A stretch of DNA of 34,897 bases. Origin: an uncultured Candidatus Saccharibacteria bacterium (GTDB taxonomy: Bacteria; Patescibacteriota; Minisyncoccia; UBA6257; Colwellbacteraceae). The position numbers and the translations under genes are program-made. The stretch covers positions 6,926 through 41,822 of the forward strand of contig CAYGDC010000001.1 in assembly GCA_964348605.1 (NCBI GenBank), written 5' to 3'. Below, piece by piece: positions 1 to 34,897 of this stretch (positions within the stretch are counted from its first letter, which is position 1; each line of letters starts with the position of its first letter). The notes under the pieces were generated by a model. That model ran no database searches. It was not told the DNA's origin and was given only the letters and a program-made list of their open reading frames with translations.

Positions 1-330
1 TAGCTCCCATGCTTCTCATGGCTCTCATGGCTCTCATAGCTCTCATAGCTCTCATAGCTCTCATAGCTCTCATAGCTCCCATAGCTCTCATAGCTCCCAT
101 GCTTCTCATGGCTCTCATGGCTCTCATAGCTCTCATAGCTCTCATAGCTCTCATAGCTCTCATAGCTCCCATAGCTCTCATAGCTCCCATGCTTCTCATG
201 GCTCTCATGGCTCTCATAGCTCTCATAGCTCTCATGGCTCTCATGGCTCTCATAGCTCCCACGGCTCCCATGGCTCTCATAGCTCCCACGGCTCCCATGG
301 CTCCCATGCCTCTCATAGCTCTCATGGCTC
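1..330. repeat. Tandem repeat with a 9-bp unit (consensus GCTCTCATA) arranged in a 90-bp higher-order unit. Copies start at 1, 91 and 181; the first two are identical and the third diverges after ~232. The array runs off the left window edge.
   Basis: Direct reading shows the same 90-nt string at 1-90 and 91-180. Unit variants are GCTCTCATG, GCTCCCATA, GCTCCCATG, GCTCCCACG, CTTCTCATG and CCTCTCATA. By eye the array is clearly more GC-rich than the following 14 kb. Confidence 0.95.
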
Positions 331-338
331 TTGTATAG
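9..338 (+). CDS. Candidate repeat-encoded hydrophobic low-complexity peptide, (A-L-I/M)n with Pro/Thr variants. The frame stays open to nt 3, so the real 5' end may lie outside the window. Coding status and strand are unresolved.
   Basis: The ORF is in the track, stops with TAG at 336-338, and lies on the same strand 47 nt upstream of the first rSAM gene. Two minus-strand frames are also open across the array (see findings), and Leu is encoded by CTC, which is rare elsewhere in the island. Confidence 0.3.
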   Translation: MLLMALMALIALIALIALIALIAPIALIAPMLLMALMALIALIALIALIALIAPIALIAPMLLMALMALIALIALMALMALIAPTAPMALIAPTAPMAPMPLIALMALV

Positions 339-385
339 TTTGTTGTGTTATCACATTTTGATATATTGTATTTACAATCAAATCC

Positions 386-2170
386 GTGTTTTTACGATAC
401 ATAGCGAATAAAATCTATTTAGAAGCTACAGACTCTATTAAAGAGGAATTTTTGCATCCAGAAATATTTTCAATTAAAAGACACATAAATCTTAGAGAGG
501 AGCACGCCTCAGTGCCGCTAGTTTTATTACTAACAAATAAATGTAATGCAATATGTACTTATTGTTATGTCAACGCAAATAAAACAAAAAAAATAATGAG
601 TTTTAAGTTAGCTAAAAAAGTCATTGATGCTGCTTTAATTAAAAATTCAAAACTAGATATATATTTCTTTGGTGGAGGAGAACCGACTATAGCGTTTGCT
701 TTAATGAAAAAAATTCAAGTATATACTAGTTCTTTCAAAAACAAACAAATAAATTTATTTTTAATCTCTAATGGTTTTTTTAATAAATCTGTAGCTAAAT
801 GGATAGCCAGTAATATAAAACATATTTCAATTTCTTGTGATGGTCCTCCATATATTCAAAATAAAAATAGGCCACTTATAGGGAAGCAAGACAGCAGCTC
901 TATTCTAGAAGAAAATCTTAATTTTTTATTACAAAAGGGAGCATCGGTGGTCCTCAGAGTAACTATCACTATGAACTCTTCTAAAAAACAAAAAGAAATT
1001 ATAGAATATGCTTTCCGATTAGGAATTAAAAAACTTTTGTTTGCACCTTTTAGAACAACTAATAAAAGCAGAAAAAACAAAGTTAAAGCAGTTAATTATT
1101 TCAAATTTGCCCAAGATTTTTTAAAAGCTAATGAGCTAGCTGATATTTTTGGATCCAAAATTATTAGCGACTTTTTTCCCATAGAGCCCAAAGATTCAAT
1201 GTGCGGCTTTGAGTCTCCTAATATAGCTGTTTCTTATTCTGGTCATGTAACTACTTGTTGGGAATCAAGCATTAGTTATACCGATAAACGCGATGAGTTT
1301 GTTTATGGCCGAATAGGGGATAATGGTGAAATTCGAAAAAACCCTCGATCTTGGGATAAAATTACTAAAAGAACACCAGATAATATAGATGAATGCCGCT
1401 CCTGTTTTTTAAAACGGAGTTGTGCTGGCGGTTGCGCCGCTACACATTTTCAAGCAACTGGAGACATAATGAAATTAGACAAAAATCGATGTGATGCCTC
1501 AAGATGGCTTGTCAAACAATATATTCTTTGTCTTGCTAGGCAACAAAACATAAATATTAAACCGTTTTTCGAACAGAATCAAAACAAAACATATTTTATT
1601 ACTTATTTTAACCGCTTTAGGGTGGGGAGAAAAAATATTATGGAGTTTAATCCGTTTATTGAAATAAGTAAGTCTAATTTAGATGATTTATCTCTCCTTA
1701 CAAAATTAATAGTTAAATATCGAGACAAAAAAGGATATAGCCCTATTTTATTTTTTTTAAATTTTATTTTTTCGCCAGATAATTTAAACATTAACACAGG
1801 ACATAAAATTATAACTTTTCTAAAAACTTTATCAGATCATAAAATACATTTTATTATAACAGCCCCATTGCCGAGCTGTATTTTTTCTACAGAAGACCTG
1901 TCTTTCATAATTACAAATTACAAATCTCCCGAAACTCTTATTACTTCTTTATCCTTTTTTCGCATAATAAATAATTTTTATTATTTTAATAACATTAATT
2001 CTAAAATTAAATATTCTGCCCTTGTAAAAAGGGAGATATTATTTAAAAGAGCTTTAGAAATTAAGCCTTTTCAAATTTATAACAAATGTTGTAAATGTCC
2101 ACTATTTTTACAAAAAAGTTGCGGAGGAGTATTTAATAAAATAAATATAAATATTGAAAAAAAATATTAA
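386..2170 (+). CDS. Radical SAM/SPASM-domain enzyme (594 aa) with a ~170-aa Cys-containing C-terminal extension
   Basis: CNAICTYC (CxxxCxxC, aa 53-60, nt 542-565), FFGGGEPT, and a canonical SPASM motif CRSCFLKRSCAGGC (aa 337-350). The C-terminal extension carries PLPSC and CCKCx7CGG. There is no ATG before the rSAM motif. GTG at 386 is the track start; TTG at 452, preceded by AAGAGGA, is an alternative. Confidence 0.85.
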   Translation: MFLRYIANKIYLEATDSIKEEFLHPEIFSIKRHINLREEHASVPLVLLLTNKCNAICTYCYVNANKTKKIMSFKLAKKVIDAALIKNSKLDIYFFGGGEPTIAFALMKKIQVYTSSFKNKQINLFLISNGFFNKSVAKWIASNIKHISISCDGPPYIQNKNRPLIGKQDSSSILEENLNFLLQKGASVVLRVTITMNSSKKQKEIIEYAFRLGIKKLLFAPFRTTNKSRKNKVKAVNYFKFAQDFLKANELADIFGSKIISDFFPIEPKDSMCGFESPNIAVSYSGHVTTCWESSISYTDKRDEFVYGRIGDNGEIRKNPRSWDKITKRTPDNIDECRSCFLKRSCAGGCAATHFQATGDIMKLDKNRCDASRWLVKQYILCLARQQNINIKPFFEQNQNKTYFITYFNRFRVGRKNIMEFNPFIEISKSNLDDLSLLTKLIVKYRDKKGYSPILFFLNFIFSPDNLNINTGHKIITFLKTLSDHKIHFIITAPLPSCIFSTEDLSFIITNYKSPETLITSLSFFRIINNFYYFNNINSKIKYSALVKREILFKRALEIKPFQIYNKCCKCPLFLQKSCGGVFNKININIEKKY

Positions 2171-2672
2171 ATCTATCATATTATTGTTTGTTGGGTTAAT
2201 AATCTTATTATTAATGCACTACTTAGGCATTGCCGACATTCCTTTTGTACAAAATAGTTTATATATAAGTTTTATTTGGTCTATAGTCGCGGTCATATTT
2301 TTAACTATAATTCACCTATTTTATTTTTATATTTTAATTCCCAATAATAAATTTTCGATATATTGGGAGAATATAAGTTGGCGCAAAATATTTAGATTTT
2401 TTTATACTTCATTTATAGAAGAGGTCTGGTTTAGGGGGGTCTTCCTTTTATTATTATTTAATATAATTGAATATCCAGCAATTTTAATATCTGCTATTTT
2501 TTTTACTATCATGCACCATAGCCGAGAGGCGCAAATATTTGCTTTTTTAATGGGGATATTATTCGGATTTATAGTTATTTATACCAATAATATCATAGGA
2601 CCATTTTTAGGCCACTGGATTTTTAATATTATAAATTATAATTTTATTGGCCCAGTTAAAATAAAAAAATAA
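2154..2672 (+). CDS. CPBP-family (CAAX/Abi-type) intramembrane glutamic protease
   Basis: A polytopic hydrophobic protein with the three CPBP motifs: EEVWFR (aa 89-94), FFTIMHH (FxxxH, aa 116-122) and HWIFN (HxxxN, aa 154-158). The TTG start overlaps the upstream rSAM stop by 17 nt, so the exact start is uncertain. Confidence 0.75.
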   Translation: MKKNIKSIILLFVGLIILLLMHYLGIADIPFVQNSLYISFIWSIVAVIFLTIIHLFYFYILIPNNKFSIYWENISWRKIFRFFYTSFIEEVWFRGVFLLLLFNIIEYPAILISAIFFTIMHHSREAQIFAFLMGILFGFIVIYTNNIIGPFLGHWIFNIINYNFIGPVKIKK

Positions 2673-2685
2673 AAATAAGTATATT

Positions 2686-3654
2686 ATGACTCTAATTACA
2701 AAGAGATCTCCATATATCGCGCTTACTTATGATTGTAATTTAAGCTGTGATTATTGCTCTTCAGAGGGACTTTATGAAAGAAATAACAAAAATATTTCAG
2801 TTAAGGATTTTGTATTAGTTATTGATTGGCTTGTAAAACAAGGAGTGAAATCTATCGCTCTTATTGGCGGAGAGCCAACTTTGCATCCAGAATTCAACGA
2901 ATTAATGAGCTATGCCGGTAAAAAAATTGCTATTTTTTTGCCCACGAATGGTCTTTTCGAAGAAAGAAAAAAAATCCCTTTTTCAAAACAAGAAATTAGA
3001 GGAGCCACGCTACATCTTAATGCAAAAACAATGTATTTAGAGAATGATTGGAAATTATTTAATCAAAATGCTATTTATCTATCTAATTTAAATATACTTA
3101 CTGATATTAGTTTTGTAATTAAAGAAGTGCCCTTGCCAAGAGAAGAGATTTTATCCTTTTGCCAGAAATATAAAAGAACACTTCGCCTTGCCTTTGCTCG
3201 ACCAAGCGCTTTTGGAAAAAACAATTTTTTAACTTTTAATCAAATAAAAAAAATTTTTTCATCAATTGAGAAAGATATTATGTTTTTTAGAGAAAAAGGC
3301 ATCAAGACCGCTATGTTTAGTAATTTGCCAATCTGCATAATAGAAAACTATCGCCCTCTTTTTTCGTACAATTCCAGCGATTTATCCCCTAATTTAGGGA
3401 CTTGTTGCTCAACAATAGATGGTAAATTTGATGCGTCTATTGTTATTCACCCCAATTTAACAACAAATATCTGTATGGCATTGCCCCTGTCAAACCCTAA
3501 AAGGATTATTGAATATAAGTCTTTAGATGAAGCTAAAAAAATTTTTGCAAAAGATTTTGCTAAAATTCAAAGAAAGCCTCTTTTTAAAAAGTGTGAAATA
3601 TGTGAGTTATATAATAATAGCTGTCATGGAGGATGCTTAGTCCGCAAACTATAG
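2686..3654 (+). CDS. Radical SAM enzyme with a SPASM/twitch-like C-terminal Cys cluster (322 aa)
   Basis: CNLSCDYC (nt 2734-2757), LIGGEPTL, and C-terminal GTCC...C...CEICx6CHGGC. Confidence 0.85.
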   Translation: MTLITKRSPYIALTYDCNLSCDYCSSEGLYERNNKNISVKDFVLVIDWLVKQGVKSIALIGGEPTLHPEFNELMSYAGKKIAIFLPTNGLFEERKKIPFSKQEIRGATLHLNAKTMYLENDWKLFNQNAIYLSNLNILTDISFVIKEVPLPREEILSFCQKYKRTLRLAFARPSAFGKNNFLTFNQIKKIFSSIEKDIMFFREKGIKTAMFSNLPICIIENYRPLFSYNSSDLSPNLGTCCSTIDGKFDASIVIHPNLTTNICMALPLSNPKRIIEYKSLDEAKKIFAKDFAKIQRKPLFKKCEICELYNNSCHGGCLVRKL

Positions 3655-3730
3655 AAAGTATATATTGCGATACTAAGTTATATAATATACACTGGAATGG
3701 TTTGAAAATGATTTATAAATCATTACAATA

Positions 3731-4645
3731 ATGACGCGACTAGATTTAAAGGTGGGATTTCAGTGCAATAATTATTGTATTTTTTGTGTGCAGGGAGACA
3801 AAAGGTACAAGCACCCAGATAGAAATCTAAAAGAAATTAAGCTAATCTTACAGCGCGGCAGCAAAGAATTAAGGCGTAATGTAGTTTTTACTGGAGGAGA
3901 AGCGACTTTGAGAAAAAATATTCTATTAAAAGCAGTGGCCTACGCTAAAAAAATAGGATATCAAACCATTCAAATCCAAAGCAATGGAAGAATGTTCGCT
4001 TATATTGATTATTGTAAAGAGCTTATCATGGCTGGAGCGAATGAGTTTAGTCCAGCGTTACACGGCTCTACTCCTGATATTCATGACGAACTAACTCAAG
4101 TCCCTGGTAGTTTTAAACAAACTACGGAAGGCATCAAAAACCTTAAACTACTCAATCAATATGTGTTAACTAATTCAGTTATTACTAAAAAAAATTATAA
4201 AGACTTACCTAAATTATCAGAGTTATTAGTTCAATTAAGGGTTAATCAATTTCAACTAGCATTTATTCATATTAATCAAATTATTGCTAGTGATCCTTAT
4301 AAAATAAATGATATAGTGCCAAAAGTAAGTAAAGTAATGCCCTATGTTAAGAAAGCGCTTGATGTTGGGGTTATAGCAGGTGTTTCTTGCATGACTGAGG
4401 CAATTCCCTATTGCCTAATGTATGGTTATGAGGACTATATTGCTGAAAAAATTATACCAGAAGCGCATGTTTTTGATGCAGAGATAGATATTATAGACTA
4501 TACTCAATACAGACGAAATCAAGGGAAAATTAAATCTCCTAATTGCCTAAGGTGTTATTACTATCAAGTCTGCGAAGGTCCGTGGAAAGAGTATCCAGAG
4601 ATTTTTGGATGGTCAGAGTTTAAATCAGTAATTAATAAAAAATGA
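3731..4645 (+). CDS. Radical SAM enzyme, paralog family A, member A1 (304 aa)
   Basis: CNNYCIFC (nt 3764-3787), FTGGEATLR, SNGRMFAY, HDELTQVPGSFKQTTEGIKN, and C-terminal IPYC...CLRCx5CEG. It closely resembles the internal rSAM domain of the 1151-aa fusion. Confidence 0.85.
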   Translation: MTRLDLKVGFQCNNYCIFCVQGDKRYKHPDRNLKEIKLILQRGSKELRRNVVFTGGEATLRKNILLKAVAYAKKIGYQTIQIQSNGRMFAYIDYCKELIMAGANEFSPALHGSTPDIHDELTQVPGSFKQTTEGIKNLKLLNQYVLTNSVITKKNYKDLPKLSELLVQLRVNQFQLAFIHINQIIASDPYKINDIVPKVSKVMPYVKKALDVGVIAGVSCMTEAIPYCLMYGYEDYIAEKIIPEAHVFDAEIDIIDYTQYRRNQGKIKSPNCLRCYYYQVCEGPWKEYPEIFGWSEFKSVINKK

Positions 4646-5637
4646 TCAATTTAAAAAATAAAAAAGCTGTTTTTAAAAAAATTAACACAATAACTAAATT
4701 ATTTAATTTATCTGCTTATGAGTTATTAGCTGTTATTTACAATTTAAAACCAGCAATGGCTGAAGCTAATACCGGTGTTTATGACTCATCGTCTTCTGAG
4801 AAGCTAGATCAACTTGGAAGAATATGTTCAGAGCTAGGCCTTAAAATGGCCTTCTCACAAAAAAAATATATCATTAATAGCCCACGAGGAATTTTTGAAG
4901 AAGTAGAACTGAATAGCCCAGAAGACGGTAATTTAGTTATTGGGATATCTAAAGATATACAAACATCATTAAGTGCTGTGGCTCATTATCGATGGAAGAT
5001 GAAAGATAGTATTTATGGCAGGAGCTTTGGCAAGCTTATGGGCTATCCTGACTGTTGCTTAGATTTTGGAGACTATTTATGCAAGGGTCACGGTGATAGC
5101 AATTCTAATAATTTAGGATTCCGTAATCCAGCCGTGGAGTCACTTAAAAGATCAAAAAAAGTAGCTTGGCAATTAAATATCTTTGTCGCATCAGCTTTGC
5201 CCCACTATCCTTGTCATTTAAATTGCAACAAAAGCAAAGATTATGTTAATGGTCTTTTCGAAATTCTAAAAATAGCTGCGCCAGAAATATACCTAAGGCA
5301 CACAATGATGCTTAAAAATGATATTAGTCTTTATTGGAGTTGCGCTGATAAGGTTGTTTTTCATGGTCATTTTATAAAAAAAGGAAATAGTTTTGCAGAT
5401 ACTGAAGCCCAATATAATAGCGCAGACTTCCATATTAATTCTTCTACATTTTATCAAGCTAACAGCGATAGTTATTTAAATCAGCTAGAAGTTATCAAGC
5501 AAGCAATAAAAGAGGGGGATAAAATCATAACTACGCCAAAATATTTTGAAATTCGGCATAGTAAAACTGTTTTATTAAAAATCAATAAAAGCCATGAGCT
5601 TATTCCAGTTTTACTTAAAAGTGATAATGAAAAATAG
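4642..5637 (+). CDS. Cys-motif protein of unknown function, family B, member B1 (331 aa)
   Basis: Motifs GYPDCC (aa 134-139) and HYPCHLNC (aa 188-195) are shared with the ORF at 7473-8432. Its ATGA start overlaps the A1 stop. I cannot place it in a named family from memory. Confidence 0.7.
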   Translation: MINLKNKKAVFKKINTITKLFNLSAYELLAVIYNLKPAMAEANTGVYDSSSSEKLDQLGRICSELGLKMAFSQKKYIINSPRGIFEEVELNSPEDGNLVIGISKDIQTSLSAVAHYRWKMKDSIYGRSFGKLMGYPDCCLDFGDYLCKGHGDSNSNNLGFRNPAVESLKRSKKVAWQLNIFVASALPHYPCHLNCNKSKDYVNGLFEILKIAAPEIYLRHTMMLKNDISLYWSCADKVVFHGHFIKKGNSFADTEAQYNSADFHINSSTFYQANSDSYLNQLEVIKQAIKEGDKIITTPKYFEIRHSKTVLLKINKSHELIPVLLKSDNEK

Positions 5638-6574
5638 CAATCAAAAACAACTCATAGCAGTAACAGGATTCACATGTAACAATAATTGTGTTTTATGTTC
5701 ACTAAGGCCTCAGGCCCTTATTCATAATAATAAAAGTACGCAGGAAATCGAAGTTATGTTGGCATCTGCTGCCAAAGAAGGCTTATCAGCAGTAGAGTTC
5801 ACAGGTGGTGAGCCTACTTTAAGAAAAGACTTACTTCATCTTATTTGTTACGCAAAAAATATAGGGTTTCGAAATATTGCGATTGGGACTAATGGTCGGC
5901 TTTTAAGTTATAAAGTTTTTTTAAACAATTTGATTAGCGCCGGATTAAATAAAATTACCCTGACCCTTTTTTCCCATAAGGAACTTATTCACGATTCAAT
6001 AACGCGAACTCCTGGATCATTTAAGCAAACAGTAACCGCTATCAATAATATTATTCAAGAGCCCAGTATTCAATTAAGCGTCAATACAACAGTTTGTCAA
6101 TTGAATTATGCATTACTTAATGAAACTGGGATATTTTTATATAAAGCTGGAGTTAAGCATTGGGGGGTCTTAGACCTTATTCCTTTTGGCAATGCTGATA
6201 AACTTTATATAAGTTTGGTAGTTAAGCTAGATGAGTTATATATTGCGCTTAATAAACTTGAAAATATAGTAGGCTATTTTCAATCAGTATCATTTTTTGA
6301 CTTCTCTCACTGTTTGTTTAATAAAAAAATAAGGAGTCATCTAAATATCAGATTTTTTGATGCGCAAGAAAGAGTGCATACTTTTAAACAAATAGGGTAT
6401 CGTCCTGCAAGATTTAGCGTGAAAAAAAAAGACATTTATAGCGATGTTCATAAGCGTCATATTGCAATATGCGAAAATTGCCATTATAACAAAAATTGTG
6501 CAGGTTTTTGGCAAAACTATCTTCATTTATATGGCGAATCATTTAAAGCTCAGGTAATAAAAAAAGCTCTCTAA
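5627..6574 (+). CDS. Radical SAM enzyme, paralog family A, member A2
   Basis: CNNNCVLC (nt 5675-5698), FTGGEPTLRKD, TNGRLLSY, HDSITRTPGSFKQT, and C-terminal CENCx5CAG. The track start is 5594. I prefer the ATG at 5627 (MKNSNQ...), which overlaps the stop of B1. Confidence 0.8.
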   Translation: MKNSNQKQLIAVTGFTCNNNCVLCSLRPQALIHNNKSTQEIEVMLASAAKEGLSAVEFTGGEPTLRKDLLHLICYAKNIGFRNIAIGTNGRLLSYKVFLNNLISAGLNKITLTLFSHKELIHDSITRTPGSFKQTVTAINNIIQEPSIQLSVNTTVCQLNYALLNETGIFLYKAGVKHWGVLDLIPFGNADKLYISLVVKLDELYIALNKLENIVGYFQSVSFFDFSHCLFNKKIRSHLNIRFFDAQERVHTFKQIGYRPARFSVKKKDIYSDVHKRHIAICENCHYNKNCAGFWQNYLHLYGESFKAQVIKKAL

Positions 6575-6578
6575 AAAT

Positions 6579-7433
6579 ATGACAACTAAAACAATTAGTC
6601 CTTATATATATATAGGATATCATTGTAATAATAACTGTATTTTTTGCTCTGAGGCTGATGGATATCTCGAGGCATTAAAAATAAAAACCACAGATCAAGT
6701 TAAAAAAGAAATTATTGCAGCTAGGCAGCAATACAATTTTATTAATTTTATGGGCAGAGAGCCCACTCTTAGAAATGATTTTATAGACATTATTAAATTT
6801 GCTCAACAACAACATTTTGAACAGATCGGTTTTACTACCAATGGCAGAATGTTGGCATACCCAGAATTTACTCAAAGGATTTTACGCACCGGCATCAATC
6901 AAGTTGCTATTTCTTTAATTGGGAATAATCACATTATTCACGATAAACAAACTCAGGTTAAGGGTAGTTTTATGCAAACAATTCATGGTATTAAAAATGT
7001 GATTAAATTTAAAGACCCTGATACCAGCTTATTAATTAACATACCACTAAATAAATTAAATTATCTTTCGCTCAAGCCTTCTCTTGATTTATTAGTAAAA
7101 TTAGGAGTTAGAGAGATTAATATTCTTTTTGTTTTTCCTTTAAGTGAGCGCTCGCAGAATAAAAATATTATAATGTCGATGAGTAAGCTAGGAGCGCATG
7201 TCTTTAAGGTCATTAAGCCTTATTTGCAAAATCCAAATTTAAAGATTCTTTTAGTAGAATTTTTGCCATGCTCTTTGCCTAAAGAAGCTAGGCAACTTTT
7301 TTTTCCTTGTTTGGAAAAAAATCCAGAGAAAATAAGAATTCCGTTATGCTCTCAATGTTCTTATAAAGGTAAGTGCGACGGAGTTTTAAAAAACTATATT
7401 GATTTATATGGAGATAGAGAATTTGTTCTTTAA
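6579..7433 (+). CDS. Radical SAM enzyme, paralog family A, member A3 (284 aa)
   Basis: CNNNCIFC (nt 6624-6647), MGREPTLRND, TNGRMLAY, HDKQTQVKGSFMQTIHGIKN, and C-terminal CSQCx5CDG. Confidence 0.85.
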   Translation: MTTKTISPYIYIGYHCNNNCIFCSEADGYLEALKIKTTDQVKKEIIAARQQYNFINFMGREPTLRNDFIDIIKFAQQQHFEQIGFTTNGRMLAYPEFTQRILRTGINQVAISLIGNNHIIHDKQTQVKGSFMQTIHGIKNVIKFKDPDTSLLINIPLNKLNYLSLKPSLDLLVKLGVREINILFVFPLSERSQNKNIIMSMSKLGAHVFKVIKPYLQNPNLKILLVEFLPCSLPKEARQLFFPCLEKNPEKIRIPLCSQCSYKGKCDGVLKNYIDLYGDREFVL

Positions 7434-7472
7434 GTGAGAAAGGTTTATAATTTTTATTAAATAATATTAATA

Positions 7473-8432
7473 ATGAAAATTAATAAAAATCTACATAAAG
7501 AAATAATTAATTATAATCTAGATTATATAGAGCTTCTTGCTCTTTTAAATAATATTAAGCCCTTAGTTTTTTGTACTATATGCCAAGCACAAAAAAATAA
7601 CTTAATAAAGCTAATGAAAAAACTTAATCTTTATTACAGATTTGTAACTGATCCGATAATTGAAGAAAAATCCGAAATGTCAAGTAGCGAAGGAGAATTT
7701 TTAATTATTTCTAAAGAGATCGAGAAAGTAAATAATTTTATTAATGTATATTTTGGCGATAATCATGAAAAAAAATTTACAAAAGTTGGAGAGCTTTTAG
7801 GCTACCCTAAGTGTTGTGCTTTTAAATATATAAATTATATTTTTAATGATGGGTCACCACAAAGATTAAGAAATTATTATTATCAGGCAACAAAAAAATC
7901 TCAAAAATTTCACTCTCTAATTAACCCCCTTTTTTCTTTTTATGGCAGGATAAGCTCAAATGAGTTTGTAAAACTTAGATCTTTTTCTGAAAAAAATAAG
8001 TCTCTCAACATACAAGAATTAATGTTGATTTCTCATGCCCCCTGTTCTTTTAATTGCATTCAGAGCATTGAATATGCAAAAAAAATCTATTCTGTTTTAA
8101 AAAGGGAAAATAAAATTAAGGCCAATAAAATTATTAAGATTCTATCAAATCCAGTTCTTTTTTTTGATACGTTTGAGTTTATTGTTTTTAATGGAAAAGC
8201 AAATAAAAAAGAAATTATTTATAACAATATTTGTCCTCCATTTTCGCTAGTTTCTGATAAAATAATAAAAAAAATTAAACAAGGAAATAGATTACTTGTT
8301 AATGATGTTAATATTCAAATATATATTGATAAAAAAAAGATATATACAATAAAAAAAGAAAGTGTGTCCGATGGGTTTATAATACCATTTTCAAAAAATT
8401 TAATAAAAGATTATGGCCTTACTCATGAATAA
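7473..8432 (+). CDS. Cys-motif protein of unknown function, family B, member B2 (319 aa)
   Basis: GYPKCC (aa 110-115) and HAPCSFNC (aa 188-195). The N-terminal ELLAxxxNxKP segment also resembles B1. Confidence 0.7.
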   Translation: MKINKNLHKEIINYNLDYIELLALLNNIKPLVFCTICQAQKNNLIKLMKKLNLYYRFVTDPIIEEKSEMSSSEGEFLIISKEIEKVNNFINVYFGDNHEKKFTKVGELLGYPKCCAFKYINYIFNDGSPQRLRNYYYQATKKSQKFHSLINPLFSFYGRISSNEFVKLRSFSEKNKSLNIQELMLISHAPCSFNCIQSIEYAKKIYSVLKRENKIKANKIIKILSNPVLFFDTFEFIVFNGKANKKEIIYNNICPPFSLVSDKIIKKIKQGNRLLVNDVNIQIYIDKKKIYTIKKESVSDGFIIPFSKNLIKDYGLTHE

Positions 8433-11400
8433 AAAATATTTTTATCTAAATATGCAAGATAAAGATTTAGAAGAAAGGATTTCGATACATAAAAAATTTT
8501 TAGACTTACATCTTGGCAATCGATTTATGGTCGATATACCAATATGTGTAAATCCACCTAAAGATTTTAATGCCGAATCTATTAAGGATTTTTGGCAAAA
8601 TTTTGTCTCTGCATTTCCCCATCGCACTGACAGTAAAATATTAAATTTTTATATTCATATCCCTTATTGTCTAAATAAGTGCCATTATTGTTTTTATGGA
8701 TCTGAGGCATTAAATAATAAGAAAGACTTAGATCGATATATTGCTGTTTTAATAAAATATTTTCAATATTTTGAGAAGACTTTTAATAAAATAACTTTTG
8801 CAAATTTATATATAGGTGGTGGGACACCTAATATATTAGATGAAAAACAATTAAAGACTTTATTAGCTGAGTTATTTAAGCGTTTTAAATTTGACAAGGA
8901 TGGAGAGAAGACATTTGAAGGCGATCCCAGGTGTTCTTCTTTAAAAAAGCTTAAGTTATTAAAAAAATACGGCTTTAATCGCATTAGCTTTGGCGTGCAA
9001 TCTTTTGATAAAAAAGTATTAAAATATAATAATAGAGATGAACAAATTGATGGCAAGGTAGTAAAACGCGCTGTTGATGATGTTAAAAAAGCCGGCATCT
9101 CCCACATTAATTTAGATATGATAGTGGGTCTTTATGGCGAAGAAGAAAATTCCCTTATTACAAGTTTCCAACAAGCCATTCAGTTAAAGCCCTATTCTAT
9201 ATCTGTATATCCCATGCAAGCAACTGATAAATATCTAAAAATGTTTTTTGATTCTAATAAAACAAAATTTGATGAATATCGAGCAAAAATTATTAATTCG
9301 ACAATAAGCAAGATATTAGAAATTGCTGAAGAGAATAATTATAAGTGCCCCACTTATTCAGAATATATTTTTCCAATGAGTAATGCCTCTTCTTTTAGTT
9401 TAATTAATCAAGCTATACGCCCGCTAAGCTCAACATACAATGTAGATAGCCCTGATCAAAATGTTTCTTGTTTTGGATTGGGGATTCATAGTATTTCTAA
9501 AATTAATGGCAGAGAATTTTCTTATCAAATGACAGAGCCGCTAACGACACATCCAGTGAACTATATTTATAAGGGAATTGCCAATGATAAAAAGCATCAA
9601 ATAGCTGAATATCTTGTGAGGGGATTTGCTTCCAAAAAATTTATTTCTAGAGCAGATATTAGAAAAGCTATCGGCGCTGATGTTATTGATTATTTCCAAG
9701 ATGTTCTTACAAAGCTAAAGGCAATTAAAATAATTAGCATTAGGGGAGATAAAGTATATTTTGCCCCTAAAACAGAGGATGAAAGAAAAAAAAATATATT
9801 ATTTTTTTATGATATTGATGAAATTAAAGCGCGCATGCCAAAAGAAGAAATAGAGCCTATTCAGCATGATAATAAAATAAAAAAAACCGTTATTATCGCT
9901 GGTTATGCTTGTAATAATAATTGCATTTTTTGTATACATGGAGACAAGCGTAGTCAGATTGTAGATAAAACTAATCTGCAAATTAAAAAAGAAATAAATG
10001 AGGCACGCAATCGAGGCAGTACTTATTTAGAAATTATTGGCGGAGAAGCGTCAACAAGGCTGGATATACTAGATTTAATAAAGTTTGCCAAAAAAATAGG
10101 ATTTAGCACCATTATGATGGCTACTAATGGTCGAATGTATTCGTATGAAGAGTTTACCAGAAAGGCTCTCCAGGCTGGCCTAAATAGCCTAGTTTTTTCT
10201 ATTCATGGCCACAATAGCGAGCTTCACGATGCCCTTACTCAGGCTCCTGGTAGTTTCCAGCAACTCAAACAGGGGCTTCAAAATGCACAAAAAATAGCAA
10301 AAGATTTAAATCTAGATATAAGCTTGGGAGCTAATGTTTGCATTGTAAAACAAAATTATAAATATTTGCCCAAGATTGGAAATTATATTAAAAAACTAGG
10401 GATTAATAACGCTGAATTTATTTTTATTGATCCCAATAATGGCGCAGGACTTAAGTCTTTTAATAAACTGGTTCCTAAAATTTCTGATGCTGCGCCATAT
10501 ATTCATAAGTGTTTAGAAATCGGTAAAAAAAATAAAATACCTCATTGGCACATTAGATATGTTCCTCTTTGTTATTTTCAAAATTATCTTGATCAAATAA
10601 GTGAATTACAGGAAATAAAATCATTTCACACTGAGCACATTGCGCCTGATTTTTATAATCCAAATGCCTCGGAGGGAAGACAAAATATTGGGCGAATAAA
10701 AACAGAAAAATGCCAAAAGTGTCAATTATTTAATAAATGCGAAGGCGTCTGGAAAGAATATTTTAGGCACTATGGTGATGCAGAACTAATGCCTATTATT
10801 GATAATAATTCTAATCACCAAAATGCCCCTATTGTTCTTCTTAGAATCCTTCCTGCCACATTTGATTTATATATAAACAATATAGATCTTCTTTGCCAAA
10901 GAATGAAGAATGATTTTAACATGCCTGTAAATCTACTATTTATAGTTTCTATGGAAGATATACTGGGAGAATTTAGAGACAAAAAGAAAAAGATGGCAGT
11001 AAAAAAAATAAAAAAAATAGTTACTAAATTAGTAAAGAAAAATTTAGATTTTAGCATTAGTCCGCTTCCTCCGTGTTTATTTAATGTTCCTTGCCCAATA
11101 ATCATCAAAAAACGGATTTTGAAAAACAATCAAACCTATTCTTTGCCCCCAGCGTTCATAACTGATCCAGGCATAAAACATTCTATTGATAGCATTGAAA
11201 ACATGGACATCCAGCCCCAATGTTTATCATGCCAATTTAAATTGAAGAATAAATGTAGGGGGATATATATAAAGATAGGCGTACCATTAATTGATCAAAA
11301 AACTCAAGAATGGTTAAAAAACAAAATAGAATCATCAAAAAATATTACTTTACTTGATTGTGGTAGTGGCGCTAATCCGCCATTTTTAAAAACCTATAAA

Positions 11401-11868
11401 GAAATTGCCTTGGGAGGCGGCCTTATACATCTTTTAGAACCCGATACAGAAGAGGTGGTGGGACTAATGCCAGCAGTCTCTAGCTACCCTAGTATTATTA
11501 TTAATAATAATACTATTGAAGATGCTGATCTCCAGAGAAATTTTTTTGATATTGTAATATTAACTGGCAGCTATTCTCATATTCACAATTTACACAAAGC
11601 ATTGCTGAATATAGAGAGCGCTTTAAAACAAGGAGGTCTTTTATTAATAAAAGACGAAATGGACACAACGCAATCTGAGGGAAATAAAATTTTTGATAAA
11701 AGCCAAGCGTCAGCTTACGGATTTCATTACAGGAATCATAGCTTAAAGCGAGTTACTGCTGAGCTAGAAAAATATAACTTTAAAGTTATTGAAGGAGTAG
11801 AAGGAGAAGCAATGAAAAATAAACATCAGTTTTGGGCTATTAAAGCAGAAAAAAATAGCTATATATAG
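8413..11868 (+). CDS. Four-domain fusion protein (1151 aa): HemN/HemZ-like radical SAM + family-A radical SAM (A4) + Cys-containing X domain + class I SAM-dependent methyltransferase
   Basis: HemN-like: YIHIPYCLNKCHYC (nt 8668-8691), YIGGGTPN, NRISFGVQSF, NLDMIVGLYGE. A4: CNNNCIFC (nt 9910-9933), IIGGEASTR, TNGRMYSY, HDALTQAPGSFQQL, CQKCx5CEG. X domain (aa ~805-955): SPLPPC and CLSCx7CRG. Methyltransferase: LLDCGSGANP (aa ~979-988) and a later GGLLLIKD. An alternative ATG at 8425 overlaps the B2 stop. Confidence 0.85.
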   Translation: MALLMNKKYFYLNMQDKDLEERISIHKKFLDLHLGNRFMVDIPICVNPPKDFNAESIKDFWQNFVSAFPHRTDSKILNFYIHIPYCLNKCHYCFYGSEALNNKKDLDRYIAVLIKYFQYFEKTFNKITFANLYIGGGTPNILDEKQLKTLLAELFKRFKFDKDGEKTFEGDPRCSSLKKLKLLKKYGFNRISFGVQSFDKKVLKYNNRDEQIDGKVVKRAVDDVKKAGISHINLDMIVGLYGEEENSLITSFQQAIQLKPYSISVYPMQATDKYLKMFFDSNKTKFDEYRAKIINSTISKILEIAEENNYKCPTYSEYIFPMSNASSFSLINQAIRPLSSTYNVDSPDQNVSCFGLGIHSISKINGREFSYQMTEPLTTHPVNYIYKGIANDKKHQIAEYLVRGFASKKFISRADIRKAIGADVIDYFQDVLTKLKAIKIISIRGDKVYFAPKTEDERKKNILFFYDIDEIKARMPKEEIEPIQHDNKIKKTVIIAGYACNNNCIFCIHGDKRSQIVDKTNLQIKKEINEARNRGSTYLEIIGGEASTRLDILDLIKFAKKIGFSTIMMATNGRMYSYEEFTRKALQAGLNSLVFSIHGHNSELHDALTQAPGSFQQLKQGLQNAQKIAKDLNLDISLGANVCIVKQNYKYLPKIGNYIKKLGINNAEFIFIDPNNGAGLKSFNKLVPKISDAAPYIHKCLEIGKKNKIPHWHIRYVPLCYFQNYLDQISELQEIKSFHTEHIAPDFYNPNASEGRQNIGRIKTEKCQKCQLFNKCEGVWKEYFRHYGDAELMPIIDNNSNHQNAPIVLLRILPATFDLYINNIDLLCQRMKNDFNMPVNLLFIVSMEDILGEFRDKKKKMAVKKIKKIVTKLVKKNLDFSISPLPPCLFNVPCPIIIKKRILKNNQTYSLPPAFITDPGIKHSIDSIENMDIQPQCLSCQFKLKNKCRGIYIKIGVPLIDQKTQEWLKNKIESSKNITLLDCGSGANPPFLKTYKEIALGGGLIHLLEPDTEEVVGLMPAVSSYPSIIINNNTIEDADLQRNFFDIVILTGSYSHIHNLHKALLNIESALKQGGLLLIKDEMDTTQSEGNKIFDKSQASAYGFHYRNHSLKRVTAELEKYNFKVIEGVEGEAMKNKHQFWAIKAEKNSYI

Positions 11869-11925
11869 CAATATATGTTACTATTAATATAATAAAGGTC
11901 GAAAATAAAATAATTAATATAAAAA

Positions 11926-12480
11926 ATGAATAAAAAAGTTTTGCTTGGAGTAGTTATATTATTTGTTGTGTTAGGCATTTTATTTATTATGATGTTAATG
12001 CCTAATTTAATCGCAGAAAGGGAGGGGGTGGGAGCGAATAGACAAGAAGCGCGACCAACATCTCTTCGTTCTTTAGTAACCCCTAATGGGCGGATTATTT
12101 ATTTGCGCGACGACATGTTCTTAAACGCGATCCACGGATTTTTTAAAGAGCAAATTAGTCCATCAGAGTTCATAATGATAGCTGACTTACAACAAATGTT
12201 TCAGGACGCCGACGGACTACATACAGAAATAAGAGTTACTATACATCCAGATGCTCCAGTTGTTGCCGTTAAAGGAATTCGAGCAGATAGAACTATGGAC
12301 GAAACTCCTATATCTATAGATGATTTACGATGGGGGAATCTAATTCAACTTGAATTAATGACCGGAGAGCTCAATACTCAAGTTTTTGAAAAAGATGCAT
12401 ATACCCCAAGAAGAATTATGCGCCTTGATTTTATTCCCATGGGCCTTACTCCTACTACTGAGCCTGCGTCTATCCCTTAA
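11926..12480 (+). CDS. Hypothetical membrane-anchored or secreted protein (184 aa)
   Basis: It has an N-terminal hydrophobic helix (VLLGVVILFVVLGILFIMMLM) followed by a soluble domain with no motif I recognise. By eye it is noticeably more GC-rich than its neighbours. Confidence 0.6.
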   Translation: MNKKVLLGVVILFVVLGILFIMMLMPNLIAEREGVGANRQEARPTSLRSLVTPNGRIIYLRDDMFLNAIHGFFKEQISPSEFIMIADLQQMFQDADGLHTEIRVTIHPDAPVVAVKGIRADRTMDETPISIDDLRWGNLIQLELMTGELNTQVFEKDAYTPRRIMRLDFIPMGLTPTTEPASIP

Positions 12481-12513
12481 AACACAGCAAAGGGGATTAA
12501 ACATAATAGTAAA

Positions 12514-12551
12514 ATACACATGGGGTGTTTATAAGAACATCCCATGTGTAT
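12514..12551 (+). terminator. Strong stem-loop downstream of the 184-aa ORF (putative terminator)
   Basis: ATACACATGGGGTGTT (12514-12529) pairs with GAACATCCCATGTGTAT (12535-12551), giving a ~16-bp stem with one G-A mismatch and a 5-nt loop. The tail is AT-rich, not a clean T-tract. Confidence 0.55.
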
Positions 12552-12585
12552 TATAAAATAACAAGATTTAAGCACATTCAATAAT

Positions 12586-12614
12586 TTGATTATCGCAAAT
12601 TTATAGATTATTAT
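12586..12614 (+). promoter_or_regulatory. Sigma70-like promoter in front of the 73-aa ORF
   Basis: TTGATT (12586-12591), a 17-nt spacer, then TATTAT (12609-12614), ending 16 nt before the ATG at 12631. The geometry matches the rpsB promoter here. In AT-rich DNA chance matches are common. Confidence 0.4.
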
Positions 12615-12630
12615 TTAAAAAAATAAAAAA

Positions 12631-12852
12631 ATGCAAAAAACTTCTTTAGTTGATAAAAAACAATATGCTGTTATTTATCGTAGTATAGAGCACTTTGAGG
12701 TTCTTGGCTTTGTTACGGCTGATTCTATAGAGGATGCAAAAGACAAGGCTAAAAAAGAATTATTAGTAGAAGCTAAACACTACGTGGTAACAGAAGCAGA
12801 AATTGCTGAATTAAAAGATTTAAATAAAATATCTTTTGATATTTCCACTTAA
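12631..12852 (+). CDS. Small hypothetical protein (73 aa), acidic/Lys-rich with no Cys
   Basis: The ORF is in the track. It sits 5 nt upstream of rSAM A5 and has its own promoter-like element. No recognisable motif. Confidence 0.5.
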   Translation: MQKTSLVDKKQYAVIYRSIEHFEVLGFVTADSIEDAKDKAKKELLVEAKHYVVTEAEIAELKDLNKISFDIST

Positions 12853-12857
12853 ATAAA

Positions 12858-13805
12858 ATGGCAGATATTTGCGTTTGGAATCGATGCAATAATGGCTGTC
12901 TTATGTGTTCTAATCCACGCGAATTTAATAAATCAGTTCACAGTGCGACATATTCACTAGATGCCATTATAAACAGAGTTAAGAAAAATTATGACAACTT
13001 ACAAAAGAATCACCAAGTTATAGACTTAACTGGTGGTGAGCCAACTATTCATCAACATTTTTTTGAAATACTCGCCCTGCTAAAAAAACAACACCCAGAA
13101 AATAAAATAGCACTCAATACTAATGGTAGGATGTTTGCTTATTATGAGTTTACTAAAAAACATTTGCCCTATATTAATTTTATTAAAATAGCAGTACACG
13201 GCTTTAATCCACAATCACATGATATTATCACTGGAATTAAAGGAAGTTTTTATCAAACTGTTAAGGGAATTAAAAACATTTTAACGGTCAGAAAAAACAT
13301 TAAAAACGGTGCTTTTATCGAAGTTGAGATAAGAATCATTCTAACAAAATTAAATTATCAAAATTTAGAAGAAATACTTAGTTTTTTACATCAAAATTTT
13401 TCAGAAGTTAATAGAATTGTATTAATTTTTCCAGAATTTGAGGGAATTTGCCAGGAGAATTTTTCTCTAATTGGCATTACATATCAAGACTGTTCATTAT
13501 TTATTAAAACAGCTATTCAGAATTGGGCCCCAAATTTTAAAGATATACGGCTTTATCACTTTCCTTTATGCGTTCTACCATTTAAGTTGTGGCCATATAC
13601 TTGGAGAACACTAAGGGGCGACGAAGTTATTTTTTTAGAAAGATGTCAGGAATGTATTTATAAAAAATATTGTCTTGGCGTACACATAGACTATCCTAAA
13701 GTCATTGGAGACAGAGAGTTTCAGCCAATTATATCTTCTGTAGGAGAAATTATAGTAAATAAAGGTGATCAATTTATTTACCACCCAATTATTGCAGTAA
13801 AATAA
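12858..13805 (+). CDS. Radical SAM enzyme, paralog family A, member A5 (315 aa)
   Basis: CNNGCLMC (nt 12885-12908), LTGGEPTIH, TNGRMFAY, HDIITGIKGSFYQTVKGIKN, FPLC, and CQECx5CLG. Confidence 0.85.
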   Translation: MADICVWNRCNNGCLMCSNPREFNKSVHSATYSLDAIINRVKKNYDNLQKNHQVIDLTGGEPTIHQHFFEILALLKKQHPENKIALNTNGRMFAYYEFTKKHLPYINFIKIAVHGFNPQSHDIITGIKGSFYQTVKGIKNILTVRKNIKNGAFIEVEIRIILTKLNYQNLEEILSFLHQNFSEVNRIVLIFPEFEGICQENFSLIGITYQDCSLFIKTAIQNWAPNFKDIRLYHFPLCVLPFKLWPYTWRTLRGDEVIFLERCQECIYKKYCLGVHIDYPKVIGDREFQPIISSVGEIIVNKGDQFIYHPIIAVK

Positions 13806-13806
13806 G

Positions 13807-14970
13807 ATGGCAATATTGCAAATAATTAATTTTATTGACTTATTTTTTTTATTACCACTTTTTATTATTGGGATAATATCTTCATATACAGATATAAAAT
13901 ATAATAAAATATTTAACAGTCTTATTATTCTTGGCTTACTTTATGGCCTCTGGATAATTATTGCTTTATTGTTACAAAATATTTTTTTACTAGGTGAGGC
14001 AGAAAACTTTATTTATATAGGCAAAGTTTTTTTAAACTCCTTTTTAGCTTTATTAGTGGGCTATTTTCTTTGGTATCAAAAATATTGGTCAGCCGGAGAC
14101 GCTAAGCTATTTACTGTTTATGCCCTATTACTACCTTTAAAATTTTACGATAAAAGTTATTTTGACTACTTCCCTTCTTTTAATTTAATAATCAATTTAT
14201 TTTTCCCAGTCATCATTGTTTTAAGCTTTTATTCTCTTAAAGATTTTTTTTATTCTTTGTTCGAGCGACTTATTAAAAAAAATATATTTTTAAAGCAGGT
14301 GCCTATTAAAGAGCGTTATTTTAATGCTATAAAAGAGCTTAAAAAAATTGGCACTTTATTAATAAACTTTATTTTTTTTATTGTTATTATCCAAATAATA
14401 TTACTTAGTTTTAGAATAGTTATTGGCCAAACAGCAGGCTTGCATCCTTTTTTACTTTATCTAATTATCGTTTTTCTAATGCAAAAAATTAATAAGTGGA
14501 AAAATAAATTTAGATGGCTCACTCCTCTTATTTATAGCGTATCATTTATATATATCTTTTATTTAATTATTCAACTTGATTTTTCTGCTATTTTGGGGCT
14601 AGCGAGAATGGCCTTAATATTTTTAATATTTATTAATTTGGCTCGTCATTTTTTAGATCATTATATTGACAGAAAAGAGATAGGATCTCTTCCATTAAAA
14701 GATTTACGAAAAGGAGTATTAATTCATCAAGAAGATTTAAGCAAGCTCATAAGCTCCTTAAGCACAAAAGAAAAGGAAGCATTAAATTGGATTGGCGCTG
14801 AAGGCATAAGCGAGGAACAAATCTTGATTATTAAAAATAAATTTAAAACAAGCCTAAATAATGAAATAAGATTTTATAAAACATTTCCTTTCGCGCCCTA
14901 TATGTTATTAGCGACTATAATCTCTATATTAACTCAATCTTCATTTTTAGCTTGGATAGATATTATATAA
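13807..14970 (+). CDS. Polytopic membrane protein resembling an A24-family (prepilin/preflagellin peptidase-type) aspartic protease, with a large C-terminal extension
   Basis: SYTDIKYNKIFN (Asp29) and WSAGDAKLF (GxGD-like, Asp98, nt 14098-14100) sit ~70 aa apart in hydrophobic segments. The C-terminal FPFAPYMLLA resembles the conserved PFxP end of A24 peptidases. The start is 1 nt after the A5 stop. Confidence 0.55.
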   Translation: MAILQIINFIDLFFLLPLFIIGIISSYTDIKYNKIFNSLIILGLLYGLWIIIALLLQNIFLLGEAENFIYIGKVFLNSFLALLVGYFLWYQKYWSAGDAKLFTVYALLLPLKFYDKSYFDYFPSFNLIINLFFPVIIVLSFYSLKDFFYSLFERLIKKNIFLKQVPIKERYFNAIKELKKIGTLLINFIFFIVIIQIILLSFRIVIGQTAGLHPFLLYLIIVFLMQKINKWKNKFRWLTPLIYSVSFIYIFYLIIQLDFSAILGLARMALIFLIFINLARHFLDHYIDRKEIGSLPLKDLRKGVLIHQEDLSKLISSLSTKEKEALNWIGAEGISEEQILIIKNKFKTSLNNEIRFYKTFPFAPYMLLATIISILTQSSFLAWIDII

Positions 14971-15115
14971 AGTGCTGGATAAAAACATTTATTTAAATTA
15001 TTAAAATAAATCTTTTTTATTTTCTAATAGAGCAATAATAAAACCACTATTATTTGCGCTTAAATATAATATAGTATAATCTCACATCATAAATAGGTAG
15101 TTCAAATAATATTTT

Positions 15116-16756
15116 ATGATTAAAGGCTTACTTTTTGGAGGTGAAGCTGGGCAGGGGATTGATAGAACAGCTTCATTAATGGGAGAAATTTTAATTTCTG
15201 CGGGCTTTTTTTGTTTTTTAAATAGAGAATATTCATCTTTAATTCGTGGTGGTCATAATTTTGACACCCTAACTTTTTCTGATCAGCCTATTTTTTCTAC
15301 CCCAGAGAAAATTGATTTATTAATTGCTTTTGATAATGACTCGATCACTAATCATCAACACAAGCTTAAATCTAGCGGACACATTATTGGCGCGCACAAT
15401 CTCTTGTCTCAAGATGTCTGGCTTAAAATAGATGCTCATTCTTTTGTGCGCCAACGCCGCATTCAATCAGTTTTTGGCAACAATATTTTTATTGGCGCAC
15501 TAATAAAATACTTTGGACTACCTATATCAATTAGCGAACAAATAATTAATAGGGGATTTTCTAAGAAAGAAGCAGTTATTATTAAAGAAGCAATCAAAAT
15601 TGGATATGATTTAGGACAAGTTCAAGAAAAGCTAATTATTAAAAAAAAACAACTTATTTTTTTGAAAGGAAATGCTGCCATTGCGCAAGGAGCATTAAAA
15701 GCTGGGCTAGAAATAACTTTTTATTATCCAATTACGCCAGCTACTAGCGTTTTTGACGAACTTAAAAAACTTGATGATAAACAGCAAGTAAAAATAATTC
15801 AACTAGAAAATGAAATAGCGGTTATTAACGCGGCGCTAGGAGCGAGTTTTGCTGGCGCAATGAGTTTTGTCGGCACCTCTGGGCCAGGTTTTGCTTTAAT
15901 GACCGAATCTTTAAGTCTGGCTGGTATGGCAGAAATACCGATAGTTCTTTATTTAGCCATGCGTCCTGGCCCAGCGACTGGAATGCCGACATTTACTGCA
16001 CAAGATGACTTAAAATTTGCTCTTAGTGCTGGCCATGGCGAATTTCCTAAGGTGGTGCTTGCGCCAGGCGATGCTAGTGAAGCGTTTGCTAGAATAATAG
16101 AGGCTTTTTATCTTGCTTATAAATATCGCGTACCAGTTATTATTTTAGGAGACAAGCATTTATCTGAAAGCTATTTTAGCTTTACTAAATTACAAAAACC
16201 ACAAGTTAAGGCTAATAAATTTATTAGTCAATCAATTACTAATTATAGAAGCTATAAAATTACTAAAACTGGCGTTTCTCCTCGATTAATACCTGGGCAA
16301 GGGCCAATTGTTCGCGCAACAAGCTATGAGCACGACGAAGATGGCCACACTACAGAAGATGGAAAAATTGCAGTTGCGATGAAAGACAAAAGACAAGCAA
16401 AAAATATTTTTATAGCTAAAGAAATTCATGATAAACTTAAGCCAATTAATATATTTGGCAAAGGAGAAAATTTAATTATATCTTGGGGATCTACTAAGGG
16501 CGCGATATTAGATAGTTTAAGCAGGCTAGATGGCTGGCGTTTTCTTCAAATTATTTATCTTGATCCTTTCCCAACCGATCAAGTAATGCAAGAAATTAAG
16601 CTAGCCAAGCGCGTTGTTTTAGTTGAAAATAGCTCTGTTGGGTTTTTATCTTCTTTAATTCATCAGCAAACAGGTTTTTTGATAAAAGACAAAATTTTAA
16701 AATATGATGGCCAAGCTTTTTCTCCAGATGAAATTATAAATAAAATCAGTCATTGA
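15116..16756 (+). CDS. 2-oxoacid:ferredoxin oxidoreductase, fused gamma-alpha subunit
   Basis: The N-terminal GGEAGQGI...RGGHN is gamma/POR-catalytic-like. It is followed by GNAAIAQGALKAGLEITFYYPITPAT, an alpha-subunit N-domain signature. Substrate specificity (pyruvate or 2-oxoglutarate) cannot be called. Confidence 0.85.
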   Translation: MIKGLLFGGEAGQGIDRTASLMGEILISAGFFCFLNREYSSLIRGGHNFDTLTFSDQPIFSTPEKIDLLIAFDNDSITNHQHKLKSSGHIIGAHNLLSQDVWLKIDAHSFVRQRRIQSVFGNNIFIGALIKYFGLPISISEQIINRGFSKKEAVIIKEAIKIGYDLGQVQEKLIIKKKQLIFLKGNAAIAQGALKAGLEITFYYPITPATSVFDELKKLDDKQQVKIIQLENEIAVINAALGASFAGAMSFVGTSGPGFALMTESLSLAGMAEIPIVLYLAMRPGPATGMPTFTAQDDLKFALSAGHGEFPKVVLAPGDASEAFARIIEAFYLAYKYRVPVIILGDKHLSESYFSFTKLQKPQVKANKFISQSITNYRSYKITKTGVSPRLIPGQGPIVRATSYEHDEDGHTTEDGKIAVAMKDKRQAKNIFIAKEIHDKLKPINIFGKGENLIISWGSTKGAILDSLSRLDGWRFLQIIYLDPFPTDQVMQEIKLAKRVVLVENSSVGFLSSLIHQQTGFLIKDKILKYDGQAFSPDEIINKISH

Positions 16757-16758
16757 TT

Positions 16759-17559
16759 ATGAAGCAAAAAAATCAAAATTTAGCGCTAGATAAACTCAAG
16801 ACTGCAATACCGATTACTTGGTGTCCTGGGTGCCTTAATAATAGTGCTTTAATAGCATTGCGTCGTGCTTTAAATGAACTTATTCAAAGCAATGATATTG
16901 AGCCTAGGGACATTGTTTTAGTAGCAGATATTGGTTGTGGCTCCAAAGTTTATGATTTCTTATCAACAAATAGCTTTTATGCATTACATGGAAGGGTTTT
17001 GCCAACCGCCTTAGGAATTAAGACCGCCAATCCTAAATTAACAGTCATTGGTATTGGTGGCGATGGAGGCACATACAGCGAAGGAATTGATCACCTAATT
17101 CACGTAGCTAGATATAATATAGATATAACAATGATTGTTGCTAACAATGGGGTTTTCGCCTTAACTAAGGGGCAGACAACGTCTACGACTAGGAATCAGG
17201 CAAAGAATAAAAAAAAGAATTTCTTCGCAGGAACTAATCTAAACCCATTAGCGCTAGCTATTGCTGCGAACGCCTCATTTGTAGCGCGCGGATCAGCGCT
17301 TGAGCTTAATCATTTAACTAGCCTTATTAAGGCAGCTATCAAGCACAAAGGATTTTCTATTATTGATGTTTTACAGCCCTGTCTAATTTTTAATAACGAT
17401 ATTGAATATTTACGCCAATATGCATATAAAATTAAAAAAACTCTTAATTTTGAAGAGGCATTTGCTAAAACGCAAGAACATATTAAAAAGAATCAAAAAC
17501 CAAAAGTGCCACTTGGTATTTTCTATAAATCAAAAAGAAAAACATGGGGAAGTTTTTAA
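16759..17559 (+). CDS. 2-oxoacid:ferredoxin oxidoreductase, beta (TPP-binding) subunit
   Basis: WCPGCLNN, DIGCGSK, and GIGGDGG...NNGVFALTKGQ. The track start is TTG at 16753; the ATG at 16759 is preferred. Confidence 0.85.
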   Translation: MKQKNQNLALDKLKTAIPITWCPGCLNNSALIALRRALNELIQSNDIEPRDIVLVADIGCGSKVYDFLSTNSFYALHGRVLPTALGIKTANPKLTVIGIGGDGGTYSEGIDHLIHVARYNIDITMIVANNGVFALTKGQTTSTTRNQAKNKKKNFFAGTNLNPLALAIAANASFVARGSALELNHLTSLIKAAIKHKGFSIIDVLQPCLIFNNDIEYLRQYAYKIKKTLNFEEAFAKTQEHIKKNQKPKVPLGIFYKSKRKTWGSF

Positions 17560-17607
17560 AAAGTACTAAATTGATTTTTAAAATAAAAATTATTATAGTT
17601 TTGTAAA

Positions 17608-17823
17608 ATGCCTAAAGTAATTTTAGATTATCAGACATGTATATTCTGCGGGCTCTGTACAAATATTTGTTCATCTTTTTTTAAATGGGATGTTAATAAA
17701 GCAAGGCCGCAAATTAACAATATAAAAAAAAATAAAGGAGAAATACAAGCCGATGATTTGCTTTGTATAAAAGAAGCGATTGATGCCTGTCCAGTAAGCG
17801 CTATTTATATTAAAAATCCTTAA
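17608..17823 (+). CDS. Small 4Fe-4S ferredoxin (71 aa)
   Basis: CIFCGLCTNIC (CxxCxxCxxxC) plus a distal CIKEAIDACP. Confidence 0.8.
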   Translation: MPKVILDYQTCIFCGLCTNICSSFFKWDVNKARPQINNIKKNKGEIQADDLLCIKEAIDACPVSAIYIKNP

Positions 17824-18023
17824 TCTAAAAAAGACTAATACTAAAACTCTTTGCGCTCTTGTAATGCATTATTAAGCAAGCATCACTTACTTGTTAAAAG
17901 AAGAGAGAGGGAGGCGACTTTAATGATATTACTAATTTTATCATAAAAATCGTTATTATATAAGCATTTTTTAAAAGTTATGAGTTGTCAATTAACTACT
18001 ATATAGTGTAACTTATAAAGTAT

Positions 18024-20165
18024 ATGTTTCTTAAACGATTAGAAATTCAGGGATTTAAATCATTCGCTACTAAAACAACTCTGGATTTTTCTGAAAACAT
18101 TACAGCTATTGTGGGGCCCAATGGTTCTGGTAAATCTAATATAGCGGACGCGGTTCGCTGGATTTTAGGCGAAAGAGAATCAAAGAATCTTCGTGGTGCT
18201 AAATCAGACGATTTAATTTTTGCTGGTACAGAAAAGCGTGCTCGCTCTGGTTTTGCGCAAGCTTCTATTTATTTTGATAATTCTTCGGGTTTTTTTCCTG
18301 TTGAATATAAAGAAGTTGTTATTACAAGAAGAATTGATCGCGATGGGAATTCTAAATTTATATTAAATCAATCAGAAGTTCGCCTGAAAGATGTAATTGA
18401 TTTTTTTGCTCGTGCGCGACTTGGCGCTAGGGGATTAAATATTATTAGTCAAGGAGAAAGCGATTCTTTTCTTAGAGCTCATCCTGCCGAAAGAAGAATG
18501 CTTGTTGAAGAAATGCTTGGGCTTAAAGAATATCTGATTAAAAAACGCCAATCAGAAAGAGAACTGCAAAACACTCGCGTGAACCTTGATAAAGCGAGAG
18601 TTTCTCTTGAAGAAATGATGCCCCATATTAAAATGCTGCATCATCAAGTTCAAAGGTATACAAAGCGGGATAAGTTTGCGACAGAGCTAAGTCAGCTAGA
18701 AAAAATCTTTTATGGTGCTAAAGTCAAAGAAATTGTAAACACGCTTTCTATTTTAGAGCCTAAAATTATTAATATTGATAAAGATATTTCTGTAAAAAGA
18801 AGAGAACTTGTTGCGTTAGAAAAAGACTTACGATTGTCAGAAACTTCAGAGCCGCAAGTTAAAAAGCAAATTGAAGAAATAAGAATAAGACGCAGAGAAT
18901 TATTTAATGAGCGTCTTACAGCCACTCCTGCGGCTACTCCTACTCTTCATACATATAATGAGCCTGTAATTGCTAAAAACAAAAAAGACCCCGCGCTGAT
19001 TATTCGCGAGATAAAAGAGCTTGCATCTTCCGTTATAGAAACAGTTTCTGTTGAAAGTTTACGCGATGCACTTAAAAAAATACTTACTCTTATTGATAGT
19101 TTAGAACAAAACACAATAAGCGAACCTATAAAAACCATTCCCCCCATTGCTCCGCTTATTGCTATAAATCCCGAGTTTACTGCAAAAATAGACGCTCTAA
19201 ATAAGGCATTAGATGAGCTAGATATGGTAGAACGAAAATTAACAGCCGAAATAGACAGCTTTAATTCTATTTTTCGCCAAGCTATTAAAGCAGTTGAGGC
19301 TAAAAAAGATGAATTAGATGCGCTTGAAGATGAAAAAGCAAAAATTTCTTTTGAAAAAGAAAAGATAAAATATCGCGAGACGGAATTAAAACACCAACTC
19401 GCCGCAATAGATAAAACTTTTGCTGAGTTTGTTGATATGCCACAAACAGAAGAATGTGATTTTATTACAGTTGAACGACGGATATATCGGTTGAGAAACG
19501 AACTTGCCGCTATTGGCGAAGTAGATGAATCCATTATTAAAGAATCACAAGGGGCTGATGAAAGATATAATCTTGTTTCTGCGCAAATTAATGAATTAGA
19601 GCAAGCGTCCGTAGATTTAAAAACGCTTATTAAAGAATTAGATTATAAAATACATCACGAGTTTTCTGGCGCTTTAGGAAAAATCAATAAGGAATTATCA
19701 AATTTTGCCACGCTTATGTTTGGCGGTGGCAAAATAGTTTTAAAACTTGAAGAGCTTATGAATTCTTTTAGTGAATCTGCTCCAGTTGCGACAGAAACAG
19801 TGGCTCCAACATCAGAAGAAGACGAGCTAAGGCAGGGTATAGAAATAGAAGTTGCTTTACCTAAAAAACGCGTTAAAGGCCTTGAAACACTTTCTGGAGG
19901 AGAAAGAAGCCTTCTTGCTACAGCTGTTCTTTTTGGTCTTATATCTATTTCTCCTCCTCCGTTTATCATTCTTGATGAAGTAGATGCTGTTCTTGATGAG
20001 CGAAACGCTAGAAGATTTGGCGAGATACTTAATCGTTTTGATGGCAAAACTCAATTTATAGTTGTAACCCATAACAGAATCACAATGGAGTCAGCCGATG
20101 CCTTATACGGAGTAACGATGGGCGAGGATGGTTCGTCTAGACTTGTGTCATTGAGGCTTGCTTAA
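18024..20165 (+). CDS. smc: SMC-family chromosome-partition ATPase, short form (713 aa) without a recognisable hinge
   Basis: N-terminus: LEIQGFKSF...GPNGSGKSNIADAVRWILGE (Walker A). C-terminus: LSGGERSL (signature) and FIILDEVDAVLD (Walker B). The middle is coiled-coil-like with Pro-rich breaks. Confidence 0.85.
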   Translation: MFLKRLEIQGFKSFATKTTLDFSENITAIVGPNGSGKSNIADAVRWILGERESKNLRGAKSDDLIFAGTEKRARSGFAQASIYFDNSSGFFPVEYKEVVITRRIDRDGNSKFILNQSEVRLKDVIDFFARARLGARGLNIISQGESDSFLRAHPAERRMLVEEMLGLKEYLIKKRQSERELQNTRVNLDKARVSLEEMMPHIKMLHHQVQRYTKRDKFATELSQLEKIFYGAKVKEIVNTLSILEPKIINIDKDISVKRRELVALEKDLRLSETSEPQVKKQIEEIRIRRRELFNERLTATPAATPTLHTYNEPVIAKNKKDPALIIREIKELASSVIETVSVESLRDALKKILTLIDSLEQNTISEPIKTIPPIAPLIAINPEFTAKIDALNKALDELDMVERKLTAEIDSFNSIFRQAIKAVEAKKDELDALEDEKAKISFEKEKIKYRETELKHQLAAIDKTFAEFVDMPQTEECDFITVERRIYRLRNELAAIGEVDESIIKESQGADERYNLVSAQINELEQASVDLKTLIKELDYKIHHEFSGALGKINKELSNFATLMFGGGKIVLKLEELMNSFSESAPVATETVAPTSEEDELRQGIEIEVALPKKRVKGLETLSGGERSLLATAVLFGLISISPPPFIILDEVDAVLDERNARRFGEILNRFDGKTQFIVVTHNRITMESADALYGVTMGEDGSSRLVSLRLA

Positions 20166-20202
20166 AATATAAGTGACAATAAGCAGTAGATAATTTGATA
20201 AT

Positions 20203-20231
20203 TTGACACGAACACTGCTTTTTCATATAAT
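20203..20231 (+). promoter_or_regulatory. Consensus sigma70 promoter of rpsP
   Basis: TTGACA (20203-20208), a 17-nt spacer, then TATAAT (20226-20231), ending 13 nt before the rpsP ATG. Confidence 0.65.
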
Positions 20232-20244
20232 TCTACTTACATTT

Positions 20245-20475
20245 ATGTTATCTATCAGACTTCGTCGTATTGGAAAAAAGGGACACGCCTCTTTTAGAGT
20301 CGTGGTTGCTGAGGCGCGCTCAAAGCTTAAAAGTAAATTTGTAGAAGACCTTGGCTGGATTGATCCTCATACTAATAAATTTGAATTACAAAAAGAAAGG
20401 ATTGCTTATTGGATGAGTAACGGTGCTAAGCCATCTACTACTGCTGCTGGCTATATTAAAAAATCAGGTATATAA
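20245..20475 (+). CDS. rpsP: 30S ribosomal protein S16
   Basis: MLSIRLRRIGKKGHASFRVVVAEARS is a typical S16 N-terminus. The track's TTG at 20203 is actually the -35 hexamer, so the ATG at 20245 is used. Confidence 0.9.
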   Translation: MLSIRLRRIGKKGHASFRVVVAEARSKLKSKFVEDLGWIDPHTNKFELQKERIAYWMSNGAKPSTTAAGYIKKSGI

Positions 20476-20523
20476 TTTATACACAGTAAAAGGTCGCAAT
20501 AAATTCAAAAAACAACCGTACGC

Positions 20524-20826
20524 ATGGATCAGCTAGCTGTTGACCAGCAATTTCTAGAGTTTCTTGTTAAATCTATCGTTGATCATCCAGAGGATGTCTC
20601 TGTTGTGAGGCAAATTGACGAAATGGGCGTTTTGCTTATTTTAAGAGTTAATCCTCAAGATATGGGCCAGGTTATCGGTCGAGAAGGAAGCACAGCAAAA
20701 GCCATTCGCTCTTTGCTTAGAATAGTTGGTGTTAAAAACAATGCTCGAATCAATCTAAAGATTGAAGAGCCCGTAGGATCGGAGCGCGTGAAGCCCAGTA
20801 AATCAGAAGAGGAGATATTATTATAA
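20524..20826 (+). CDS. KH-domain RNA-binding protein (UPF0109/KhpA-like)
   Basis: VIGREGSTAKAIRSLL contains the GxxG KH motif. The gene is in the conserved position after rpsP. Confidence 0.8.
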   Translation: MDQLAVDQQFLEFLVKSIVDHPEDVSVVRQIDEMGVLLILRVNPQDMGQVIGREGSTAKAIRSLLRIVGVKNNARINLKIEEPVGSERVKPSKSEEEILL

Positions 20827-20987
20827 TACTCATCACGCCTACTATATTCTCGCCCTTGATTATTTCTAAGAATTATTTATTCAGTCGCAAATTATATCGC
20901 GACATTCGCGGAAATATCAGGGGCGATTTTTATATTTAGATTTTTTGCAAAAAAATTTATATTAAAATAACAAAAGATTATCGCTAT

Positions 20988-21641
20988 ATGAAATTTGATA
21001 TTATTACGATTTTTCCTGCAATTTTAGATTCTTATCTCAAAGAATCAATTATTAAGCGAGCAATAGATAAAAAAATAATTCGTATTAAGACCTGGGATTT
21101 ACGAGATTTTTCAGTCGAGCGACATGCTAAAGTTGATGATCGTCCATATGGTGGAGGCCCTGGAATGGTTATTCAAGTCGCTCCCATTCACAAAGCAGTC
21201 AAAAAAATTAACGCACGAACAAAAGATAAAAACAAAACAAGAGTTATTTTATTTTCTGCTCGTGGTAAAAAGCTCGATGAAAAAATGATTTCTCGCCTTG
21301 TTAAATATGATAAGATTATCATGATTTGTGGGCGATATGAGGGGGTTGATGAGAGGGTAGCAAAATATATTGCTGATGAGGCCGTCTCTATCGGAGACTA
21401 TGTTCTCGCCGGAGGAGAATTGCCAGCAATGGTACTTATTGAGGCAGTAAGTCGTCAAATACCTGGTTTTTTAGGAAAACTAGAGTCTTTGGAAACAATA
21501 AAAGGATCTTATCCAACATATACAAGGCCAGAGATATTTATTTCTAAAAAAGGAGAAAAGTGGTCTGTCCCAAAAGTTCTTCTTGAGGGAGATCATGTTA
21601 AAATTCAAAAATGGCGCGAGAAAAAAGGTCTTCAGCGTTGA
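20988..21641 (+). CDS. trmD: tRNA (guanine37-N1)-methyltransferase
   Basis: FDIITIFP, DDRPYGGGPGMV, and ICGRYEGVDERV. Confidence 0.9.
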   Translation: MKFDIITIFPAILDSYLKESIIKRAIDKKIIRIKTWDLRDFSVERHAKVDDRPYGGGPGMVIQVAPIHKAVKKINARTKDKNKTRVILFSARGKKLDEKMISRLVKYDKIIMICGRYEGVDERVAKYIADEAVSIGDYVLAGGELPAMVLIEAVSRQIPGFLGKLESLETIKGSYPTYTRPEIFISKKGEKWSVPKVLLEGDHVKIQKWREKKGLQR

Positions 21642-21667
21642 CAGTCAAGCCTCTGCAAGCTTATACT
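21638..21667 (+). promoter_or_regulatory. Sigma70-like promoter of rpsB
   Basis: TTGACA (21638-21643, overlapping the trmD stop), an 18-nt spacer, then TATACT (21662-21667), ending 16 nt before the ATG at 21684. Confidence 0.5.
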
Positions 21668-21683
21668 ACAACAAATAGTAATT

Positions 21684-22493
21684 ATGATTATAACTCAAGA
21701 AGAACTTAAAGACTCTCCTCGCGAAGAGGAATCATCTCTGATAAAAGAGAATAAAGTGGTTTTTACAGAAAACAGCCTTTCTGCCGAAGAAGTTTTATTA
21801 CTACAAGAAATGGCAGAAGCGGGTATTTTGTATGGACTTGCTAAAAGCAAAACTCATCCAAAAATGAAGCCTTGGATTTTTACAACAAGGAGTGGCGTCG
21901 AAATAATTAATCTAGAAAATACTATCAAAGAGCTAAATAAAGCAATGGCTCTTATTAAATCAGTTTCAGCTACAGGCAAGCAAATTATTATTGTTGGGAC
22001 ATCTCCTTCTGCTAAATCTGTCGTGAGAGAATTAGGCACCGCGTTGAATCAGCCATTTGTAACCGAAAGATGGCTTGGTGGAACATTAACTAATTTTCGT
22101 ATTATTGAAACAAGAATCAAGTATTATAATAAGCTCTCCATTGATAAAGAAAGCGGAGCCCTTAGTAAATATATAAAAAAAGAAAGAATCTTGCTTGAAA
22201 AGAAGCTTGAAAAAATGAAAATCTTTTTTGAAGGTATAGCAAACATGACTGCCTTGCCTGGAGCAATATTTATTCTTGATATTCATGCCAATAAAACAGC
22301 AGCAAGAGAAGCGCGTGCTATAGGAATTCCGATCATCGCACTTGTTAATACAGACACTGACCCAAGCATTGTTGATTATCCTATTCCTGCAAATAATAGA
22401 CTAAGTTCAAGCATTAAGTGGATAGGGGAATATCTTAAAGATAGTTTGCAAAAAGCGCCTGCGATAGCCCCTTCGTTAGTAAAAAAAGAGTAA
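21684..22493 (+). CDS. rpsB: 30S ribosomal protein S2, possibly with an N-terminal extension
   Basis: LQEMAEAGILYGLAKSKTHPKMKPWIF aligns with the S2 N-terminal signature. TERWLGGTLTN is also present. Confidence 0.9.
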   Translation: MIITQEELKDSPREEESSLIKENKVVFTENSLSAEEVLLLQEMAEAGILYGLAKSKTHPKMKPWIFTTRSGVEIINLENTIKELNKAMALIKSVSATGKQIIIVGTSPSAKSVVRELGTALNQPFVTERWLGGTLTNFRIIETRIKYYNKLSIDKESGALSKYIKKERILLEKKLEKMKIFFEGIANMTALPGAIFILDIHANKTAAREARAIGIPIIALVNTDTDPSIVDYPIPANNRLSSSIKWIGEYLKDSLQKAPAIAPSLVKKE

Positions 22494-22528
22494 TAAAAAA
22501 AGTCTCAGTAAAACAAATATTAATTTTA

Positions 22529-22972
22529 ATGACTACAGACGATATTAAAAATTTAAGAGAAAAAACTGGCGCAGGAGTAATGGATGCAAAGCGCGCCCTT
22601 GAAGAGGCAGGCGGAGACGTCGCAAAAGCTATTCAAATTATTCAAGCAAAAGGATTAGTGAGGGCGGAAAAAAGAAACGAGCGAGCAACAGAAGCAGGGC
22701 TTATAGTGTCTTATATTCATAATGACCGCATTGGCGTTTTACTTGATATAAGATGTGAAACTGATTTTGTTGCGCGCACAGATGATTTTCGTGAGCTGGC
22801 TCGCAATGTAGCCATGCATATCGCCGCAATGAATTCGACAAATATCGAGATTTTATTTACTGAACCATTTATTAAAGACCAGAGCGTTAGTATTGAAAAT
22901 TTAGTTAAAGGAGTTATCGCCAAGGTTGGCGAAAATATTCGGATAGAGAAGTTTTGCTATTATGCTCTATAG
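22529..22972 (+). CDS. tsf: Translation elongation factor Ts, short form (147 aa)
   Basis: IKNLREKTGAGVMDAKRALEEAGGDVAKAI is the UBA-like N-domain. The gene directly follows rpsB. Confidence 0.85.
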   Translation: MTTDDIKNLREKTGAGVMDAKRALEEAGGDVAKAIQIIQAKGLVRAEKRNERATEAGLIVSYIHNDRIGVLLDIRCETDFVARTDDFRELARNVAMHIAAMNSTNIEILFTEPFIKDQSVSIENLVKGVIAKVGENIRIEKFCYYAL

Positions 22973-23270
22973 TTTTATTTTTGAAACCATAATTTTTTTA
23001 GGAATAGGCGTGATAATTTTTATTTTAGCACGAGCTCTTCCGCGTATTGAGGACGAAAATGCTCCACGCATTTCGCAAAAAAACAAATTCATAAGCGTTA
23101 TTCAAGATATACCCTTAGATAAGATTGATGATGTAATTAAACTTGCTATTCATAAAGCGTTGCGCAAAACTAAGATATTAATCAGCAAAATAGATAATTT
23201 TATTGCGGAAAAAATGGAATCTACTCGCCCAACCTCAAACAAGAAAGATGGCACAGGGCTACCTATGTAG
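22962..23270 (+). CDS. Hypothetical small membrane protein (102 aa)
   Basis: One N-terminal hydrophobic helix (IIFLGIGVIIFILARAL). It overlaps the tsf stop by 11 nt. No motif recognised. Confidence 0.45.
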   Translation: MLYSFIFETIIFLGIGVIIFILARALPRIEDENAPRISQKNKFISVIQDIPLDKIDDVIKLAIHKALRKTKILISKIDNFIAEKMESTRPTSNKKDGTGLPM

Positions 23271-23325
23271 GGGGCTTGGCGAAAACCTATAAATTTGTTT
23301 TAATAATTGCGGACTTTAATAATTC

Positions 23326-23408
23326 GCACAGGTGGTAGAGTGGTCAATTACAACAGACTGTAAATCTGTCGCCTTCGGGCTACGCAGGTTCGAATCCTGC
23401 CCTGTGCA
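23326..23408 (+). tRNA. tRNA-Tyr (anticodon GTA), class II with a long variable arm; CCA not encoded
   Basis: The cloverleaf folds by hand: acceptor GCACAGG/CCTGTGC, anticodon stem ACAGA/TCTGT with loop CTGTAAA, T arm GCAGG-TTCGAAT-CCTGC. Confidence 0.9.
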
Positions 23409-23497
23409 CTGATTAAGAGAGATTTTAAAAAACTAGTTAGTTATTTATTTGTTTTTTACGATTTTTAATGTAATATTTTATAAGCAATATTATGTTT

Positions 23498-23569
23498 GCC
23501 ACCTTAGCTCAGCGGCAGAGCAACACTTTTGTAAAGTGTGGGTCCTCGGTTCAAATCCGAGAGGTGGCT
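23498..23569 (+). tRNA. tRNA-Thr (anticodon TGT)
   Basis: Acceptor GCCACCT/AGGTGGC, anticodon stem ACACT/AGTGT with loop TTTGTAA, T arm CTCGG-TTCAAAT-CCGAG. Confidence 0.9.
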
Positions 23570-23618
23570 CTGGTTCTCTTGTAAATTTCACTAATTTGCG
23601 ACAAAATAATAAAGCTTT

Positions 23619-23690
23619 GCCAAAGTAGTTCAGTGGTAGAACGCTTTCTTGGTAAGAAAGAGGTCGTGGGTCCGATTCCCACCTTTGGCT
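23619..23690 (+). tRNA. tRNA-Thr (anticodon GGT)
   Basis: Acceptor GCCAAAG/CTTTGGC, anticodon stem CTTTC/GAAAG with loop TTGGTAA, T arm GTGGG-TCCGATT-CCCAC. Confidence 0.85.
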
Positions 23691-23855
23691 CAAAAATAAA
23701 ATTGTGGGAATCGGACGCCGGACTGCAGATTTTTCAGCAGAAAAATCGAAGGAGGCGGGGCTTACGATCCGTTTTACGCGACGGCGTAAAACTGAATCGG
23801 AAGGATTCCCACCTTTGGCTCAAAAATAAAATTGTGGGAATCGGACGCCGGACTG
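23674..23855 (+). repeat. Perfect 52-nt direct repeat (23674-23725 and 23804-23855). It starts inside the T arm of tRNA-Thr(GGT) and extends 35 nt past the tRNA end.
   Basis: GATTCCCACCTTTGGCTCAAAAATAAAATTGTGGGAATCGGACGCCGGACTG occurs twice, 130 nt apart. The 78 nt between the copies contains two hairpins: GATTTTT/AAAAATC and GTTTTACGC-GACG-GCGTAAAAC (23771-23792). Confidence 0.9.
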
Positions 23856-23906
23856 AAGGTTATGATGGTAAGATAAAAAAAGAGCGTCATCTCCGCGTTC
23901 TTTTCT

Positions 23907-23986
23907 GTCATTCCCGCGGAAGCGGGAATCCAGGACCCGCTTCCGCAGAAGGCTTAAAAGTTTAAAAGCTCGCTGTGTGAGAAAGT
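23907..23986. repeat. Intergenic palindromic repeat element, copy 1 of a dispersed family
   Basis: ATTCCCGC-GGAA-GCGGGAAT lies at 23910-23929. It overlaps a second inverted repeat, GCGGAAGCGGG (23916-23926) / CCCGCTTCCGC (23936-23946). The 12-mer GTCATTCCCGCG recurs at 27761, CCGCAGAAGGCT recurs at 25011, and the CTCGCTGTGTGAG module is an inverted copy of the one at 29727-29747. Confidence 0.7.
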
Positions 23987-24065
23987 TCAAAAGCATATTT
24001 TGTTTTTATTGTTATTAATCACACAGACTTGCAAATTTAACCAAATATGGCAAAATTAACTTTAT

Positions 24066-24239
24066 ATGCCAAAATCTAAATATTCTGAAAACTTAATTCG
24101 GCTTAAATGCTCTGAATGTGAGCGGGTAAATTATTATACTCGCAAGAACAAAAAGACAGTAGAAAGGAAAATTAATCTACAAAAATTTTGTTCAGCGTGT
24201 AAAAAGCACGTATCTCATAAAGAATCAGGAAAAAAATAA
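24066..24239 (+). CDS. rpmG: 50S ribosomal protein L33 (57 aa; absent from the ORF track because it is short)
   Basis: My translation is MPKSKYSENLIRLKCSECERVNYYTRKNKKTVERKINLQKFCSACKKHVSHKESGKK. CxxC...CxxC plus YxTxKNK is typical of L33. Confidence 0.85.
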   Translation: MPKSKYSENLIRLKCSECERVNYYTRKNKKTVERKINLQKFCSACKKHVSHKESGKK

Positions 24240-24245
24240 AAAAAT

Positions 24246-24273
24246 AAATGCCCGCAGATACCCGCGGGCATTT
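24246..24273 (+). terminator. Hairpin after rpmG (putative terminator)
   Basis: AAATGCCCGC (24246-24255) pairs with GCGGGCATTT (24264-24273) around an 8-nt loop. The T-tract is weak. Confidence 0.5.
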
Positions 24274-24286
24274 GTAATTTAAAATA

Positions 24287-24928
24287 ATGGGCGACGAATA
24301 TATAAACTTAATAGATAAGCTAGTTATTTCTAAGCATATCAAATCTCCGGAAATTGAGCGGGTATTCCGAGAATATAATCGCGCGGAATTTTTGCCTGAT
24401 GAGCAAAAACCTTTTGTTGGAGAAGATGCACCTTTACCCATAGGGCATAATCAAACTATTTCCCAGCCCTACACAGTCGCCTTTATTTTAGACCTTTTAG
24501 ATATTCACAAAGGCAATAACATCTTAGATGTCGGCACTGGTTCTGGTTGGCAAGCAGCTTTACTTGCAGGACTTGTTGCCCCTGATGGTAAGGTTATTAC
24601 AGTTGAACGCATTCAAGAGCTTGCTCACACAGCAAAAATTAATTTAGAAAAATTTGGCCTTATCACAAGTGGTGTTGTTACCGCAATTTGTGGCAATGCA
24701 CTAGAAATTGACCCTGGTTGGCCAGTGTTTGACAGAATTGTCTCTGCCGCTGAATATGCTCCAACAACTGACGAAGGCATTCCTGAATCTTGGAAAAATG
24801 CTCTCGCAGTAGGAGGACGCATTGTTATGCCTGTTGCGGGCAGATTAATTGTCGCAGATAAAATATCTGGAACAGAGTTTGCGATAAAAGAATATCCTGG
24901 TTTTTCTTTTGTGCCTTTAATTCCTTAG
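24287..24928 (+). CDS. pcm: Protein-L-isoaspartate O-methyltransferase
   Basis: GHNQTISQPYTVAFILDLL and ILDVGTGSGWQAALLA. Confidence 0.85.
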   Translation: MGDEYINLIDKLVISKHIKSPEIERVFREYNRAEFLPDEQKPFVGEDAPLPIGHNQTISQPYTVAFILDLLDIHKGNNILDVGTGSGWQAALLAGLVAPDGKVITVERIQELAHTAKINLEKFGLITSGVVTAICGNALEIDPGWPVFDRIVSAAEYAPTTDEGIPESWKNALAVGGRIVMPVAGRLIVADKISGTEFAIKEYPGFSFVPLIP

Positions 24929-24988
24929 TGTCTAATAAAAAATGGGACTCATGAATTACGACTAAAAAGTTTGACTTTTGGGCTCTTA

Positions 24989-25022
24989 ACTTTTATGCTT
25001 TATTTAGCATCCGCAGAAGGCT
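24989..25022. repeat. Intergenic repeat fragments shared with other copies of the dispersed family
   Basis: ACTTTTATGCTT (24989-25000) also occurs at 27814-27825. CCGCAGAAGGCT (25011-25022) also occurs at 23943-23954. Confidence 0.6.
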
Positions 25023-25087
25023 GGGTTCTGATTAAATAGACTAATGTCGCAAGACGCCCTCCAGAGGACTTAAATAATTCTTCTTTG

Positions 25088-25123
25088 CTGCGGTTTCCGC
25101 AGTTTTTTATTTTTACGGAAACC
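25088..25123 (+). promoter_or_regulatory. Leader of the rplJ-rplL operon with mutually exclusive hairpins (L10-leader-like attenuator)
   Basis: Terminator-like hairpin: CTGCGG-TTT-CCGCAG (25088-25102) followed by TTTTTT. The alternative pairing is GGTTTCCG (25092-25099) with CGGAAACC (25116-25123). Confidence 0.45.
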
Positions 25124-25178
25124 TACAAGCGTAGCTGATGCCAAAAGGTCGAATAATAAAATAAAAGATAGACGCAAT

Positions 25179-25658
25179 ATGCTTACAAAAGAACAAAAGA
25201 AAAAAGTTATAACTAACGAAACAGACAATCTCAAAAACAGCAAATCAGTTGTTTTTATAGATTTCACTAAAGTTAAAGCAGGGGAGTTAAACTCTTTTAG
25301 AAAAACTATCCGCGAAGCGGGAGGCGAACTTAAAGTTATCAAAAAGAAACTTTTAAGAGTCGCAATGAGTCAAGCTGGTATAGATTTTAATCCAGAGATT
25401 TTTGAATCTCAAGTTGGAACTATTTTTTCCGATAATGAAATATTTGCCATAGCAGGACCAACACATAAATTCTCCGTTGCGAAAATATTAGGTGGATATG
25501 ATATGGATGGCAAAAGATTCTTGCCTGCAGAAGAAGTTGTGATGCTTGGTAAATTGCCATCTAGAGAGGTTCTACTTGGTCAATTAGTTGGCATGCTAGC
25601 TTCCCCAATAAGGTCGCTTATGTTTGTGCTTAAAGAAAGGGCGTCGAAAATTACTTAA
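25179..25658 (+). CDS. rplJ: 50S ribosomal protein L10
   Basis: The N-terminus KEQKKKVI...[19 protein letters not shown] is typical of L10, and the gene directly precedes rplL. Confidence 0.9.
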
Positions 25659-25678
25659 TAAAAAATAAAACAAAACAA

Positions 25679-26044
25679 ATGGAAAAATTTGCAGATATAA
25701 TCTCAAAAATTGAAGGGTTATCCGTAGTAGAGCTTGCTGAACTCATAAAAGCTCTTGAAGAAAAATTTGGCGTTTCTGCTGCCGCTATGGCTGTTGCTGG
25801 AGCTGGTGCAGGGGCCGCTCCTGCCGAAGAAAAAGATTCTTGGAATGTTATGTTAAATGCCTCCGGAGAACAAAAAATTAATGTTATTAAAGTTGTTCGC
25901 GAAGCAACCGGTTTGGGCTTAAAAGAAGCTAAAGATATGGTTGATGGAGCTCCAAAGGTAATTAAAACTAACTTAAAGAAAGAAGAAGCCGAAGATCTTA
26001 AGAAAAAACTTATAGAAGCTGGCGCTACTGCAGAAATTCAATAA
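25679..26044 (+). CDS. rplL: 50S ribosomal protein L7/L12
   Basis: An Ala/Gly hinge ([18 protein letters not shown]) and [23 protein letters not shown]. Confidence 0.95.
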
Positions 26045-26068
26045 AAAATAATTTCATATTTTTTAACA

Positions 26069-26100
26069 AAAAACACTTCTTAATAGGAAGTGTTTTTTGT
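26069..26100. terminator. Bidirectional rho-independent terminator between rplL and the convergent tRNA-Val
   Basis: AAAAACACTTC (26069-26079) pairs with GAAGTGTTTTT (26087-26097) around a 7-nt loop. T-runs are present on both strands. Confidence 0.8.
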
Positions 26101-26150
26101 TATTTATAAACTTAGGATAATTATATTAATTGAATTAAAAAAACTTGGCT

Positions 26151-26227
26151 TGGTGGACGATGCAGGACTCGAACCTGCGGCCTTTGCAATGTGAATGCAA
26201 CGCTCTAACCAGCTGAGCTAATCGTCC
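26151..26227 (-). tRNA. tRNA-Val (anticodon CAC) with an encoded CCA
   Basis: The reverse complement is GGACGATTAGCTCAGCTGGTTAGAGCGTTGCATTCACATTGCAAAGGCCGCAGGTTCGAGTCCTGCATCGTCCACCA. The cloverleaf folds by hand. Confidence 0.9.
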
Positions 26228-26311
26228 TTTTAAGATATAATAATATATCACAATCAGGTTTTCTACGAGCGGGTTTTTGTTTTGTAGGGATAAAGCGTAA
26301 AATAAAGTAAA

Positions 26312-27721
26312 ATGGGACTTTTTGAAGAAGATAATCAAAAAATAGAACTAACGACTCCGCTCGCAGACAGAATGCGTCCAGAGCGACTTGAAGATTTTTT
26401 CGGTCAAGACAATATTGTTGGAGAAAAGAAAATACTAAGAGAAGCGATAGAGGGCGATGAAATTCCGTCTATAATTTTTTGGGGACCTCCTGGGTGTGGC
26501 AAAACAACGCTTGCAAAAATTATTGCTAAAATGACAAAAGCCGTTTTTGTTGAATTTTCAGCAACTACCGGGAACGTTAAAGAAGTTAGAGCGATAATTG
26601 CCGAAGCGGACGAACGCCTACGCACGCGTGGACGCAAAACTATATTTTTTATTGATGAAATACATCGGTTTAATAAATCTCAACAAGATTCTTTTCTGTC
26701 GTTTGTAGAAAAAGGAACAATTATTCTTATTGGTGCAACAACTGAAAATCCTTCATTTGAAGTAAACTCTGCGTTGCTTTCTCGTTGTCGAGTTTTTACG
26801 CTTTCCGCTTTAGATTCCTCCGATATTACAAAAATTATTGCGCGTGCCTTATCTCATAAAACAAAGGGCTTCGGCAATATGAAAATCACGATAAGCGATG
26901 CGAGTATCAATTTTTTAAGCAATATGGCGAATGGAGATGCGCGCTCGGCATTAAATGCTCTTGAGCTTGCTGTAAAATCAGTTAAGCCTGATAAAAAACA
27001 AGTTATTAAAATTGACTTAAACACGATTAAAGAATCCTTGCAGAAAAGTCATCTTTTATATGACCGTGCAGGAGAAGAACATTACAATATTATTTCGGCG
27101 TTGCATAAATCTATGCGTGGCTCTGACGCGGATGCAAGTCTTTATTGGCTCGGGCGTATGTTAGAAGCGGGGGAGGACCCTCTTTATATTGCGCGTCGTA
27201 TTATCCGTTTTGCTTCGGAAGATATTGGTATCGCAAATCCGGCGGCGCTTACGCAGGCAGTTGCCGCTTACACGGCGTGTCAGTATATCGGTATGCCTGA
27301 GTGTGCTATAAATCTCGCTCAAGCGGTTGTTTATATGGCAAAGTGTCCCAAAAGCAACGCTCTTTATGTCGCGTATGGCGCCGTACAAACAGATATTAGA
27401 GAACTTCCAAATGAGCCAGTGCCACTTCACTTACGAAACGCTCCTACTAAATTAATGAAAGAGCTTAGCTGCGGAAAAGGATACAAATATAATCCAGATT
27501 TCAAAGGCAAGGTAAAGCAAAATTATTTACCAGATAAATTGATAGGCAAGAAATATTATTTAGAAATTCAAAATCTTTCGTTACGCGAGACCTCGCAAAG
27601 TGGGACAAAATCAAAGACCAAAAACGGACAACAGGCGACTAACGACAGACAACAAACAACTAACAACAACGAAAACCAAAATCTCTCGCTACGCGAGATC
27701 TGGCGTAGCCAGACAAACTAA
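26312..27721 (+). CDS. rarA: Replication-associated recombination protein A (MgsA/RarA AAA+ ATPase). The last ~50 codons are made of repeat sequence.
   Basis: FWGPPGCGKTTLAKIIA (Walker A), IFFIDEIHRFNK (Walker B), GATTENPSFEV, and HYNIISALHKSMRGSD. Confidence 0.85.
   Translation: MGLFEEDNQKIELTTPLADRMRPERLEDFFGQDNIVGEKKILREAIEGDEIPSIIFWGPPGCGKTTLAKIIAKMTKAVFVEFSATTGNVKEVRAIIAEADERLRTRGRKTIFFIDEIHRFNKSQQDSFLSFVEKGTIILIGATTENPSFEVNSALLSRCRVFTLSALDSSDITKIIARALSHKTKGFGNMKITISDASINFLSNMANGDARSALNALELAVKSVKPDKKQVIKIDLNTIKESLQKSHLLYDRAGEEHYNIISALHKSMRGSDADASLYWLGRMLEAGEDPLYIARRIIRFASEDIGIANPAALTQAVAAYTACQYIGMPECAINLAQAVVYMAKCPKSNALYVAYGAVQTDIRELPNEPVPLHLRNAPTKLMKELSCGKGYKYNPDFKGKVKQNYLPDKLIGKKYYLEIQNLSLRETSQSGTKSKTKNGQQATNDRQQTTNNNENQNLSLREIWRSQTN
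27569..27701 (+). repeat. Two 25-nt direct repeats (27569-27593 and 27677-27701) inside the 3' tail of the rarA ORF, each with a TCTCGC/GCGAGA-type hairpin
   Basis: CAAAATCTTTCGTTACGCGAGACCT versus CAAAATCTCTCGCTACGCGAGATCT (3 mismatches). The hairpin TCTCGC-TAC-GCGAGA is at 27684-27698. Confidence 0.8.
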
Positions 27722-27760
27722 AAGTTAAAAACAAGCTTCCATTATTTCCGCATTTATTCC

Positions 27761-27842
27761 GTCATTCCCGCGAAAGCAAGTATTTGTATTTTCTTAAACT
27801 TTTAAGCTTTTTTACTTTTATGCTTCTCGTACGGCGAGCTTT
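27761..27842. repeat. Intergenic repeat element, dispersed family copy
   Basis: Contains GTCATTCCCGCG (27761-27772), ACTTTTATGCTT (27814-27825), the hairpin module CTCGTACGGCGAG (27826-27838), and GCGAGCTTT (27834-27842; also at 29739-29747). Confidence 0.65.
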
Positions 27843-27930
27843 TGAGCTTTTAAATCCTCAAGTTTTCAAAACTTAAAACACTAAAAAATAAAAATTTCAA
27901 AGAAAAAGATTAATCGTTTATAATCACATT

Positions 27931-28638
27931 ATGATTAGACTTGTTTTTGATATAGAAACTGTTGGTGAAGAAATCGCTCAAATGGACGAAATAACTCGCG
28001 CGTCTATTACTAAGCGTGCTCGCAAGGAAGCATTAGACGAAGAAGAGTTTAACATTATGGTAGATGATATAGAGTCTGGGTTTGCTCTTTCTCCTCTTAC
28101 AGGACAAATAGTCGCGATTGGCGTATTAGATGCCGATTCTATGAGAGGAGCTGTATATTTTCAAACGCCGGGAGCTGAAATTAAAGAAACAGAAGAAAAC
28201 GGCATTAAGCTTATACCGGCATCTGAAGCAGACATGCTTAATCGTTTTTGGGAAATTGCCAAAAATTCTTCAGAGTTTATTGGATTTAATAGTCGGGGAT
28301 TTGATGCTCCTTTTTTGATTGCTCGTTCGGCGATAAATGGCATTCAGCCAACCGTAGACCTTATGTCAGACCGCTATGGTCGTTTTGGCGTTAAGCATAC
28401 AGACCTTTATGACCAACTTTCTTTTTATGGGGCATCTCGTTTTGCACACGGAAGTTTGCATATGTGGTGTCGTGCACTTGGAATTAAAAGTCCTAAGGAG
28501 AGCGGAGTAAAAGGGGACGATGTAGGGAGTCTTTTTAGAGAAGGCAATTTTTTAGATATCGCGAAATATAATATGGGCGATATTATTGCTACTAAAGAAC
28601 TTTATGATAAATGGACGCGCTATTTTCGGTTTTCTTGA
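27931..28638 (+). CDS. Predicted DEDD-type 3'-5' exonuclease (DnaQ / PolB-exonuclease-like)
   Basis: FDIETVG (Exo I), GFNSRGFDAPFL (Exo II), and YNMGDIIATKELY (Exo III, DEDDy). Confidence 0.65.
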   Translation: MIRLVFDIETVGEEIAQMDEITRASITKRARKEALDEEEFNIMVDDIESGFALSPLTGQIVAIGVLDADSMRGAVYFQTPGAEIKETEENGIKLIPASEADMLNRFWEIAKNSSEFIGFNSRGFDAPFLIARSAINGIQPTVDLMSDRYGRFGVKHTDLYDQLSFYGASRFAHGSLHMWCRALGIKSPKESGVKGDDVGSLFREGNFLDIAKYNMGDIIATKELYDKWTRYFRFS

Positions 28639-28672
28639 AATATCGTGAGATAAATCTTAATATGCAAATATT

Positions 28673-29566
28673 ATGGATATTTATATAATTGGTCACAAAA
28701 ATCCCGATACGGATAGCGTAGCGGGAGCAATAGCACTCGCAGAAATTATGGGATACAAGCCTGCTATTTGTGGGCCTATTAATAGAGAAACATCTTTTGT
28801 TTTAGAACAGTTAGGCATAGAAGCTCCCGAAATTCTTACCAATATTGCTGGCAAAAAAGTTTTTCTTATTGACCACAACGAAAACACTCAAATAGCGGAA
28901 GGATGGGAAAATGCGGAAATTATTGGCGTTATAGACCATCACAAAATCAATTTTTCCTCCTCCGCACCTGTGTTTTTTCATACTGAAACATTGGGCTCTA
29001 CTTGCTCCGTGATTGCTAAGACTTATATGAACGCTATTACAAATAATCCGCGTCTTGCGAAGATTCTTCTTGCAGGGATTCTTTCTGACACGATTATTTT
29101 TAAGTCGCCTACAACGACAGAGGAAGACAAAGATATTGCTAACGCACTTGCAAGAGTAGTAGGCGAATTAGACATTTTACAATTTGGCAAAGAAATAAAA
29201 ACTGCTGGAGCAGATATCTCGGGCAAAACAGTAAAAGAAATTATCGGTACGGACTTTAAGGAATTTGACATGAGCGGACATAGAGTTGGTATTGGCCAAG
29301 TAGAATTGCCTGACCTTTCTTTAATTAAAGATATGGAACAAGCAATAATTGCCCAATTAGATGAAATTAAGACTGACGGCTATGAGCTAGTTATAATGGT
29401 AGCGACAGACATTATAGCTGAGGGAAGTAAACTATTTTTTGCAGGCGACCCAATAATTATCCAGAAGGCATTTGGCGTAGTGCCAGAAGGACACGCAATT
29501 TTTGTAAAAGGATTAATGTCTCGCAAAAAACAAATAGTTCCGCCACTTGAGGAAGCGTTTAGATAG
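28673..29566 (+). CDS. ppaC: Family II (DHH) manganese-dependent inorganic pyrophosphatase
   Basis: GHKNPDTDS, IDHNE, IDHHK, and GILSDT, which are the DHH motifs I-IV. The size is ~300 aa. Confidence 0.75.
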   Translation: MDIYIIGHKNPDTDSVAGAIALAEIMGYKPAICGPINRETSFVLEQLGIEAPEILTNIAGKKVFLIDHNENTQIAEGWENAEIIGVIDHHKINFSSSAPVFFHTETLGSTCSVIAKTYMNAITNNPRLAKILLAGILSDTIIFKSPTTTEEDKDIANALARVVGELDILQFGKEIKTAGADISGKTVKEIIGTDFKEFDMSGHRVGIGQVELPDLSLIKDMEQAIIAQLDEIKTDGYELVIMVATDIIAEGSKLFFAGDPIIIQKAFGVVPEGHAIFVKGLMSRKKQIVPPLEEAFR

Positions 29567-29650
29567 ATAATAGAAAAAACATAATTTTCAATTTCTAATT
29601 TATAATTTTCATTAAATTTCTAATTATTTAATTTCTAAACATAAAGATAA

Positions 29651-29747
29651 ATTCCCGCTTCTGCGGGAATGATAAAGAAAGAAGCGAAAGCGGGGGCCTA
29701 GTTTTTTAAACTTTTCTGCTTTGAGACTTTCTCGCGAAGCGAGCTTT
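29651..29747. repeat. Intergenic repeat element, dispersed family copy
   Basis: ATTCCCGC-TTCT-GCGGGAAT (29651-29670), and ACTTTCTCGCGAAGCGAGCTTT with hairpin CTCGC-GAA-GCGAG (29731-29743). Confidence 0.7.
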
Positions 29748-29800
29748 AAATCTTAAATCCTTGAAATTTATTGCAAAACGAGCTTAAACTTCTTGTATAG

Positions 29801-30952
<1,152 letters not shown>

Positions 30953-31091
30953 GATATATTTCTAATTTTTAATTTTGAATTTTGATTCAATTTTAAAATT
31001 AGAATTTTGAAATATTACTTCAGTGAAAAGATAGTCTTTATTTAAATATCAGTCGTTTGCGATTTGTTACTTATAATTTTGAATTTGTTTG

Positions 31092-31122
31092 TCTCGCTTT
31101 GCGAGATCCCGCACAGCGGGAT
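31092..31122. repeat. Two abutting hairpins of the dispersed family
   Basis: TCTCGC-TTT-GCGAGA (31092-31106) and ATCCCGC-ACA-GCGGGAT (31106-31122). Confidence 0.65.
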
Positions 31123-31249
31123 AATTTGGTGCTTGTGATTTGTAATTTTAATTTTTGGTTTTATTGTTATCTGTGGATAACTTTATTTAAATCTAAAAAA
31201 CGCCTGTAAAACAGCTTTTTATCAGCTCTAAAATGAGCTTGTGTGCTTT

Positions 31250-31279
31250 TTGACTTACATAAGACATAAAGATTATAAT
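31250..31279 (+). promoter_or_regulatory. Sigma70-like promoter of the mraZ (dcw) operon
   Basis: TTGACT (31250-31255), an 18-nt spacer, then TATAAT (31274-31279). Confidence 0.55.
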
Positions 31280-31290
31280 TTCAATACATA

Positions 31291-31320
31291 GTGGGGAAAA
31301 GTGGGGAAAAGTGTTGAAAT
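31291..31320 (+). promoter_or_regulatory. MraZ operator-like direct repeats
   Basis: GTGGGGAAAA, GTGGGGAAAA, GTGTTGAAAT form three 10-nt phased repeats between the putative -10 and the mraZ ATG. MraZ is known to bind phased GTGGG/AAAGTG-type repeats upstream of its own gene. Confidence 0.6.
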
Positions 31321-31752
31321 ATGTTTATAGGCGAATACCAACATAATATAGATCTTAAAGGCAGAGTTGCTGTGCCTGCTAAGTTTAGAAATAAATTAAG
31401 TGGTGGCGCTATTGTGACAAGGGGGCTAGATAAATGTCTTTTTCTTTTTTCCGCCGAAGAATGGGAAAGGCTTGCTCTAAAAATAATTAATCTTCCTTTA
31501 ACGCAAGCTAACTCAAGAGCTTTTTCTCGCCTTATGCTTGCTGGAGCATCTGATTGCGAAATAGATGCTCAAGGAAGAATATTAATTCCTGATTATTTGC
31601 GTAAATATGCCAAGCTTGAAAAAGAAGTTGTTATTGCAGGCCTCTATAATAGAGCGGAAATTTGGGAAAGCGCTTGTTGGAATAAATATAAAACCGAAAC
31701 TGAAGAAAGGTCAGAAGAAATAGCCGAAAGAATGAGCGAGCTCGGATTATGA
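31321..31752 (+). CDS. mraZ: Transcriptional regulator MraZ
   Basis: MFIGEYQHNIDLKGRVAVPAKFR and a second DxxGR repeat (DAQGRILIPDYLR). Confidence 0.9.
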   Translation: MFIGEYQHNIDLKGRVAVPAKFRNKLSGGAIVTRGLDKCLFLFSAEEWERLALKIINLPLTQANSRAFSRLMLAGASDCEIDAQGRILIPDYLRKYAKLEKEVVIAGLYNRAEIWESACWNKYKTETEERSEEIAERMSELGL

Positions 31753-32639
31753 CTAAGGCCTCTACCATCAACACTCATGTTCCTGTAATGATGAAGGAGG
31801 TTTTAGATGCTCTCGCTCCTAAAAAAGGAGATTTTATAGTGGATGGCACATTTGGCGGAGGTGGACATGCTTTAGAAATTGCTCGTTATATTGCTCCCGG
31901 AGGCACGTTGCTTGGCATAGACCGAGATTCTTTTGTTATCAATAAAGCTGAAATAAATGTCCCTAGCGTTAAAACAATTATTGTTTGCGCGAACTACTCT
32001 TCTTTGCCAGAAATATTAAAAAATTATCATTTTCCGCTTGCCGACGGACTTCTTTTAGACCTTGGCTTTTCTTCTAATCAGCTTAGCGAAGGCAGAGGAT
32101 TTTCTTTTCTAAAAGATGAGCCATTGCTTATGACTTATAGCGATGAAGATGAGCCGCTTTACAAAGCGCTTCGTCGATTAAATAAAGATGAGCTAAAAGA
32201 TATTATTGCCGTATCAGGCGAAAGATATGCTCGCGTGATTGCCGAGGCTATTTGGAGTGCAGAAAGAAAAAATCCAATAGAAACAACCGGGGAGCTTGTG
32301 GAGATTATTAAAAAAGTTCTGCCGGCGCGTTATGAGCGAGGAAGAATACACCCTGCAACAAGAACATTCCTTGCTTTTCGTATATTTATCAATCAAGAGC
32401 TAGAGAGCTTAGAACGATTATTAGATTTTTTACCTCAAGTTTTAAAGCCTGGAGGAAGGATAGTAATAATAACTTTTCAATCACTTGAAGACAAAATAGT
32501 TAAAAATAAGTTTAGGCAAATGGCAAAAGAAAAAAAACTTTCTCTTATTACTAAAAAACCTATACTGCCTCAATTTTTAGAAATAAGAGCAAATCCTCGC
32601 TCTAGGTCGGCAAAATTAAGAGCAGCAATACAACTATAA
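31749..32639 (+). CDS. rsmH: 16S rRNA (cytosine1402-N4)-methyltransferase
   Basis: HVPVMMKEVLDAL, DGTFGGGGH, DLGFSSNQL, and NPRSRSAKLR. Confidence 0.9.
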   Translation: MTKASTINTHVPVMMKEVLDALAPKKGDFIVDGTFGGGGHALEIARYIAPGGTLLGIDRDSFVINKAEINVPSVKTIIVCANYSSLPEILKNYHFPLADGLLLDLGFSSNQLSEGRGFSFLKDEPLLMTYSDEDEPLYKALRRLNKDELKDIIAVSGERYARVIAEAIWSAERKNPIETTGELVEIIKKVLPARYERGRIHPATRTFLAFRIFINQELESLERLLDFLPQVLKPGGRIVIITFQSLEDKIVKNKFRQMAKEKKLSLITKKPILPQFLEIRANPRSRSAKLRAAIQL

Positions 32640-32657
32640 ATAACTTTTAATAAAAAA

Positions 32658-32957
32658 ATGACAATCGTAAAACCTAATCATTATAAAAAAGATTCAAGTT
32701 GGAAATTAGTTTTTTCTCTTACTGGGGCAACGCTTGTCGCCACCATTATTGTTGGTGGCGTTATGTATTCTAGAATGGTAGGATTGCAACACGAGATATT
32801 GTCTTTGGAAAACACTATTAAAACAGAAAGAGCGACAAACGCAGAATTACAAAATACTTTATTTATGATGACTGATCCGCAAAGAATTGATATTATTGCT
32901 GCAGACAAAGGTCTTGTTGAAGAAAAAAATCCTAAATGGGTGTTCGCTTCATTTTAG
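32658..32957 (+). CDS. ftsL: FtsL-like small bitopic cell-division protein
   Basis: A single TM helix (LTGATLVATIIVGGVMY) followed by a short coiled-coil-like segment. It sits in the canonical position between rsmH and ftsI. The call rests on position and architecture only. Confidence 0.5.
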   Translation: MTIVKPNHYKKDSSWKLVFSLTGATLVATIIVGGVMYSRMVGLQHEILSLENTIKTERATNAELQNTLFMMTDPQRIDIIAADKGLVEEKNPKWVFASF

Positions 32958-34552
32958 TAGTAGTATTTTTTACCACCCTTTACGGATGGCTTGGTTTTCG
33001 TTTTTATAATATTCAAATTAGACAAGGAGATTTTTACTCTGCGCAAGCGGCTTCACAGATGCTTGGTCGTTCATTAGATCCAATAAGAGGAGATATTACA
33101 ATGACAGATAAAGACGGATCTCCTGTCCCGCTTGCTATCACAAAAAATCATCCCTTTATATATGTTTCTCCTGAACAAATGGCGCGAGAAGAAGTAGATA
33201 TTGGCCAAACTGCTACGCAACTTGAGCCAATAATTGGTATCCCTGCGGCAGATATTGTACAAAGAATTAATAAGCCCCGCGACCCCTTTGAAGAATTATT
33301 AAGGTCTGCTTCCGATGAGATTGTGTCTCAAATTAAAGAGTTAAATATTCCGGGAGTTTATATTGGCGAAAGAGCAAAAAGATATTATCCATATGGTGTT
33401 TTAGCCGCTCATATTCTGGGCTTTGTGGCAAATAACGAAGGACAATATGGAGTGGAAGTATATTTCAACGAAAAACTTTCCGGAGCTGCTGGCAGAATAT
33501 CCGGGACTACTTTTATAGCCCCAGAGAGAGGGCAAGATATTCAGTTAACAATCAATCCCACAATTCAAGCGCGCGCTGAAAAAATACTTACCGATACAAT
33601 AGATAAGTTTAACGCTAAAGGAGGCGTTGTTATTGTTTCTGAACCGCGTACTGGAGCTATTAAGGCTATGGCAGGAGCGCCTTCATTTGATCCGAATAAT
33701 TTTGGCTCAGCTAAAATGTCTAGCTTTATTAATCCTGCCGTGCAAAAAGTTTACGAGCCTGGTTCAGTTTTTAAGCTTATTACAATGGCAGCAGCACTAT
33801 CATCTGGAAGTGTTACGCCTGATACAACTTATATTGACCACGGAACTCTTACAAGAAACGGACGCATTATCAGAAATTGGAATCACAGAGCACACGGAGA
33901 GCTTACAATGAGAGGAGTAATAGAGCGGTCTATAAATACAGGTACAGTTTTTGCTGTAGAAAAAATGGGGAGAAAAACTTTTTTAAATTATCTTGAAAAG
34001 TTTGGATTTACAGCAGAAACTGGCATAAATCTTCCCGGAGAAGTTGTTGGCTCTATTCGTTCTTTAATAAACGGCAGAGATATTAATTTCGCGACTGCCT
34101 CATACGGACAAGGAATATCGGTAACGCCAATTAGAATGCTTACTGCTATTAACGCTATTGCAAATAACGGAATTATGATGCGACCGCGCATTACAACAGG
34201 AAAACCAGAAGTTTTAGGTAGACCTATTTCAGCAGAAGTCGCTACAACAATGACAGATATAATGGTGTCGTCAGTTCAAAGGAATATACTAGCAGATATT
34301 AAGGGGTATAGCGTGGCGGGTAAAACCGGCACAGCTACGATGCCCGATCTAGTAAGAGGTGGATATAAAGACGCTTATATTAACACTTATATTGGCTTTG
34401 CCCCTGCCTACAATCCAAGATTTTCTATTCTAATTAGAATAGACGAACCCGAAGGCAATCCTTTAGCTGGAGAGAGCGTTGTTCCTGCTTTTAGAGACCT
34501 TGCTGAATTTATATTATTGCATTATGGCATAGCTCCCGATAAGCTAGAATAA
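32936..34552 (+). CDS. ftsI: Class B penicillin-binding protein / peptidoglycan D,D-transpeptidase (FtsI-type)
   Basis: An N-terminal TM anchor, then SVFK (SxxK), SIN (SxN) and KTGTA (KTG). Confidence 0.85.
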   Translation: MGVRFILVVVFFTTLYGWLGFRFYNIQIRQGDFYSAQAASQMLGRSLDPIRGDITMTDKDGSPVPLAITKNHPFIYVSPEQMAREEVDIGQTATQLEPIIGIPAADIVQRINKPRDPFEELLRSASDEIVSQIKELNIPGVYIGERAKRYYPYGVLAAHILGFVANNEGQYGVEVYFNEKLSGAAGRISGTTFIAPERGQDIQLTINPTIQARAEKILTDTIDKFNAKGGVVIVSEPRTGAIKAMAGAPSFDPNNFGSAKMSSFINPAVQKVYEPGSVFKLITMAAALSSGSVTPDTTYIDHGTLTRNGRIIRNWNHRAHGELTMRGVIERSINTGTVFAVEKMGRKTFLNYLEKFGFTAETGINLPGEVVGSIRSLINGRDINFATASYGQGISVTPIRMLTAINAIANNGIMMRPRITTGKPEVLGRPISAEVATTMTDIMVSSVQRNILADIKGYSVAGKTGTATMPDLVRGGYKDAYINTYIGFAPAYNPRFSILIRIDEPEGNPLAGESVVPAFRDLAEFILLHYGIAPDKLE

Positions 34553-34574
34553 TAGATAAAGATAAAATAAAAAA

Positions 34575-34897
34575 ATGAAAAAAGCCCTTTCTTTTGTTCT
34601 TGCGTTTTTAGCACGAAAAATTATATCTAAGCATAAGCCAAAAATTATTGGCGTAACTGGTAGTTTTGGAAAAAGTTCCGTAAAAGAAACAATTTTTCAT
34701 GTTCTACACACTAATGGCAAAAAAGTTAGAAGAAGTAGGGGAAGCTTTAATAACGAATTTGGCCTCCCTCTTGCTGTTATAGATGATTTTAATCATTCAG
34801 GGGGCGCAATATTTTATTTAAGTGCGATAATTAAGGGCTTAGTTGTGTGGCTACTTAAAAGCGAATATCCGCAAATTCTCGTTCTAGAATACGGAGC
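34575..34897 (+). CDS. murF: Mur ligase, MurF-like (UDP-MurNAc-tripeptide--D-Ala-D-Ala ligase); 3' end truncated by the window edge
   Basis: My translation is MKKALSFVLAFLARKIISKHKPKIIGVTGSFGKSSVKE...SFNNEFGLPLAVI...LVLEYG. It carries the GxTGSxGKS P-loop and the NNExGxPL motif typical of MurF. Confidence 0.7.
   Translation, partial: MKKALSFVLAFLARKIISKHKPKIIGVTGSFGKSSVKETIFHVLHTNGKKVRRSRGSFNNEFGLPLAVIDDFNHSGGAIFYLSAIIKGLVVWLLKSEYPQILVLEYG

What the first reader, a model, noticed from the sequence alone, without database searches (positions are those of the whole stretch)
1..338. A 9-bp/90-bp tandem array directly upstream of the rSAM-SPASM/CPBP pair, open in three frames: (A-L-I/M)n on plus, (Y/H-E/G-S)n and (A-M-R)n on minus
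Seen: the array occupies nt 1-330, is more GC-rich than the island, and ends about 50 nt before the first rSAM gene. Three frames stay open across it. (a) Plus strand: (A-L-I/M)n with Pro/Thr variants and a 30-aa super-repeat, MLLMALMALIALIALIALIALIAPIALIAP. This frame is open to the window edge and stops at 336-338, so an N-terminal leader could lie outside the window. (b) Exact antisense codons read NKLYKSHESYERHGSHGSRGSYESHGSRGSYESHESHESYESYESHESHEKHGSYESYGSYESYESYES..., that is aromatic/His-Xaa-Ser triplets. This frame is entered from TGA TAA (complement 348-353) with no ATG, GTG or TTG before the repeats. (c) The other minus-strand frame reads (A-M-R)n with G/S/V variants. Its first ATG, at complement 323-325, sits right at the array boundary, leaving no leader. 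The commonest unit variant (ATA versus ATG) gives I/M in (a), Y/H in (b), and is silent (GCT/GCC) in (c). Frame (a) uses CTC for Leu, which is rare in this island; frame (c) uses the locally preferred AGA and GCT codons. Established: precursors with three-residue periodicity are substrates of rSAM/SPASM maturases, for example the His-Xaa-Ser (Hxs) systems and the three-residue cyclophane 'triceptide' precursors. Leader-then-core is the usual RiPP layout. Inference: the array is the best in-window candidate for the substrate of the island. Frame (a) has the right strand and position, frame (b) has the most suggestive chemistry but no start, and frame (c) has the best codon and synonymous-variation signature. 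I cannot decide among them from the sequence alone.
Basis: partly seen in the sequence, partly recalled or inferred. Interest (0 to 1): 0.85.

Follow-up and report, generated by a model that had tools for sequence, protein, structure and literature searches.

The report
His-Xaa-Ser repeat precursor gene (HxsA-type)

Summary
The 9-bp/90-bp array at 1-331 is real. It is open in four frames, not three. The coding frame is the unlisted one: plus strand, frame 2 (window 2-358, stop at 359-361). It reads (His-[Ser/Gly/Ala]-Ser)n and ends in SCIVCCVITF.

Two other assemblies, identical to the window over 11.8 kb downstream, extend leftwards. They show a 213-aa ORF: conserved leader, hydrophobic segment, 38 HxS triplets, Cys-rich tail. 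That ORF scores above NCBIfam's cut-off for HxsA4. It sits directly after hxsD, an hxsD-like gene and hxsB, all above their cut-offs.

In this frame His and Ser are invariant (38/38 each). Every amino-acid change falls on Xaa, and all third-position changes in the His and Ser codons are silent. Relatives keep only this frame.

All three frames it offered are wrong.

The 594-aa SPASM enzyme always co-occurs with HxS proteins that carry Cys-containing tails, so it probably modifies that tail.

This is a divergent, uncharacterised variant of the HXS system, which was shown in 2026 to be antiphage in E. coli. It differs by having 38 to at least 48 repeats, no peptidoglycan-binding domain, about ten rSAM domains, and a Parcubacteria host. 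Its function here is inferred only.

The parts
1..331 (+). Tandem array of 9-bp units (CAT-RGC/GCY-TCY), with a 90-bp super-repeat. It holds 36 complete His-Xaa-Ser codon triplets (nt 8-331) plus one triplet cut by the window edge.
   Evidence: TRF result; register and units; 90-bp periodicity.
2..361 (+). 3' part of the hxsA-type coding sequence (plus-strand frame 2), including the stop TGA at 359-361. The 5' part (leader, spacer and first triplets) lies outside the window.
   Evidence: Translation. Full ORF in L001 4464-5105 and in L002. NCBIfam HxsA4: 71.1 bits against a cut-off of 55 for the full ORF, 51.1 bits for the window fragment. Invariant His and Ser. Leader compared with L029: 23 synonymous against 8 non-synonymous codon changes.
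332..358 (+). Codons for the C-terminal Cys-rich hydrophobic tail C-I-V-C-C-V-I-T-F. This is the probable target of the SPASM enzyme and/or the CPBP protease (inferred).
   Evidence: Related tails occur in L029 (SCLVCCVFTFFS), L030 (ACLICCFFAF) and L031 (SCVECCKLLF), each followed by an orthologue of the SPASM enzyme.
386..2170 (+). 594-aa radical SAM/SPASM enzyme with a C-terminal extension of about 200 aa. It is an accessory maturase.
   Evidence: Pfam Radical_SAM; NCBIfam SPASM domain at 40.7 bits against a cut-off of 27. Best families are PapB (123 bits), QhpD (104) and HxsB (94), all below their cut-offs. Orthologues appear.
2184..2672 (+). CPBP (Rce1-like) intramembrane protease. The start codon is uncertain: gene callers used 2184 or 2214, and the longest ORF starts at 2154.
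   Evidence: Pfam PF02517 at 51 bits against a cut-off of 22.4. Gene calls. Conserved next to the SPASM orthologue in L029, L030, L031 and L034.
2686..3654 (+). 322-aa radical SAM protein. It forms a conserved trio with the SPASM enzyme and the CPBP protease.
   Evidence: Orthologues follow the CPBP gene in L029, L030 and L031.
3731..4645 (+). HxsC-like radical SAM protein (304 aa). It is the most conserved gene of the train.
   Evidence: HxsC4 136 bits and HxsC 103 bits, both below cut-off. 51-64% identical copies occur in 20 genomes of Patescibacteria, DPANN archaea and Elusimicrobia.
4642..8432 (+). Four genes: unknown 331 aa (4642-5637), HxsC-like rSAM 326 aa (5594-6574), HxsC-like rSAM 284 aa (6579-7433), unknown 319 aa (7473-8432).
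   Evidence: synteny.
8413..11868 (+). 1151-aa fusion of a HemN-like rSAM domain, an HxsC-like rSAM domain and a SAM-dependent methyltransferase domain.
   Evidence: The middle domain is 52-65% identical to stand-alone HxsC-like genes in relatives.
11926..14970 (+). End of the island: unknown 184 aa, conserved 73-aa protein (12631-12852), the rSAM closest to canonical HxsC (12858-13805), and a 387-aa membrane protein with a borderline prepilin-peptidase (A24) match (13807-14970).
   Evidence: HxsC 180 bits against a cut-off of 267.9. Peptidase_A24 26.3 bits against a cut-off of 26.5. Synteny.

Best explanation
The array is the repeat-coding 3' part of an hxsA-type gene on the plus strand, in frame 2.

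Product (213 aa in two sibling assemblies, probably about 243 aa in the window's own contig):
- a conserved N-terminal leader (P.IKK.I..FL.SEEGKISK);
- a hydrophobic segment ending in Ala-Ala-Ala before His;
- a short spacer;
- 38 to at least 48 His-Xaa-Ser triplets;
- the Cys-rich tail SCIVCCVITF.

Gene order: hxsD, hxsD-like, hxsB, hxsA, SPASM-594, CPBP, rSAM-322, then several hxsC-like rSAM genes. All are on one strand with short gaps.

Shown here: the ORF, its frame, its family, the synteny, the purifying selection on His and Ser, and in-frame variation in copy number.

Inferred by homology with the E. coli HXS system: HxsB, HxsD and HxsC-like enzymes recognise the leader and covalently modify His/Ser within the triplets. 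The N-terminus is then removed and the product is exported to the envelope.

Inferred from co-occurrence: the SPASM-594 enzyme acts on the Cys tail, most likely forming thioether cross-links, and the CPBP protease trims the peptide.

Speculative: the mature His-rich product acts at the cell surface, either as an antiphage barrier like HXS or as a metal or partner-binding polymer.
For: ORF and family:
- L001 and L002 match the window exactly over 11,830 nt downstream. They carry a 213-aa ORF with an ATG start 21 nt after the hxsB stop.
- NCBIfam HxsA4 scores 71.1 bits against a cut-off of 55. The leader also matches positions 1-50 of the HxsA3 model.
- Upstream genes: HxsB 481 bits (cut-off 370), HxsD 60.3 (cut-off 50), HxsD-like 61.9 (cut-off 41).

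Frame:
- His 38/38 and Ser 38/38 are invariant. All 24 replacements fall on Xaa and 18 changes are silent. No other frame keeps two invariant positions.
- Between L001 and its 89%-relative L029, the leader has 34 nucleotide differences. 25 are at third positions, giving 23 synonymous and 8 non-synonymous codon changes. The other five frames carry 3-15 stops.
- In L005, L006 and L007 only the HxS reading is conserved. The other frames give unrelated peptides or stops.

Family and context:
- The leader is conserved across 19 homologues.
- The family has 1296 clusters at 50% identity with E<=1e-3.
- The order HxsD, HxsD-like, HxsB, HxsA, rSAM train recurs in Omnitrophota, Patescibacteria and Elusimicrobia. 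HxsD, HxsB, HxsA and a SPASM orthologue are also found together in a DPANN archaeon (L034).
- SPASM-594 orthologues at 32-89% identity sit with HxS genes in 8 of 8 loci.
- The closest curated families to SPASM-594 are Cys-thioether maturases: PapB, QhpD, SCIFF and CefB.
- Copy number is 38 (L001, L002), 42 (L029) and at least 48 (window). All differences are whole codons.

[quoted passage not shown] A +8 Da modification was mapped to an HxS motif, but it could not be assayed in the deletion strains (PMC13128918).
Against: - There are no expression or peptide data for this locus.
- The HxsC-like proteins all score below the HxsC and HxsC4 cut-offs.
- The protein does not match canonical HxsA (TIGR03979) and has no peptidoglycan-binding domain. 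Transfer of the antiphage mechanism is therefore weak.
- Part of the HxsA4 score comes from the low-complexity repeats.
- Five related loci keep the HxsC-like train with no HxsA, HxsB or HxsD within 10 kb. Not every downstream rSAM need act on this peptide.
- L009 and L017 have a CC motif after the repeats but no SPASM-594 orthologue. The tail-to-enzyme link is a tendency, not a rule.
- The copy number in the window cannot be resolved, because the contig ends inside the array.
Confidence: 0.88

Rival explanations
1. Antisense (A-M-R)n protein. A 171-aa minus-strand ORF (L001 4554-5069) starts at the ATG at window complement 323-325.
For: - It is open and has an ATG.
- It shows 18 synonymous changes among units.
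- Its codon score equals that of the HxS frame.
- Gene callers chose this strand in L002, L029 and the NCBI record behind L034.
Against: - Its silent changes mirror the third-position changes of the true frame. It also shows R/G (13) and M/V (4) replacements, so no residue is invariant.
- The frame contains stops in L006 and L007.
- Beyond the array it runs antisense to the conserved leader. In the L001-L029 comparison of that leader, each of the three minus-strand frames carries 3-14 stops; the frame with 3 stops has 3 synonymous and 28 non-synonymous changes.
- It has no match in NCBIfam, and it has no leader of its own.
Confidence: 0.02
2. Plus-strand hydrophobic (A-L-I/M)n peptide.
For: It is on the same strand as the operon and is open to the window edge.
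Against: - In the full locus the ORF begins at an ATG inside the array (L001 4744-5082), so it has no leader.
- It shows 0 synonymous and 43 non-synonymous changes among units.
- It has the worst codon score, -1.73.
- It has no NCBIfam match.
- The corresponding frame in relatives reads unrelated peptides.
Confidence: 0.01
3. Antisense (Tyr/His-Glu/Gly-Ser)n peptide.
For: It has superficial aromatic-Xaa-Ser periodicity, and its codon score is similar to that of the HxS frame.
Against: - It has no start codon.
- It shows 0 synonymous and 41 non-synonymous changes.
- In L006 the same frame reads SHGIRGKSESRVNRVN.
- It lies on the opposite strand to every gene of the operon.
Confidence: 0.01
4. 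The frame is right, but the product is a stand-alone histidine-rich metal-binding or surface protein. On this view the downstream rSAM train does not modify it, and adjacency is only operon packing.
For: - The HxsC-like train occurs with no HxS gene within 10 kb in L012, L015, L016, L019 and L023.
- His-rich repeats can bind metals without modification (general knowledge).
Against: - HxsB and HxsD, both above equivalog cut-offs, always sit next to an HxS gene wherever the flank is available. The one locus without a detected HxS gene (L027) has HxsB at the contig end.
- The leader is conserved far beyond what a signal peptide needs.
Confidence: 0.08

Closest known systems
NCBIfam HxsA4 (NF038313) and HxsA3 (NF038309): leader-type His-Xaa-Ser repeat proteins of Omnitrophota and related uncultured lineages
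   Same: Same layout: conserved leader (FL.SEEGK), hydrophobic segment, HxS triplets and a short variable tail. It scores above the HxsA4 cut-off. It is encoded after hxsD, hxsD-like and hxsB and before HxsC-like rSAM genes, as in the NCBI-annotated HxsA4 locus L006.
   Different: - 38 to at least 48 uninterrupted triplets; the longest run among the 120 homologues listed is 29.
- The spacer motif AHxSxFxN is duplicated.
- It has a Cys-rich hydrophobic tail instead of ...GQW.
- A SPASM-594, CPBP and rSAM-322 module lies directly downstream. It is absent from L006 and L007.
- No partner reaches the HxsC4 cut-off.
- The host is a Parcubacteria bacterium.
HXS antiphage system of E. coli and other Pseudomonadota (HxsA, HxsB, HxsC, HxsD; PMC13128918)
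   Same: HxsB and HxsD are equivalog-level matches. In both systems an HxS-repeat protein with an N-terminal export-like segment is the presumed substrate of the rSAM enzymes.
   Different: - Canonical HxsA has five basic HxS repeats and a peptidoglycan-binding domain, and the gene order is D-B-C-A.
- Here there is no TIGR03979 match and no domain hit. There are about 40 non-basic repeats, the order is D-D'-B-A-..., and there are about ten rSAM domains instead of two.
- The paper places 99.7% of systems in Pseudomonadota.
Triceptides: three-residue cyclophane RiPPs made by rSAM/SPASM enzymes, including His-based cross-links such as HtkB and HaaB (PMC11499958, abstract seen)
   Same: A three-residue motif with His in the first position, placed next to rSAM/SPASM enzymes.
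   Different: The enzymes here hit cyclophane synthase models only weakly: YhhB 38 bits, GrrM 49 bits, AmcB 32-43 bits, against cut-offs of 310-445. The one modification measured in an Hxs system is +8 Da, not the -2 Da of a cyclophane.
Cys-thioether-forming SPASM maturases (PapB ranthipeptide, SCIFF, QhpD, CefB)
   Same: These are the best-scoring curated families for the 594-aa enzyme. Its presumed substrate carries three Cys in a nine-residue tail.
   Different: All scores are far below the cut-offs (123 against 340 for PapB). The enzyme also has an extra C-terminal extension of about 200 aa. The chemistry is untested.

Membership tests
NCBIfam NF038313, His-Xaa-Ser repeat protein HxsA4 | Whole-protein score at or above the curated cut-off of 55 bits | tested here: met
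   The full ORF from L001, whose downstream DNA is identical to the window, scores 71.1 bits. The window fragment alone scores 51.1 bits. Part of the score comes from the repeats.
NCBIfam NF038313, His-Xaa-Ser repeat protein HxsA4 | Conserved N-terminal leader followed by tandem His-Xaa-Ser triplets | tested here: met
   Alignment of 19 homologues: F17 and E21 invariant, K12 and L18 at 90% or more. 38 of 38 triplets are intact. The leader lies outside the window.
NCBIfam NF038313, His-Xaa-Ser repeat protein HxsA4 | Partner rSAM HxsC4 (NF038332) at or above 500 bits | tested here: not met
   The best score in the window is 157 bits. In the NCBI-annotated HxsA4 locus L006 the best is also only 208 bits.
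Hxs system (TIGR03976-03979; HXS antiphage system) | HxsB radical SAM/SPASM maturase (TIGR03978, cut-off 370) | tested here: met
   481 bits for L001 2991-4442, directly upstream of the array gene and outside the window.
Hxs system (TIGR03976-03979; HXS antiphage system) | HxsD (TIGR03976, cut-off 50) | tested here: met
   60.3 bits for L001 2043-2786. An HxsD-like 71-aa protein also scores 61.9 bits against a cut-off of 41.
Hxs system (TIGR03976-03979; HXS antiphage system) | HxsC radical SAM maturase (TIGR03977, cut-off 267.9) | tested here: not met
   The best is 180 bits (window 12858-13805). The five other HxsC-like matches score 79-103 bits.
Hxs system (TIGR03976-03979; HXS antiphage system) | [quoted passage not shown] | tested here: not met
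   No TIGR03979 match at E<=0.1. No Pfam domain is on record for the product. It has 38 or more repeats.
Hxs system (TIGR03976-03979; HXS antiphage system) | Blocks phage DNA entry; rSAM-dependent +8 Da modification | not testable with these tools
   Requires experiments. PADLOC 2023 has no Hxs models.
Triceptide (three-residue cyclophane) RiPPs | A cyclophane-forming rSAM/SPASM maturase of the XyeB, YhhB, GrrM or AmcB type | tested here: not met
   HxsB scores 38 bits against YhhB, 49 against GrrM and 32 against AmcB. SPASM-594 scores 43 against AmcB. The cut-offs are 310-445.
Triceptide (three-residue cyclophane) RiPPs | C-C bond between the ring of residue 1 and the beta carbon of residue 3 | not testable with these tools
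   Requires MS and NMR of the product.
CPBP / Rce1-like intramembrane proteases (PF02517) | Pfam gathering score of 22.4 bits | tested here: met
   51 bits for window 2154-2672.
PapB-type ranthipeptide maturases (NF047865) | Score at or above 340 bits | tested here: not met
   123.5 bits. This is the top-scoring family for the 594-aa enzyme but is far below the cut-off.

The most novel reading that the evidence does not exclude
Ultra-small-genome lineages (Patescibacteria, DPANN archaea, Omnitrophota, Elusimicrobia) carry an expanded Hxs-type pathway of about ten rSAM domains. On this reading it iteratively modifies a length-variable poly(His-Xaa-Ser) chain of 38 to at least 48 triplets and, through a dedicated SPASM/CPBP module, cross-links and trims its Cys tail. 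The result would be a heavily modified surface polymer that acts as an envelope-level antiphage barrier or a host-attachment or metal-handling factor. It would extend the newly described HXS defence far beyond Pseudomonadota, and it would be a RiPP-like product with dozens of identical modification sites.
Probability: 0.25. Interest if true: 0.7.

Novelty: new variant of a known kind. Interest (0 to 1): 0.45.

Why it matters
- It settles the frame question. The array encodes the curated HxsA-type His-Xaa-Ser precursor, not any of the three readings proposed.
- It exposes a recurring annotation error. Gene callers, including the one behind an NCBI record, place a wrong-strand ORF over these arrays. 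Assemblers also break at them.
- The HXS system was shown to be an antiphage system only in 2026 and was reported as 99.7% Pseudomonadota (PMC13128918). This locus and its relatives form a much larger, unstudied version in candidate-phyla bacteria and DPANN archaea. There the island takes up about 2-3% of a 0.7-Mb genome: more than 16.6 kb of the 689-kb genome behind L017.
- The substrate changes length in whole 9-bp or 90-bp steps.
- The locus gives a concrete set of constructs for working out the still-unknown Hxs chemistry: hxsA, hxsB, hxsD, the hxsC-like genes, and SPASM-594 with CPBP.

Tried and rejected
- Codon-usage scoring of the four open frames does not separate the HxS, (Y/H-E/G-S)n and (A-M-R)n frames. 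It was dropped as evidence.
- Rfam finds nothing in the array; the window has only four tRNAs elsewhere. An RNA reading was rejected.
- PADLOC has no Hxs model and gives only generic viperin-like rSAM hits.
- Literature searches for HxsA3, HxsA4 and HxsC4, and for rSAM RiPPs in Patescibacteria, found nothing on this variant.
- The promoter and terminator scan gave counts at the level of shuffled sequence.
- An exact-sequence cluster look-up gave no organism names, and neither the plus- nor the minus-strand ORF is in the collection.
- The 340-aa C-terminal domain fused to HxsA in L009, L013 and L017 has no homologue in the window.
- L027 (Nanohaloarchaea) has HxsB at the contig end, but no HxS ORF is visible in its 8.3 kb.
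- No repeat-type precursor was found in the loci that carry the HxsC-like train without HxsA, HxsB or HxsD.
- Structure prediction was not run. It would not decide frame, family or chemistry.
Full report
**Observation**

The window opens inside a tandem array. Tandem Repeats Finder reports one array at 1-331 with period 9, 36.8 copies, 87% matches and score 425. No other repeat in the window scores above 65. Written in 9-mers, the units are TAGCTCTCA and close variants. Positions 1-90 and 91-180 are identical, and the perfect 90-bp periodicity extends for 235 nt. GC is 0.52 in the array and 0.34 elsewhere.

Four frames are open, and the unlisted one is plus-strand frame 2 (nt 2-358, stop TGA at 359-361). 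It reads SSHASHGSHGSHSSH...SHSSHGSCIVCCVITF, which is His-Xaa-Ser triplets on the same strand as every gene of the island.

Openness itself says nothing here. With a 9-bp period each frame has only three codons, so a random unit leaves a frame open with probability (61/64)^3 = 0.87 (my arithmetic).

**Finding the rest of the gene**

An exact-sequence look-up of the 594-aa rSAM protein returned four other assemblies. All match the window exactly over up to 11,830 nt downstream of the array.

- L001 (a 38.7-kb ENA contig) and L002 extend to the left.
- L003 and L004 begin inside the array, as the window does.
- In L001 the HxS frame is a complete 213-aa ORF (4464-5105) with an ATG start 21 nt after the stop of the preceding gene.

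The protein sequence is MNIKKKFPIIKKRIQAFLSSEEGRISKKSALELGTTVAIIGIMATRVAAAHTSYFQN...NHVSFFENVAGQGR, followed by 38 uninterrupted H-x-S triplets and then CIVCCVITF.

In the same locus the other readings fare badly:

- The (A-L-I/M)n ORF starts at an ATG inside the array, so it has no leader.
- The (Y/H-E/G-S)n frame has no start codon.
- The (A-M-R)n ORF runs on antisense into the leader-coding region.

**Which frame is under selection**

Among the 38 units of L001 the variable nucleotide positions are 3, 4, 5, 6 and 9 of CAT-NNN-TCT. Positions 1, 2, 7 and 8 never change.

- In the HxS frame His is 38/38 and Ser is 38/38. All 24 replacements fall on Xaa (Ser 19, Gly 14, Ala 5), and 18 changes are silent.
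- The (A-L-I/M)n frame shows 0 synonymous and 43 non-synonymous changes.
- The (Y/H-E/G-S)n frame shows 0 synonymous and 41 non-synonymous changes.
- The (A-M-R)n frame shows 18 synonymous and 24 non-synonymous changes, but with R/G and M/V replacements at its 'fixed' positions. This is what the antisense of a constrained frame looks like.

Codon-usage scoring does not separate three of the four frames, so I do not use it. The raised GC follows from the amino-acid composition: expected 0.49, observed 0.52.

Between-genome comparison is independent of the repeat structure.

- L029 carries an 89%-identical SPASM gene. Against L001 its 273-nt leader has 34 differences, 25 of them at third positions. 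That gives 23 synonymous and 8 non-synonymous codon changes with no stops. The other five frames carry 3-15 stops.
- In more distant relatives (L005, L006, L007) the HxS reading is kept while the codons differ. The other frames then read unrelated peptides or contain stops.

**Family**

The full ORF scores 71.1 bits against NCBIfam NF038313 'His-Xaa-Ser repeat protein HxsA4' (cut-off 55). Its leader also matches positions 1-50 of the HxsA3 model at 51.7 bits (cut-off 65). The window fragment alone reaches 51.1 bits. The (A-L-I/M)n translation matches nothing.

The three genes before it in L001 are:

- HxsD: TIGR03976, 60.3 bits against a cut-off of 50.
- A 71-aa HxsD-like protein: NF038315, 61.9 bits against 41.
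- HxsB: TIGR03978, 481 bits against 370.

A protein search found 203 relatives. One is named HxsA4 by NCBI in an Omnitrophota genome, and others come from Diapherotrites, Woesearchaeota and Elusimicrobiales. An alignment of 19 leaders shows the conserved pattern P.IKK.I..FL.SEEGKISK, then a hydrophobic stretch, then small-x-small followed by H.S.F. A profile search of 1.84 billion representative proteins finds 1296 clusters at E<=1e-3 and 149 at E<=1e-10. Most are 90-160 aa long.

The window's protein has the longest uninterrupted triplet run among the 120 homologues listed, 38 against at most 29. Its sister L029 has 42.

**Copy number**

The window and L001 are identical for the last 282 nt up to the stop. 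To the left of that point the window continues the 90-bp period, while L001 has unique sequence. The window contig therefore carries at least one more 90-bp (30-codon) copy. If its 5' part is the same as L001's, that gives at least 48 triplets.

All observed differences (38, 42, at least 48) are whole codons. I cannot tell real polymorphism from assembly uncertainty. The contig ends in the window, L003, L004 and L030, and an N-run in L009, show that these arrays break assemblies.

**Context and what the downstream enzymes are**

The window's genes after the array are, in order:

- a 594-aa rSAM/SPASM enzyme. Its best families are PapB (123 bits), QhpD (104) and HxsB (94), all below cut-off;
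- a CPBP/Rce1-like protease;
- a 322-aa rSAM protein;
- four stand-alone HxsC-like rSAM proteins, plus one HxsC-like domain inside an 1151-aa fusion with a HemN-like rSAM domain and a methyltransferase domain;
- two pairs of proteins of unknown function;
- a 387-aa membrane protein with a borderline prepilin-peptidase match.

No HxsC-like protein reaches the HxsC cut-off (best 180 against 267.9) or the HxsC4 cut-off (best 157 against 500).

The order HxsD, HxsD-like, HxsB, HxsA, HxsC-like train recurs in Omnitrophota (L006, L007/L008), Patescibacteria (L009, L017; rearranged in L013) and Elusimicrobia (L024, L025).

Orthologues of the 594-aa enzyme (32-89% identity; L005 and L029-L034) sit on the same strand as an HxS-repeat ORF in all eight loci, counting this one. 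Those ORFs carry Cys-containing tails:

- SCIVCCVITF (window)
- SCLVCCVFTFFS (L029)
- ACLICCFFAF (L030)
- SCVECCKLLF (L031)
- SCTPVA (L005)
- ...GGWC and ...SACPCCAGIGAEI (L032 and L033)
- ...LLVMCKTQCPGG (L034)

A CPBP gene accompanies the enzyme in five of the eight loci. L031 has the compact set rSAM-282, HxsA, SPASM-634, CPBP and rSAM-324, with no HxsB or HxsD on its 11.7-kb contig. Because the enzyme's nearest curated families all make Cys thioethers, I infer that it acts on the Cys tail.

One caveat applies. In L012, L015, L016, L019 and L023 the HxsC-like train and the membrane protein occur with no HxsA, HxsB or HxsD and no tandem array within 10 kb. Not every downstream rSAM need act on this peptide.

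**Host**

The window's Tgt protein is 77-78% identical to proteins named from 'Parcubacteria group bacterium' and 'Candidatus Colwellbacteria'. Every other lineage-specific name among the listed hits is also a Patescibacteria group; three hits are labelled only 'bacterium'. The island's closest genomic relatives are Nealsonbacteria, Falkowbacteria, Uhrbacteria and similar MAGs, one of them a complete 689-kb genome. The window therefore comes from a candidate-phyla-radiation bacterium.

**Comparison with what is known**

The Hxs families were defined bioinformatically by Haft and Basu, as cited in PMC9062424. In 2026 the four-gene HXS system of E. coli was shown to block phage DNA entry. [quoted passage not shown] That modification could not be assayed in the deletion strains. 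[quoted passage not shown] The gene order is D-B-C-A, and 99.7% of systems are in Pseudomonadota (PMC13128918).

The present locus shares HxsB, HxsD and the repeat logic. It fails the canonical HxsA and HxsC tests, has about eight to ten times as many repeats, and carries about ten rSAM domains. I found no paper on HxsA3, HxsA4 or HxsC4, or on this island in Patescibacteria. PADLOC has no model for it. Triceptide-type cyclophane synthases, which can act on His-x-x motifs (PMC11499958), are only weak matches.

**Mechanism**

Shown by sequence and comparison: the ORF, its frame, its leader-core-tail layout, the operon context, purifying selection on His and Ser, and in-frame length variation.

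Inferred by homology: HxsB, HxsD and HxsC-like enzymes recognise the leader and modify the triplets. The N-terminus is then cleaved and the product is exported through the hydrophobic, AxA-ended segment.

Inferred from co-occurrence: SPASM-594 cross-links the Cys tail, and the CPBP protease or the A24-like membrane protein trims the peptide.

Speculative: an envelope role, either as an antiphage barrier like HXS or in binding metals or partner cells.

**Verdict**

The thing itself is a new variant of a known, curated but largely uncharacterised kind. Interest is moderate.

Noticed in passing
L002 2931-3446 (-); L029 5394-5918 (-); L034 3987-4193 (-): Gene callers, including the one behind an NCBI record, place a wrong-strand ORF ((A-M-R)n or (V-R-G)n) over HxS arrays. 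L001, whose DNA is identical to L002, got the correct plus-strand call. This looks like a recurring annotation artefact for the family.
   Followed up: partly
window 1; L003 and L004 start (= window 274); L030 1-191; L009 7679-7778: Contigs from several assemblers end inside HxS arrays or carry N-runs there. Copy number is therefore systematically uncertain in short-read assemblies.
   Followed up: partly
L009 7334-8863; L013 1-1299; L017 6443-7936: In three Patescibacteria genomes the HxsA leader and repeats are fused to a C-terminal domain of about 340 aa and unknown function. The domain starts at a CCPF motif that resembles the window's tail. It has no homologue in the window.
   Followed up: partly
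L012, L015, L016, L019, L023 (each with 10-kb flanks): The HxsC-like rSAM train and the A24-like membrane protein occur with no HxsA, HxsB, HxsD or tandem array nearby. L019 instead has other rSAM and HemN-like genes upstream. The substrate of the train in these loci is unknown.
   Followed up: partly
L032 2475-3318; L033 3646-4606: Two tandem HxsA paralogues share near-identical leaders but have different tails (...AQGGWC and ...SACPCCAGIGAEI). They lie upstream of a SPASM-620 orthologue and a B12-binding rSAM gene.
   Followed up: no
window 8413-11868: A 1151-aa triple fusion of a HemN-like rSAM domain, an HxsC-like rSAM domain and a SAM-dependent methyltransferase domain. In relatives the HxsC-like part is a separate gene.
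   Followed up: partly
window 18024-20165: A 713-aa SMC_N/AAA ATPase scores 217 bits against PADLOC mad3 and 101 bits against LmuB. It could be a defence ATPase or simply the lineage's short SMC/RecN-like protein.
   Followed up: no
window 23326-23690 and 26154-26227: Three tRNA genes are clustered on the plus strand and one lies on the minus strand. These are the only Rfam matches in the window.
   Followed up: no
window 15116-17559: Two-subunit pyruvate/2-oxoacid:ferredoxin oxidoreductase genes lie directly after the rSAM island. They could supply reduced ferredoxin for rSAM chemistry, or the position could be coincidental.
   Followed up: no
L001 4611-4733 (outside the window): The spacer between the hydrophobic segment and the repeats holds two copies of the AHxSxFxN motif (AAHTSYFQN and ANHVSFFEN). 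More distant relatives (e.g. L006, L007) have one copy; L005 and L029 also have two.
   Followed up: no

Follow-up and report, generated by a model that had tools for sequence, protein, structure and literature searches.

A probable expanded His-Xaa-Ser system: about ten radical SAM domains and a membrane protease, apparently for the processing of a single ~40-repeat His-x-Ser protein

We analysed a 34,897-nucleotide stretch of DNA from an uncultured Candidatus Saccharibacteria bacterium (hereafter, the window). Its island of radical SAM (rSAM) genes probably makes up the downstream two-thirds of an expanded His-Xaa-Ser (HXS) protein-maturation locus, ~17.7 kb long, with a layout that is conserved among CPR/Patescibacteria, whose genomes are tiny. 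The locus is a strongly expanded variant of the known HXS system, and the expansion comprises a second SPASM enzyme, five HxsC-like paralogues, a HemN-like/methyltransferase fusion, two copies of a Cys-motif protein, a 73-aa protein, and a GxGD protease. A first-pass annotation had proposed an rSAM peptide-maturation system acting iteratively. This proposal was supported in part: the island is an rSAM peptide- or protein-maturation system, best read as modifying a repetitive peptide iteratively.

Extent of the island and its substrate gene

Eight CxxxCxxC motifs were confirmed at nt 542-565, 2734-2757, 3764-3787, 5675-5698, 6624-6647, 8668-8691, 9910-9933, and 12885-12908, as annotated in the first pass. 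No further motif was found in any of the six frames of the 34.9-kb window, whereas the count in 200 mononucleotide shuffles averaged 1.08 and never exceeded 4. All eight mark intact cores and lie inside Pfam Radical_SAM matches above the gathering score. They are carried by seven co-directional + strand genes, with a 1151-aa fusion (8413-11868) holding two. Gene junctions were as tight as claimed: neighbouring genes overlap by 4-44 nt or are 1-76 nt apart, and just two gaps are wide, at 150 nt (12480 to 12631) and 145 nt (3' of 14970). The hairpin reported between the U184 and U73 genes is real (12513-12552, + strand; perfect 18-bp stem, dG -26.5 kcal/mol, z = -6.8). It has no clean T-run, was missed by the terminator scan, and may be a terminator, an attenuator, or an mRNA-processing element; together with the 150-nt gap, it may split two transcription units. 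The promoter-like site at 12586-12614 does exist (9/12 positions match), but such sites are not enriched (71 found vs 82 expected). Genes for POR and ferredoxin adjoin the island downstream.

The island is not complete at nt 386 and extends ~2.7 kb upstream of the window. The boundaries drawn originally (386-14970) left out the substrate gene and the upstream core, which was read on a near-identical contig, L001, rather than on the window itself (14/12,170 positions differ). Just upstream of the window, L001 encodes HxsD, an HxsD-like protein (HxsD_rel), and HxsB, all directly 5' of hxsA, followed by full-length HxsA. HxsB scored 481 bits against TIGR03978 (cut-off 370), HxsD 60.3 against TIGR03976 (cut-off 50), HxsD_rel 61.9 against NF038315 (cut-off 41), and the 213-aa HxsA 71.1 against the HxsA4 model NF038313 (cut-off 55). 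Because all four exceed their NCBIfam cut-offs, the pathway has a name, the His-Xaa-Ser system. The earlier statement that the island matches no named pathway is not supported, given these scores and the five of eight in-window rSAM cores, mutual paralogues, whose best NCBIfam match is HxsC or HxsC4.

The 3' part of hxsA occupies nt 2..361 of the window (+ strand, frame-2 translation), and the gene runs off the 5' end. The repeat array noted there in the first pass is coding sequence, which had been overlooked: it is the 3' end of the HxsA gene. The array (nt 1-331, frame 2; 9-nt unit, 36.8 copies by TRF) encodes ~36 tandem (S/G/A)-S-H units, followed by GSCIVCCVITF and a stop. It covers the C-terminal ~120 aa of HxsA, and the in-window fragment alone scores 51.1 bits against the HxsA4 model. 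On L001, HxsA consists of a Lys-rich leader (FLSSEEGRISKK), one hydrophobic segment, two H-x-S-x-F-x-N-x-x-G-x-G-x-H motifs, ~37 (S/G/A)SH units, and a Cys-rich tail; its N-terminus resembles the A3 model and its repeat-proximal part the A4 model. With its positive-inside N-terminus and the transmembrane segment after it, HxsA is predicted to adopt an N-in/C-out topology. Thioether links are impossible in the repeat region, which is free of Cys, and HxsA has no G|FxxxE prepilin-type cleavage motif. The HxS reading frame is kept in L005, L010-L012, L016, L022, and L033 despite differing GC content. Together, the data support the array gene as the substrate gene of the maturation system.

Radical SAM enzymes and their partners

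R594 (386..2170, + strand), the second rSAM/SPASM maturase, is distantly paralogous to HxsB (23% identity) and is extended at the C-terminus by ~200 aa that end in CCKCx8C. It matched PF04055 and the SPASM model TIGR04085 (40.7 bits, cut-off 27), whereas PapB (123 bits) and HxsB (94 bits) each fell below their cut-offs; many peptide-maturase models matched at E 1e-10 to 1e-35. Its orthologues lie directly 3' of hxsA in five loci (L010, L011, L012, L016, and L035). The short rSAM R322 (2686..3654, + strand; PF04055 44 bits) ends in CxxCx5CxxxC. Its match to known families is limited to the N-terminal third, and weak orthologues occur in L016 and L033.

The five HxsC-like paralogues all keep a C-terminal CxxCx5C. 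Besides C4d, which is part of the fusion, they are C4a (3731..4645; NF038332 136.5 bits, TIGR03977 103 bits), C4b (5594..6574; 144.5 and 102 bits, with paralogy), C4c (6579..7433; 116 and 89 bits), and an HxsC-like rSAM at 12858..13805, all on the + strand. C4a is the most conserved, with orthologues of 55-66% identity in every CPR locus; those of C4c share 42-61%. The rSAM at 12858..13805 is the nearest in the locus to canonical HxsC (TIGR03977 180 bits, E 4.6e-53, matching positions 30-288 of the 292 in the profile). No in-window rSAM passed the HxsC or HxsC4 cut-offs; the HxsC-like proteins all fell short (180 vs 268; 116-157 vs 500), and orthology therefore does not assign them substrates.

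Profile and paralogy comparisons bore out the HemN-like domain, the class I methyltransferase domain, and the two Cys-motif paralogues of the first-pass annotation. The 1151-aa fusion (8413..11868, + strand) has four parts by family profile matches: a HemN-like rSAM (aa ~70-440), the HxsC4-like rSAM C4d (aa ~488-730), a Cys-motif linker domain, and a class I SAM methyltransferase (aa ~976-1127). Other CPR loci (L011, L016, L007) encode these parts as separate genes. Searching with the C4d domain yielded 1358 protein clusters at E<=1e-10, other HxsC-like paralogues counted in; the best 120 share 58-70% identity, and every named one among them is CPR. D483a (4642..5637, + strand), a Cys-motif protein (GYPxCC...PCx3C) with a weak DUF483 match, has homologues in 64 clusters, all named ones CPR. 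Its four Cys are invariant and common to its paralogue D483b (7473..8432, + strand; 24% identity). The AF2 model of D483a (pLDDT 89.8) had no fold match in the PDB, nor did its sequence. D483 is also found fused to rSAM domains (L016, L028, L030), and D483a is a probable partner of the HxsC-like rSAMs.

The conserved 73-aa protein U73 (12631..12852, + strand) is encoded directly 5' of the HxsC-like gene in 10 of the CPR loci examined. Its orthologues come from 11 distinct loci, of which L050 and L064 are HxsB-anchored. No relation to HxsD was detectable, and its single-sequence structure model was poor (pLDDT 61). U184 (11926..12480, + strand), a lineage-specific protein with an N-terminal transmembrane segment, had no family match in profile searches and homologues only in L009 and same-strain contigs; it is probably not a core component.

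Both membrane proteases had been named in the first pass. The CPBP (Rce1-like) intramembrane protease (2154..2672, + strand) was borne out by PF02517 (51 bits) and visible EExxxR, FxxxH, and HxxxN motifs. Among the fetched loci its gene occurs only in the window lineage, L016, and L035, and it is a lineage-restricted accessory. The A24-like (GxGD-type) polytopic aspartyl protease (13807..14970, + strand; 387 aa with a long C-terminal extension) starts 1 nt past the end of the HxsC-like gene. Both catalytic Asp motifs (Y.DI......N and W.aGDAKlF) are kept without variation by 12 orthologues, in line with the first assignment, but its Pfam match is borderline (PF01478 26.3 vs 26.5). In all CPR loci with contigs long enough to show it, the gene lies 3' of the HxsC-like gene.

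Conservation and alternative explanations

In the D483a-anchored comparison, the order C4a...D483a-C4d-(U73)-HxsC-like-A24 was kept in at least 14 CPR loci from different lineages, with GC contents of 25-49%. An HxsA gene with 32-61 H-x-S triplets heads the cluster in seven fetched CPR loci (L005/L014, L010, L011, L012, L016, L022, L033), and HxsD-HxsDrel-HxsB is present too in L010, L012, L016, and L022. In the reciprocal, HxsB-anchored test, 36/80 metagenome loci held a leader-bearing HxS ORF (3-149 repeats), and many of the 80 carried extra HxsC-like rSAMs. This search independently recovered U73, C4a-like, HxsC-like, and A24-like genes, the last in 12 loci, and included compact HxsD-HxsB-HxsC-like-A24-C4d loci. 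The first-pass annotation had named a lack of co-conservation in related genomes as evidence against its reading; we found the genes co-conserved in CPR loci. The HXS locus is vertically conserved beside housekeeping genes rather than sporadic.

We consider it unlikely that two separate systems lie side by side, namely a small HXS core (HxsD, HxsD-like, HxsB, HxsA, perhaps R594) and an independent CPR-conserved rSAM module (C4a...D483-C4d-U73-HxsC-like-A24) modifying a different substrate (for instance a type IV pilin or another envelope protein, a glycan, or a lipid), with proximity due to inherited synteny only. Six module loci (L013, L015, L017, L018, L019, L021) contain no HxsD, HxsB, or HxsA within +/-10 kb, and L008, L033, and L034 have PMT_2, GT2, and spermine-synthase-like genes interspersed among the others, suggesting that the module may act on something else. 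Pilin-like N_methyl genes also follow the A24-like gene in L007/L013, as does T2SSF in L034, and the hairpin with its 150-nt gap divides the window's own island. However, the module enzymes are HxsC paralogues, and canonical HXS needs HxsC, which is otherwise missing from the upstream core. The HxsB-anchored loci, including the compact ones, yield the module's genes independently, and in L020 HxsD-HxsDrel-HxsB-HxsA lies just 3.4 kb past the A24-like gene. Since the flanks searched were 10 kb per side, absence from a locus does not equal absence from the genome.

An undescribed, bacteriocin-type sactipeptide-like RiPP, with a small secreted cross-linked peptide made as in skfA-skfB-skfC, is very improbable. 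The analogy was drawn in the first pass from the shared order of precursor, SPASM rSAM, and CPBP membrane protease, and the many peptide-maturase models matching R594 are consistent with it. It proved superficial: the SkfB model scored 31-36 bits against a cut-off of 300, the AlbA, SCIFF, and PapB models were likewise far below theirs, and the substrate is a 213-aa membrane-anchored repeat protein with a Cys-free modified region, not a short Cys peptide. CPBP is missing from most orthologous loci, no transporter or immunity gene is present, and the vertical conservation differs from a sporadic distribution. Moreover, the precursor belongs to the HxsA family and comes with dedicated HxsB and HxsD, so this is a described pathway. 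Hardly credible, too, is a pathway for a cofactor, heme, molybdopterin, or lipid that has no peptide substrate; the first pass had named a known cofactor, lipid, or tRNA-modification pathway of this sort as contrary to its reading. Every rSAM gene does have HemN-, MoaA-, NirJ/AhbD-, or Tes-like NCBIfam matches, and POR and ferredoxin genes adjoin, but all these matches are well under the curated cut-offs and weaker than those to HxsC/HxsC4. No other genes of those pathways are present, and the first genes of the locus are those for a dedicated repeat-protein substrate and for the HxsB and HxsD that go with it.

Known systems and a proposed mechanism

HXS is an antiphage system in E. coli, encoded as HxsD-HxsB-HxsC-HxsA, in which HxsC binds HxsD and the modification is +8 Da, not -2 Da; 99.7% of HXS systems were placed in Pseudomonadota (Li et al., Nat Commun 2026, PMC13128918). 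Our literature search found no paper on a CPR HXS variant or its accessory genes. The His-Xaa-Ser models of TIGRFAMs/NCBIfam are TIGR03976-03979, with variants HxsA3 (NF038309), HxsA4, HxsC4, and HxsD_rel; the L001 core proteins pass theirs (HxsA the A4 model), whereas the in-window rSAMs fail those for HxsC and HxsC4. Like the E. coli system, the CPR locus has an HxS-repeat substrate with a processed or anchored N-terminus, HxsB (rSAM/SPASM), HxsD, an HxsC-type rSAM bearing an auxiliary CxxC motif at its C-terminus, and a product that is envelope-bound (here by prediction). It differs in having ~37 or more repeats rather than five, about ten rSAM cores rather than two, the order D-Drel-B-A-...-C-like rather than D-B-C-A, and added D483, U73, HemN-like/methyltransferase, A24-like, and CPBP genes. 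Its HxsA has a leader, a transmembrane segment, and a Cys-rich tail in place of a peptidoglycan-binding domain or canonical signal peptide, and its host is CPR.

Triceptide (three-residue cyclophane) synthases provide the best chemical precedent for a possible action of HxsB or R594 on H-x-S. SPASM rSAMs form three-residue cross-links from His C2 to X3 C-beta, and such synthases act on His motifs (HaaB on HAA, YhhB on HNR, HtkB on HTK; PMC11499958). A SPASM-type rSAM and a three-residue motif beginning with His are shared. In contrast, the cyclophane-maturase models fall far short of their cut-offs in this locus (GrrM/OscB 49.5 vs 310; YhhB 38 vs 445), the motif occurs ~40 times in one protein, and the E. 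coli HXS mass shift is not that of a -2 Da cross-link. The HemN-like domain resembles class C methyltransferases (ChuW/HutW), matching HemN, HemW, HemZ, and ChuW at 121-145 bits, although below every curated cut-off. Unlike in those enzymes, it is fused to an HxsC-like rSAM, and many orthologous loci encode it separately or lack it; its fusion to a class I methyltransferase suggests C1 transfer. The A24-like protease shares with type IV prepilin/preflagellin peptidases (A24) a polytopic architecture and both Asp motifs, and their expected substrate orientation (N-in, single transmembrane segment) fits the predicted HxsA topology. It differs in its length and C-terminal extension, in having no N-terminal methyltransferase or zinc domain, and in its linkage mostly to HxsC-like rather than pilus genes. 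As HxsA has no G|F/MxxxE motif, its cleavage by this protease is suggested by linkage and topology.

We infer the following chemistry and cellular role for this variant. In the cytoplasm, HxsB and R594 would recognise the conserved HxsA leader, probably helped by the HxsD proteins, and work repeatedly on the His-x-Ser triplets; by analogy with triceptide synthases, the likeliest chemistry would cross-link His to residue +2. The HxsC-like paralogues may carry out further steps or serve different repeat contexts, some pairing with a D483 Cys-motif partner or U73, and C1 units could come from the HemN-like (class C-type) rSAM and the class I methyltransferase. The A24-like protease would then cut the leader at the membrane, leaving the modified poly-His/Ser domain outside the cell, and CPBP may trim the Cys-rich tail in the window lineage. 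If the E. coli system is a guide, the product may have its role in the cell envelope, such as a defence against phage DNA on entry; a constitutive surface component would fit the vertical conservation in CPR equally well. The downstream POR and ferredoxin may supply electrons.

HxsA precursor and the upstream HXS core

The tandem array at the start of the window (nt 1-331; 9-nt unit, 36.8 copies) belongs to the coding sequence of HxsA, the substrate of a His-Xaa-Ser (HXS) system, a point that the first-pass annotation had missed. Translated in frame 2 (nt 2-361), it gives 36 (S/G/A)-S-H units, then GSCIVCCVITF and a stop codon, and this ORF is open at the window start, which lies inside the array probably because the assembly broke there. 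The encoded fragment scored 51.1 bits against the NCBIfam model NF038313 ('His-Xaa-Ser repeat protein HxsA4'). The array has a higher-order period of 90 nt (30 aa, 93-99% identity), and Cys is absent from the repeat region.

The complete gene was obtained by an exact-protein look-up, which returned a 38.7-kb metagenome contig (L001) that reaches 4.7 kb further upstream; of the 12,170 positions aligned between it and the window, 14 differ. Full-length HxsA on L001 has 213 aa and scored 71.1 bits on NF038313, exceeding the cut-off of 55. It begins with a Lys-rich leader containing FLSSEEGRISKK and one hydrophobic segment, followed by two H-x-S-x-F-x-N-x-x-G-x-G-x-H motifs, ~37 repeat units and a Cys-rich tail. 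No Pfam domain was detected in the full protein, and a prepilin-type cleavage motif is absent from it. The window contains three ASHGSHGSH blocks (1-331) and L001 two (4734-5075), which suggests that copy number differs between them, through either strain variation or assembly collapse.

Three further genes lie directly upstream of hxsA on L001 (99.9% identical), outside the window. They encode HxsD (L001 2043-2786; 60.3 bits versus a cut-off of 50 on TIGR03976, the small-protein family typified by an LLNDYxLRE-type motif), an adjoining 71-aa HxsD-like protein (NF038315 HxsD_rel, 61.9 bits versus 41) and the radical SAM (rSAM)/SPASM maturase HxsB (L001 2991-4442; TIGR03978, 481 bits versus 370). 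The gene order is HxsD-HxsDrel-HxsB-HxsA and then 13 more genes, the second to last of which encodes an HxsC-like protein. As HxsD, HxsD-like, HxsB and HxsA all score above their cut-offs, the island at 386-14970 is the downstream part of an HXS locus of ~17.7 kb. The earlier interpretation is partly right: rSAM enzymes form a maturation system for a repetitive peptide, but its statement that no named pathway matches does not hold. The locus is best filed as a greatly expanded HXS variant, with several uncharacterised component families, that is broadly conserved in bacteria of the CPR (Patescibacteria).

A frame-3 ORF (9-338, MLLMALMAL...) and a minus-strand MRAMRAM ORF were rejected as genes. 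Only the HxS frame runs into the conserved leader and is itself kept across loci of differing GC. In public assemblies, an opposite-strand 'MRAMRAMGAM...' ORF has been called in its place (L002 2931-3446, minus strand; L005 30-566, minus strand). A search of the protein database with the HxsA leader returned one cluster only. Together with these frequent wrong-strand calls, this indicates that the precursor, and HXS with it, is largely hidden from protein-based surveys. An exhaustive representative search gave a leader family of His/Ser-rich precursors with at least 125 representative sequences.

In the CPR-cluster HxsA proteins whose C-terminus was fetched (window 331-361, L005, L010-L012, L016 and L022), Cys follows the last HxS unit within 1-2 residues (SC, SCC or TCC); HxsB-anchored precursors outside the CPR clusters often end in GQW, SSY or GGWC. 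The window lineage has the hydrophobic tail CIVCCVITF and encodes a CPBP protease close by. Some CPR HxsA proteins have an extra C-terminal part, consisting of a Cys/His-rich linker and a conserved ~330-aa domain (L033 269-1900; L022 4342-5916; P0186, P0187 and P0247), at the place where E. coli HxsA has its peptidoglycan-binding domain.

Radical-SAM enzymes and accessory proteins of the island

The window is AT-rich (26-40% GC), and its plus strand holds nearly all genes. All eight CxxxCxxC motifs claimed for the island were recovered to the nucleotide, and they are the sole ones in the six frames of the 34.9-kb window; 200 mononucleotide shuffles of the window contained 1.08 on average and at most 4. 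They belong to seven genes, as had been proposed, with Pfam Radical_SAM above its gathering score at each motif and two motifs in the 1151-aa protein encoded at 8413-11868. The tight packing was also borne out: neighbouring genes overlap by 4-44 nt or lie 1-76 nt apart, the exceptions being spacers of 150 nt (12480-12631) and 145 nt (after 14970). The hairpin was confirmed (12513-12552; perfect 18-bp stem, dG -26.5 kcal/mol, z = -6.8), and the terminator scan did not flag it. The promoter-like site reported in the island carries no meaning, as the promoter scan found 71 such sites in place of the 82 expected by chance from shuffles. The CPBP protease, the methyltransferase and HemN-like domains and the two Cys-motif paralogues were all confirmed.

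The first enzyme of the island, R594 (386-2170), is a second rSAM/SPASM protein, a distant HxsB paralogue (23% identity) with an extra C-terminal domain; the protein reached only 94 bits on the HxsB model. Five rSAM domains are mutual paralogues at 24-36% identity: C4a (3731-4645), C4b (5594-6574), C4c (6579-7433), C4d (the middle domain of the fusion protein at 8413-11868) and the HxsC-like protein (12858-13805). The last aligned near full length with TIGR03977 (180 bits, E 4.6e-53; below the cut-off of 268), and the other four scored 79-103 bits. For those four, the top NCBIfam match was HxsC4 (NF038332), at 136.5 (C4a), 144.5 (C4b), 116.3 (C4c) and 157.4 bits (C4d), far under the 500-bit cut-off. 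All five retain a C-terminal CxxCx5C motif, the site of the second-cluster position mutated in E. coli HxsC (PMC13128918).

The fusion protein also carries a class I methyltransferase domain and a HemN-like domain. The latter scored 121-145 bits against the HemN, HemW, HemZ, ChuW and STM4012 models, reaching none of their cut-offs (205-400), and by these profile scores it is a superfamily relative outside every named equivalog tested. A motif (A/S)PLP(S/P)C(I/L)F followed by CxxC...C occurs both in R594 (aa ~388-594; window 1546-2170) and in the fusion (aa ~791-960; 10783-11292). These regions may have in common an undescribed domain that contains Cys; BLAST detected no similarity between R594 and the fusion region.

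The Cys-motif paralogues D483a (4642-5637) and D483b (7473-8432) share an invariant GYPxCC...PCx3C signature and match DUF483 weakly. The AF2 model of D483 was confident (pLDDT 89.8), and comparison with the PDB gave no match by structure (Foldseek best E 0.1, TM <= 0.2) or by sequence, so function transfer is impossible. Fusions of rSAM and D483 domains in L016 and in Myxococcales (L028, L030) point to a physical partnership. In Myxococcales/Archangium MAGs (L028 7709-10627, L030 7652-10627, L026 and L031), the D483-like domain shares a fusion protein with either one or two rSAM domains of HxsC-like type, and one rSAM next to these fusions is itself fused to a peroxiredoxin; with 101-155 bits versus a cut-off of 500, these loci were ruled out as true HxsC4. 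D483-like proteins are stand-alone genes in DPANN archaea (Nanohalarchaeota L023 and L024).

U73 (12631-12852) encodes a small, well-conserved protein whose single-sequence AF2 model was poor (pLDDT 61). The idea that it is a divergent HxsD was dropped, as hhalign showed no relation to HxsD or HxsD_rel. U184 (11926-12480) is lineage-specific. The CPBP protease (PF02517, 51 bits versus a gathering score of 22.4) has the motifs IEEVWFR, FTIMH and HWIFN (EExxxR, FxxxH and HxxxN) in its translation; its gene is not conserved, being present in the window lineage, L016 and L035 only among the loci examined. The assignment of an A24-like protease (13807-14970) was sustained at its active site, where both catalytic Asp motifs are kept, but the Pfam match to PF01478 is borderline (26.3 versus 26.5 bits). 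These motifs, Y.DI......N and W.aGDAKlF, are invariant in 12 of 12 aligned orthologues, and the orthologue in L005 has PF01478 listed in its precomputed Pfam annotation (unmarked, E<=1e-5).

Conservation in CPR bacteria and recovery through HxsB

Homologues of D483a formed 64 clusters, and every named one is from Patescibacteria; named homologues are the basis on which the window is assigned to CPR. A D483 profile scan of GTDB species representatives gave 24 loci. Their genes were matched to the window proteins with blastp and phmmer, and all six frames were screened for HxS repeats. Fourteen of them are from CPR bacteria (GC 0.25-0.49), labelled Colwellbacteria, Minisyncoccia, Saccharibacteria or 'Patescibacteria group', and all 14 have the order C4a...(C4b, C4c)...D483a-C4d-(U73)-HxsC-like-A24, the stop codon of one gene often overlapping the start codon of the next. 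The genes are thus co-conserved in related genomes.

In seven fetched CPR loci (L005/L014, L010, L011, L012, L016, L022 and, added by a later look-up, L033), hxsA stands at the head of the cluster, and its product shares the leader and contains 32-61 H-x-S triplets. HxsD-HxsDrel-HxsB lies upstream in L010, L012, L016 and L022, and the end of HxsB is visible in L011. An R594-type second SPASM enzyme follows HxsA in L010, L011, L012 and L016. In L020, HxsD-HxsDrel-HxsB-HxsA is located 3.4 kb past the A24-like gene. L033 is a complete 661-kb Nealsonbacteria genome with a cluster of ~17 kb, the first gene of which encodes a 543-aa HxsA-like protein with an extra C-terminal domain. Searching with the C4d domain yielded 1358 protein clusters at E <= 1e-10, paralogues included; the best 120 of these are 58-70% identical, belong to CPR wherever named and are annotated merely as 'radical SAM protein'.

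The nearest GTDB representative (L009, DBNY01000040.1) shows 85-91% aa identity for most shared proteins and bears the NCBI label 'Bacillales/Caryophanales bacterium UBA660', and L022 (CAZMCB010000006.1) is labelled 'Pseudomonadales'. Both labels look wrong, because gene content and GC resemble those of the CPR loci. Genes for PMT_2 (protein O-mannosyltransferase/ArnT-like) and GT2 glycosyltransferases occur among the rSAM genes of L008 (4154-5809), L033 (7316-8974 and 12883-13551) and L034 (2046-3785), a hint that the Ser-rich product may also be glycosylated outside the cell.

A reciprocal search of metagenome contigs with the HxsB profile recovered 80 loci with GC from 0.26 to 0.71. A leader-bearing HxS ORF of 3 to 149 repeats was found in 36 of the 80, normally right behind HxsB, and many of the loci contain additional HxsC-like rSAMs. 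The A24-like protease is encoded in 12, including compact HxsD-HxsB-HxsC-like-A24-C4d arrangements in higher-GC organisms (L072, L075), and U73 was found again in L050 and L064. Both the A24-like protease and the additional HxsC-like enzymes thus recur as accessories of HXS and are not chance neighbours. The longest array seen belongs to L063 (Ga0172375_10024701), where HxsD-HxsDrel-HxsB is followed by a 507-aa ORF with 149 HxS units.

Known systems, proposed maturation and flanking genes

The His-Xaa-Ser system is defined by TIGRFAM/NCBIfam models and was reportedly first described by Haft and Basu in 2011. A passage in PMC9062424 cites these authors for it. Its function was assigned only in 2026, for E. 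coli alone, where the four-gene HxsD-B-C-A system blocks phage DNA entry (PMC13128918). E. coli HxsA undergoes non-canonical N-terminal cleavage and gains +8 Da in one HxS repeat, with HxsB, HxsC and HxsD required, and HxsC binds HxsD (PMC13128918). In the accompanying survey, 99.7% of systems were in Pseudomonadota and 99.8% had four genes (PMC13128918). The present locus departs from the canonical HxsD-HxsB-HxsC-HxsA order, and HxsA on L001 has neither the signal peptide nor the peptidoglycan-binding domain of the E. coli effector. It points to a far larger form than the four-gene unit, with at least 40 repeats, some ten rSAM domains, uncharacterised partners and a dedicated intramembrane protease, conserved in bacteria whose genomes keep little that is dispensable. 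No published description of a CPR form of HXS was found in the literature, and PADLOC 2023 gave no HXS-family match, only cross-hits to pVip (viperin).

The closest chemical precedent is offered by the His-modifying triceptide synthases: the SPASM rSAMs HaaB, YhhB and HtkB join His C2 to C-beta of the third residue in HAA, HNR and HTK motifs (PMC11499958), and a His-first three-residue motif (H-x-S) is present here by sequence. Cyclophane maturase models scored far under their cut-offs (TIGR04261, 49.5 versus 310; NF041707, 38.4 versus 445; NF041718, 31.7-43 versus 425). The sactipeptide/skf-type layout to which the island had been likened fails the family tests (SkfB TIGR04403, 31-36 bits versus 300; AlbA, 29-31 versus 850), and the repeat region lacks Cys. 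A cofactor pathway was likewise rejected on family tests.

We infer the following mechanism as the most likely one overall. HxsA would be synthesised in the cytoplasm, where HxsB and the second SPASM enzyme, aided by the HxsD proteins, would recognise the conserved leader and modify the H-x-S triplets iteratively. Further modifications would come from the HxsC-like paralogues, with D483 or U73 as their partners, and from the HemN-like and class I methyltransferases, and pyruvate/2-oxoacid:ferredoxin oxidoreductase (POR) and ferredoxin could reduce the many Fe-S clusters. The Lys-rich N-terminus and single hydrophobic segment predict an N-in/C-out anchor, the orientation cleaved by GxGD proteases. 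[quoted passage not shown]

By analogy with E. coli, a role as an envelope barrier to phage DNA is suggested. A constitutive surface component fits at least as well, because the synteny beside housekeeping genes is stable in these reduced genomes. We tentatively entertain a vertically inherited CPR HXS 'supercluster' (~2-3% of a ~660-kb genome). Its ~10 rSAM domains, with D483 (no PDB match) and the conserved U73 as partners, would exhaustively cross-link and methylate a poly(His-x-Ser) protein of 30-150 repeats. Release or maturation of the product would fall to a dedicated GxGD intramembrane protease, which would be the N-terminal processing enzyme that is missing from HXS. The resulting surface polymer, constitutive and without chemical precedent, might have a central place in the CPR envelope and act in phage exclusion, metal handling or host attachment, and the locus would not be a sporadic defence island.

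Alternatively, the downstream rSAM module might be a separate CPR system with another substrate, a reading suggested by six CPR loci in which the Hxs core was not seen within 10 kb, by loci with extra PMT_2 or GT2 glycosyltransferases or with pilin or T2SSF genes behind them, and by the strong hairpin that divides the island in the window. However, the flanks end at 10 kb in the loci lacking the core, any HXS system needs an HxsC, and the HxsB-anchored search recovered genes of the module; we consider a separate system improbable. The expanded HXS locus prompts one to ask why ultra-small episymbionts spend so much on a modified poly-His surface protein. The many identical modification sites of HxsA should ease its analysis by mass spectrometry and NMR.

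Immediately downstream of the A24-like gene, the window encodes two POR subunits and a 4Fe-4S ferredoxin (15116-17823). They may be an electron source for the ~10 rSAM clusters, or their position may reflect inherited synteny. POR genes also follow the A24-like gene in L005, L011 and L012, and ferredoxin is found there in L005 and L016. Between 15 and 35 kb, the window carries housekeeping genes (POR, ferredoxin, SMC, S16, KH, TrmD, S2, Tsf, L10, TGT and PBP2). The Rfam search returned only tRNAs and none inside the island: three of the four tRNA genes are clustered at 23326-23690 on the plus strand, and the fourth (26154-26227, minus strand) is among the very few minus-strand features of the window.

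Follow-up and report, generated by a model that had tools for sequence, protein, structure and literature searches.

Five short radical SAM proteins (A1 to A5) encoded in the window, i.e., the whole stretch of 34,897 nt analysed here, are, judged by their sequences, HxsC-family paralogs that diverged long ago. The best explanation for the locus, and one that we consider probable, is that they belong to an hxs array and act on HxsA, a protein of about 40 repeats. The 3′ part of hxsA (2..361; all features described here lie on the + strand) is cut by the window edge; its translation is a His-Xaa-Ser repeat protein (x = S/G/A) that ends in ...HGSCIVCCVITF*, and a 9-nt tandem repeat (x36.8) underlies the gene. 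The longer contig L004 is identical to the window and extends upstream of it. It encodes the full HxsA of 213 aa (NF038313 HxsA4, 71.1 bits, cut-off 55) and, further upstream, HxsD (60.3 bits, cut-off 50), a HxsD-like protein of 71 aa (NF038315, 61.9 bits, cut-off 41) and HxsB (481 bits, cut-off 370). As with HxsC, the A genes thus share one locus with HxsA, HxsB and HxsD (contig L004, with the repeat ORF also in the window). Both the HxsC-like family identity and the repeat gene at 2-361 had been missed by the first-pass annotation.

HxsA is a membrane-anchored pre-protein with about 40 His-Xaa-Ser repeats and the presumed substrate of the A enzymes. The array is co-directional and tightly packed, from hxsD, the hxsD-like gene, hxsB and hxsA, located just upstream of or reaching into the window, to a peptidase gene (A24) at its end. 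Each cluster has a single hxsA, and A-A-A fusions occur; of the two possibilities raised by the first-pass annotation, modification of one substrate in several steps or at several sites is therefore more likely than action on several substrates.

Relation of the A proteins to HxsC

The ORFs of A1 (3731..4645), A2 (5627..6574, with a second candidate ATG at 5594), A3 (6579..7433) and A5 (12858..13805) lie where they had been placed before, and A4 is a domain (9874..10809, aa ~488-799; family A HMM match at aa 489-799) within the 1151-aa ORF 8413-11868. Their proposed membership in one paralogous family is borne out by pairwise identities of 23-35% (BLASTP E 1e-12 to 1e-56), with A1 and A4 as the closest pair (35%, 8e-56) as already noted; the remaining pairs include A3-A5 (34%), A3-A4 (32%), A1-A2 (30%) and A4-A5 (23%). 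In the MAFFT alignment, invariant residues extend from the N-terminal core (C12/N13/N14/C16/C19, G55/E57, N85-G86-R87, Y91) through the middle of the proteins (H118-D119, T122, G126-S127-F128, Q130, N155-Y156) to the C-terminus (C228, C272, C275, C281, G283, Y288, G293). The described motifs CNNxCxxC, NGR, HD..T..GSF.Q and NY are common to all five, as is GGE except in A3, where it reads GRE. The alternative that only generic motifs are shared fails, as the likeness is far above chance and above general radical SAM resemblance: two further radical SAM genes of the window align with the A proteins over the N-terminal ~90 aa only (E >= 2e-4), and the family A HMM separates A1-A5 (309-356 bits) from the locus's remaining radical SAM proteins (32-56 bits).

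Amongst the NCBIfam models, the top match of A1-A4 is HxsC4 (NF038332, 116-157 bits; A1 136.5, A2 144.5, A3 116.3, and A4 157.4 at aa 488-723 of the fusion), followed by HxsC (TIGR03977; A1 103.4, A2 102.3, A3 89.4, A4 78.9 bits). The top match of A5, which is the nearest of the five to canonical HxsC (clade bootstrap 97), is HxsC (180.0 bits; HxsC4 80.8 bits), and both models outscore unrelated radical SAM families by a wide margin. None of the five reaches the cut-offs of HxsC (267.9) or HxsC4 (500), and at about a quarter to a third of the latter the A proteins are, by profile score, relatives and not members of HxsC4. An A4 ortholog aligns with the HxsC4 model from end to end, A5 shares 43% identity with a protein named HxsC by JGI and 26-28% with canonical HxsC, and A1-A5 all display the combination of CX3CX2C and C...CxxCx5C that characterises HxsC. 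The N-terminal extension of HxsC (~95-115 aa) is absent from A1-A5, in which the radical SAM domain begins at aa ~9 as compared to aa 96-118 in the HxsC of Klebsiella and Nostoc (annotated HxsC, 370-394 aa). Identity with MoaA (TIGR02666/TIGR02668; 43-78 bits vs cut-offs 284-325) or BlsE (TIGR04466; 38-65 bits vs cut-off 400) was rejected for A1-A5. Assignment of family A to a characterised enzyme, named in the first-pass annotation as a ground for rejecting its view, applies by half: HxsC has been characterised genetically (PMC13128918), but the reaction it carries out is unsolved, and the scores of A1-A5 stay below the HxsC and HxsC4 cut-offs.

Gene order, B proteins and conservation of the cluster

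The order A1-B1-A2-A3-B2-[HemN-A4] is present as described, with genes overlapping or spaced by 4 nt; its interpretation by the first-pass annotation as a local duplication of an A-B-A unit is not supported. A cassette copied locally, which then diverged into A1-B1-A2 and A3-B2-A4, would account for the literal gene order of the window and the paralogy of all A genes. However, the nearest paralog of A1 is A4 and those of A3 are A5 and A4, so that positional counterparts are not paired, and the expected pairs A1+A3 and A2+A4 are absent from the NJ tree (deep nodes unresolved). Orthologs of A1, A3, A4 and A5 in other Patescibacteria (Nealsonbacteria and Colwellbacteria genomes) share 44-62% identity each and the weaker A2 orthologs 34-38%, vs 23-35% between paralogs, and B1 and B2 show a weak likeness only (23.5% identity, E 8e-4). 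In addition, other lineages have A1-A2-A3-B-A4-A5 or no B, and the B2 type sits in the A3-b-A4 slot in many lineages (also in L031, L032, L041, L043, L049, L058 and L075) while the B1 type is mobile in position. A local duplication is therefore highly improbable, the deep nodes of the tree leaving room for a very ancient one.

The cluster is conserved across Patescibacteria, which have tiny genomes, and in some DPANN archaea. The 14 complete clusters contain 3-9 A domains each (median 6.5), in most cases in the order HxsD-HxsB-HxsA-...-A1..A5-A24, and the A genes elsewhere usually follow the order A1-A2-A3-B-A4-s73-A5. Orthogroups A1-A5 have bootstrap values of 94-100 (A2 94, A3 100); A1 has more than 120 orthologs (58-90% identity), and the A4 orthologs (57-61%) are stand-alone genes of 305-333 aa in other lineages. 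Fusions of the types A-A, A-A-A, A-B and B-A were found. The Nealsonbacteria cluster carries glycosyltransferase, PMT_2 and spermine-synthase-like genes.

B1 (4642..5637), a DUF483-like protein with an invariant GYPxCC...PCxxxC, is a partner of A-type radical SAM enzymes, and B2 (7473..8432; 225 bits with the family B HMM) is a divergent member of the same family. While both miss the gathering cut-off of DUF483 (PF04467, 25 bits) with 19.7 and 16.9 bits, respectively, 31/37 B1 orthologs match it at E <= 0.01, and B is therefore related to DUF483 but not a member. B has four Cys, and no counterpart was found among solved PDB structures. The first-pass annotation had asked whether A and B always occur together, and they do not: B is missing from 5 of the 14 complete clusters, though repeatedly fused to A domains (A-B fusions make up 16 of 20 long B-family representatives), and is a facultative partner of A.

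Upstream of A1 lie a radical SAM/SPASM protein of 594 aa that has a long extension at its C-terminus (386..2170; SPASM TIGR04085 at aa 273-369; PapB/QhpD/HxsB-like, under all cut-offs), a CPBP/Rce1-like intramembrane protease confined to the window's clade (2154..2672; PF02517, 51 bits) and a 322-aa short radical SAM protein (2686..3654), which is distantly related to family A and retains the fourth Cys (PIC...CEICx5CHGGC). In the 1151-aa fusion, A4 is preceded by a HemN-like radical SAM domain of class C type (8413..9870; 121-145 bits with the HemN/HemW/HemZ/ChuW models, under cut-offs), which is encoded separately in L015 and L020, and followed by a class I SAM-dependent methyltransferase domain (11338..11865, aa 976-1127; PF13489 27.0, PF08241 23.7 bits). 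Next come a protein of 184 aa (11926..12480) that carries a membrane anchor at its N-terminus, matches no family and is conserved in the window's clade, and s73 (12631..12852), a conserved protein of 63-82 aa directly upstream of A5 in most clusters (24 distinct orthologs) and, by hhalign, unrelated to HxsD and to the N-terminus of canonical HxsC. The last gene encodes an A24 (prepilin-peptidase-like) polytopic membrane protein (13807..14970; PF01478, 26.3 bits) with two invariant Asp (D29 and G97-D98 invariant in 29 sequences), and in almost every locus it follows the final A gene.

Additional cysteines and putative chemistry

In agreement with the first-pass annotation, exactly four Cys outside the radical SAM motif are conserved in A1-A5 (C228 and C272xxC275x5C281), and the fourth Cys of the SPASM-like motif is missing, there being no Cys at +3 or +4 after C281 in the MAFFT alignment. 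All four are present in 30/30 aligned sequences, including HxsC from Klebsiella, Nostoc and Leptospira. The SPASM models (PF13186/TIGR04085) miss A1-A5, and C-terminal fragments have no match to them even at E <= 10. Profile-profile comparison (hhalign) relates family A to HxsB with 98-99% probability and places its CxxCx5C on the HxsB SPASM motif CxxCx5CxxC, minus the fourth Cys. The AlphaFold2 model of A1 (pLDDT 93) shows the order Cys, beta-hairpin (245-254), helix and CxxCx5C, as in SPASM/twitch domains, twitch being a truncated SPASM domain that binds one auxiliary cluster (PMC9012708). The occurrence of the four Cys also in canonical HxsC, the alignment with the HxsB SPASM domain and the topology of the model make a single twitch-like auxiliary Fe-S cluster in family A plausible.

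The structures nearest to family A are BlsE, SkfB and SuiB, and its top PDB matches are BlsE (PDB 7VOB; E 5e-11, TM 0.64; profile E 1.7e-20), viperins and MoaA. These matches, the sugar-nucleotide instead of peptide substrate of BlsE as the closest solved structure, and the glycosyltransferase, PMT_2 and spermine-synthase-like genes of the Nealsonbacteria cluster would fit A enzymes that act, like BlsE, MoaA and viperin, on a small molecule (sugar nucleotide, cofactor or lipid) and not on the HxS protein. However, such a substrate is improbable, as only aa 10-185, in the radical SAM core, match BlsE in sequence and profile, A1-A5 score far under the cut-offs of every curated small-molecule family, most loci examined have the A genes flanked by hxsA/hxsB/hxsD on one side and the peptidase gene on the other, and HxsA maturation needs canonical HxsC with the same four extra Cys (PMC13128918).

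Similarly unlikely is that one or two paralogs (e.g., A5 as the most HxsC-like) are catalytic and the rest scaffolds or substrate-binding subunits. The GRE for GGE in A3 points in this direction, A-A-A tandem fusions could hold degenerate modules, and the fusion protein already contains one more, degenerate version of the C-terminal Cys module of family A (PPC...CLSCx7CRG; 10993..11271; family A HMM positions 200-278, E 9e-7). Yet CX3CX2C, NGR, HD..T..GSF.Q and the four extra Cys are kept in all five paralogs and are invariant across orthogroups.

Under the preferred explanation of HxsC-family paralogs acting on HxsA, the cluster appears to modify heavily one His/Ser protein of about 40 repeats. 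Each A enzyme would employ a [4Fe-4S] cluster bound by CX3CX2C together with SAM to generate a 5′-deoxyadenosyl radical, which would take hydrogen from residues in the HxS repeats, and a second Fe-S cluster, which the four family-wide Cys of a truncated SPASM (twitch-like) C-terminal domain would bind, might aid oxidation or substrate binding. The paralogs would modify this one repeat protein in turn or each at its own sites, probably in a complex; elsewhere they occur as A-A and A-A-A fusions. The B proteins (DUF483-like, four Cys) would be dedicated partner domains, each of certain A paralogs. In the A4 fusion, the HemN-like and methyltransferase domains may contribute C1 chemistry, which would fit the '+C/-4H' modification (+8 Da on one repeat; radical chemistry unsolved) of E. 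coli HxsA (PMC13128918), and the A24 peptidase may cleave off the HxsA leader before or at export. The product might possibly block phage DNA, as it does in E. coli, or form a surface structure.

It is conceivable, if rather doubtful, that Patescibacteria and some DPANN archaea possess a ~20 kb line for HxsA hypermodification, with 3-9 HxsC-like modules, some fused to B, and HemN-type plus methyltransferase C1 chemistry, yielding a densely cross-linked or alkylated polymer of 30-60 repeats that is cleaved by A24 and displayed outside the cell. If this is true, the polymer would represent a surface material of a new, radical-SAM-built class and might serve the episymbionts as a phage-DNA barrier or as a metal- or host-binding fibre.

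Comparison with known systems

Like the twitch enzymes BtrN, MoaA and SkfB and like BlsE, family A proteins are short, with a truncated SPASM-like C-terminus and Cys for one cluster. Their Cys pattern of one upstream Cys plus CxxCx5C differs from that of BtrN and MoaA, and they differ from twitch enzymes and BlsE in their presumed repeat-protein substrate and in a sequence match limited to the core. With the SPASM RiPP maturases (SuiB, PqqE, HxsB) they share the CxxCx5C that falls on the HxsB motif (SuiB aligned over ~330 columns), but possess no more than four Cys where SPASM has seven or eight.

In E. coli, HxsB, HxsC and HxsD act on HxsA, and the function of HXS, blocking of phage DNA entry, was established only in 2026 (PMC13128918). 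The antiphage unit comprises four genes (hxsD-hxsB-hxsC-hxsA, an order seen in E. coli/Klebsiella), the HxsA having five repeats and a peptidoglycan-binding domain, and 99.7% of HXS systems belong to Pseudomonadota (PMC13128918). Like HxsC (TIGR03977), family A combines a radical SAM core and four extra Cys with HxsD, HxsB and a HxS-repeat protein in the locus, and as in the HxsC4 system (NF038332, a 'rare' exception model in NCBIfam) the HxsA and the 71-aa protein of the cluster exceed the HxsA4 and HxsD-like cut-offs. By contrast, the window locus has not one but five HxsC-like copies (related clusters have 3-9), 30-60 repeats in the Patescibacteria substrate instead of five, and additional B, HemN-like, methyltransferase, s73 and A24 peptidase components; it is chromosomal and syntenic, whereas the Pseudomonadota systems reside on plasmids or islands. 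The PG_binding_1 domain present in Klebsiella HxsA was not found in the cluster's HxsA. Although D, B, A and C-like genes are present, about 16 genes including 5 C-like ones depart from the antiphage unit, and PADLOC 2.0 returned only weak pVip matches.

The Patescibacteria cluster is apparently an expanded, undescribed form of the HXS system, and the HXS core (HxsA, B, D and C-like) is now seen in a much larger and widespread form that reaches DPANN archaea. It gives the orphan DUF483-like fold a functional context and is a candidate for a major cell-envelope or defence investment of minimal-genome organisms. One enzyme per step and stable fusions would offer natural dissections of the pathway that could make HxsC chemistry tractable, on a substrate that, unlike E. 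coli HxsA, is made almost wholly of repeats.

HxsC-type enzymes in a His-Xaa-Ser locus

In the AT-rich window (26-39% G + C), all long ORFs within the first 17 kb reside on the + strand, amongst them the five short radical SAM genes or domains A1 (3731-4645), A2 (5627-6574), A3 (6579-7433), A4 (inside a fusion ORF at 8413-11868) and A5 (12858-13805), which are present where the first-pass annotation had placed them. Alignment with MAFFT reveals 31 invariant columns, comprising the radical SAM motif C12-N-N-x-C16-x-x-C19, residues G55/E57, N85-G-R87, H118-D119, T122, G126-S-F128, Q130 and N155-Y156 and, towards the C-terminus, a lone C228, the motif C272-x2-C275-x5-C281-x-G283, Y288 and G293; none of the five has a cysteine at +3 or +4 after C281. 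In pairwise BLASTP comparisons the five share 23-35% identity (E 1e-12 to 8e-56), with A1 and A4 forming the closest pair, as had been proposed. That the shared motifs go beyond generic radical SAM resemblance is evident from a family HMM, which gives 309-356 bits for A1-A5 vs. 32-56 bits for all remaining radical SAM proteins encoded there, and from the window's other two radical SAM genes, at 386-2170 and 2686-3654, whose similarity to the A proteins is confined to the N-terminal ~90 residues.

With respect to family identity, the best NCBIfam match of A1-A4 is 'radical SAM protein HxsC4' (NF038332, 116-157 bits), followed by 'His-Xaa-Ser system radical SAM maturase HxsC' (TIGR03977), and that of A5 is HxsC (180 bits), all of these matches lying under the curated cut-offs. 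MoaA, BlsE, AhbD and NirJ were rejected as identities, with scores far lower than those of HxsC/HxsC4 and below curated cut-offs, and PADLOC gave nothing for the locus beyond weak matches of generic viperin type in the radical SAM cores. It is the gene context which settles that the A genes supply the HxsC-type part of a genuine His-Xaa-Ser (HXS) system. A 9-nt tandem repeat at 1-331 encodes in frame 2 the series (H-x-S)n, where x is S, G or A, with the C-terminal end ...HGSCIVCCVITF and a stop at 361. In addition, the public contig L004, which is identical to the window and reaches 3.1 kb further upstream, carries in this extension genes for HxsD (TIGR03976, 60.3 bits, cut-off 50), a 71-aa HxsD-like protein (NF038315, 61.9, cut-off 41) and HxsB (TIGR03978, 481, cut-off 370), and contains at full length the presumed substrate HxsA, with 213 aa and ~41 H-x-S triplets (NF038313 HxsA4, 71.1, cut-off 55).

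The leader of HxsA is conserved, with ...FLxSEEGxISKK...LELG preceding a hydrophobic stretch and AAHxSYFxN, and the same leader is found at an Iainarchaeum locus (L027). In public gene calls hxsA (window 1-361; L004 2841-3482) is miscalled as a 171-aa minus-strand ORF (L004 2931-3446), and a 109-aa + strand frame ('MALIALIAL') that appears in ORF lists is likewise spurious, so that the true frame is easily missed. In the window's clade the C-terminal tail of HxsA is hydrophobic and rich in Cys (CIVCCVITF / CLVCCVFTFFS; window 335-361), and a CPBP/Rce1-like gene of the CAAX-protease family (2154-2672) is confined to the same clade; these two features may reflect C-terminal processing.

The predicted auxiliary Fe-S site

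Canonical HxsC proteins, as encoded by annotated hxsC genes on plasmids of Klebsiella, Nostoc and Leptospira, share 18-28% identity with A1-A5 and comprise 370-394 aa with the radical SAM domain beginning near residue 96-118, whereas A1-A5 lack this N-terminal extension. The four extra cysteines are common to both groups (30 of 30 sequences in a joint alignment), and the four-Cys signature is therefore a property of the whole HxsC family.

In the confident AlphaFold2 model of A1 (pLDDT 93, pTM 0.91), C228 lies just past the last core strand and is followed by a beta-hairpin (245-249/252-254) and a helix (257-265), with C272 and C275 within a short helix and C281 in the following loop. This order of cysteine, hairpin, helix and CxxCx5C is that of SPASM/twitch domains. 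Profile-profile comparison of 91 A-family with nine HxsB sequences (98-99% probability) brings the CxxCx5C of the A family into register with CxxCx5CxxC in the SPASM domain of HxsB. Given this topology and this alignment, it is reasonable to assume that A1-A5 would each hold a single twitch-like auxiliary cluster, as the first-pass annotation had suggested. Neither of the SPASM models, Pfam or TIGR, gave a hit on C-terminal fragments of A1-A5, and the Pfam one gave none on canonical HxsC. The nearest solved structures found by Foldseek are BlsE (E 5e-11), SkfB, viperins and SuiB, of which BlsE is reached by sequence profiles over the core only.

Cluster architecture and age of the paralogs

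A total of 18 relative loci fetched through B, the DUF483-like partner-type protein (genome collection), and 80 fetched through A1 (metagenomes, at least 572 matches) were annotated by means of our own HMMs for A and B together with BLAST searches against the proteins encoded in the window. The layout that recurs is HxsD-(HxsD-like)-HxsB-HxsA (30-60 repeats)-[large radical SAM/SPASM]-A1-A2-A3-(B)-A4-s73-A5-A24 peptidase, where s73 is a small protein. Fourteen loci reach from HxsA/HxsB to the peptidase and contain 3-9 A domains (median 6.5), with at least one B in nine of them. B1-type genes (B1, window 4642-5637) are found after A1 in the window's clade (L004, L008, L013-L016) and directly upstream of A4 in L017 and L019-L025, and the slot between A3 and A4 is filled by a divergent B2-type gene in L031, L032, L041, L043, L049, L058 and L075, as in the window (B2, 7473-8432). 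As to whether A and B always occur together, co-occurrence is frequent but not obligatory, since some complete clusters (L062, L063, L065, L082) are without B and, within the stretch fetched, no A-family gene was detected alongside B on two DPANN contigs, L028 (Nanohalarchaeota) and L030 (Nanoanaerosalina). Two further DPANN archaeal contigs, L027 (Iainarchaeum, 1333-10400) and L029 (uncultured archaeon, 3639-9500), encode HxsD, HxsC-like (A-like) radical SAM proteins and between one and three B proteins, and L027 also encodes an HxS-repeat protein.

The fusion of a HemN-like domain, A4 and a methyltransferase is limited to the window's clade; elsewhere A4 is a stand-alone gene of 305-333 aa, and in L015 and L020 the HemN-like gene is separate. 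Other fusions comprise A-A proteins of ~640 aa (L019, L021, L024, L101, L103-L105), A-A-A proteins of 935-1058 aa (L031, L041-L043, L049, L056, L058, L082), a B-A protein of 641 aa (L061, L081) and an A-B protein of 754 aa (L020). A search of 1.84 billion representative proteins with the B-family profile yielded 1,282 clusters (E <= 1e-3); of their best 148 representatives, 20 have a length of 400 aa or more, including 16 A-B fusions. Such natural fusions are strong comparative evidence that B would work physically with HxsC-like enzymes and that A modules would act together. One 11-kb contig ~87-89% identical to the cluster (L013, DBNY01000040.1) is filed as 'Bacillales bacterium UBA660'; this label was judged unreliable and the contig is probably mis-binned or mislabelled, since ribosomal protein S2 of the window is just 38% identical to Bacillus S2.

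More than 2,400 relatives of A1 are found in the database, the best 120 of which are ~300 aa long, 58-90% identical and from Patescibacteria (Nealsonbacteria, Colwellbacteria, Minisyncoccia and others); orthologs of A5 and B1 reach 40-87% and 36-56% identity, respectively. Genes from two sources, a complete genome of Nealsonbacteria and a contig of Colwellbacteria, were classified against the window proteins. Both contained clear orthologs of A1 (61-62%), A4 (57-61%) and A5 (44-46%), the Colwellbacteria contig additionally orthologs of A3 (56%) and B1 (46%); the counterparts found for A2 were all weaker (34-38%). In a neighbour-joining tree limited to the ingroup and rooted on canonical HxsC, as distant outgroups had saturated distances, orthogroups A1 to A5 each receive 94-100% bootstrap and have members from at least two lineages, while the branching between them is unresolved. 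The first-pass annotation had read the gene order as a local duplication of an A-B-A module, which predicts the pairs A1+A3 and A2+A4. These pairs are absent from the tree, and B1 and B2 are just 23.5% identical. Local duplication is thus not supported, and orthogroups spanning lineages argue that the A paralogs predate the split of these Patescibacteria. The observation of that annotation is confirmed, its interpretation supported in part.

Further components and comparison with known systems

B carries the invariant motifs GYPxCC and PCxxxC, which are present in 139 and 129, respectively, of the best 148 representatives. Pfam DUF483 matches B weakly (31 of 37 B1 orthologs at E <= 0.01), and the literature on DUF483 returned DUF483x families only. 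Foldseek of the confident B1 model (pLDDT 92) against solved structures in the PDB and predicted viral structures in BFVD found nothing below E 0.04.

The protein following A5 (13807-14970) is an atypical 387-aa homolog of A24-type (prepilin-peptidase-like) peptidases with an Asp pair (D29 and G97-D98) that is invariant across 29 sequences, and its gene closes the cluster, following the final HxsC-like gene, in nearly all related loci. Cleavage by this protein could take place at the conserved ...LELG and hydrophobic segment of the HxsA leader. In most clusters A5 is directly preceded by s73 (12631-12852; 73 aa, 24 distinct orthologs of 63-82 aa), which has the consensus Y.V.Y.S.EH.EVLG.V.A.S.EEAK...EAK.Y.V.EAEIAE and no family match; the ideas that s73 is a detached N-terminal domain of HxsC or is related to HxsD were rejected (hhalign probabilities <1%).

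Between A4 and the methyltransferase, the 1151-aa fusion protein holds a degenerate extra A-family Cys module (PPC...CLSCx7CRG; 10993-11271, aa ~861-953), and PxC...CxxCx5-7CxG-like tails are also found at the C-termini of the radical SAM proteins of 594 and 322 aa. The 184-aa protein encoded at 11926-12480, which carries a membrane anchor at its N-terminus, has no Pfam/NCBIfam family match and is conserved in a sister contig (78% identity) between the fusion gene and s73. Outside the cluster, an SMC homolog (18024-20165) has 713 aa vs. a model of ~1180 positions and, among the matches listed, aligned only over residues 1-290, which form the N-terminal head; it may represent an SMC that has been shortened, its coiled coil being much reduced. 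A promoter/terminator scan of 1-15300 gave counts no higher than in shuffles.

Family membership, synteny and fusions best support a reading in which the A enzymes would act as successive or site-specific radical SAM maturases on a single HxsA repeat protein, each using a second Fe-S site, with B as a facultative partner domain, the HemN-like and methyltransferase domains contributing putative C1 chemistry, and the A24 peptidase presumably removing the HxsA leader.

A single functional study was found; its subject is a four-gene HxsD-B-C-A antiphage system, and it places 99.7% of HXS systems in Pseudomonadota, with no mention of auxiliary clusters, Patescibacteria or paralog expansion (PMC13128918). 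A literature search found no description of a multi-HxsC or a Patescibacteria HXS-type cluster. Klebsiella HxsA has a PG_binding_1 domain, which is lacking from HxsA of the window. Variant systems are known to curators, as NCBIfam models for HxsA3/A4, HxsC4 and HxsD-like proteins exist, and the cluster described here is a real and apparently undescribed expanded variant of the known His-Xaa-Ser system.

What the first reader, a model, noticed from the sequence alone, without database searches (positions are those of the whole stretch)
4642..5637. Paralogous Cys-motif proteins (GYPxCC ... HxPCxxNC) that partner the rSAM paralogs
Seen: B1 (4642-5637) and B2 (7473-8432) are both ~320-330 aa. Each is translationally coupled to the flanking rSAM genes through start/stop overlaps. 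They share G(K/E)LxGYP(D/K)CC and H(Y/A)PC(H/S)(L/F)NC at nearly identical positions (aa ~110-139 and 188-195), plus an N-terminal ELLAxxxNxKP segment. There is no Walker, Rossmann or rSAM motif. Inference: the CC + CxxxC (+His) set looks like a metal or Fe-S site or a catalytic Cys centre. The proteins could be accessory, scaffold or substrate-recognition partners of the adjacent rSAMs, or thiol-dependent enzymes. I could not assign them to a named family from memory.
Basis: partly seen in the sequence, partly recalled or inferred. Interest (0 to 1): 0.6.

Follow-up and report, generated by a model that had tools for sequence, protein, structure and literature searches.

The report
DUF483-type four-cysteine partners of radical-SAM enzymes
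B1 and B2 are two old copies of a catalogued but unstudied protein family (DUF483) with an invariant four-cysteine, probably metal-binding, site; they accompany radical-SAM enzymes that most likely modify a His-Xaa-Ser repeat protein, and what they do is still unknown.

Summary
B1 (4642-5637) and B2 (7473-8432) are real paralogues (24% identity, E 3e-7). Both carry ELLAxxxNxKP, GxLxGYPxCC and HxPCxxNC, and neither has a radical-SAM, Walker or Rossmann motif. Three of the four junctions with radical-SAM (rSAM) genes overlap. A3/B2 has a 39-nt gap.

They belong to a divergent Patescibacteria branch of the DUF483 (PF04467) superfamily. A profile search found 1291 representative clusters. Among 142 distant relatives, P136, C138, C139 and C195 are 100% conserved. 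C191 is 96% conserved and is His in the rest. The "motif" His188 is often Tyr or Phe. The AlphaFold model is confident (pLDDT 92) and matches no solved structure.

Of 18 long relatives, 16 are natural fusions of an HxsC-like rSAM to this domain, involving at least six different rSAM orthogroups. In all CPR loci examined B lies among such rSAMs. The operon is an expanded His-Xaa-Ser (HXS) system: HxsD, HxsB and HxsA lie just upstream.

Best reading: a metal or Fe-S accessory subunit of HxsC-like rSAMs. The exact role is not resolved. Stand-alone DPANN copies show the family is not only an rSAM partner.

This scan has already noted the same DUF483-rSAM pairing on other DNA (DPANN, Elusimicrobia, Myxococcota, phages).

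The parts
4642..5637 (+). B1: 331-aa protein of the DUF483 superfamily. It has an N-terminal alpha/beta domain (1-105), a helical core (106-226) and a C-terminal beta domain (228-325). The core carries GYPDCC (134-139) and PCHLNC (190-195).
   Evidence: ORF. PF04467 scores 19.7 bits, below the 25-bit cut-off. 64 homologues. AF2 model with pLDDT 92.3 and pTM 0.89. Invariant C138, C139, C191 and C195. dN/dS 0.11.
7473..8432 (+). B2: 319-aa diverged paralogue of B1. It has the same motifs (GYPKCC 110-115, PCSFNC 190-195) and a roughly 28-aa insert between them.
   Evidence: BLASTP against B1 gives E 3e-7. PF04467 16.9 bits. 228 bits against the B1-family HMM. Orthologue in L015 is only 55% identical, dN/dS 0.30.
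3731..4645 (+). A1: HxsC/HxsC4-like radical SAM enzyme (304 aa). Its stop codon overlaps the B1 start (ATGA).
   Evidence: PF04055 70 bits. NF038332 136 bits and TIGR03977 103 bits, both below cut-off. Junction read.
5594..6574 (+). A2: HxsC-like radical SAM enzyme (326 aa, or 315 aa from the ATG at 5627). Its start overlaps the end of B1.
   Evidence: Its orthogroup lies downstream of B in L001 and L018.
6579..7433 (+). A3: the shortest HxsC-like radical SAM enzyme (284 aa), 39 nt upstream of B2. Members of its orthogroup are the rSAMs most often found next to a B gene.
   Evidence: In the tree, 8 of the 13 members of this orthogroup directly flank a B gene.
8413..11868 (+). 1151-aa fusion of a HemN-like rSAM, an HxsC4-like rSAM, a Cys-rich module and a SAM methyltransferase. 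Its start overlaps the end of B2.
12858..13805 (+). A5: the rSAM in the window closest to canonical HxsC.
   Evidence: TIGR03977 180 bits, cut-off 267.9.
2..361 (+). 3' end of the HxsA4-type His-Xaa-Ser repeat gene, the presumed substrate. It contains 36 in-register H-x-S triplets and ends in GSCIVCCVITF.
   Evidence: The gene starts at G000:C1:6449, upstream of the window. The L001 orthologue hits NF038313 at 88.9 bits, above the 55-bit cut-off.
386..2170 (+). Second rSAM/SPASM maturase (PapB/HxsB-like) with a C-terminal Cys-rich extension.
13807..14970 (+). A24-like polytopic membrane protein that closes the cluster. It is conserved in both types of CPR cluster.
   Evidence: PF01478 26.3 bits. 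A homologous 382-405-aa gene is present in L001 and L012.

Best explanation
B1 and B2 are diverged paralogues of a Patescibacteria branch of the DUF483 superfamily. Each is a three-domain protein of about 320-330 aa. The helical core holds four invariant cysteines (Cys-Cys after GYP, and PCx3C about 50 residues later). I read these as one metal centre. By precedent a [4Fe-4S] or other Fe-S cluster is most likely, and structural Zn is the alternative.

The B proteins are not radical SAM enzymes themselves. I propose that they act as accessory subunits of the HxsC-like radical SAM enzymes encoded around them. In this operon they work in trans; in many other organisms the same pairing exists as a single rSAM-DUF483 polypeptide.

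The operon is an expanded His-Xaa-Ser system: HxsD, an HxsD-like protein, HxsB and HxsA4, followed by about eight rSAM cores. The substrate is most likely the HxsA4 repeat protein.

What is shown: family membership, conservation of the site, gene fusion and clustering, and co-occurrence with HxsA4.

What is inferred: metal binding, physical complex formation, and the role. I think the likeliest role is holding or positioning the repeat substrate, or relaying electrons, for the rSAM. That would be analogous to HxsD or RRE partners, but B is not homologous to HxsD.
For: Family:
- 29 of 30 close and 96 of 111 distant relatives hit PF04467, and intermediates score up to 57 bits.
- 1291 representative clusters at E<=1e-3.

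Site:
- Among 142 distant representatives, P136, C138, C139 and C195 are 100% conserved, C191 is 96% with His as the only replacement, and K36 is 98%.
- Both motifs sit at helix N-termini of the confident AF2 core.

Partnership with rSAMs:
- 16 of 18 relatives of at least 500 aa have an N-terminal HxsC-like rSAM with CxxxCxxC (14 of these also the Cx2Cx5C motif). These rSAM parts best match at least six different A orthogroups, so fusion arose repeatedly.
- L022, L034, L036 and L042 carry such fusions in sequenced loci.
- In every one of the 15 CPR loci examined, B lies inside an array of HxsC-like rSAMs.
- The same pairing occurs in a DPANN cluster (L043) and in Myxococcota.
- Three of four junctions in the window overlap.

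Substrate link:
- HxS-repeat genes are present in the window, L001, L017, L018, L020, L022, L026, L028 and L042.
- HxsA4 scores above its cut-off in 4 of 5 B-bearing genomes whose loci showed no repeat gene within 10 kb.
- In 300 sampled genomes of the phylum, B was found in 0 and HxsA4 above cut-off in 0.
- True HxsD, HxsD_rel and HxsB lie just upstream in the same contig.

Precedent: in E. coli HXS, HxsC needs and binds a small partner, HxsD (PMC13128918).
Against: - No metal has been shown. I could not read model coordinates, so the four Cys are not shown to be close together in space.
- AF2 of a natural fusion (L022) gave pTM 0.51 with a low-confidence linker and Cx2Cx5C region. No confident docking of B on the rSAM was obtained.
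- B is not tied to one rSAM orthogroup, and there are 1-2 B genes for 7-10 rSAMs per locus.
- Many DPANN archaeal family members stand alone. No ORF within about 6 kb matched the HxsC-like HMM or carried a CxxxCxxC motif; the neighbours were RNase Z, tRNA methyltransferases, small methyltransferases or nucleotidyltransferases. The fold therefore has a function that does not require an adjacent rSAM.
- Several other polar residues are well conserved (K36, E27, S72, K75, S103, K104, Y258). That fits an active or binding pocket as well as it fits a scaffold.
Confidence: 0.55

Rival explanations
1. B is an autonomous enzyme, not just an rSAM accessory. It would be an Fe-S-dependent or thiol-dependent catalyst performing its own step on the HxsA4 repeats or on another molecule, for example a redox, sulfur-transfer, hydrolytic or SAM-related step. 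It would have been recruited into, and sometimes fused to, rSAM pathways.
For: - Stand-alone copies in DPANN archaea lack a nearby rSAM, and in two Woesearchaeota loci they share a recurring neighbourhood of a small methyltransferase and an NTP_transf_2 protein. Others lie next to RNase Z and a Trm14-like methyltransferase.
- Conserved polar residues outside the Cys site (K36 98%, E27, S72, K75, S103, K104, Y258) suggest a pocket.
- The protein has three domains and 330 aa, which is large for a pure adaptor.
- InterPro reportedly lists DUF483-methyltransferase fusions (preprint 10.1101/2024.08.14.607894).
- A cysteine desulfurase gene sits in one related cluster, L042.
Against: - No similarity to any enzyme family by Pfam, NCBIfam, PHROGs, PADLOC, PDB sequence search or Foldseek.
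- The only invariant side chains are the four Cys plus Lys36.
- The candidate catalytic His188 is replaced by Tyr or Phe in about 18% of members.
- Repeated fusion specifically to HxsC-like rSAMs.
Confidence: 0.25
2. B is a dedicated electron-transfer or Fe-S cluster-delivery protein. It would reduce or load the many [4Fe-4S] clusters of the 8-10 rSAM enzymes in these minimal-genome organisms.
For: - One or two B genes serve many rSAMs per locus, with no fixed partner orthogroup.
- The tandem-Cys plus Cx3C pattern has Fe-S precedents in APS reductase (CC...CxxC), NuoB and the HdrB CCG motif (from my own knowledge, not tested here).
- Cysteine desulfurase in L042.
Against: - Fusion in cis to a single rSAM fits a stoichiometric partner better than a shared carrier.
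- The large N- and C-terminal domains are unnecessary for a ferredoxin-like role.
- Stand-alone DPANN copies without an rSAM nearby.
Confidence: 0.12
3. B is itself a protein substrate of the neighbouring rSAM. One of its cysteines or another residue would be modified or activated, as in sulfatase or glycyl-radical enzyme activation.
For: Activating rSAMs are typically encoded next to, or fused with, their target proteins. B has an invariant Cys-Cys in a fixed context.
Against: - A dedicated repeat-protein substrate (HxsA4) co-occurs with B.
- Cys191-to-His replacement points to a ligand rather than a modification site.
- There is no glycyl-radical or sulfatase-type motif.
Confidence: 0.05

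Closest known systems
Pfam PF04467 (DUF483), an uncharacterised family first defined on archaeal proteins (it matches in Methanocaldococcus jannaschii)
   Same: Same core. The G[YF]PxCC and (H)xPCx3C motifs align to profile positions about 18-100. 96 of 111 distant relatives and 29 of 30 close ones match it, and intermediates score well above the cut-off.
   Different: B1 (19.7 bits) and B2 (16.9 bits) fall below the 25-bit gathering score. The Pfam model covers only about 120 residues of the helical core. The CPR proteins add conserved N-terminal (ELLAxxxNxKP, K36) and C-terminal beta domains. The family has no known function, so membership names the proteins but does not explain them.
HxsD, the small partner of HxsC in the HXS antiphage system (TIGR03976 / PF27806; PMC13128918)
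   Same: A non-rSAM protein encoded with HxsC-type rSAMs and a His-Xaa-Ser repeat substrate. HxsD physically binds HxsC and is required for HxsA maturation. This is the kind of role proposed here for B.
   Different: No homology: hhalign probability 0.1 and no TIGR03976 or NF038315 hit for B1 or B2. HxsD is about 90-180 aa and has no Cys motif. This genome also has a genuine HxsD and an HxsD-like gene, so B is an addition, not a replacement.
rSAM + DUF483 + unknown-protein module of Thermus phages Cumys/phiMa (bioRxiv 10.1101/2024.08.14.607894)
   Same: A DUF483 protein genetically linked to an rSAM. The authors also note DUF483-rSAM and DUF483-methyltransferase fusions in InterPro.
   Different: It is a phage module of three genes, proposed (without a test) to modify DNA. 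No HxS repeat protein is mentioned. I found no relative of B1 in viral contigs with the CPR-specific patterns.
RiPP recognition elements (PqqD-like RRE) and SPASM/twitch auxiliary-cluster domains of peptide-modifying rSAMs
   Same: Accessory modules that occur both fused to and separate from rSAM maturases. They either bind the peptide (RRE) or carry extra Fe-S clusters (SPASM/twitch).
   Different: No Pfam or NCBIfam hit to either. The predicted fold has no PDB match. The Cys pattern CC...PCx3C is unlike the SPASM Cx2Cx5Cx3C pattern, and the partner rSAMs keep their own C-terminal Cx2Cx5C.
Tandem-cysteine [4Fe-4S] sites (APS reductase CC-X~80-CXXC; complex I NuoB/Nqo6 cluster N2; HdrB CCG motif), recalled from knowledge and not tested
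   Same: Two adjacent Cys plus two Cys from a distant short motif ligate one cluster. This shows that a CC...Cx3C pattern is compatible with Fe-S binding.
   Different: There is no sequence or fold relationship. It is only a chemical precedent.

Membership tests
Pfam DUF483 (PF04467) | Whole-protein score at or above the curated gathering threshold (25 bits) | tested here: not met
   B1 19.7 bits (E 8.9e-4) and B2 16.9 bits (E 6.6e-3). The own-genome scan gave 20.7 bits.
Pfam DUF483 (PF04467) | Superfamily link through intermediate sequences and shared signature motifs (G[YF]PxCC ... PCx3C) | tested here: met
   A profile of B1 homologues retrieves 1291 clusters. 96 of 111 of them hit PF04467, with scores up to 57 bits. 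Motifs are present in 204 and 192 of 212 sequences.
Radical SAM superfamily (PF04055) | CxxxCxxC cluster motif and a match to the partial TIM-barrel core profile | tested here: not met
   No PF04055 hit and no CxxxCxxC in B1 or B2.
HxsD / HxsD-like (TIGR03976, NF038315, PF27806) | Profile match to the HxsD models | tested here: not met
   No NCBIfam hit for B1; B2 gave only a chance-level CymR match at E 0.047. hhalign of A1 against an HxsD alignment gave probability 0.1. The real HxsD (60.3 bits, cut-off 50) and HxsD_rel (61.9 bits, cut-off 41) are separate genes upstream.
HXS (His-Xaa-Ser) system, for the locus as a whole | HxsA repeat protein, HxsB rSAM/SPASM and HxsD all present | tested here: met
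   HxS repeats at window 2-361 and L011 6449-7286. HxsB scores 481 bits, cut-off 370. HxsD scores 60.3 bits, cut-off 50. The L001 orthologue of HxsA hits HxsA4 at 88.9 bits, cut-off 55.
HXS (His-Xaa-Ser) system, for the locus as a whole | HxsC at equivalog level (TIGR03977, at least 267.9 bits) or HxsC4 (NF038332, at least 500 bits) | tested here: not met
   The best TIGR03977 score is 180 bits (12858-13805). HxsC4 scores are 116-157 bits for A1-A4. These are HxsC-like, not equivalogs.
RRE (PqqD-like) or SPASM/twitch accessory domains | Profile match (PF05402 / TIGR04085 / PF13186) | tested here: not met
   No such hit at E<=0.1 in Pfam or NCBIfam. Foldseek found no PDB match with E<=1e-3.
Metalloprotein with a Cys4 (Fe-S or Zn) site | Bound metal; four ligands close together in space | not testable with these tools
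   Only indirect evidence: invariance of the four Cys, Cys191-to-His in 5 representatives, and motifs at helix N-termini in the AF2 model.

The most novel reading that the evidence does not exclude
DUF483 is a previously unrecognised class of Fe-S accessory module with a fold absent from the PDB. HxsC-type radical SAM enzymes would need it, in trans or fused, to modify His-Xaa-Ser (and perhaps other His-triplet) repeat proteins. On this reading, the CPR operon with about eight to ten rSAM cores plus two such modules makes a heavily cross-linked repeat polymer by chemistry not yet described.
Probability: 0.3. Interest if true: 0.7.

Novelty: new variant of a known kind. Interest (0 to 1): 0.5.

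Why it matters
Radical SAM peptide and protein maturases are usually understood through their accessory modules: RRE for substrate recognition and SPASM/twitch for extra clusters. Here a third, unstudied module recurs beside or fused to one clade of rSAMs (HxsC-like). It has more than 1000 sequence clusters and no solved structure. It occurs in CPR bacteria, DPANN archaea and Myxococcota, and a preprint reports it in phages.

The only studied HXS system (E. coli, 2026) is an antiphage defence whose chemistry is unresolved: a +8 Da change on SHRSS. Knowing what DUF483 contributes would help define that chemistry. It would also help explain why organisms with genomes as small as roughly 0.5 Mb (this assembly holds 0.45 Mb at 83% completeness) devote about 20 kb to it.

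If the four-Cys site binds an Fe-S cluster, it would add a new tandem-Cys cluster-binding fold.

Tried and rejected
1. Named-family searches gave nothing beyond sub-threshold DUF483. I tried Pfam, NCBIfam, PHROGs and PADLOC on B1 and B2, and PDB sequence searches with the single sequence and with the profile.

2. Fold search of the confident B1 model against the PDB and BFVD found no hit with E<=1e-3. The top hits (galectins, NAT) had TM 0.1-0.2 and are noise.

3. HxsD homology is rejected (hhalign probability 0.1).

4. A catalytic Cys-His dyad is disfavoured, because His188 is Tyr or Phe in about 18% of members.

5. One-to-one cognate pairing by gene order is rejected. The tree of 81 A-type rSAMs shows B next to different orthogroups in different genomes.

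6. AF2 of a natural rSAM-B fusion (L022, 754 aa) was meant to test docking. It gave pTM 0.51 and low confidence for residues 244-325 and 395-412, so the result is inconclusive. The MSA for the rSAM half was shallow, and a first alignment (A4) misplaced the rSAM rows and was discarded.

7. The viral contig scan with CPR-specific patterns found no relatives.

8. A random sample of the phylum (300 genomes) could not give a co-occurrence table, because B is too rare: 0 of 300. I used B-bearing genomes instead.

9. Literature: nothing turned up for PF04467. DUF483 is mentioned only in passing in one phage preprint.
Full report
**Observation**

The two ORFs are as described: 4642-5637 (B1, 331 aa) and 7473-8432 (B2, 319 aa). 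They are genuine but old paralogues. BLASTP gives 24% identity over 251 columns, E 3e-7.

- ELLAVIYNLKP at residue 27 in B1 and ELLALLNNIKP at 20 in B2.
- GKLMGYPDCC at 130 in B1 and GELLGYPKCC at 106 in B2.
- HYPCHLNC in B1 and HAPCSFNC in B2, both at residue 188.

Neither protein has CxxxCxxC, Walker A or GxGxxG.

The junctions are as follows:
- A1/B1 is an ATGA overlap.
- B1/A2 overlaps by 11 or 44 nt.
- B2/fusion gene overlaps by 8 or 20 nt.
- A3/B2 is separated by 39 nt.

The claim of translational coupling therefore holds for three of four junctions.

B1 is under clear purifying selection against an 89%-identical orthologue (L015), with dN/dS 0.11. B2 has diverged much faster between the same two genomes: 55% identity, dN/dS about 0.30.

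**What the proteins are**

Pfam gives only sub-threshold hits to DUF483 (PF04467): 19.7 and 16.9 bits against a cut-off of 25. NCBIfam, PHROGs, PADLOC and PDB sequence searches give nothing.

The DUF483 link is nevertheless solid:
- 29 of 30 close homologues hit it weakly.
- A profile of the B1 family retrieves 1291 representative clusters at E<=1e-3.
- 96 of 111 of the distant relatives hit PF04467, some at 46-57 bits.

The 64 close homologues are all unnamed proteins from Patescibacteria/CPR metagenomes.

An AlphaFold2 model built on the 30-sequence alignment is confident (pLDDT 92.3, pTM 0.89). It shows three parts:
- an N-terminal alpha/beta domain (1-105);
- a helical core (106-226) with both Cys motifs at helix N-termini;
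- a C-terminal beta domain (228-325).

Foldseek finds no match with E<=1e-3 in the PDB or in BFVD. At this sensitivity the fold has no solved relative.

**The conserved site**

I aligned 142 distant representatives to the family HMM.
- P136, C138, C139 and C195 are 100% conserved.
- C191 is 96% conserved. The only alternative is His, in five sequences that keep the other three Cys.
- K36 is 98% conserved, and G134 and Y135 are at least 95%.

Four invariant Cys with a single Cys-to-His exchange is the signature of a metal-ligand set rather than of a catalytic Cys-His pair. From general knowledge, tandem Cys plus a distant short Cys motif ligate [4Fe-4S] clusters in APS reductase, NuoB and HdrB. 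An Fe-S cluster is therefore plausible, and structural Zn is the alternative. No tool here could show metal binding or give Cys-Cys distances.

**Context**

The window begins inside a gene. Frame +2 of bases 2-361 reads 36 in-register His-Xaa-Ser triplets ending in GSCIVCCVITF.

The contig upstream (G000:C1:1-7400) carries four relevant genes:
- HxsD (TIGR03976, 60.3 bits, cut-off 50);
- an HxsD-like protein (NF038315, 61.9 bits, cut-off 41);
- HxsB (TIGR03978, 481 bits, cut-off 370);
- the start of this HxsA gene. Its orthologue in L001 matches HxsA4 (NF038313, 88.9 bits, cut-off 55).

Downstream of HxsA the order is:
- a second rSAM/SPASM enzyme;
- a CPBP protease;
- a further rSAM;
- A1-B1-A2-A3-B2;
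- a 1151-aa fusion of a HemN-like rSAM, an HxsC4-like rSAM and a methyltransferase;
- a membrane protein;
- the most HxsC-like rSAM;
- an A24-like membrane protein.

After that come housekeeping genes.

The locus is thus a greatly expanded HXS system. The canonical four-gene HXS system of E. coli was recently shown to be an antiphage defence. There HxsB and HxsC mature HxsA (a +8 Da change on SHRSS), and HxsC binds HxsD (PMC13128918). That paper places 99.7% of HXS systems in Pseudomonadota and does not describe DUF483 partners.

**Evidence that B works with the rSAMs**

1. Gene fusion. Of 18 B-family representatives of at least 500 aa, 16 have an N-terminal HxsC-like rSAM followed by the B domain; all 16 carry the CxxxCxxC motif and 14 also a C-terminal Cx2Cx5C. 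Their rSAM parts best match at least six different A orthogroups, so the fusion arose repeatedly. Fusions are also seen directly in loci L022, L034, L036 and L042.

2. Clustering. In all 15 CPR loci examined, B sits within an array of 5-10 HxsC-like rSAMs. Multidomain rSAM-DUF483 proteins occur in Myxococcota. A DPANN archaeon has a cluster with four HxsC-like rSAMs (plus one weaker rSAM match) and two B genes (L043).

3. No fixed partner. A tree of 81 A-type rSAMs resolves seven or eight orthogroups conserved across genomes. B is adjacent to different ones in different genomes. The short A3-type is the most frequent neighbour. There are 1-2 B genes for 7-10 rSAMs per locus.

4. Substrate co-occurrence.
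   - HxS-repeat genes lie in the same loci in the window, L001, L017, L018, L020, L022, L026, L028 and L042.
   - In the second CPR cluster type, no repeat gene was seen within 10 kb. Even so, 4 of 5 such genomes encode HxsA4 above the cut-off, at roughly 20-27 kb from B where both could be placed on one contig.
   - In 300 evenly sampled genomes of the phylum, B was found in none and HxsA4 above cut-off in none.

**Evidence that limits the partner reading**

B is not homologous to HxsD (hhalign probability 0.1).

Many DPANN family members are stand-alone, with no rSAM-like ORF detected within about 6 kb:
- next to RNase Z and a Trm14-like methyltransferase (L029);
- between an NTP_transf_2 protein and a small methyltransferase in two Woesearchaeota loci;
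- in unrelated contexts.

DUF483 was found in only 8 of 70 genomes of the Nanohalarchaeota-containing phylum, so it is not a housekeeping gene there either.

AF2 of a natural fusion (L022, 754 aa) folded both halves confidently. However, pTM was 0.51 and the linker and Cx2Cx5C region had low confidence, so it gives no confident docking geometry.

**Interpretation**

The best-supported reading is that B1 and B2 are metal-binding (probably Fe-S) accessory subunits of HxsC-like rSAM enzymes in an HxsA4 maturation pathway. They would do in trans what the natural fusions do in cis.

I cannot decide whether they hold the repeat substrate, relay electrons or catalyse a separate step. The main rival is an autonomous enzyme recruited to these pathways. 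The stand-alone archaeal copies and the conserved polar residues outside the Cys site support that rival.

Two further readings are less likely:
- a shared electron or cluster donor for the many rSAMs;
- B as an rSAM protein substrate.

**Novelty**

The family is catalogued (DUF483) but uncharacterised. Its link to rSAMs has been mentioned once in passing, for Thermus phages, together with InterPro fusions (bioRxiv 10.1101/2024.08.14.607894). Nothing was found under PF04467.

The HXS system is known. An HXS-type operon with about eight rSAM cores and DUF483 partners has not been described in the papers I could search.

Earlier notes of this scan report the same DUF483-rSAM pairing in DPANN, Elusimicrobia, Myxococcota and phage loci. 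My fusion, clustering and DPANN results agree with them and were obtained independently here. Their claim about phage His-x-Asp fibres was not tested.

I therefore class this as a new variant of a known kind, of moderate interest.

Noticed in passing
window 2-361 (+); gene start at G000:C1:6449 (L011 6449-7286): The window opens inside an HxsA4-type gene. It has a leader with a hydrophobic segment, then dozens of His-Xaa-Ser triplets, and ends in GSCIVCCVITF. Part of the repeat region reads as N in the genome copy. HxsD, an HxsD-like 71-aa protein and HxsB lie directly upstream.
   Followed up: partly
window 12631-12852 (+): A 73-aa ORF (…YAVIYRSIEHFEVLGFV…EAKDKAKKEL…VTEAEIAEL…) directly precedes the HxsC-like rSAM at 12858-13805. 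It is conserved at the same position in L001 (17813-18013) and, in L042 (11958-12179), just before a shorter A-type rSAM. It may be a further small partner protein. It has no family hit.
   Followed up: partly
window 7473-8432 versus L015 3214-4167: Between the window and a close relative (L015), B2 is only 55% identical while B1 is 89% identical. One paralogue is evolving several-fold faster than the other.
   Followed up: partly
L042 13099-14346: A related HXS-type cluster carries a cysteine desulfurase (Aminotran_5) gene among the rSAMs. It also has a stand-alone B followed directly by an rSAM-B fusion, and an HxsA with a roughly 330-aa non-repeat C-terminal extension.
   Followed up: no
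L012, L019, L021, L023-L026 (loci of B1 homologues): There is a second CPR cluster type. B and HxsC-like rSAMs sit next to pilin-like/PKD surface proteins and the A24-like membrane protein, and L012 (the one locus with Pfam annotation) also carries an rSAM-glycosyltransferase fusion, other glycosyltransferases and TsaD/Sua5-like genes. The HxsA4 gene lies 20 kb or more away rather than inside the cluster.
   Followed up: partly
L011 3353-3865 and 2581-3252; L001 2407-4317: Surface or pilin-like proteins upstream of the HXS genes share a C-terminal Cys-rich tail (…NICxLVxYT…CPxG…ALTxGxMLCC(R/K)VxNP). This is reminiscent of the CC-containing C-terminus of HxsA. They may be further substrates or cell-surface partners.
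   Followed up: no
L015 (DBNY01000040.1): The record is titled 'Bacillales bacterium UBA660'. Yet it carries an 89%-identical, fully syntenic copy of this Patescibacteria operon. The contig is probably mis-binned or mislabelled.
   Followed up: no
L039 4418-7362 and L040 4509-8210: In two Woesearchaeota contigs the stand-alone DUF483 gene has the same neighbours: an NTP_transf_2/Pol-beta-like protein of 267-268 aa (gene calls) and a small DOT1/Methyltransf_31-like methyltransferase. This hints at a different, rSAM-independent role for that clade.
   Followed up: no
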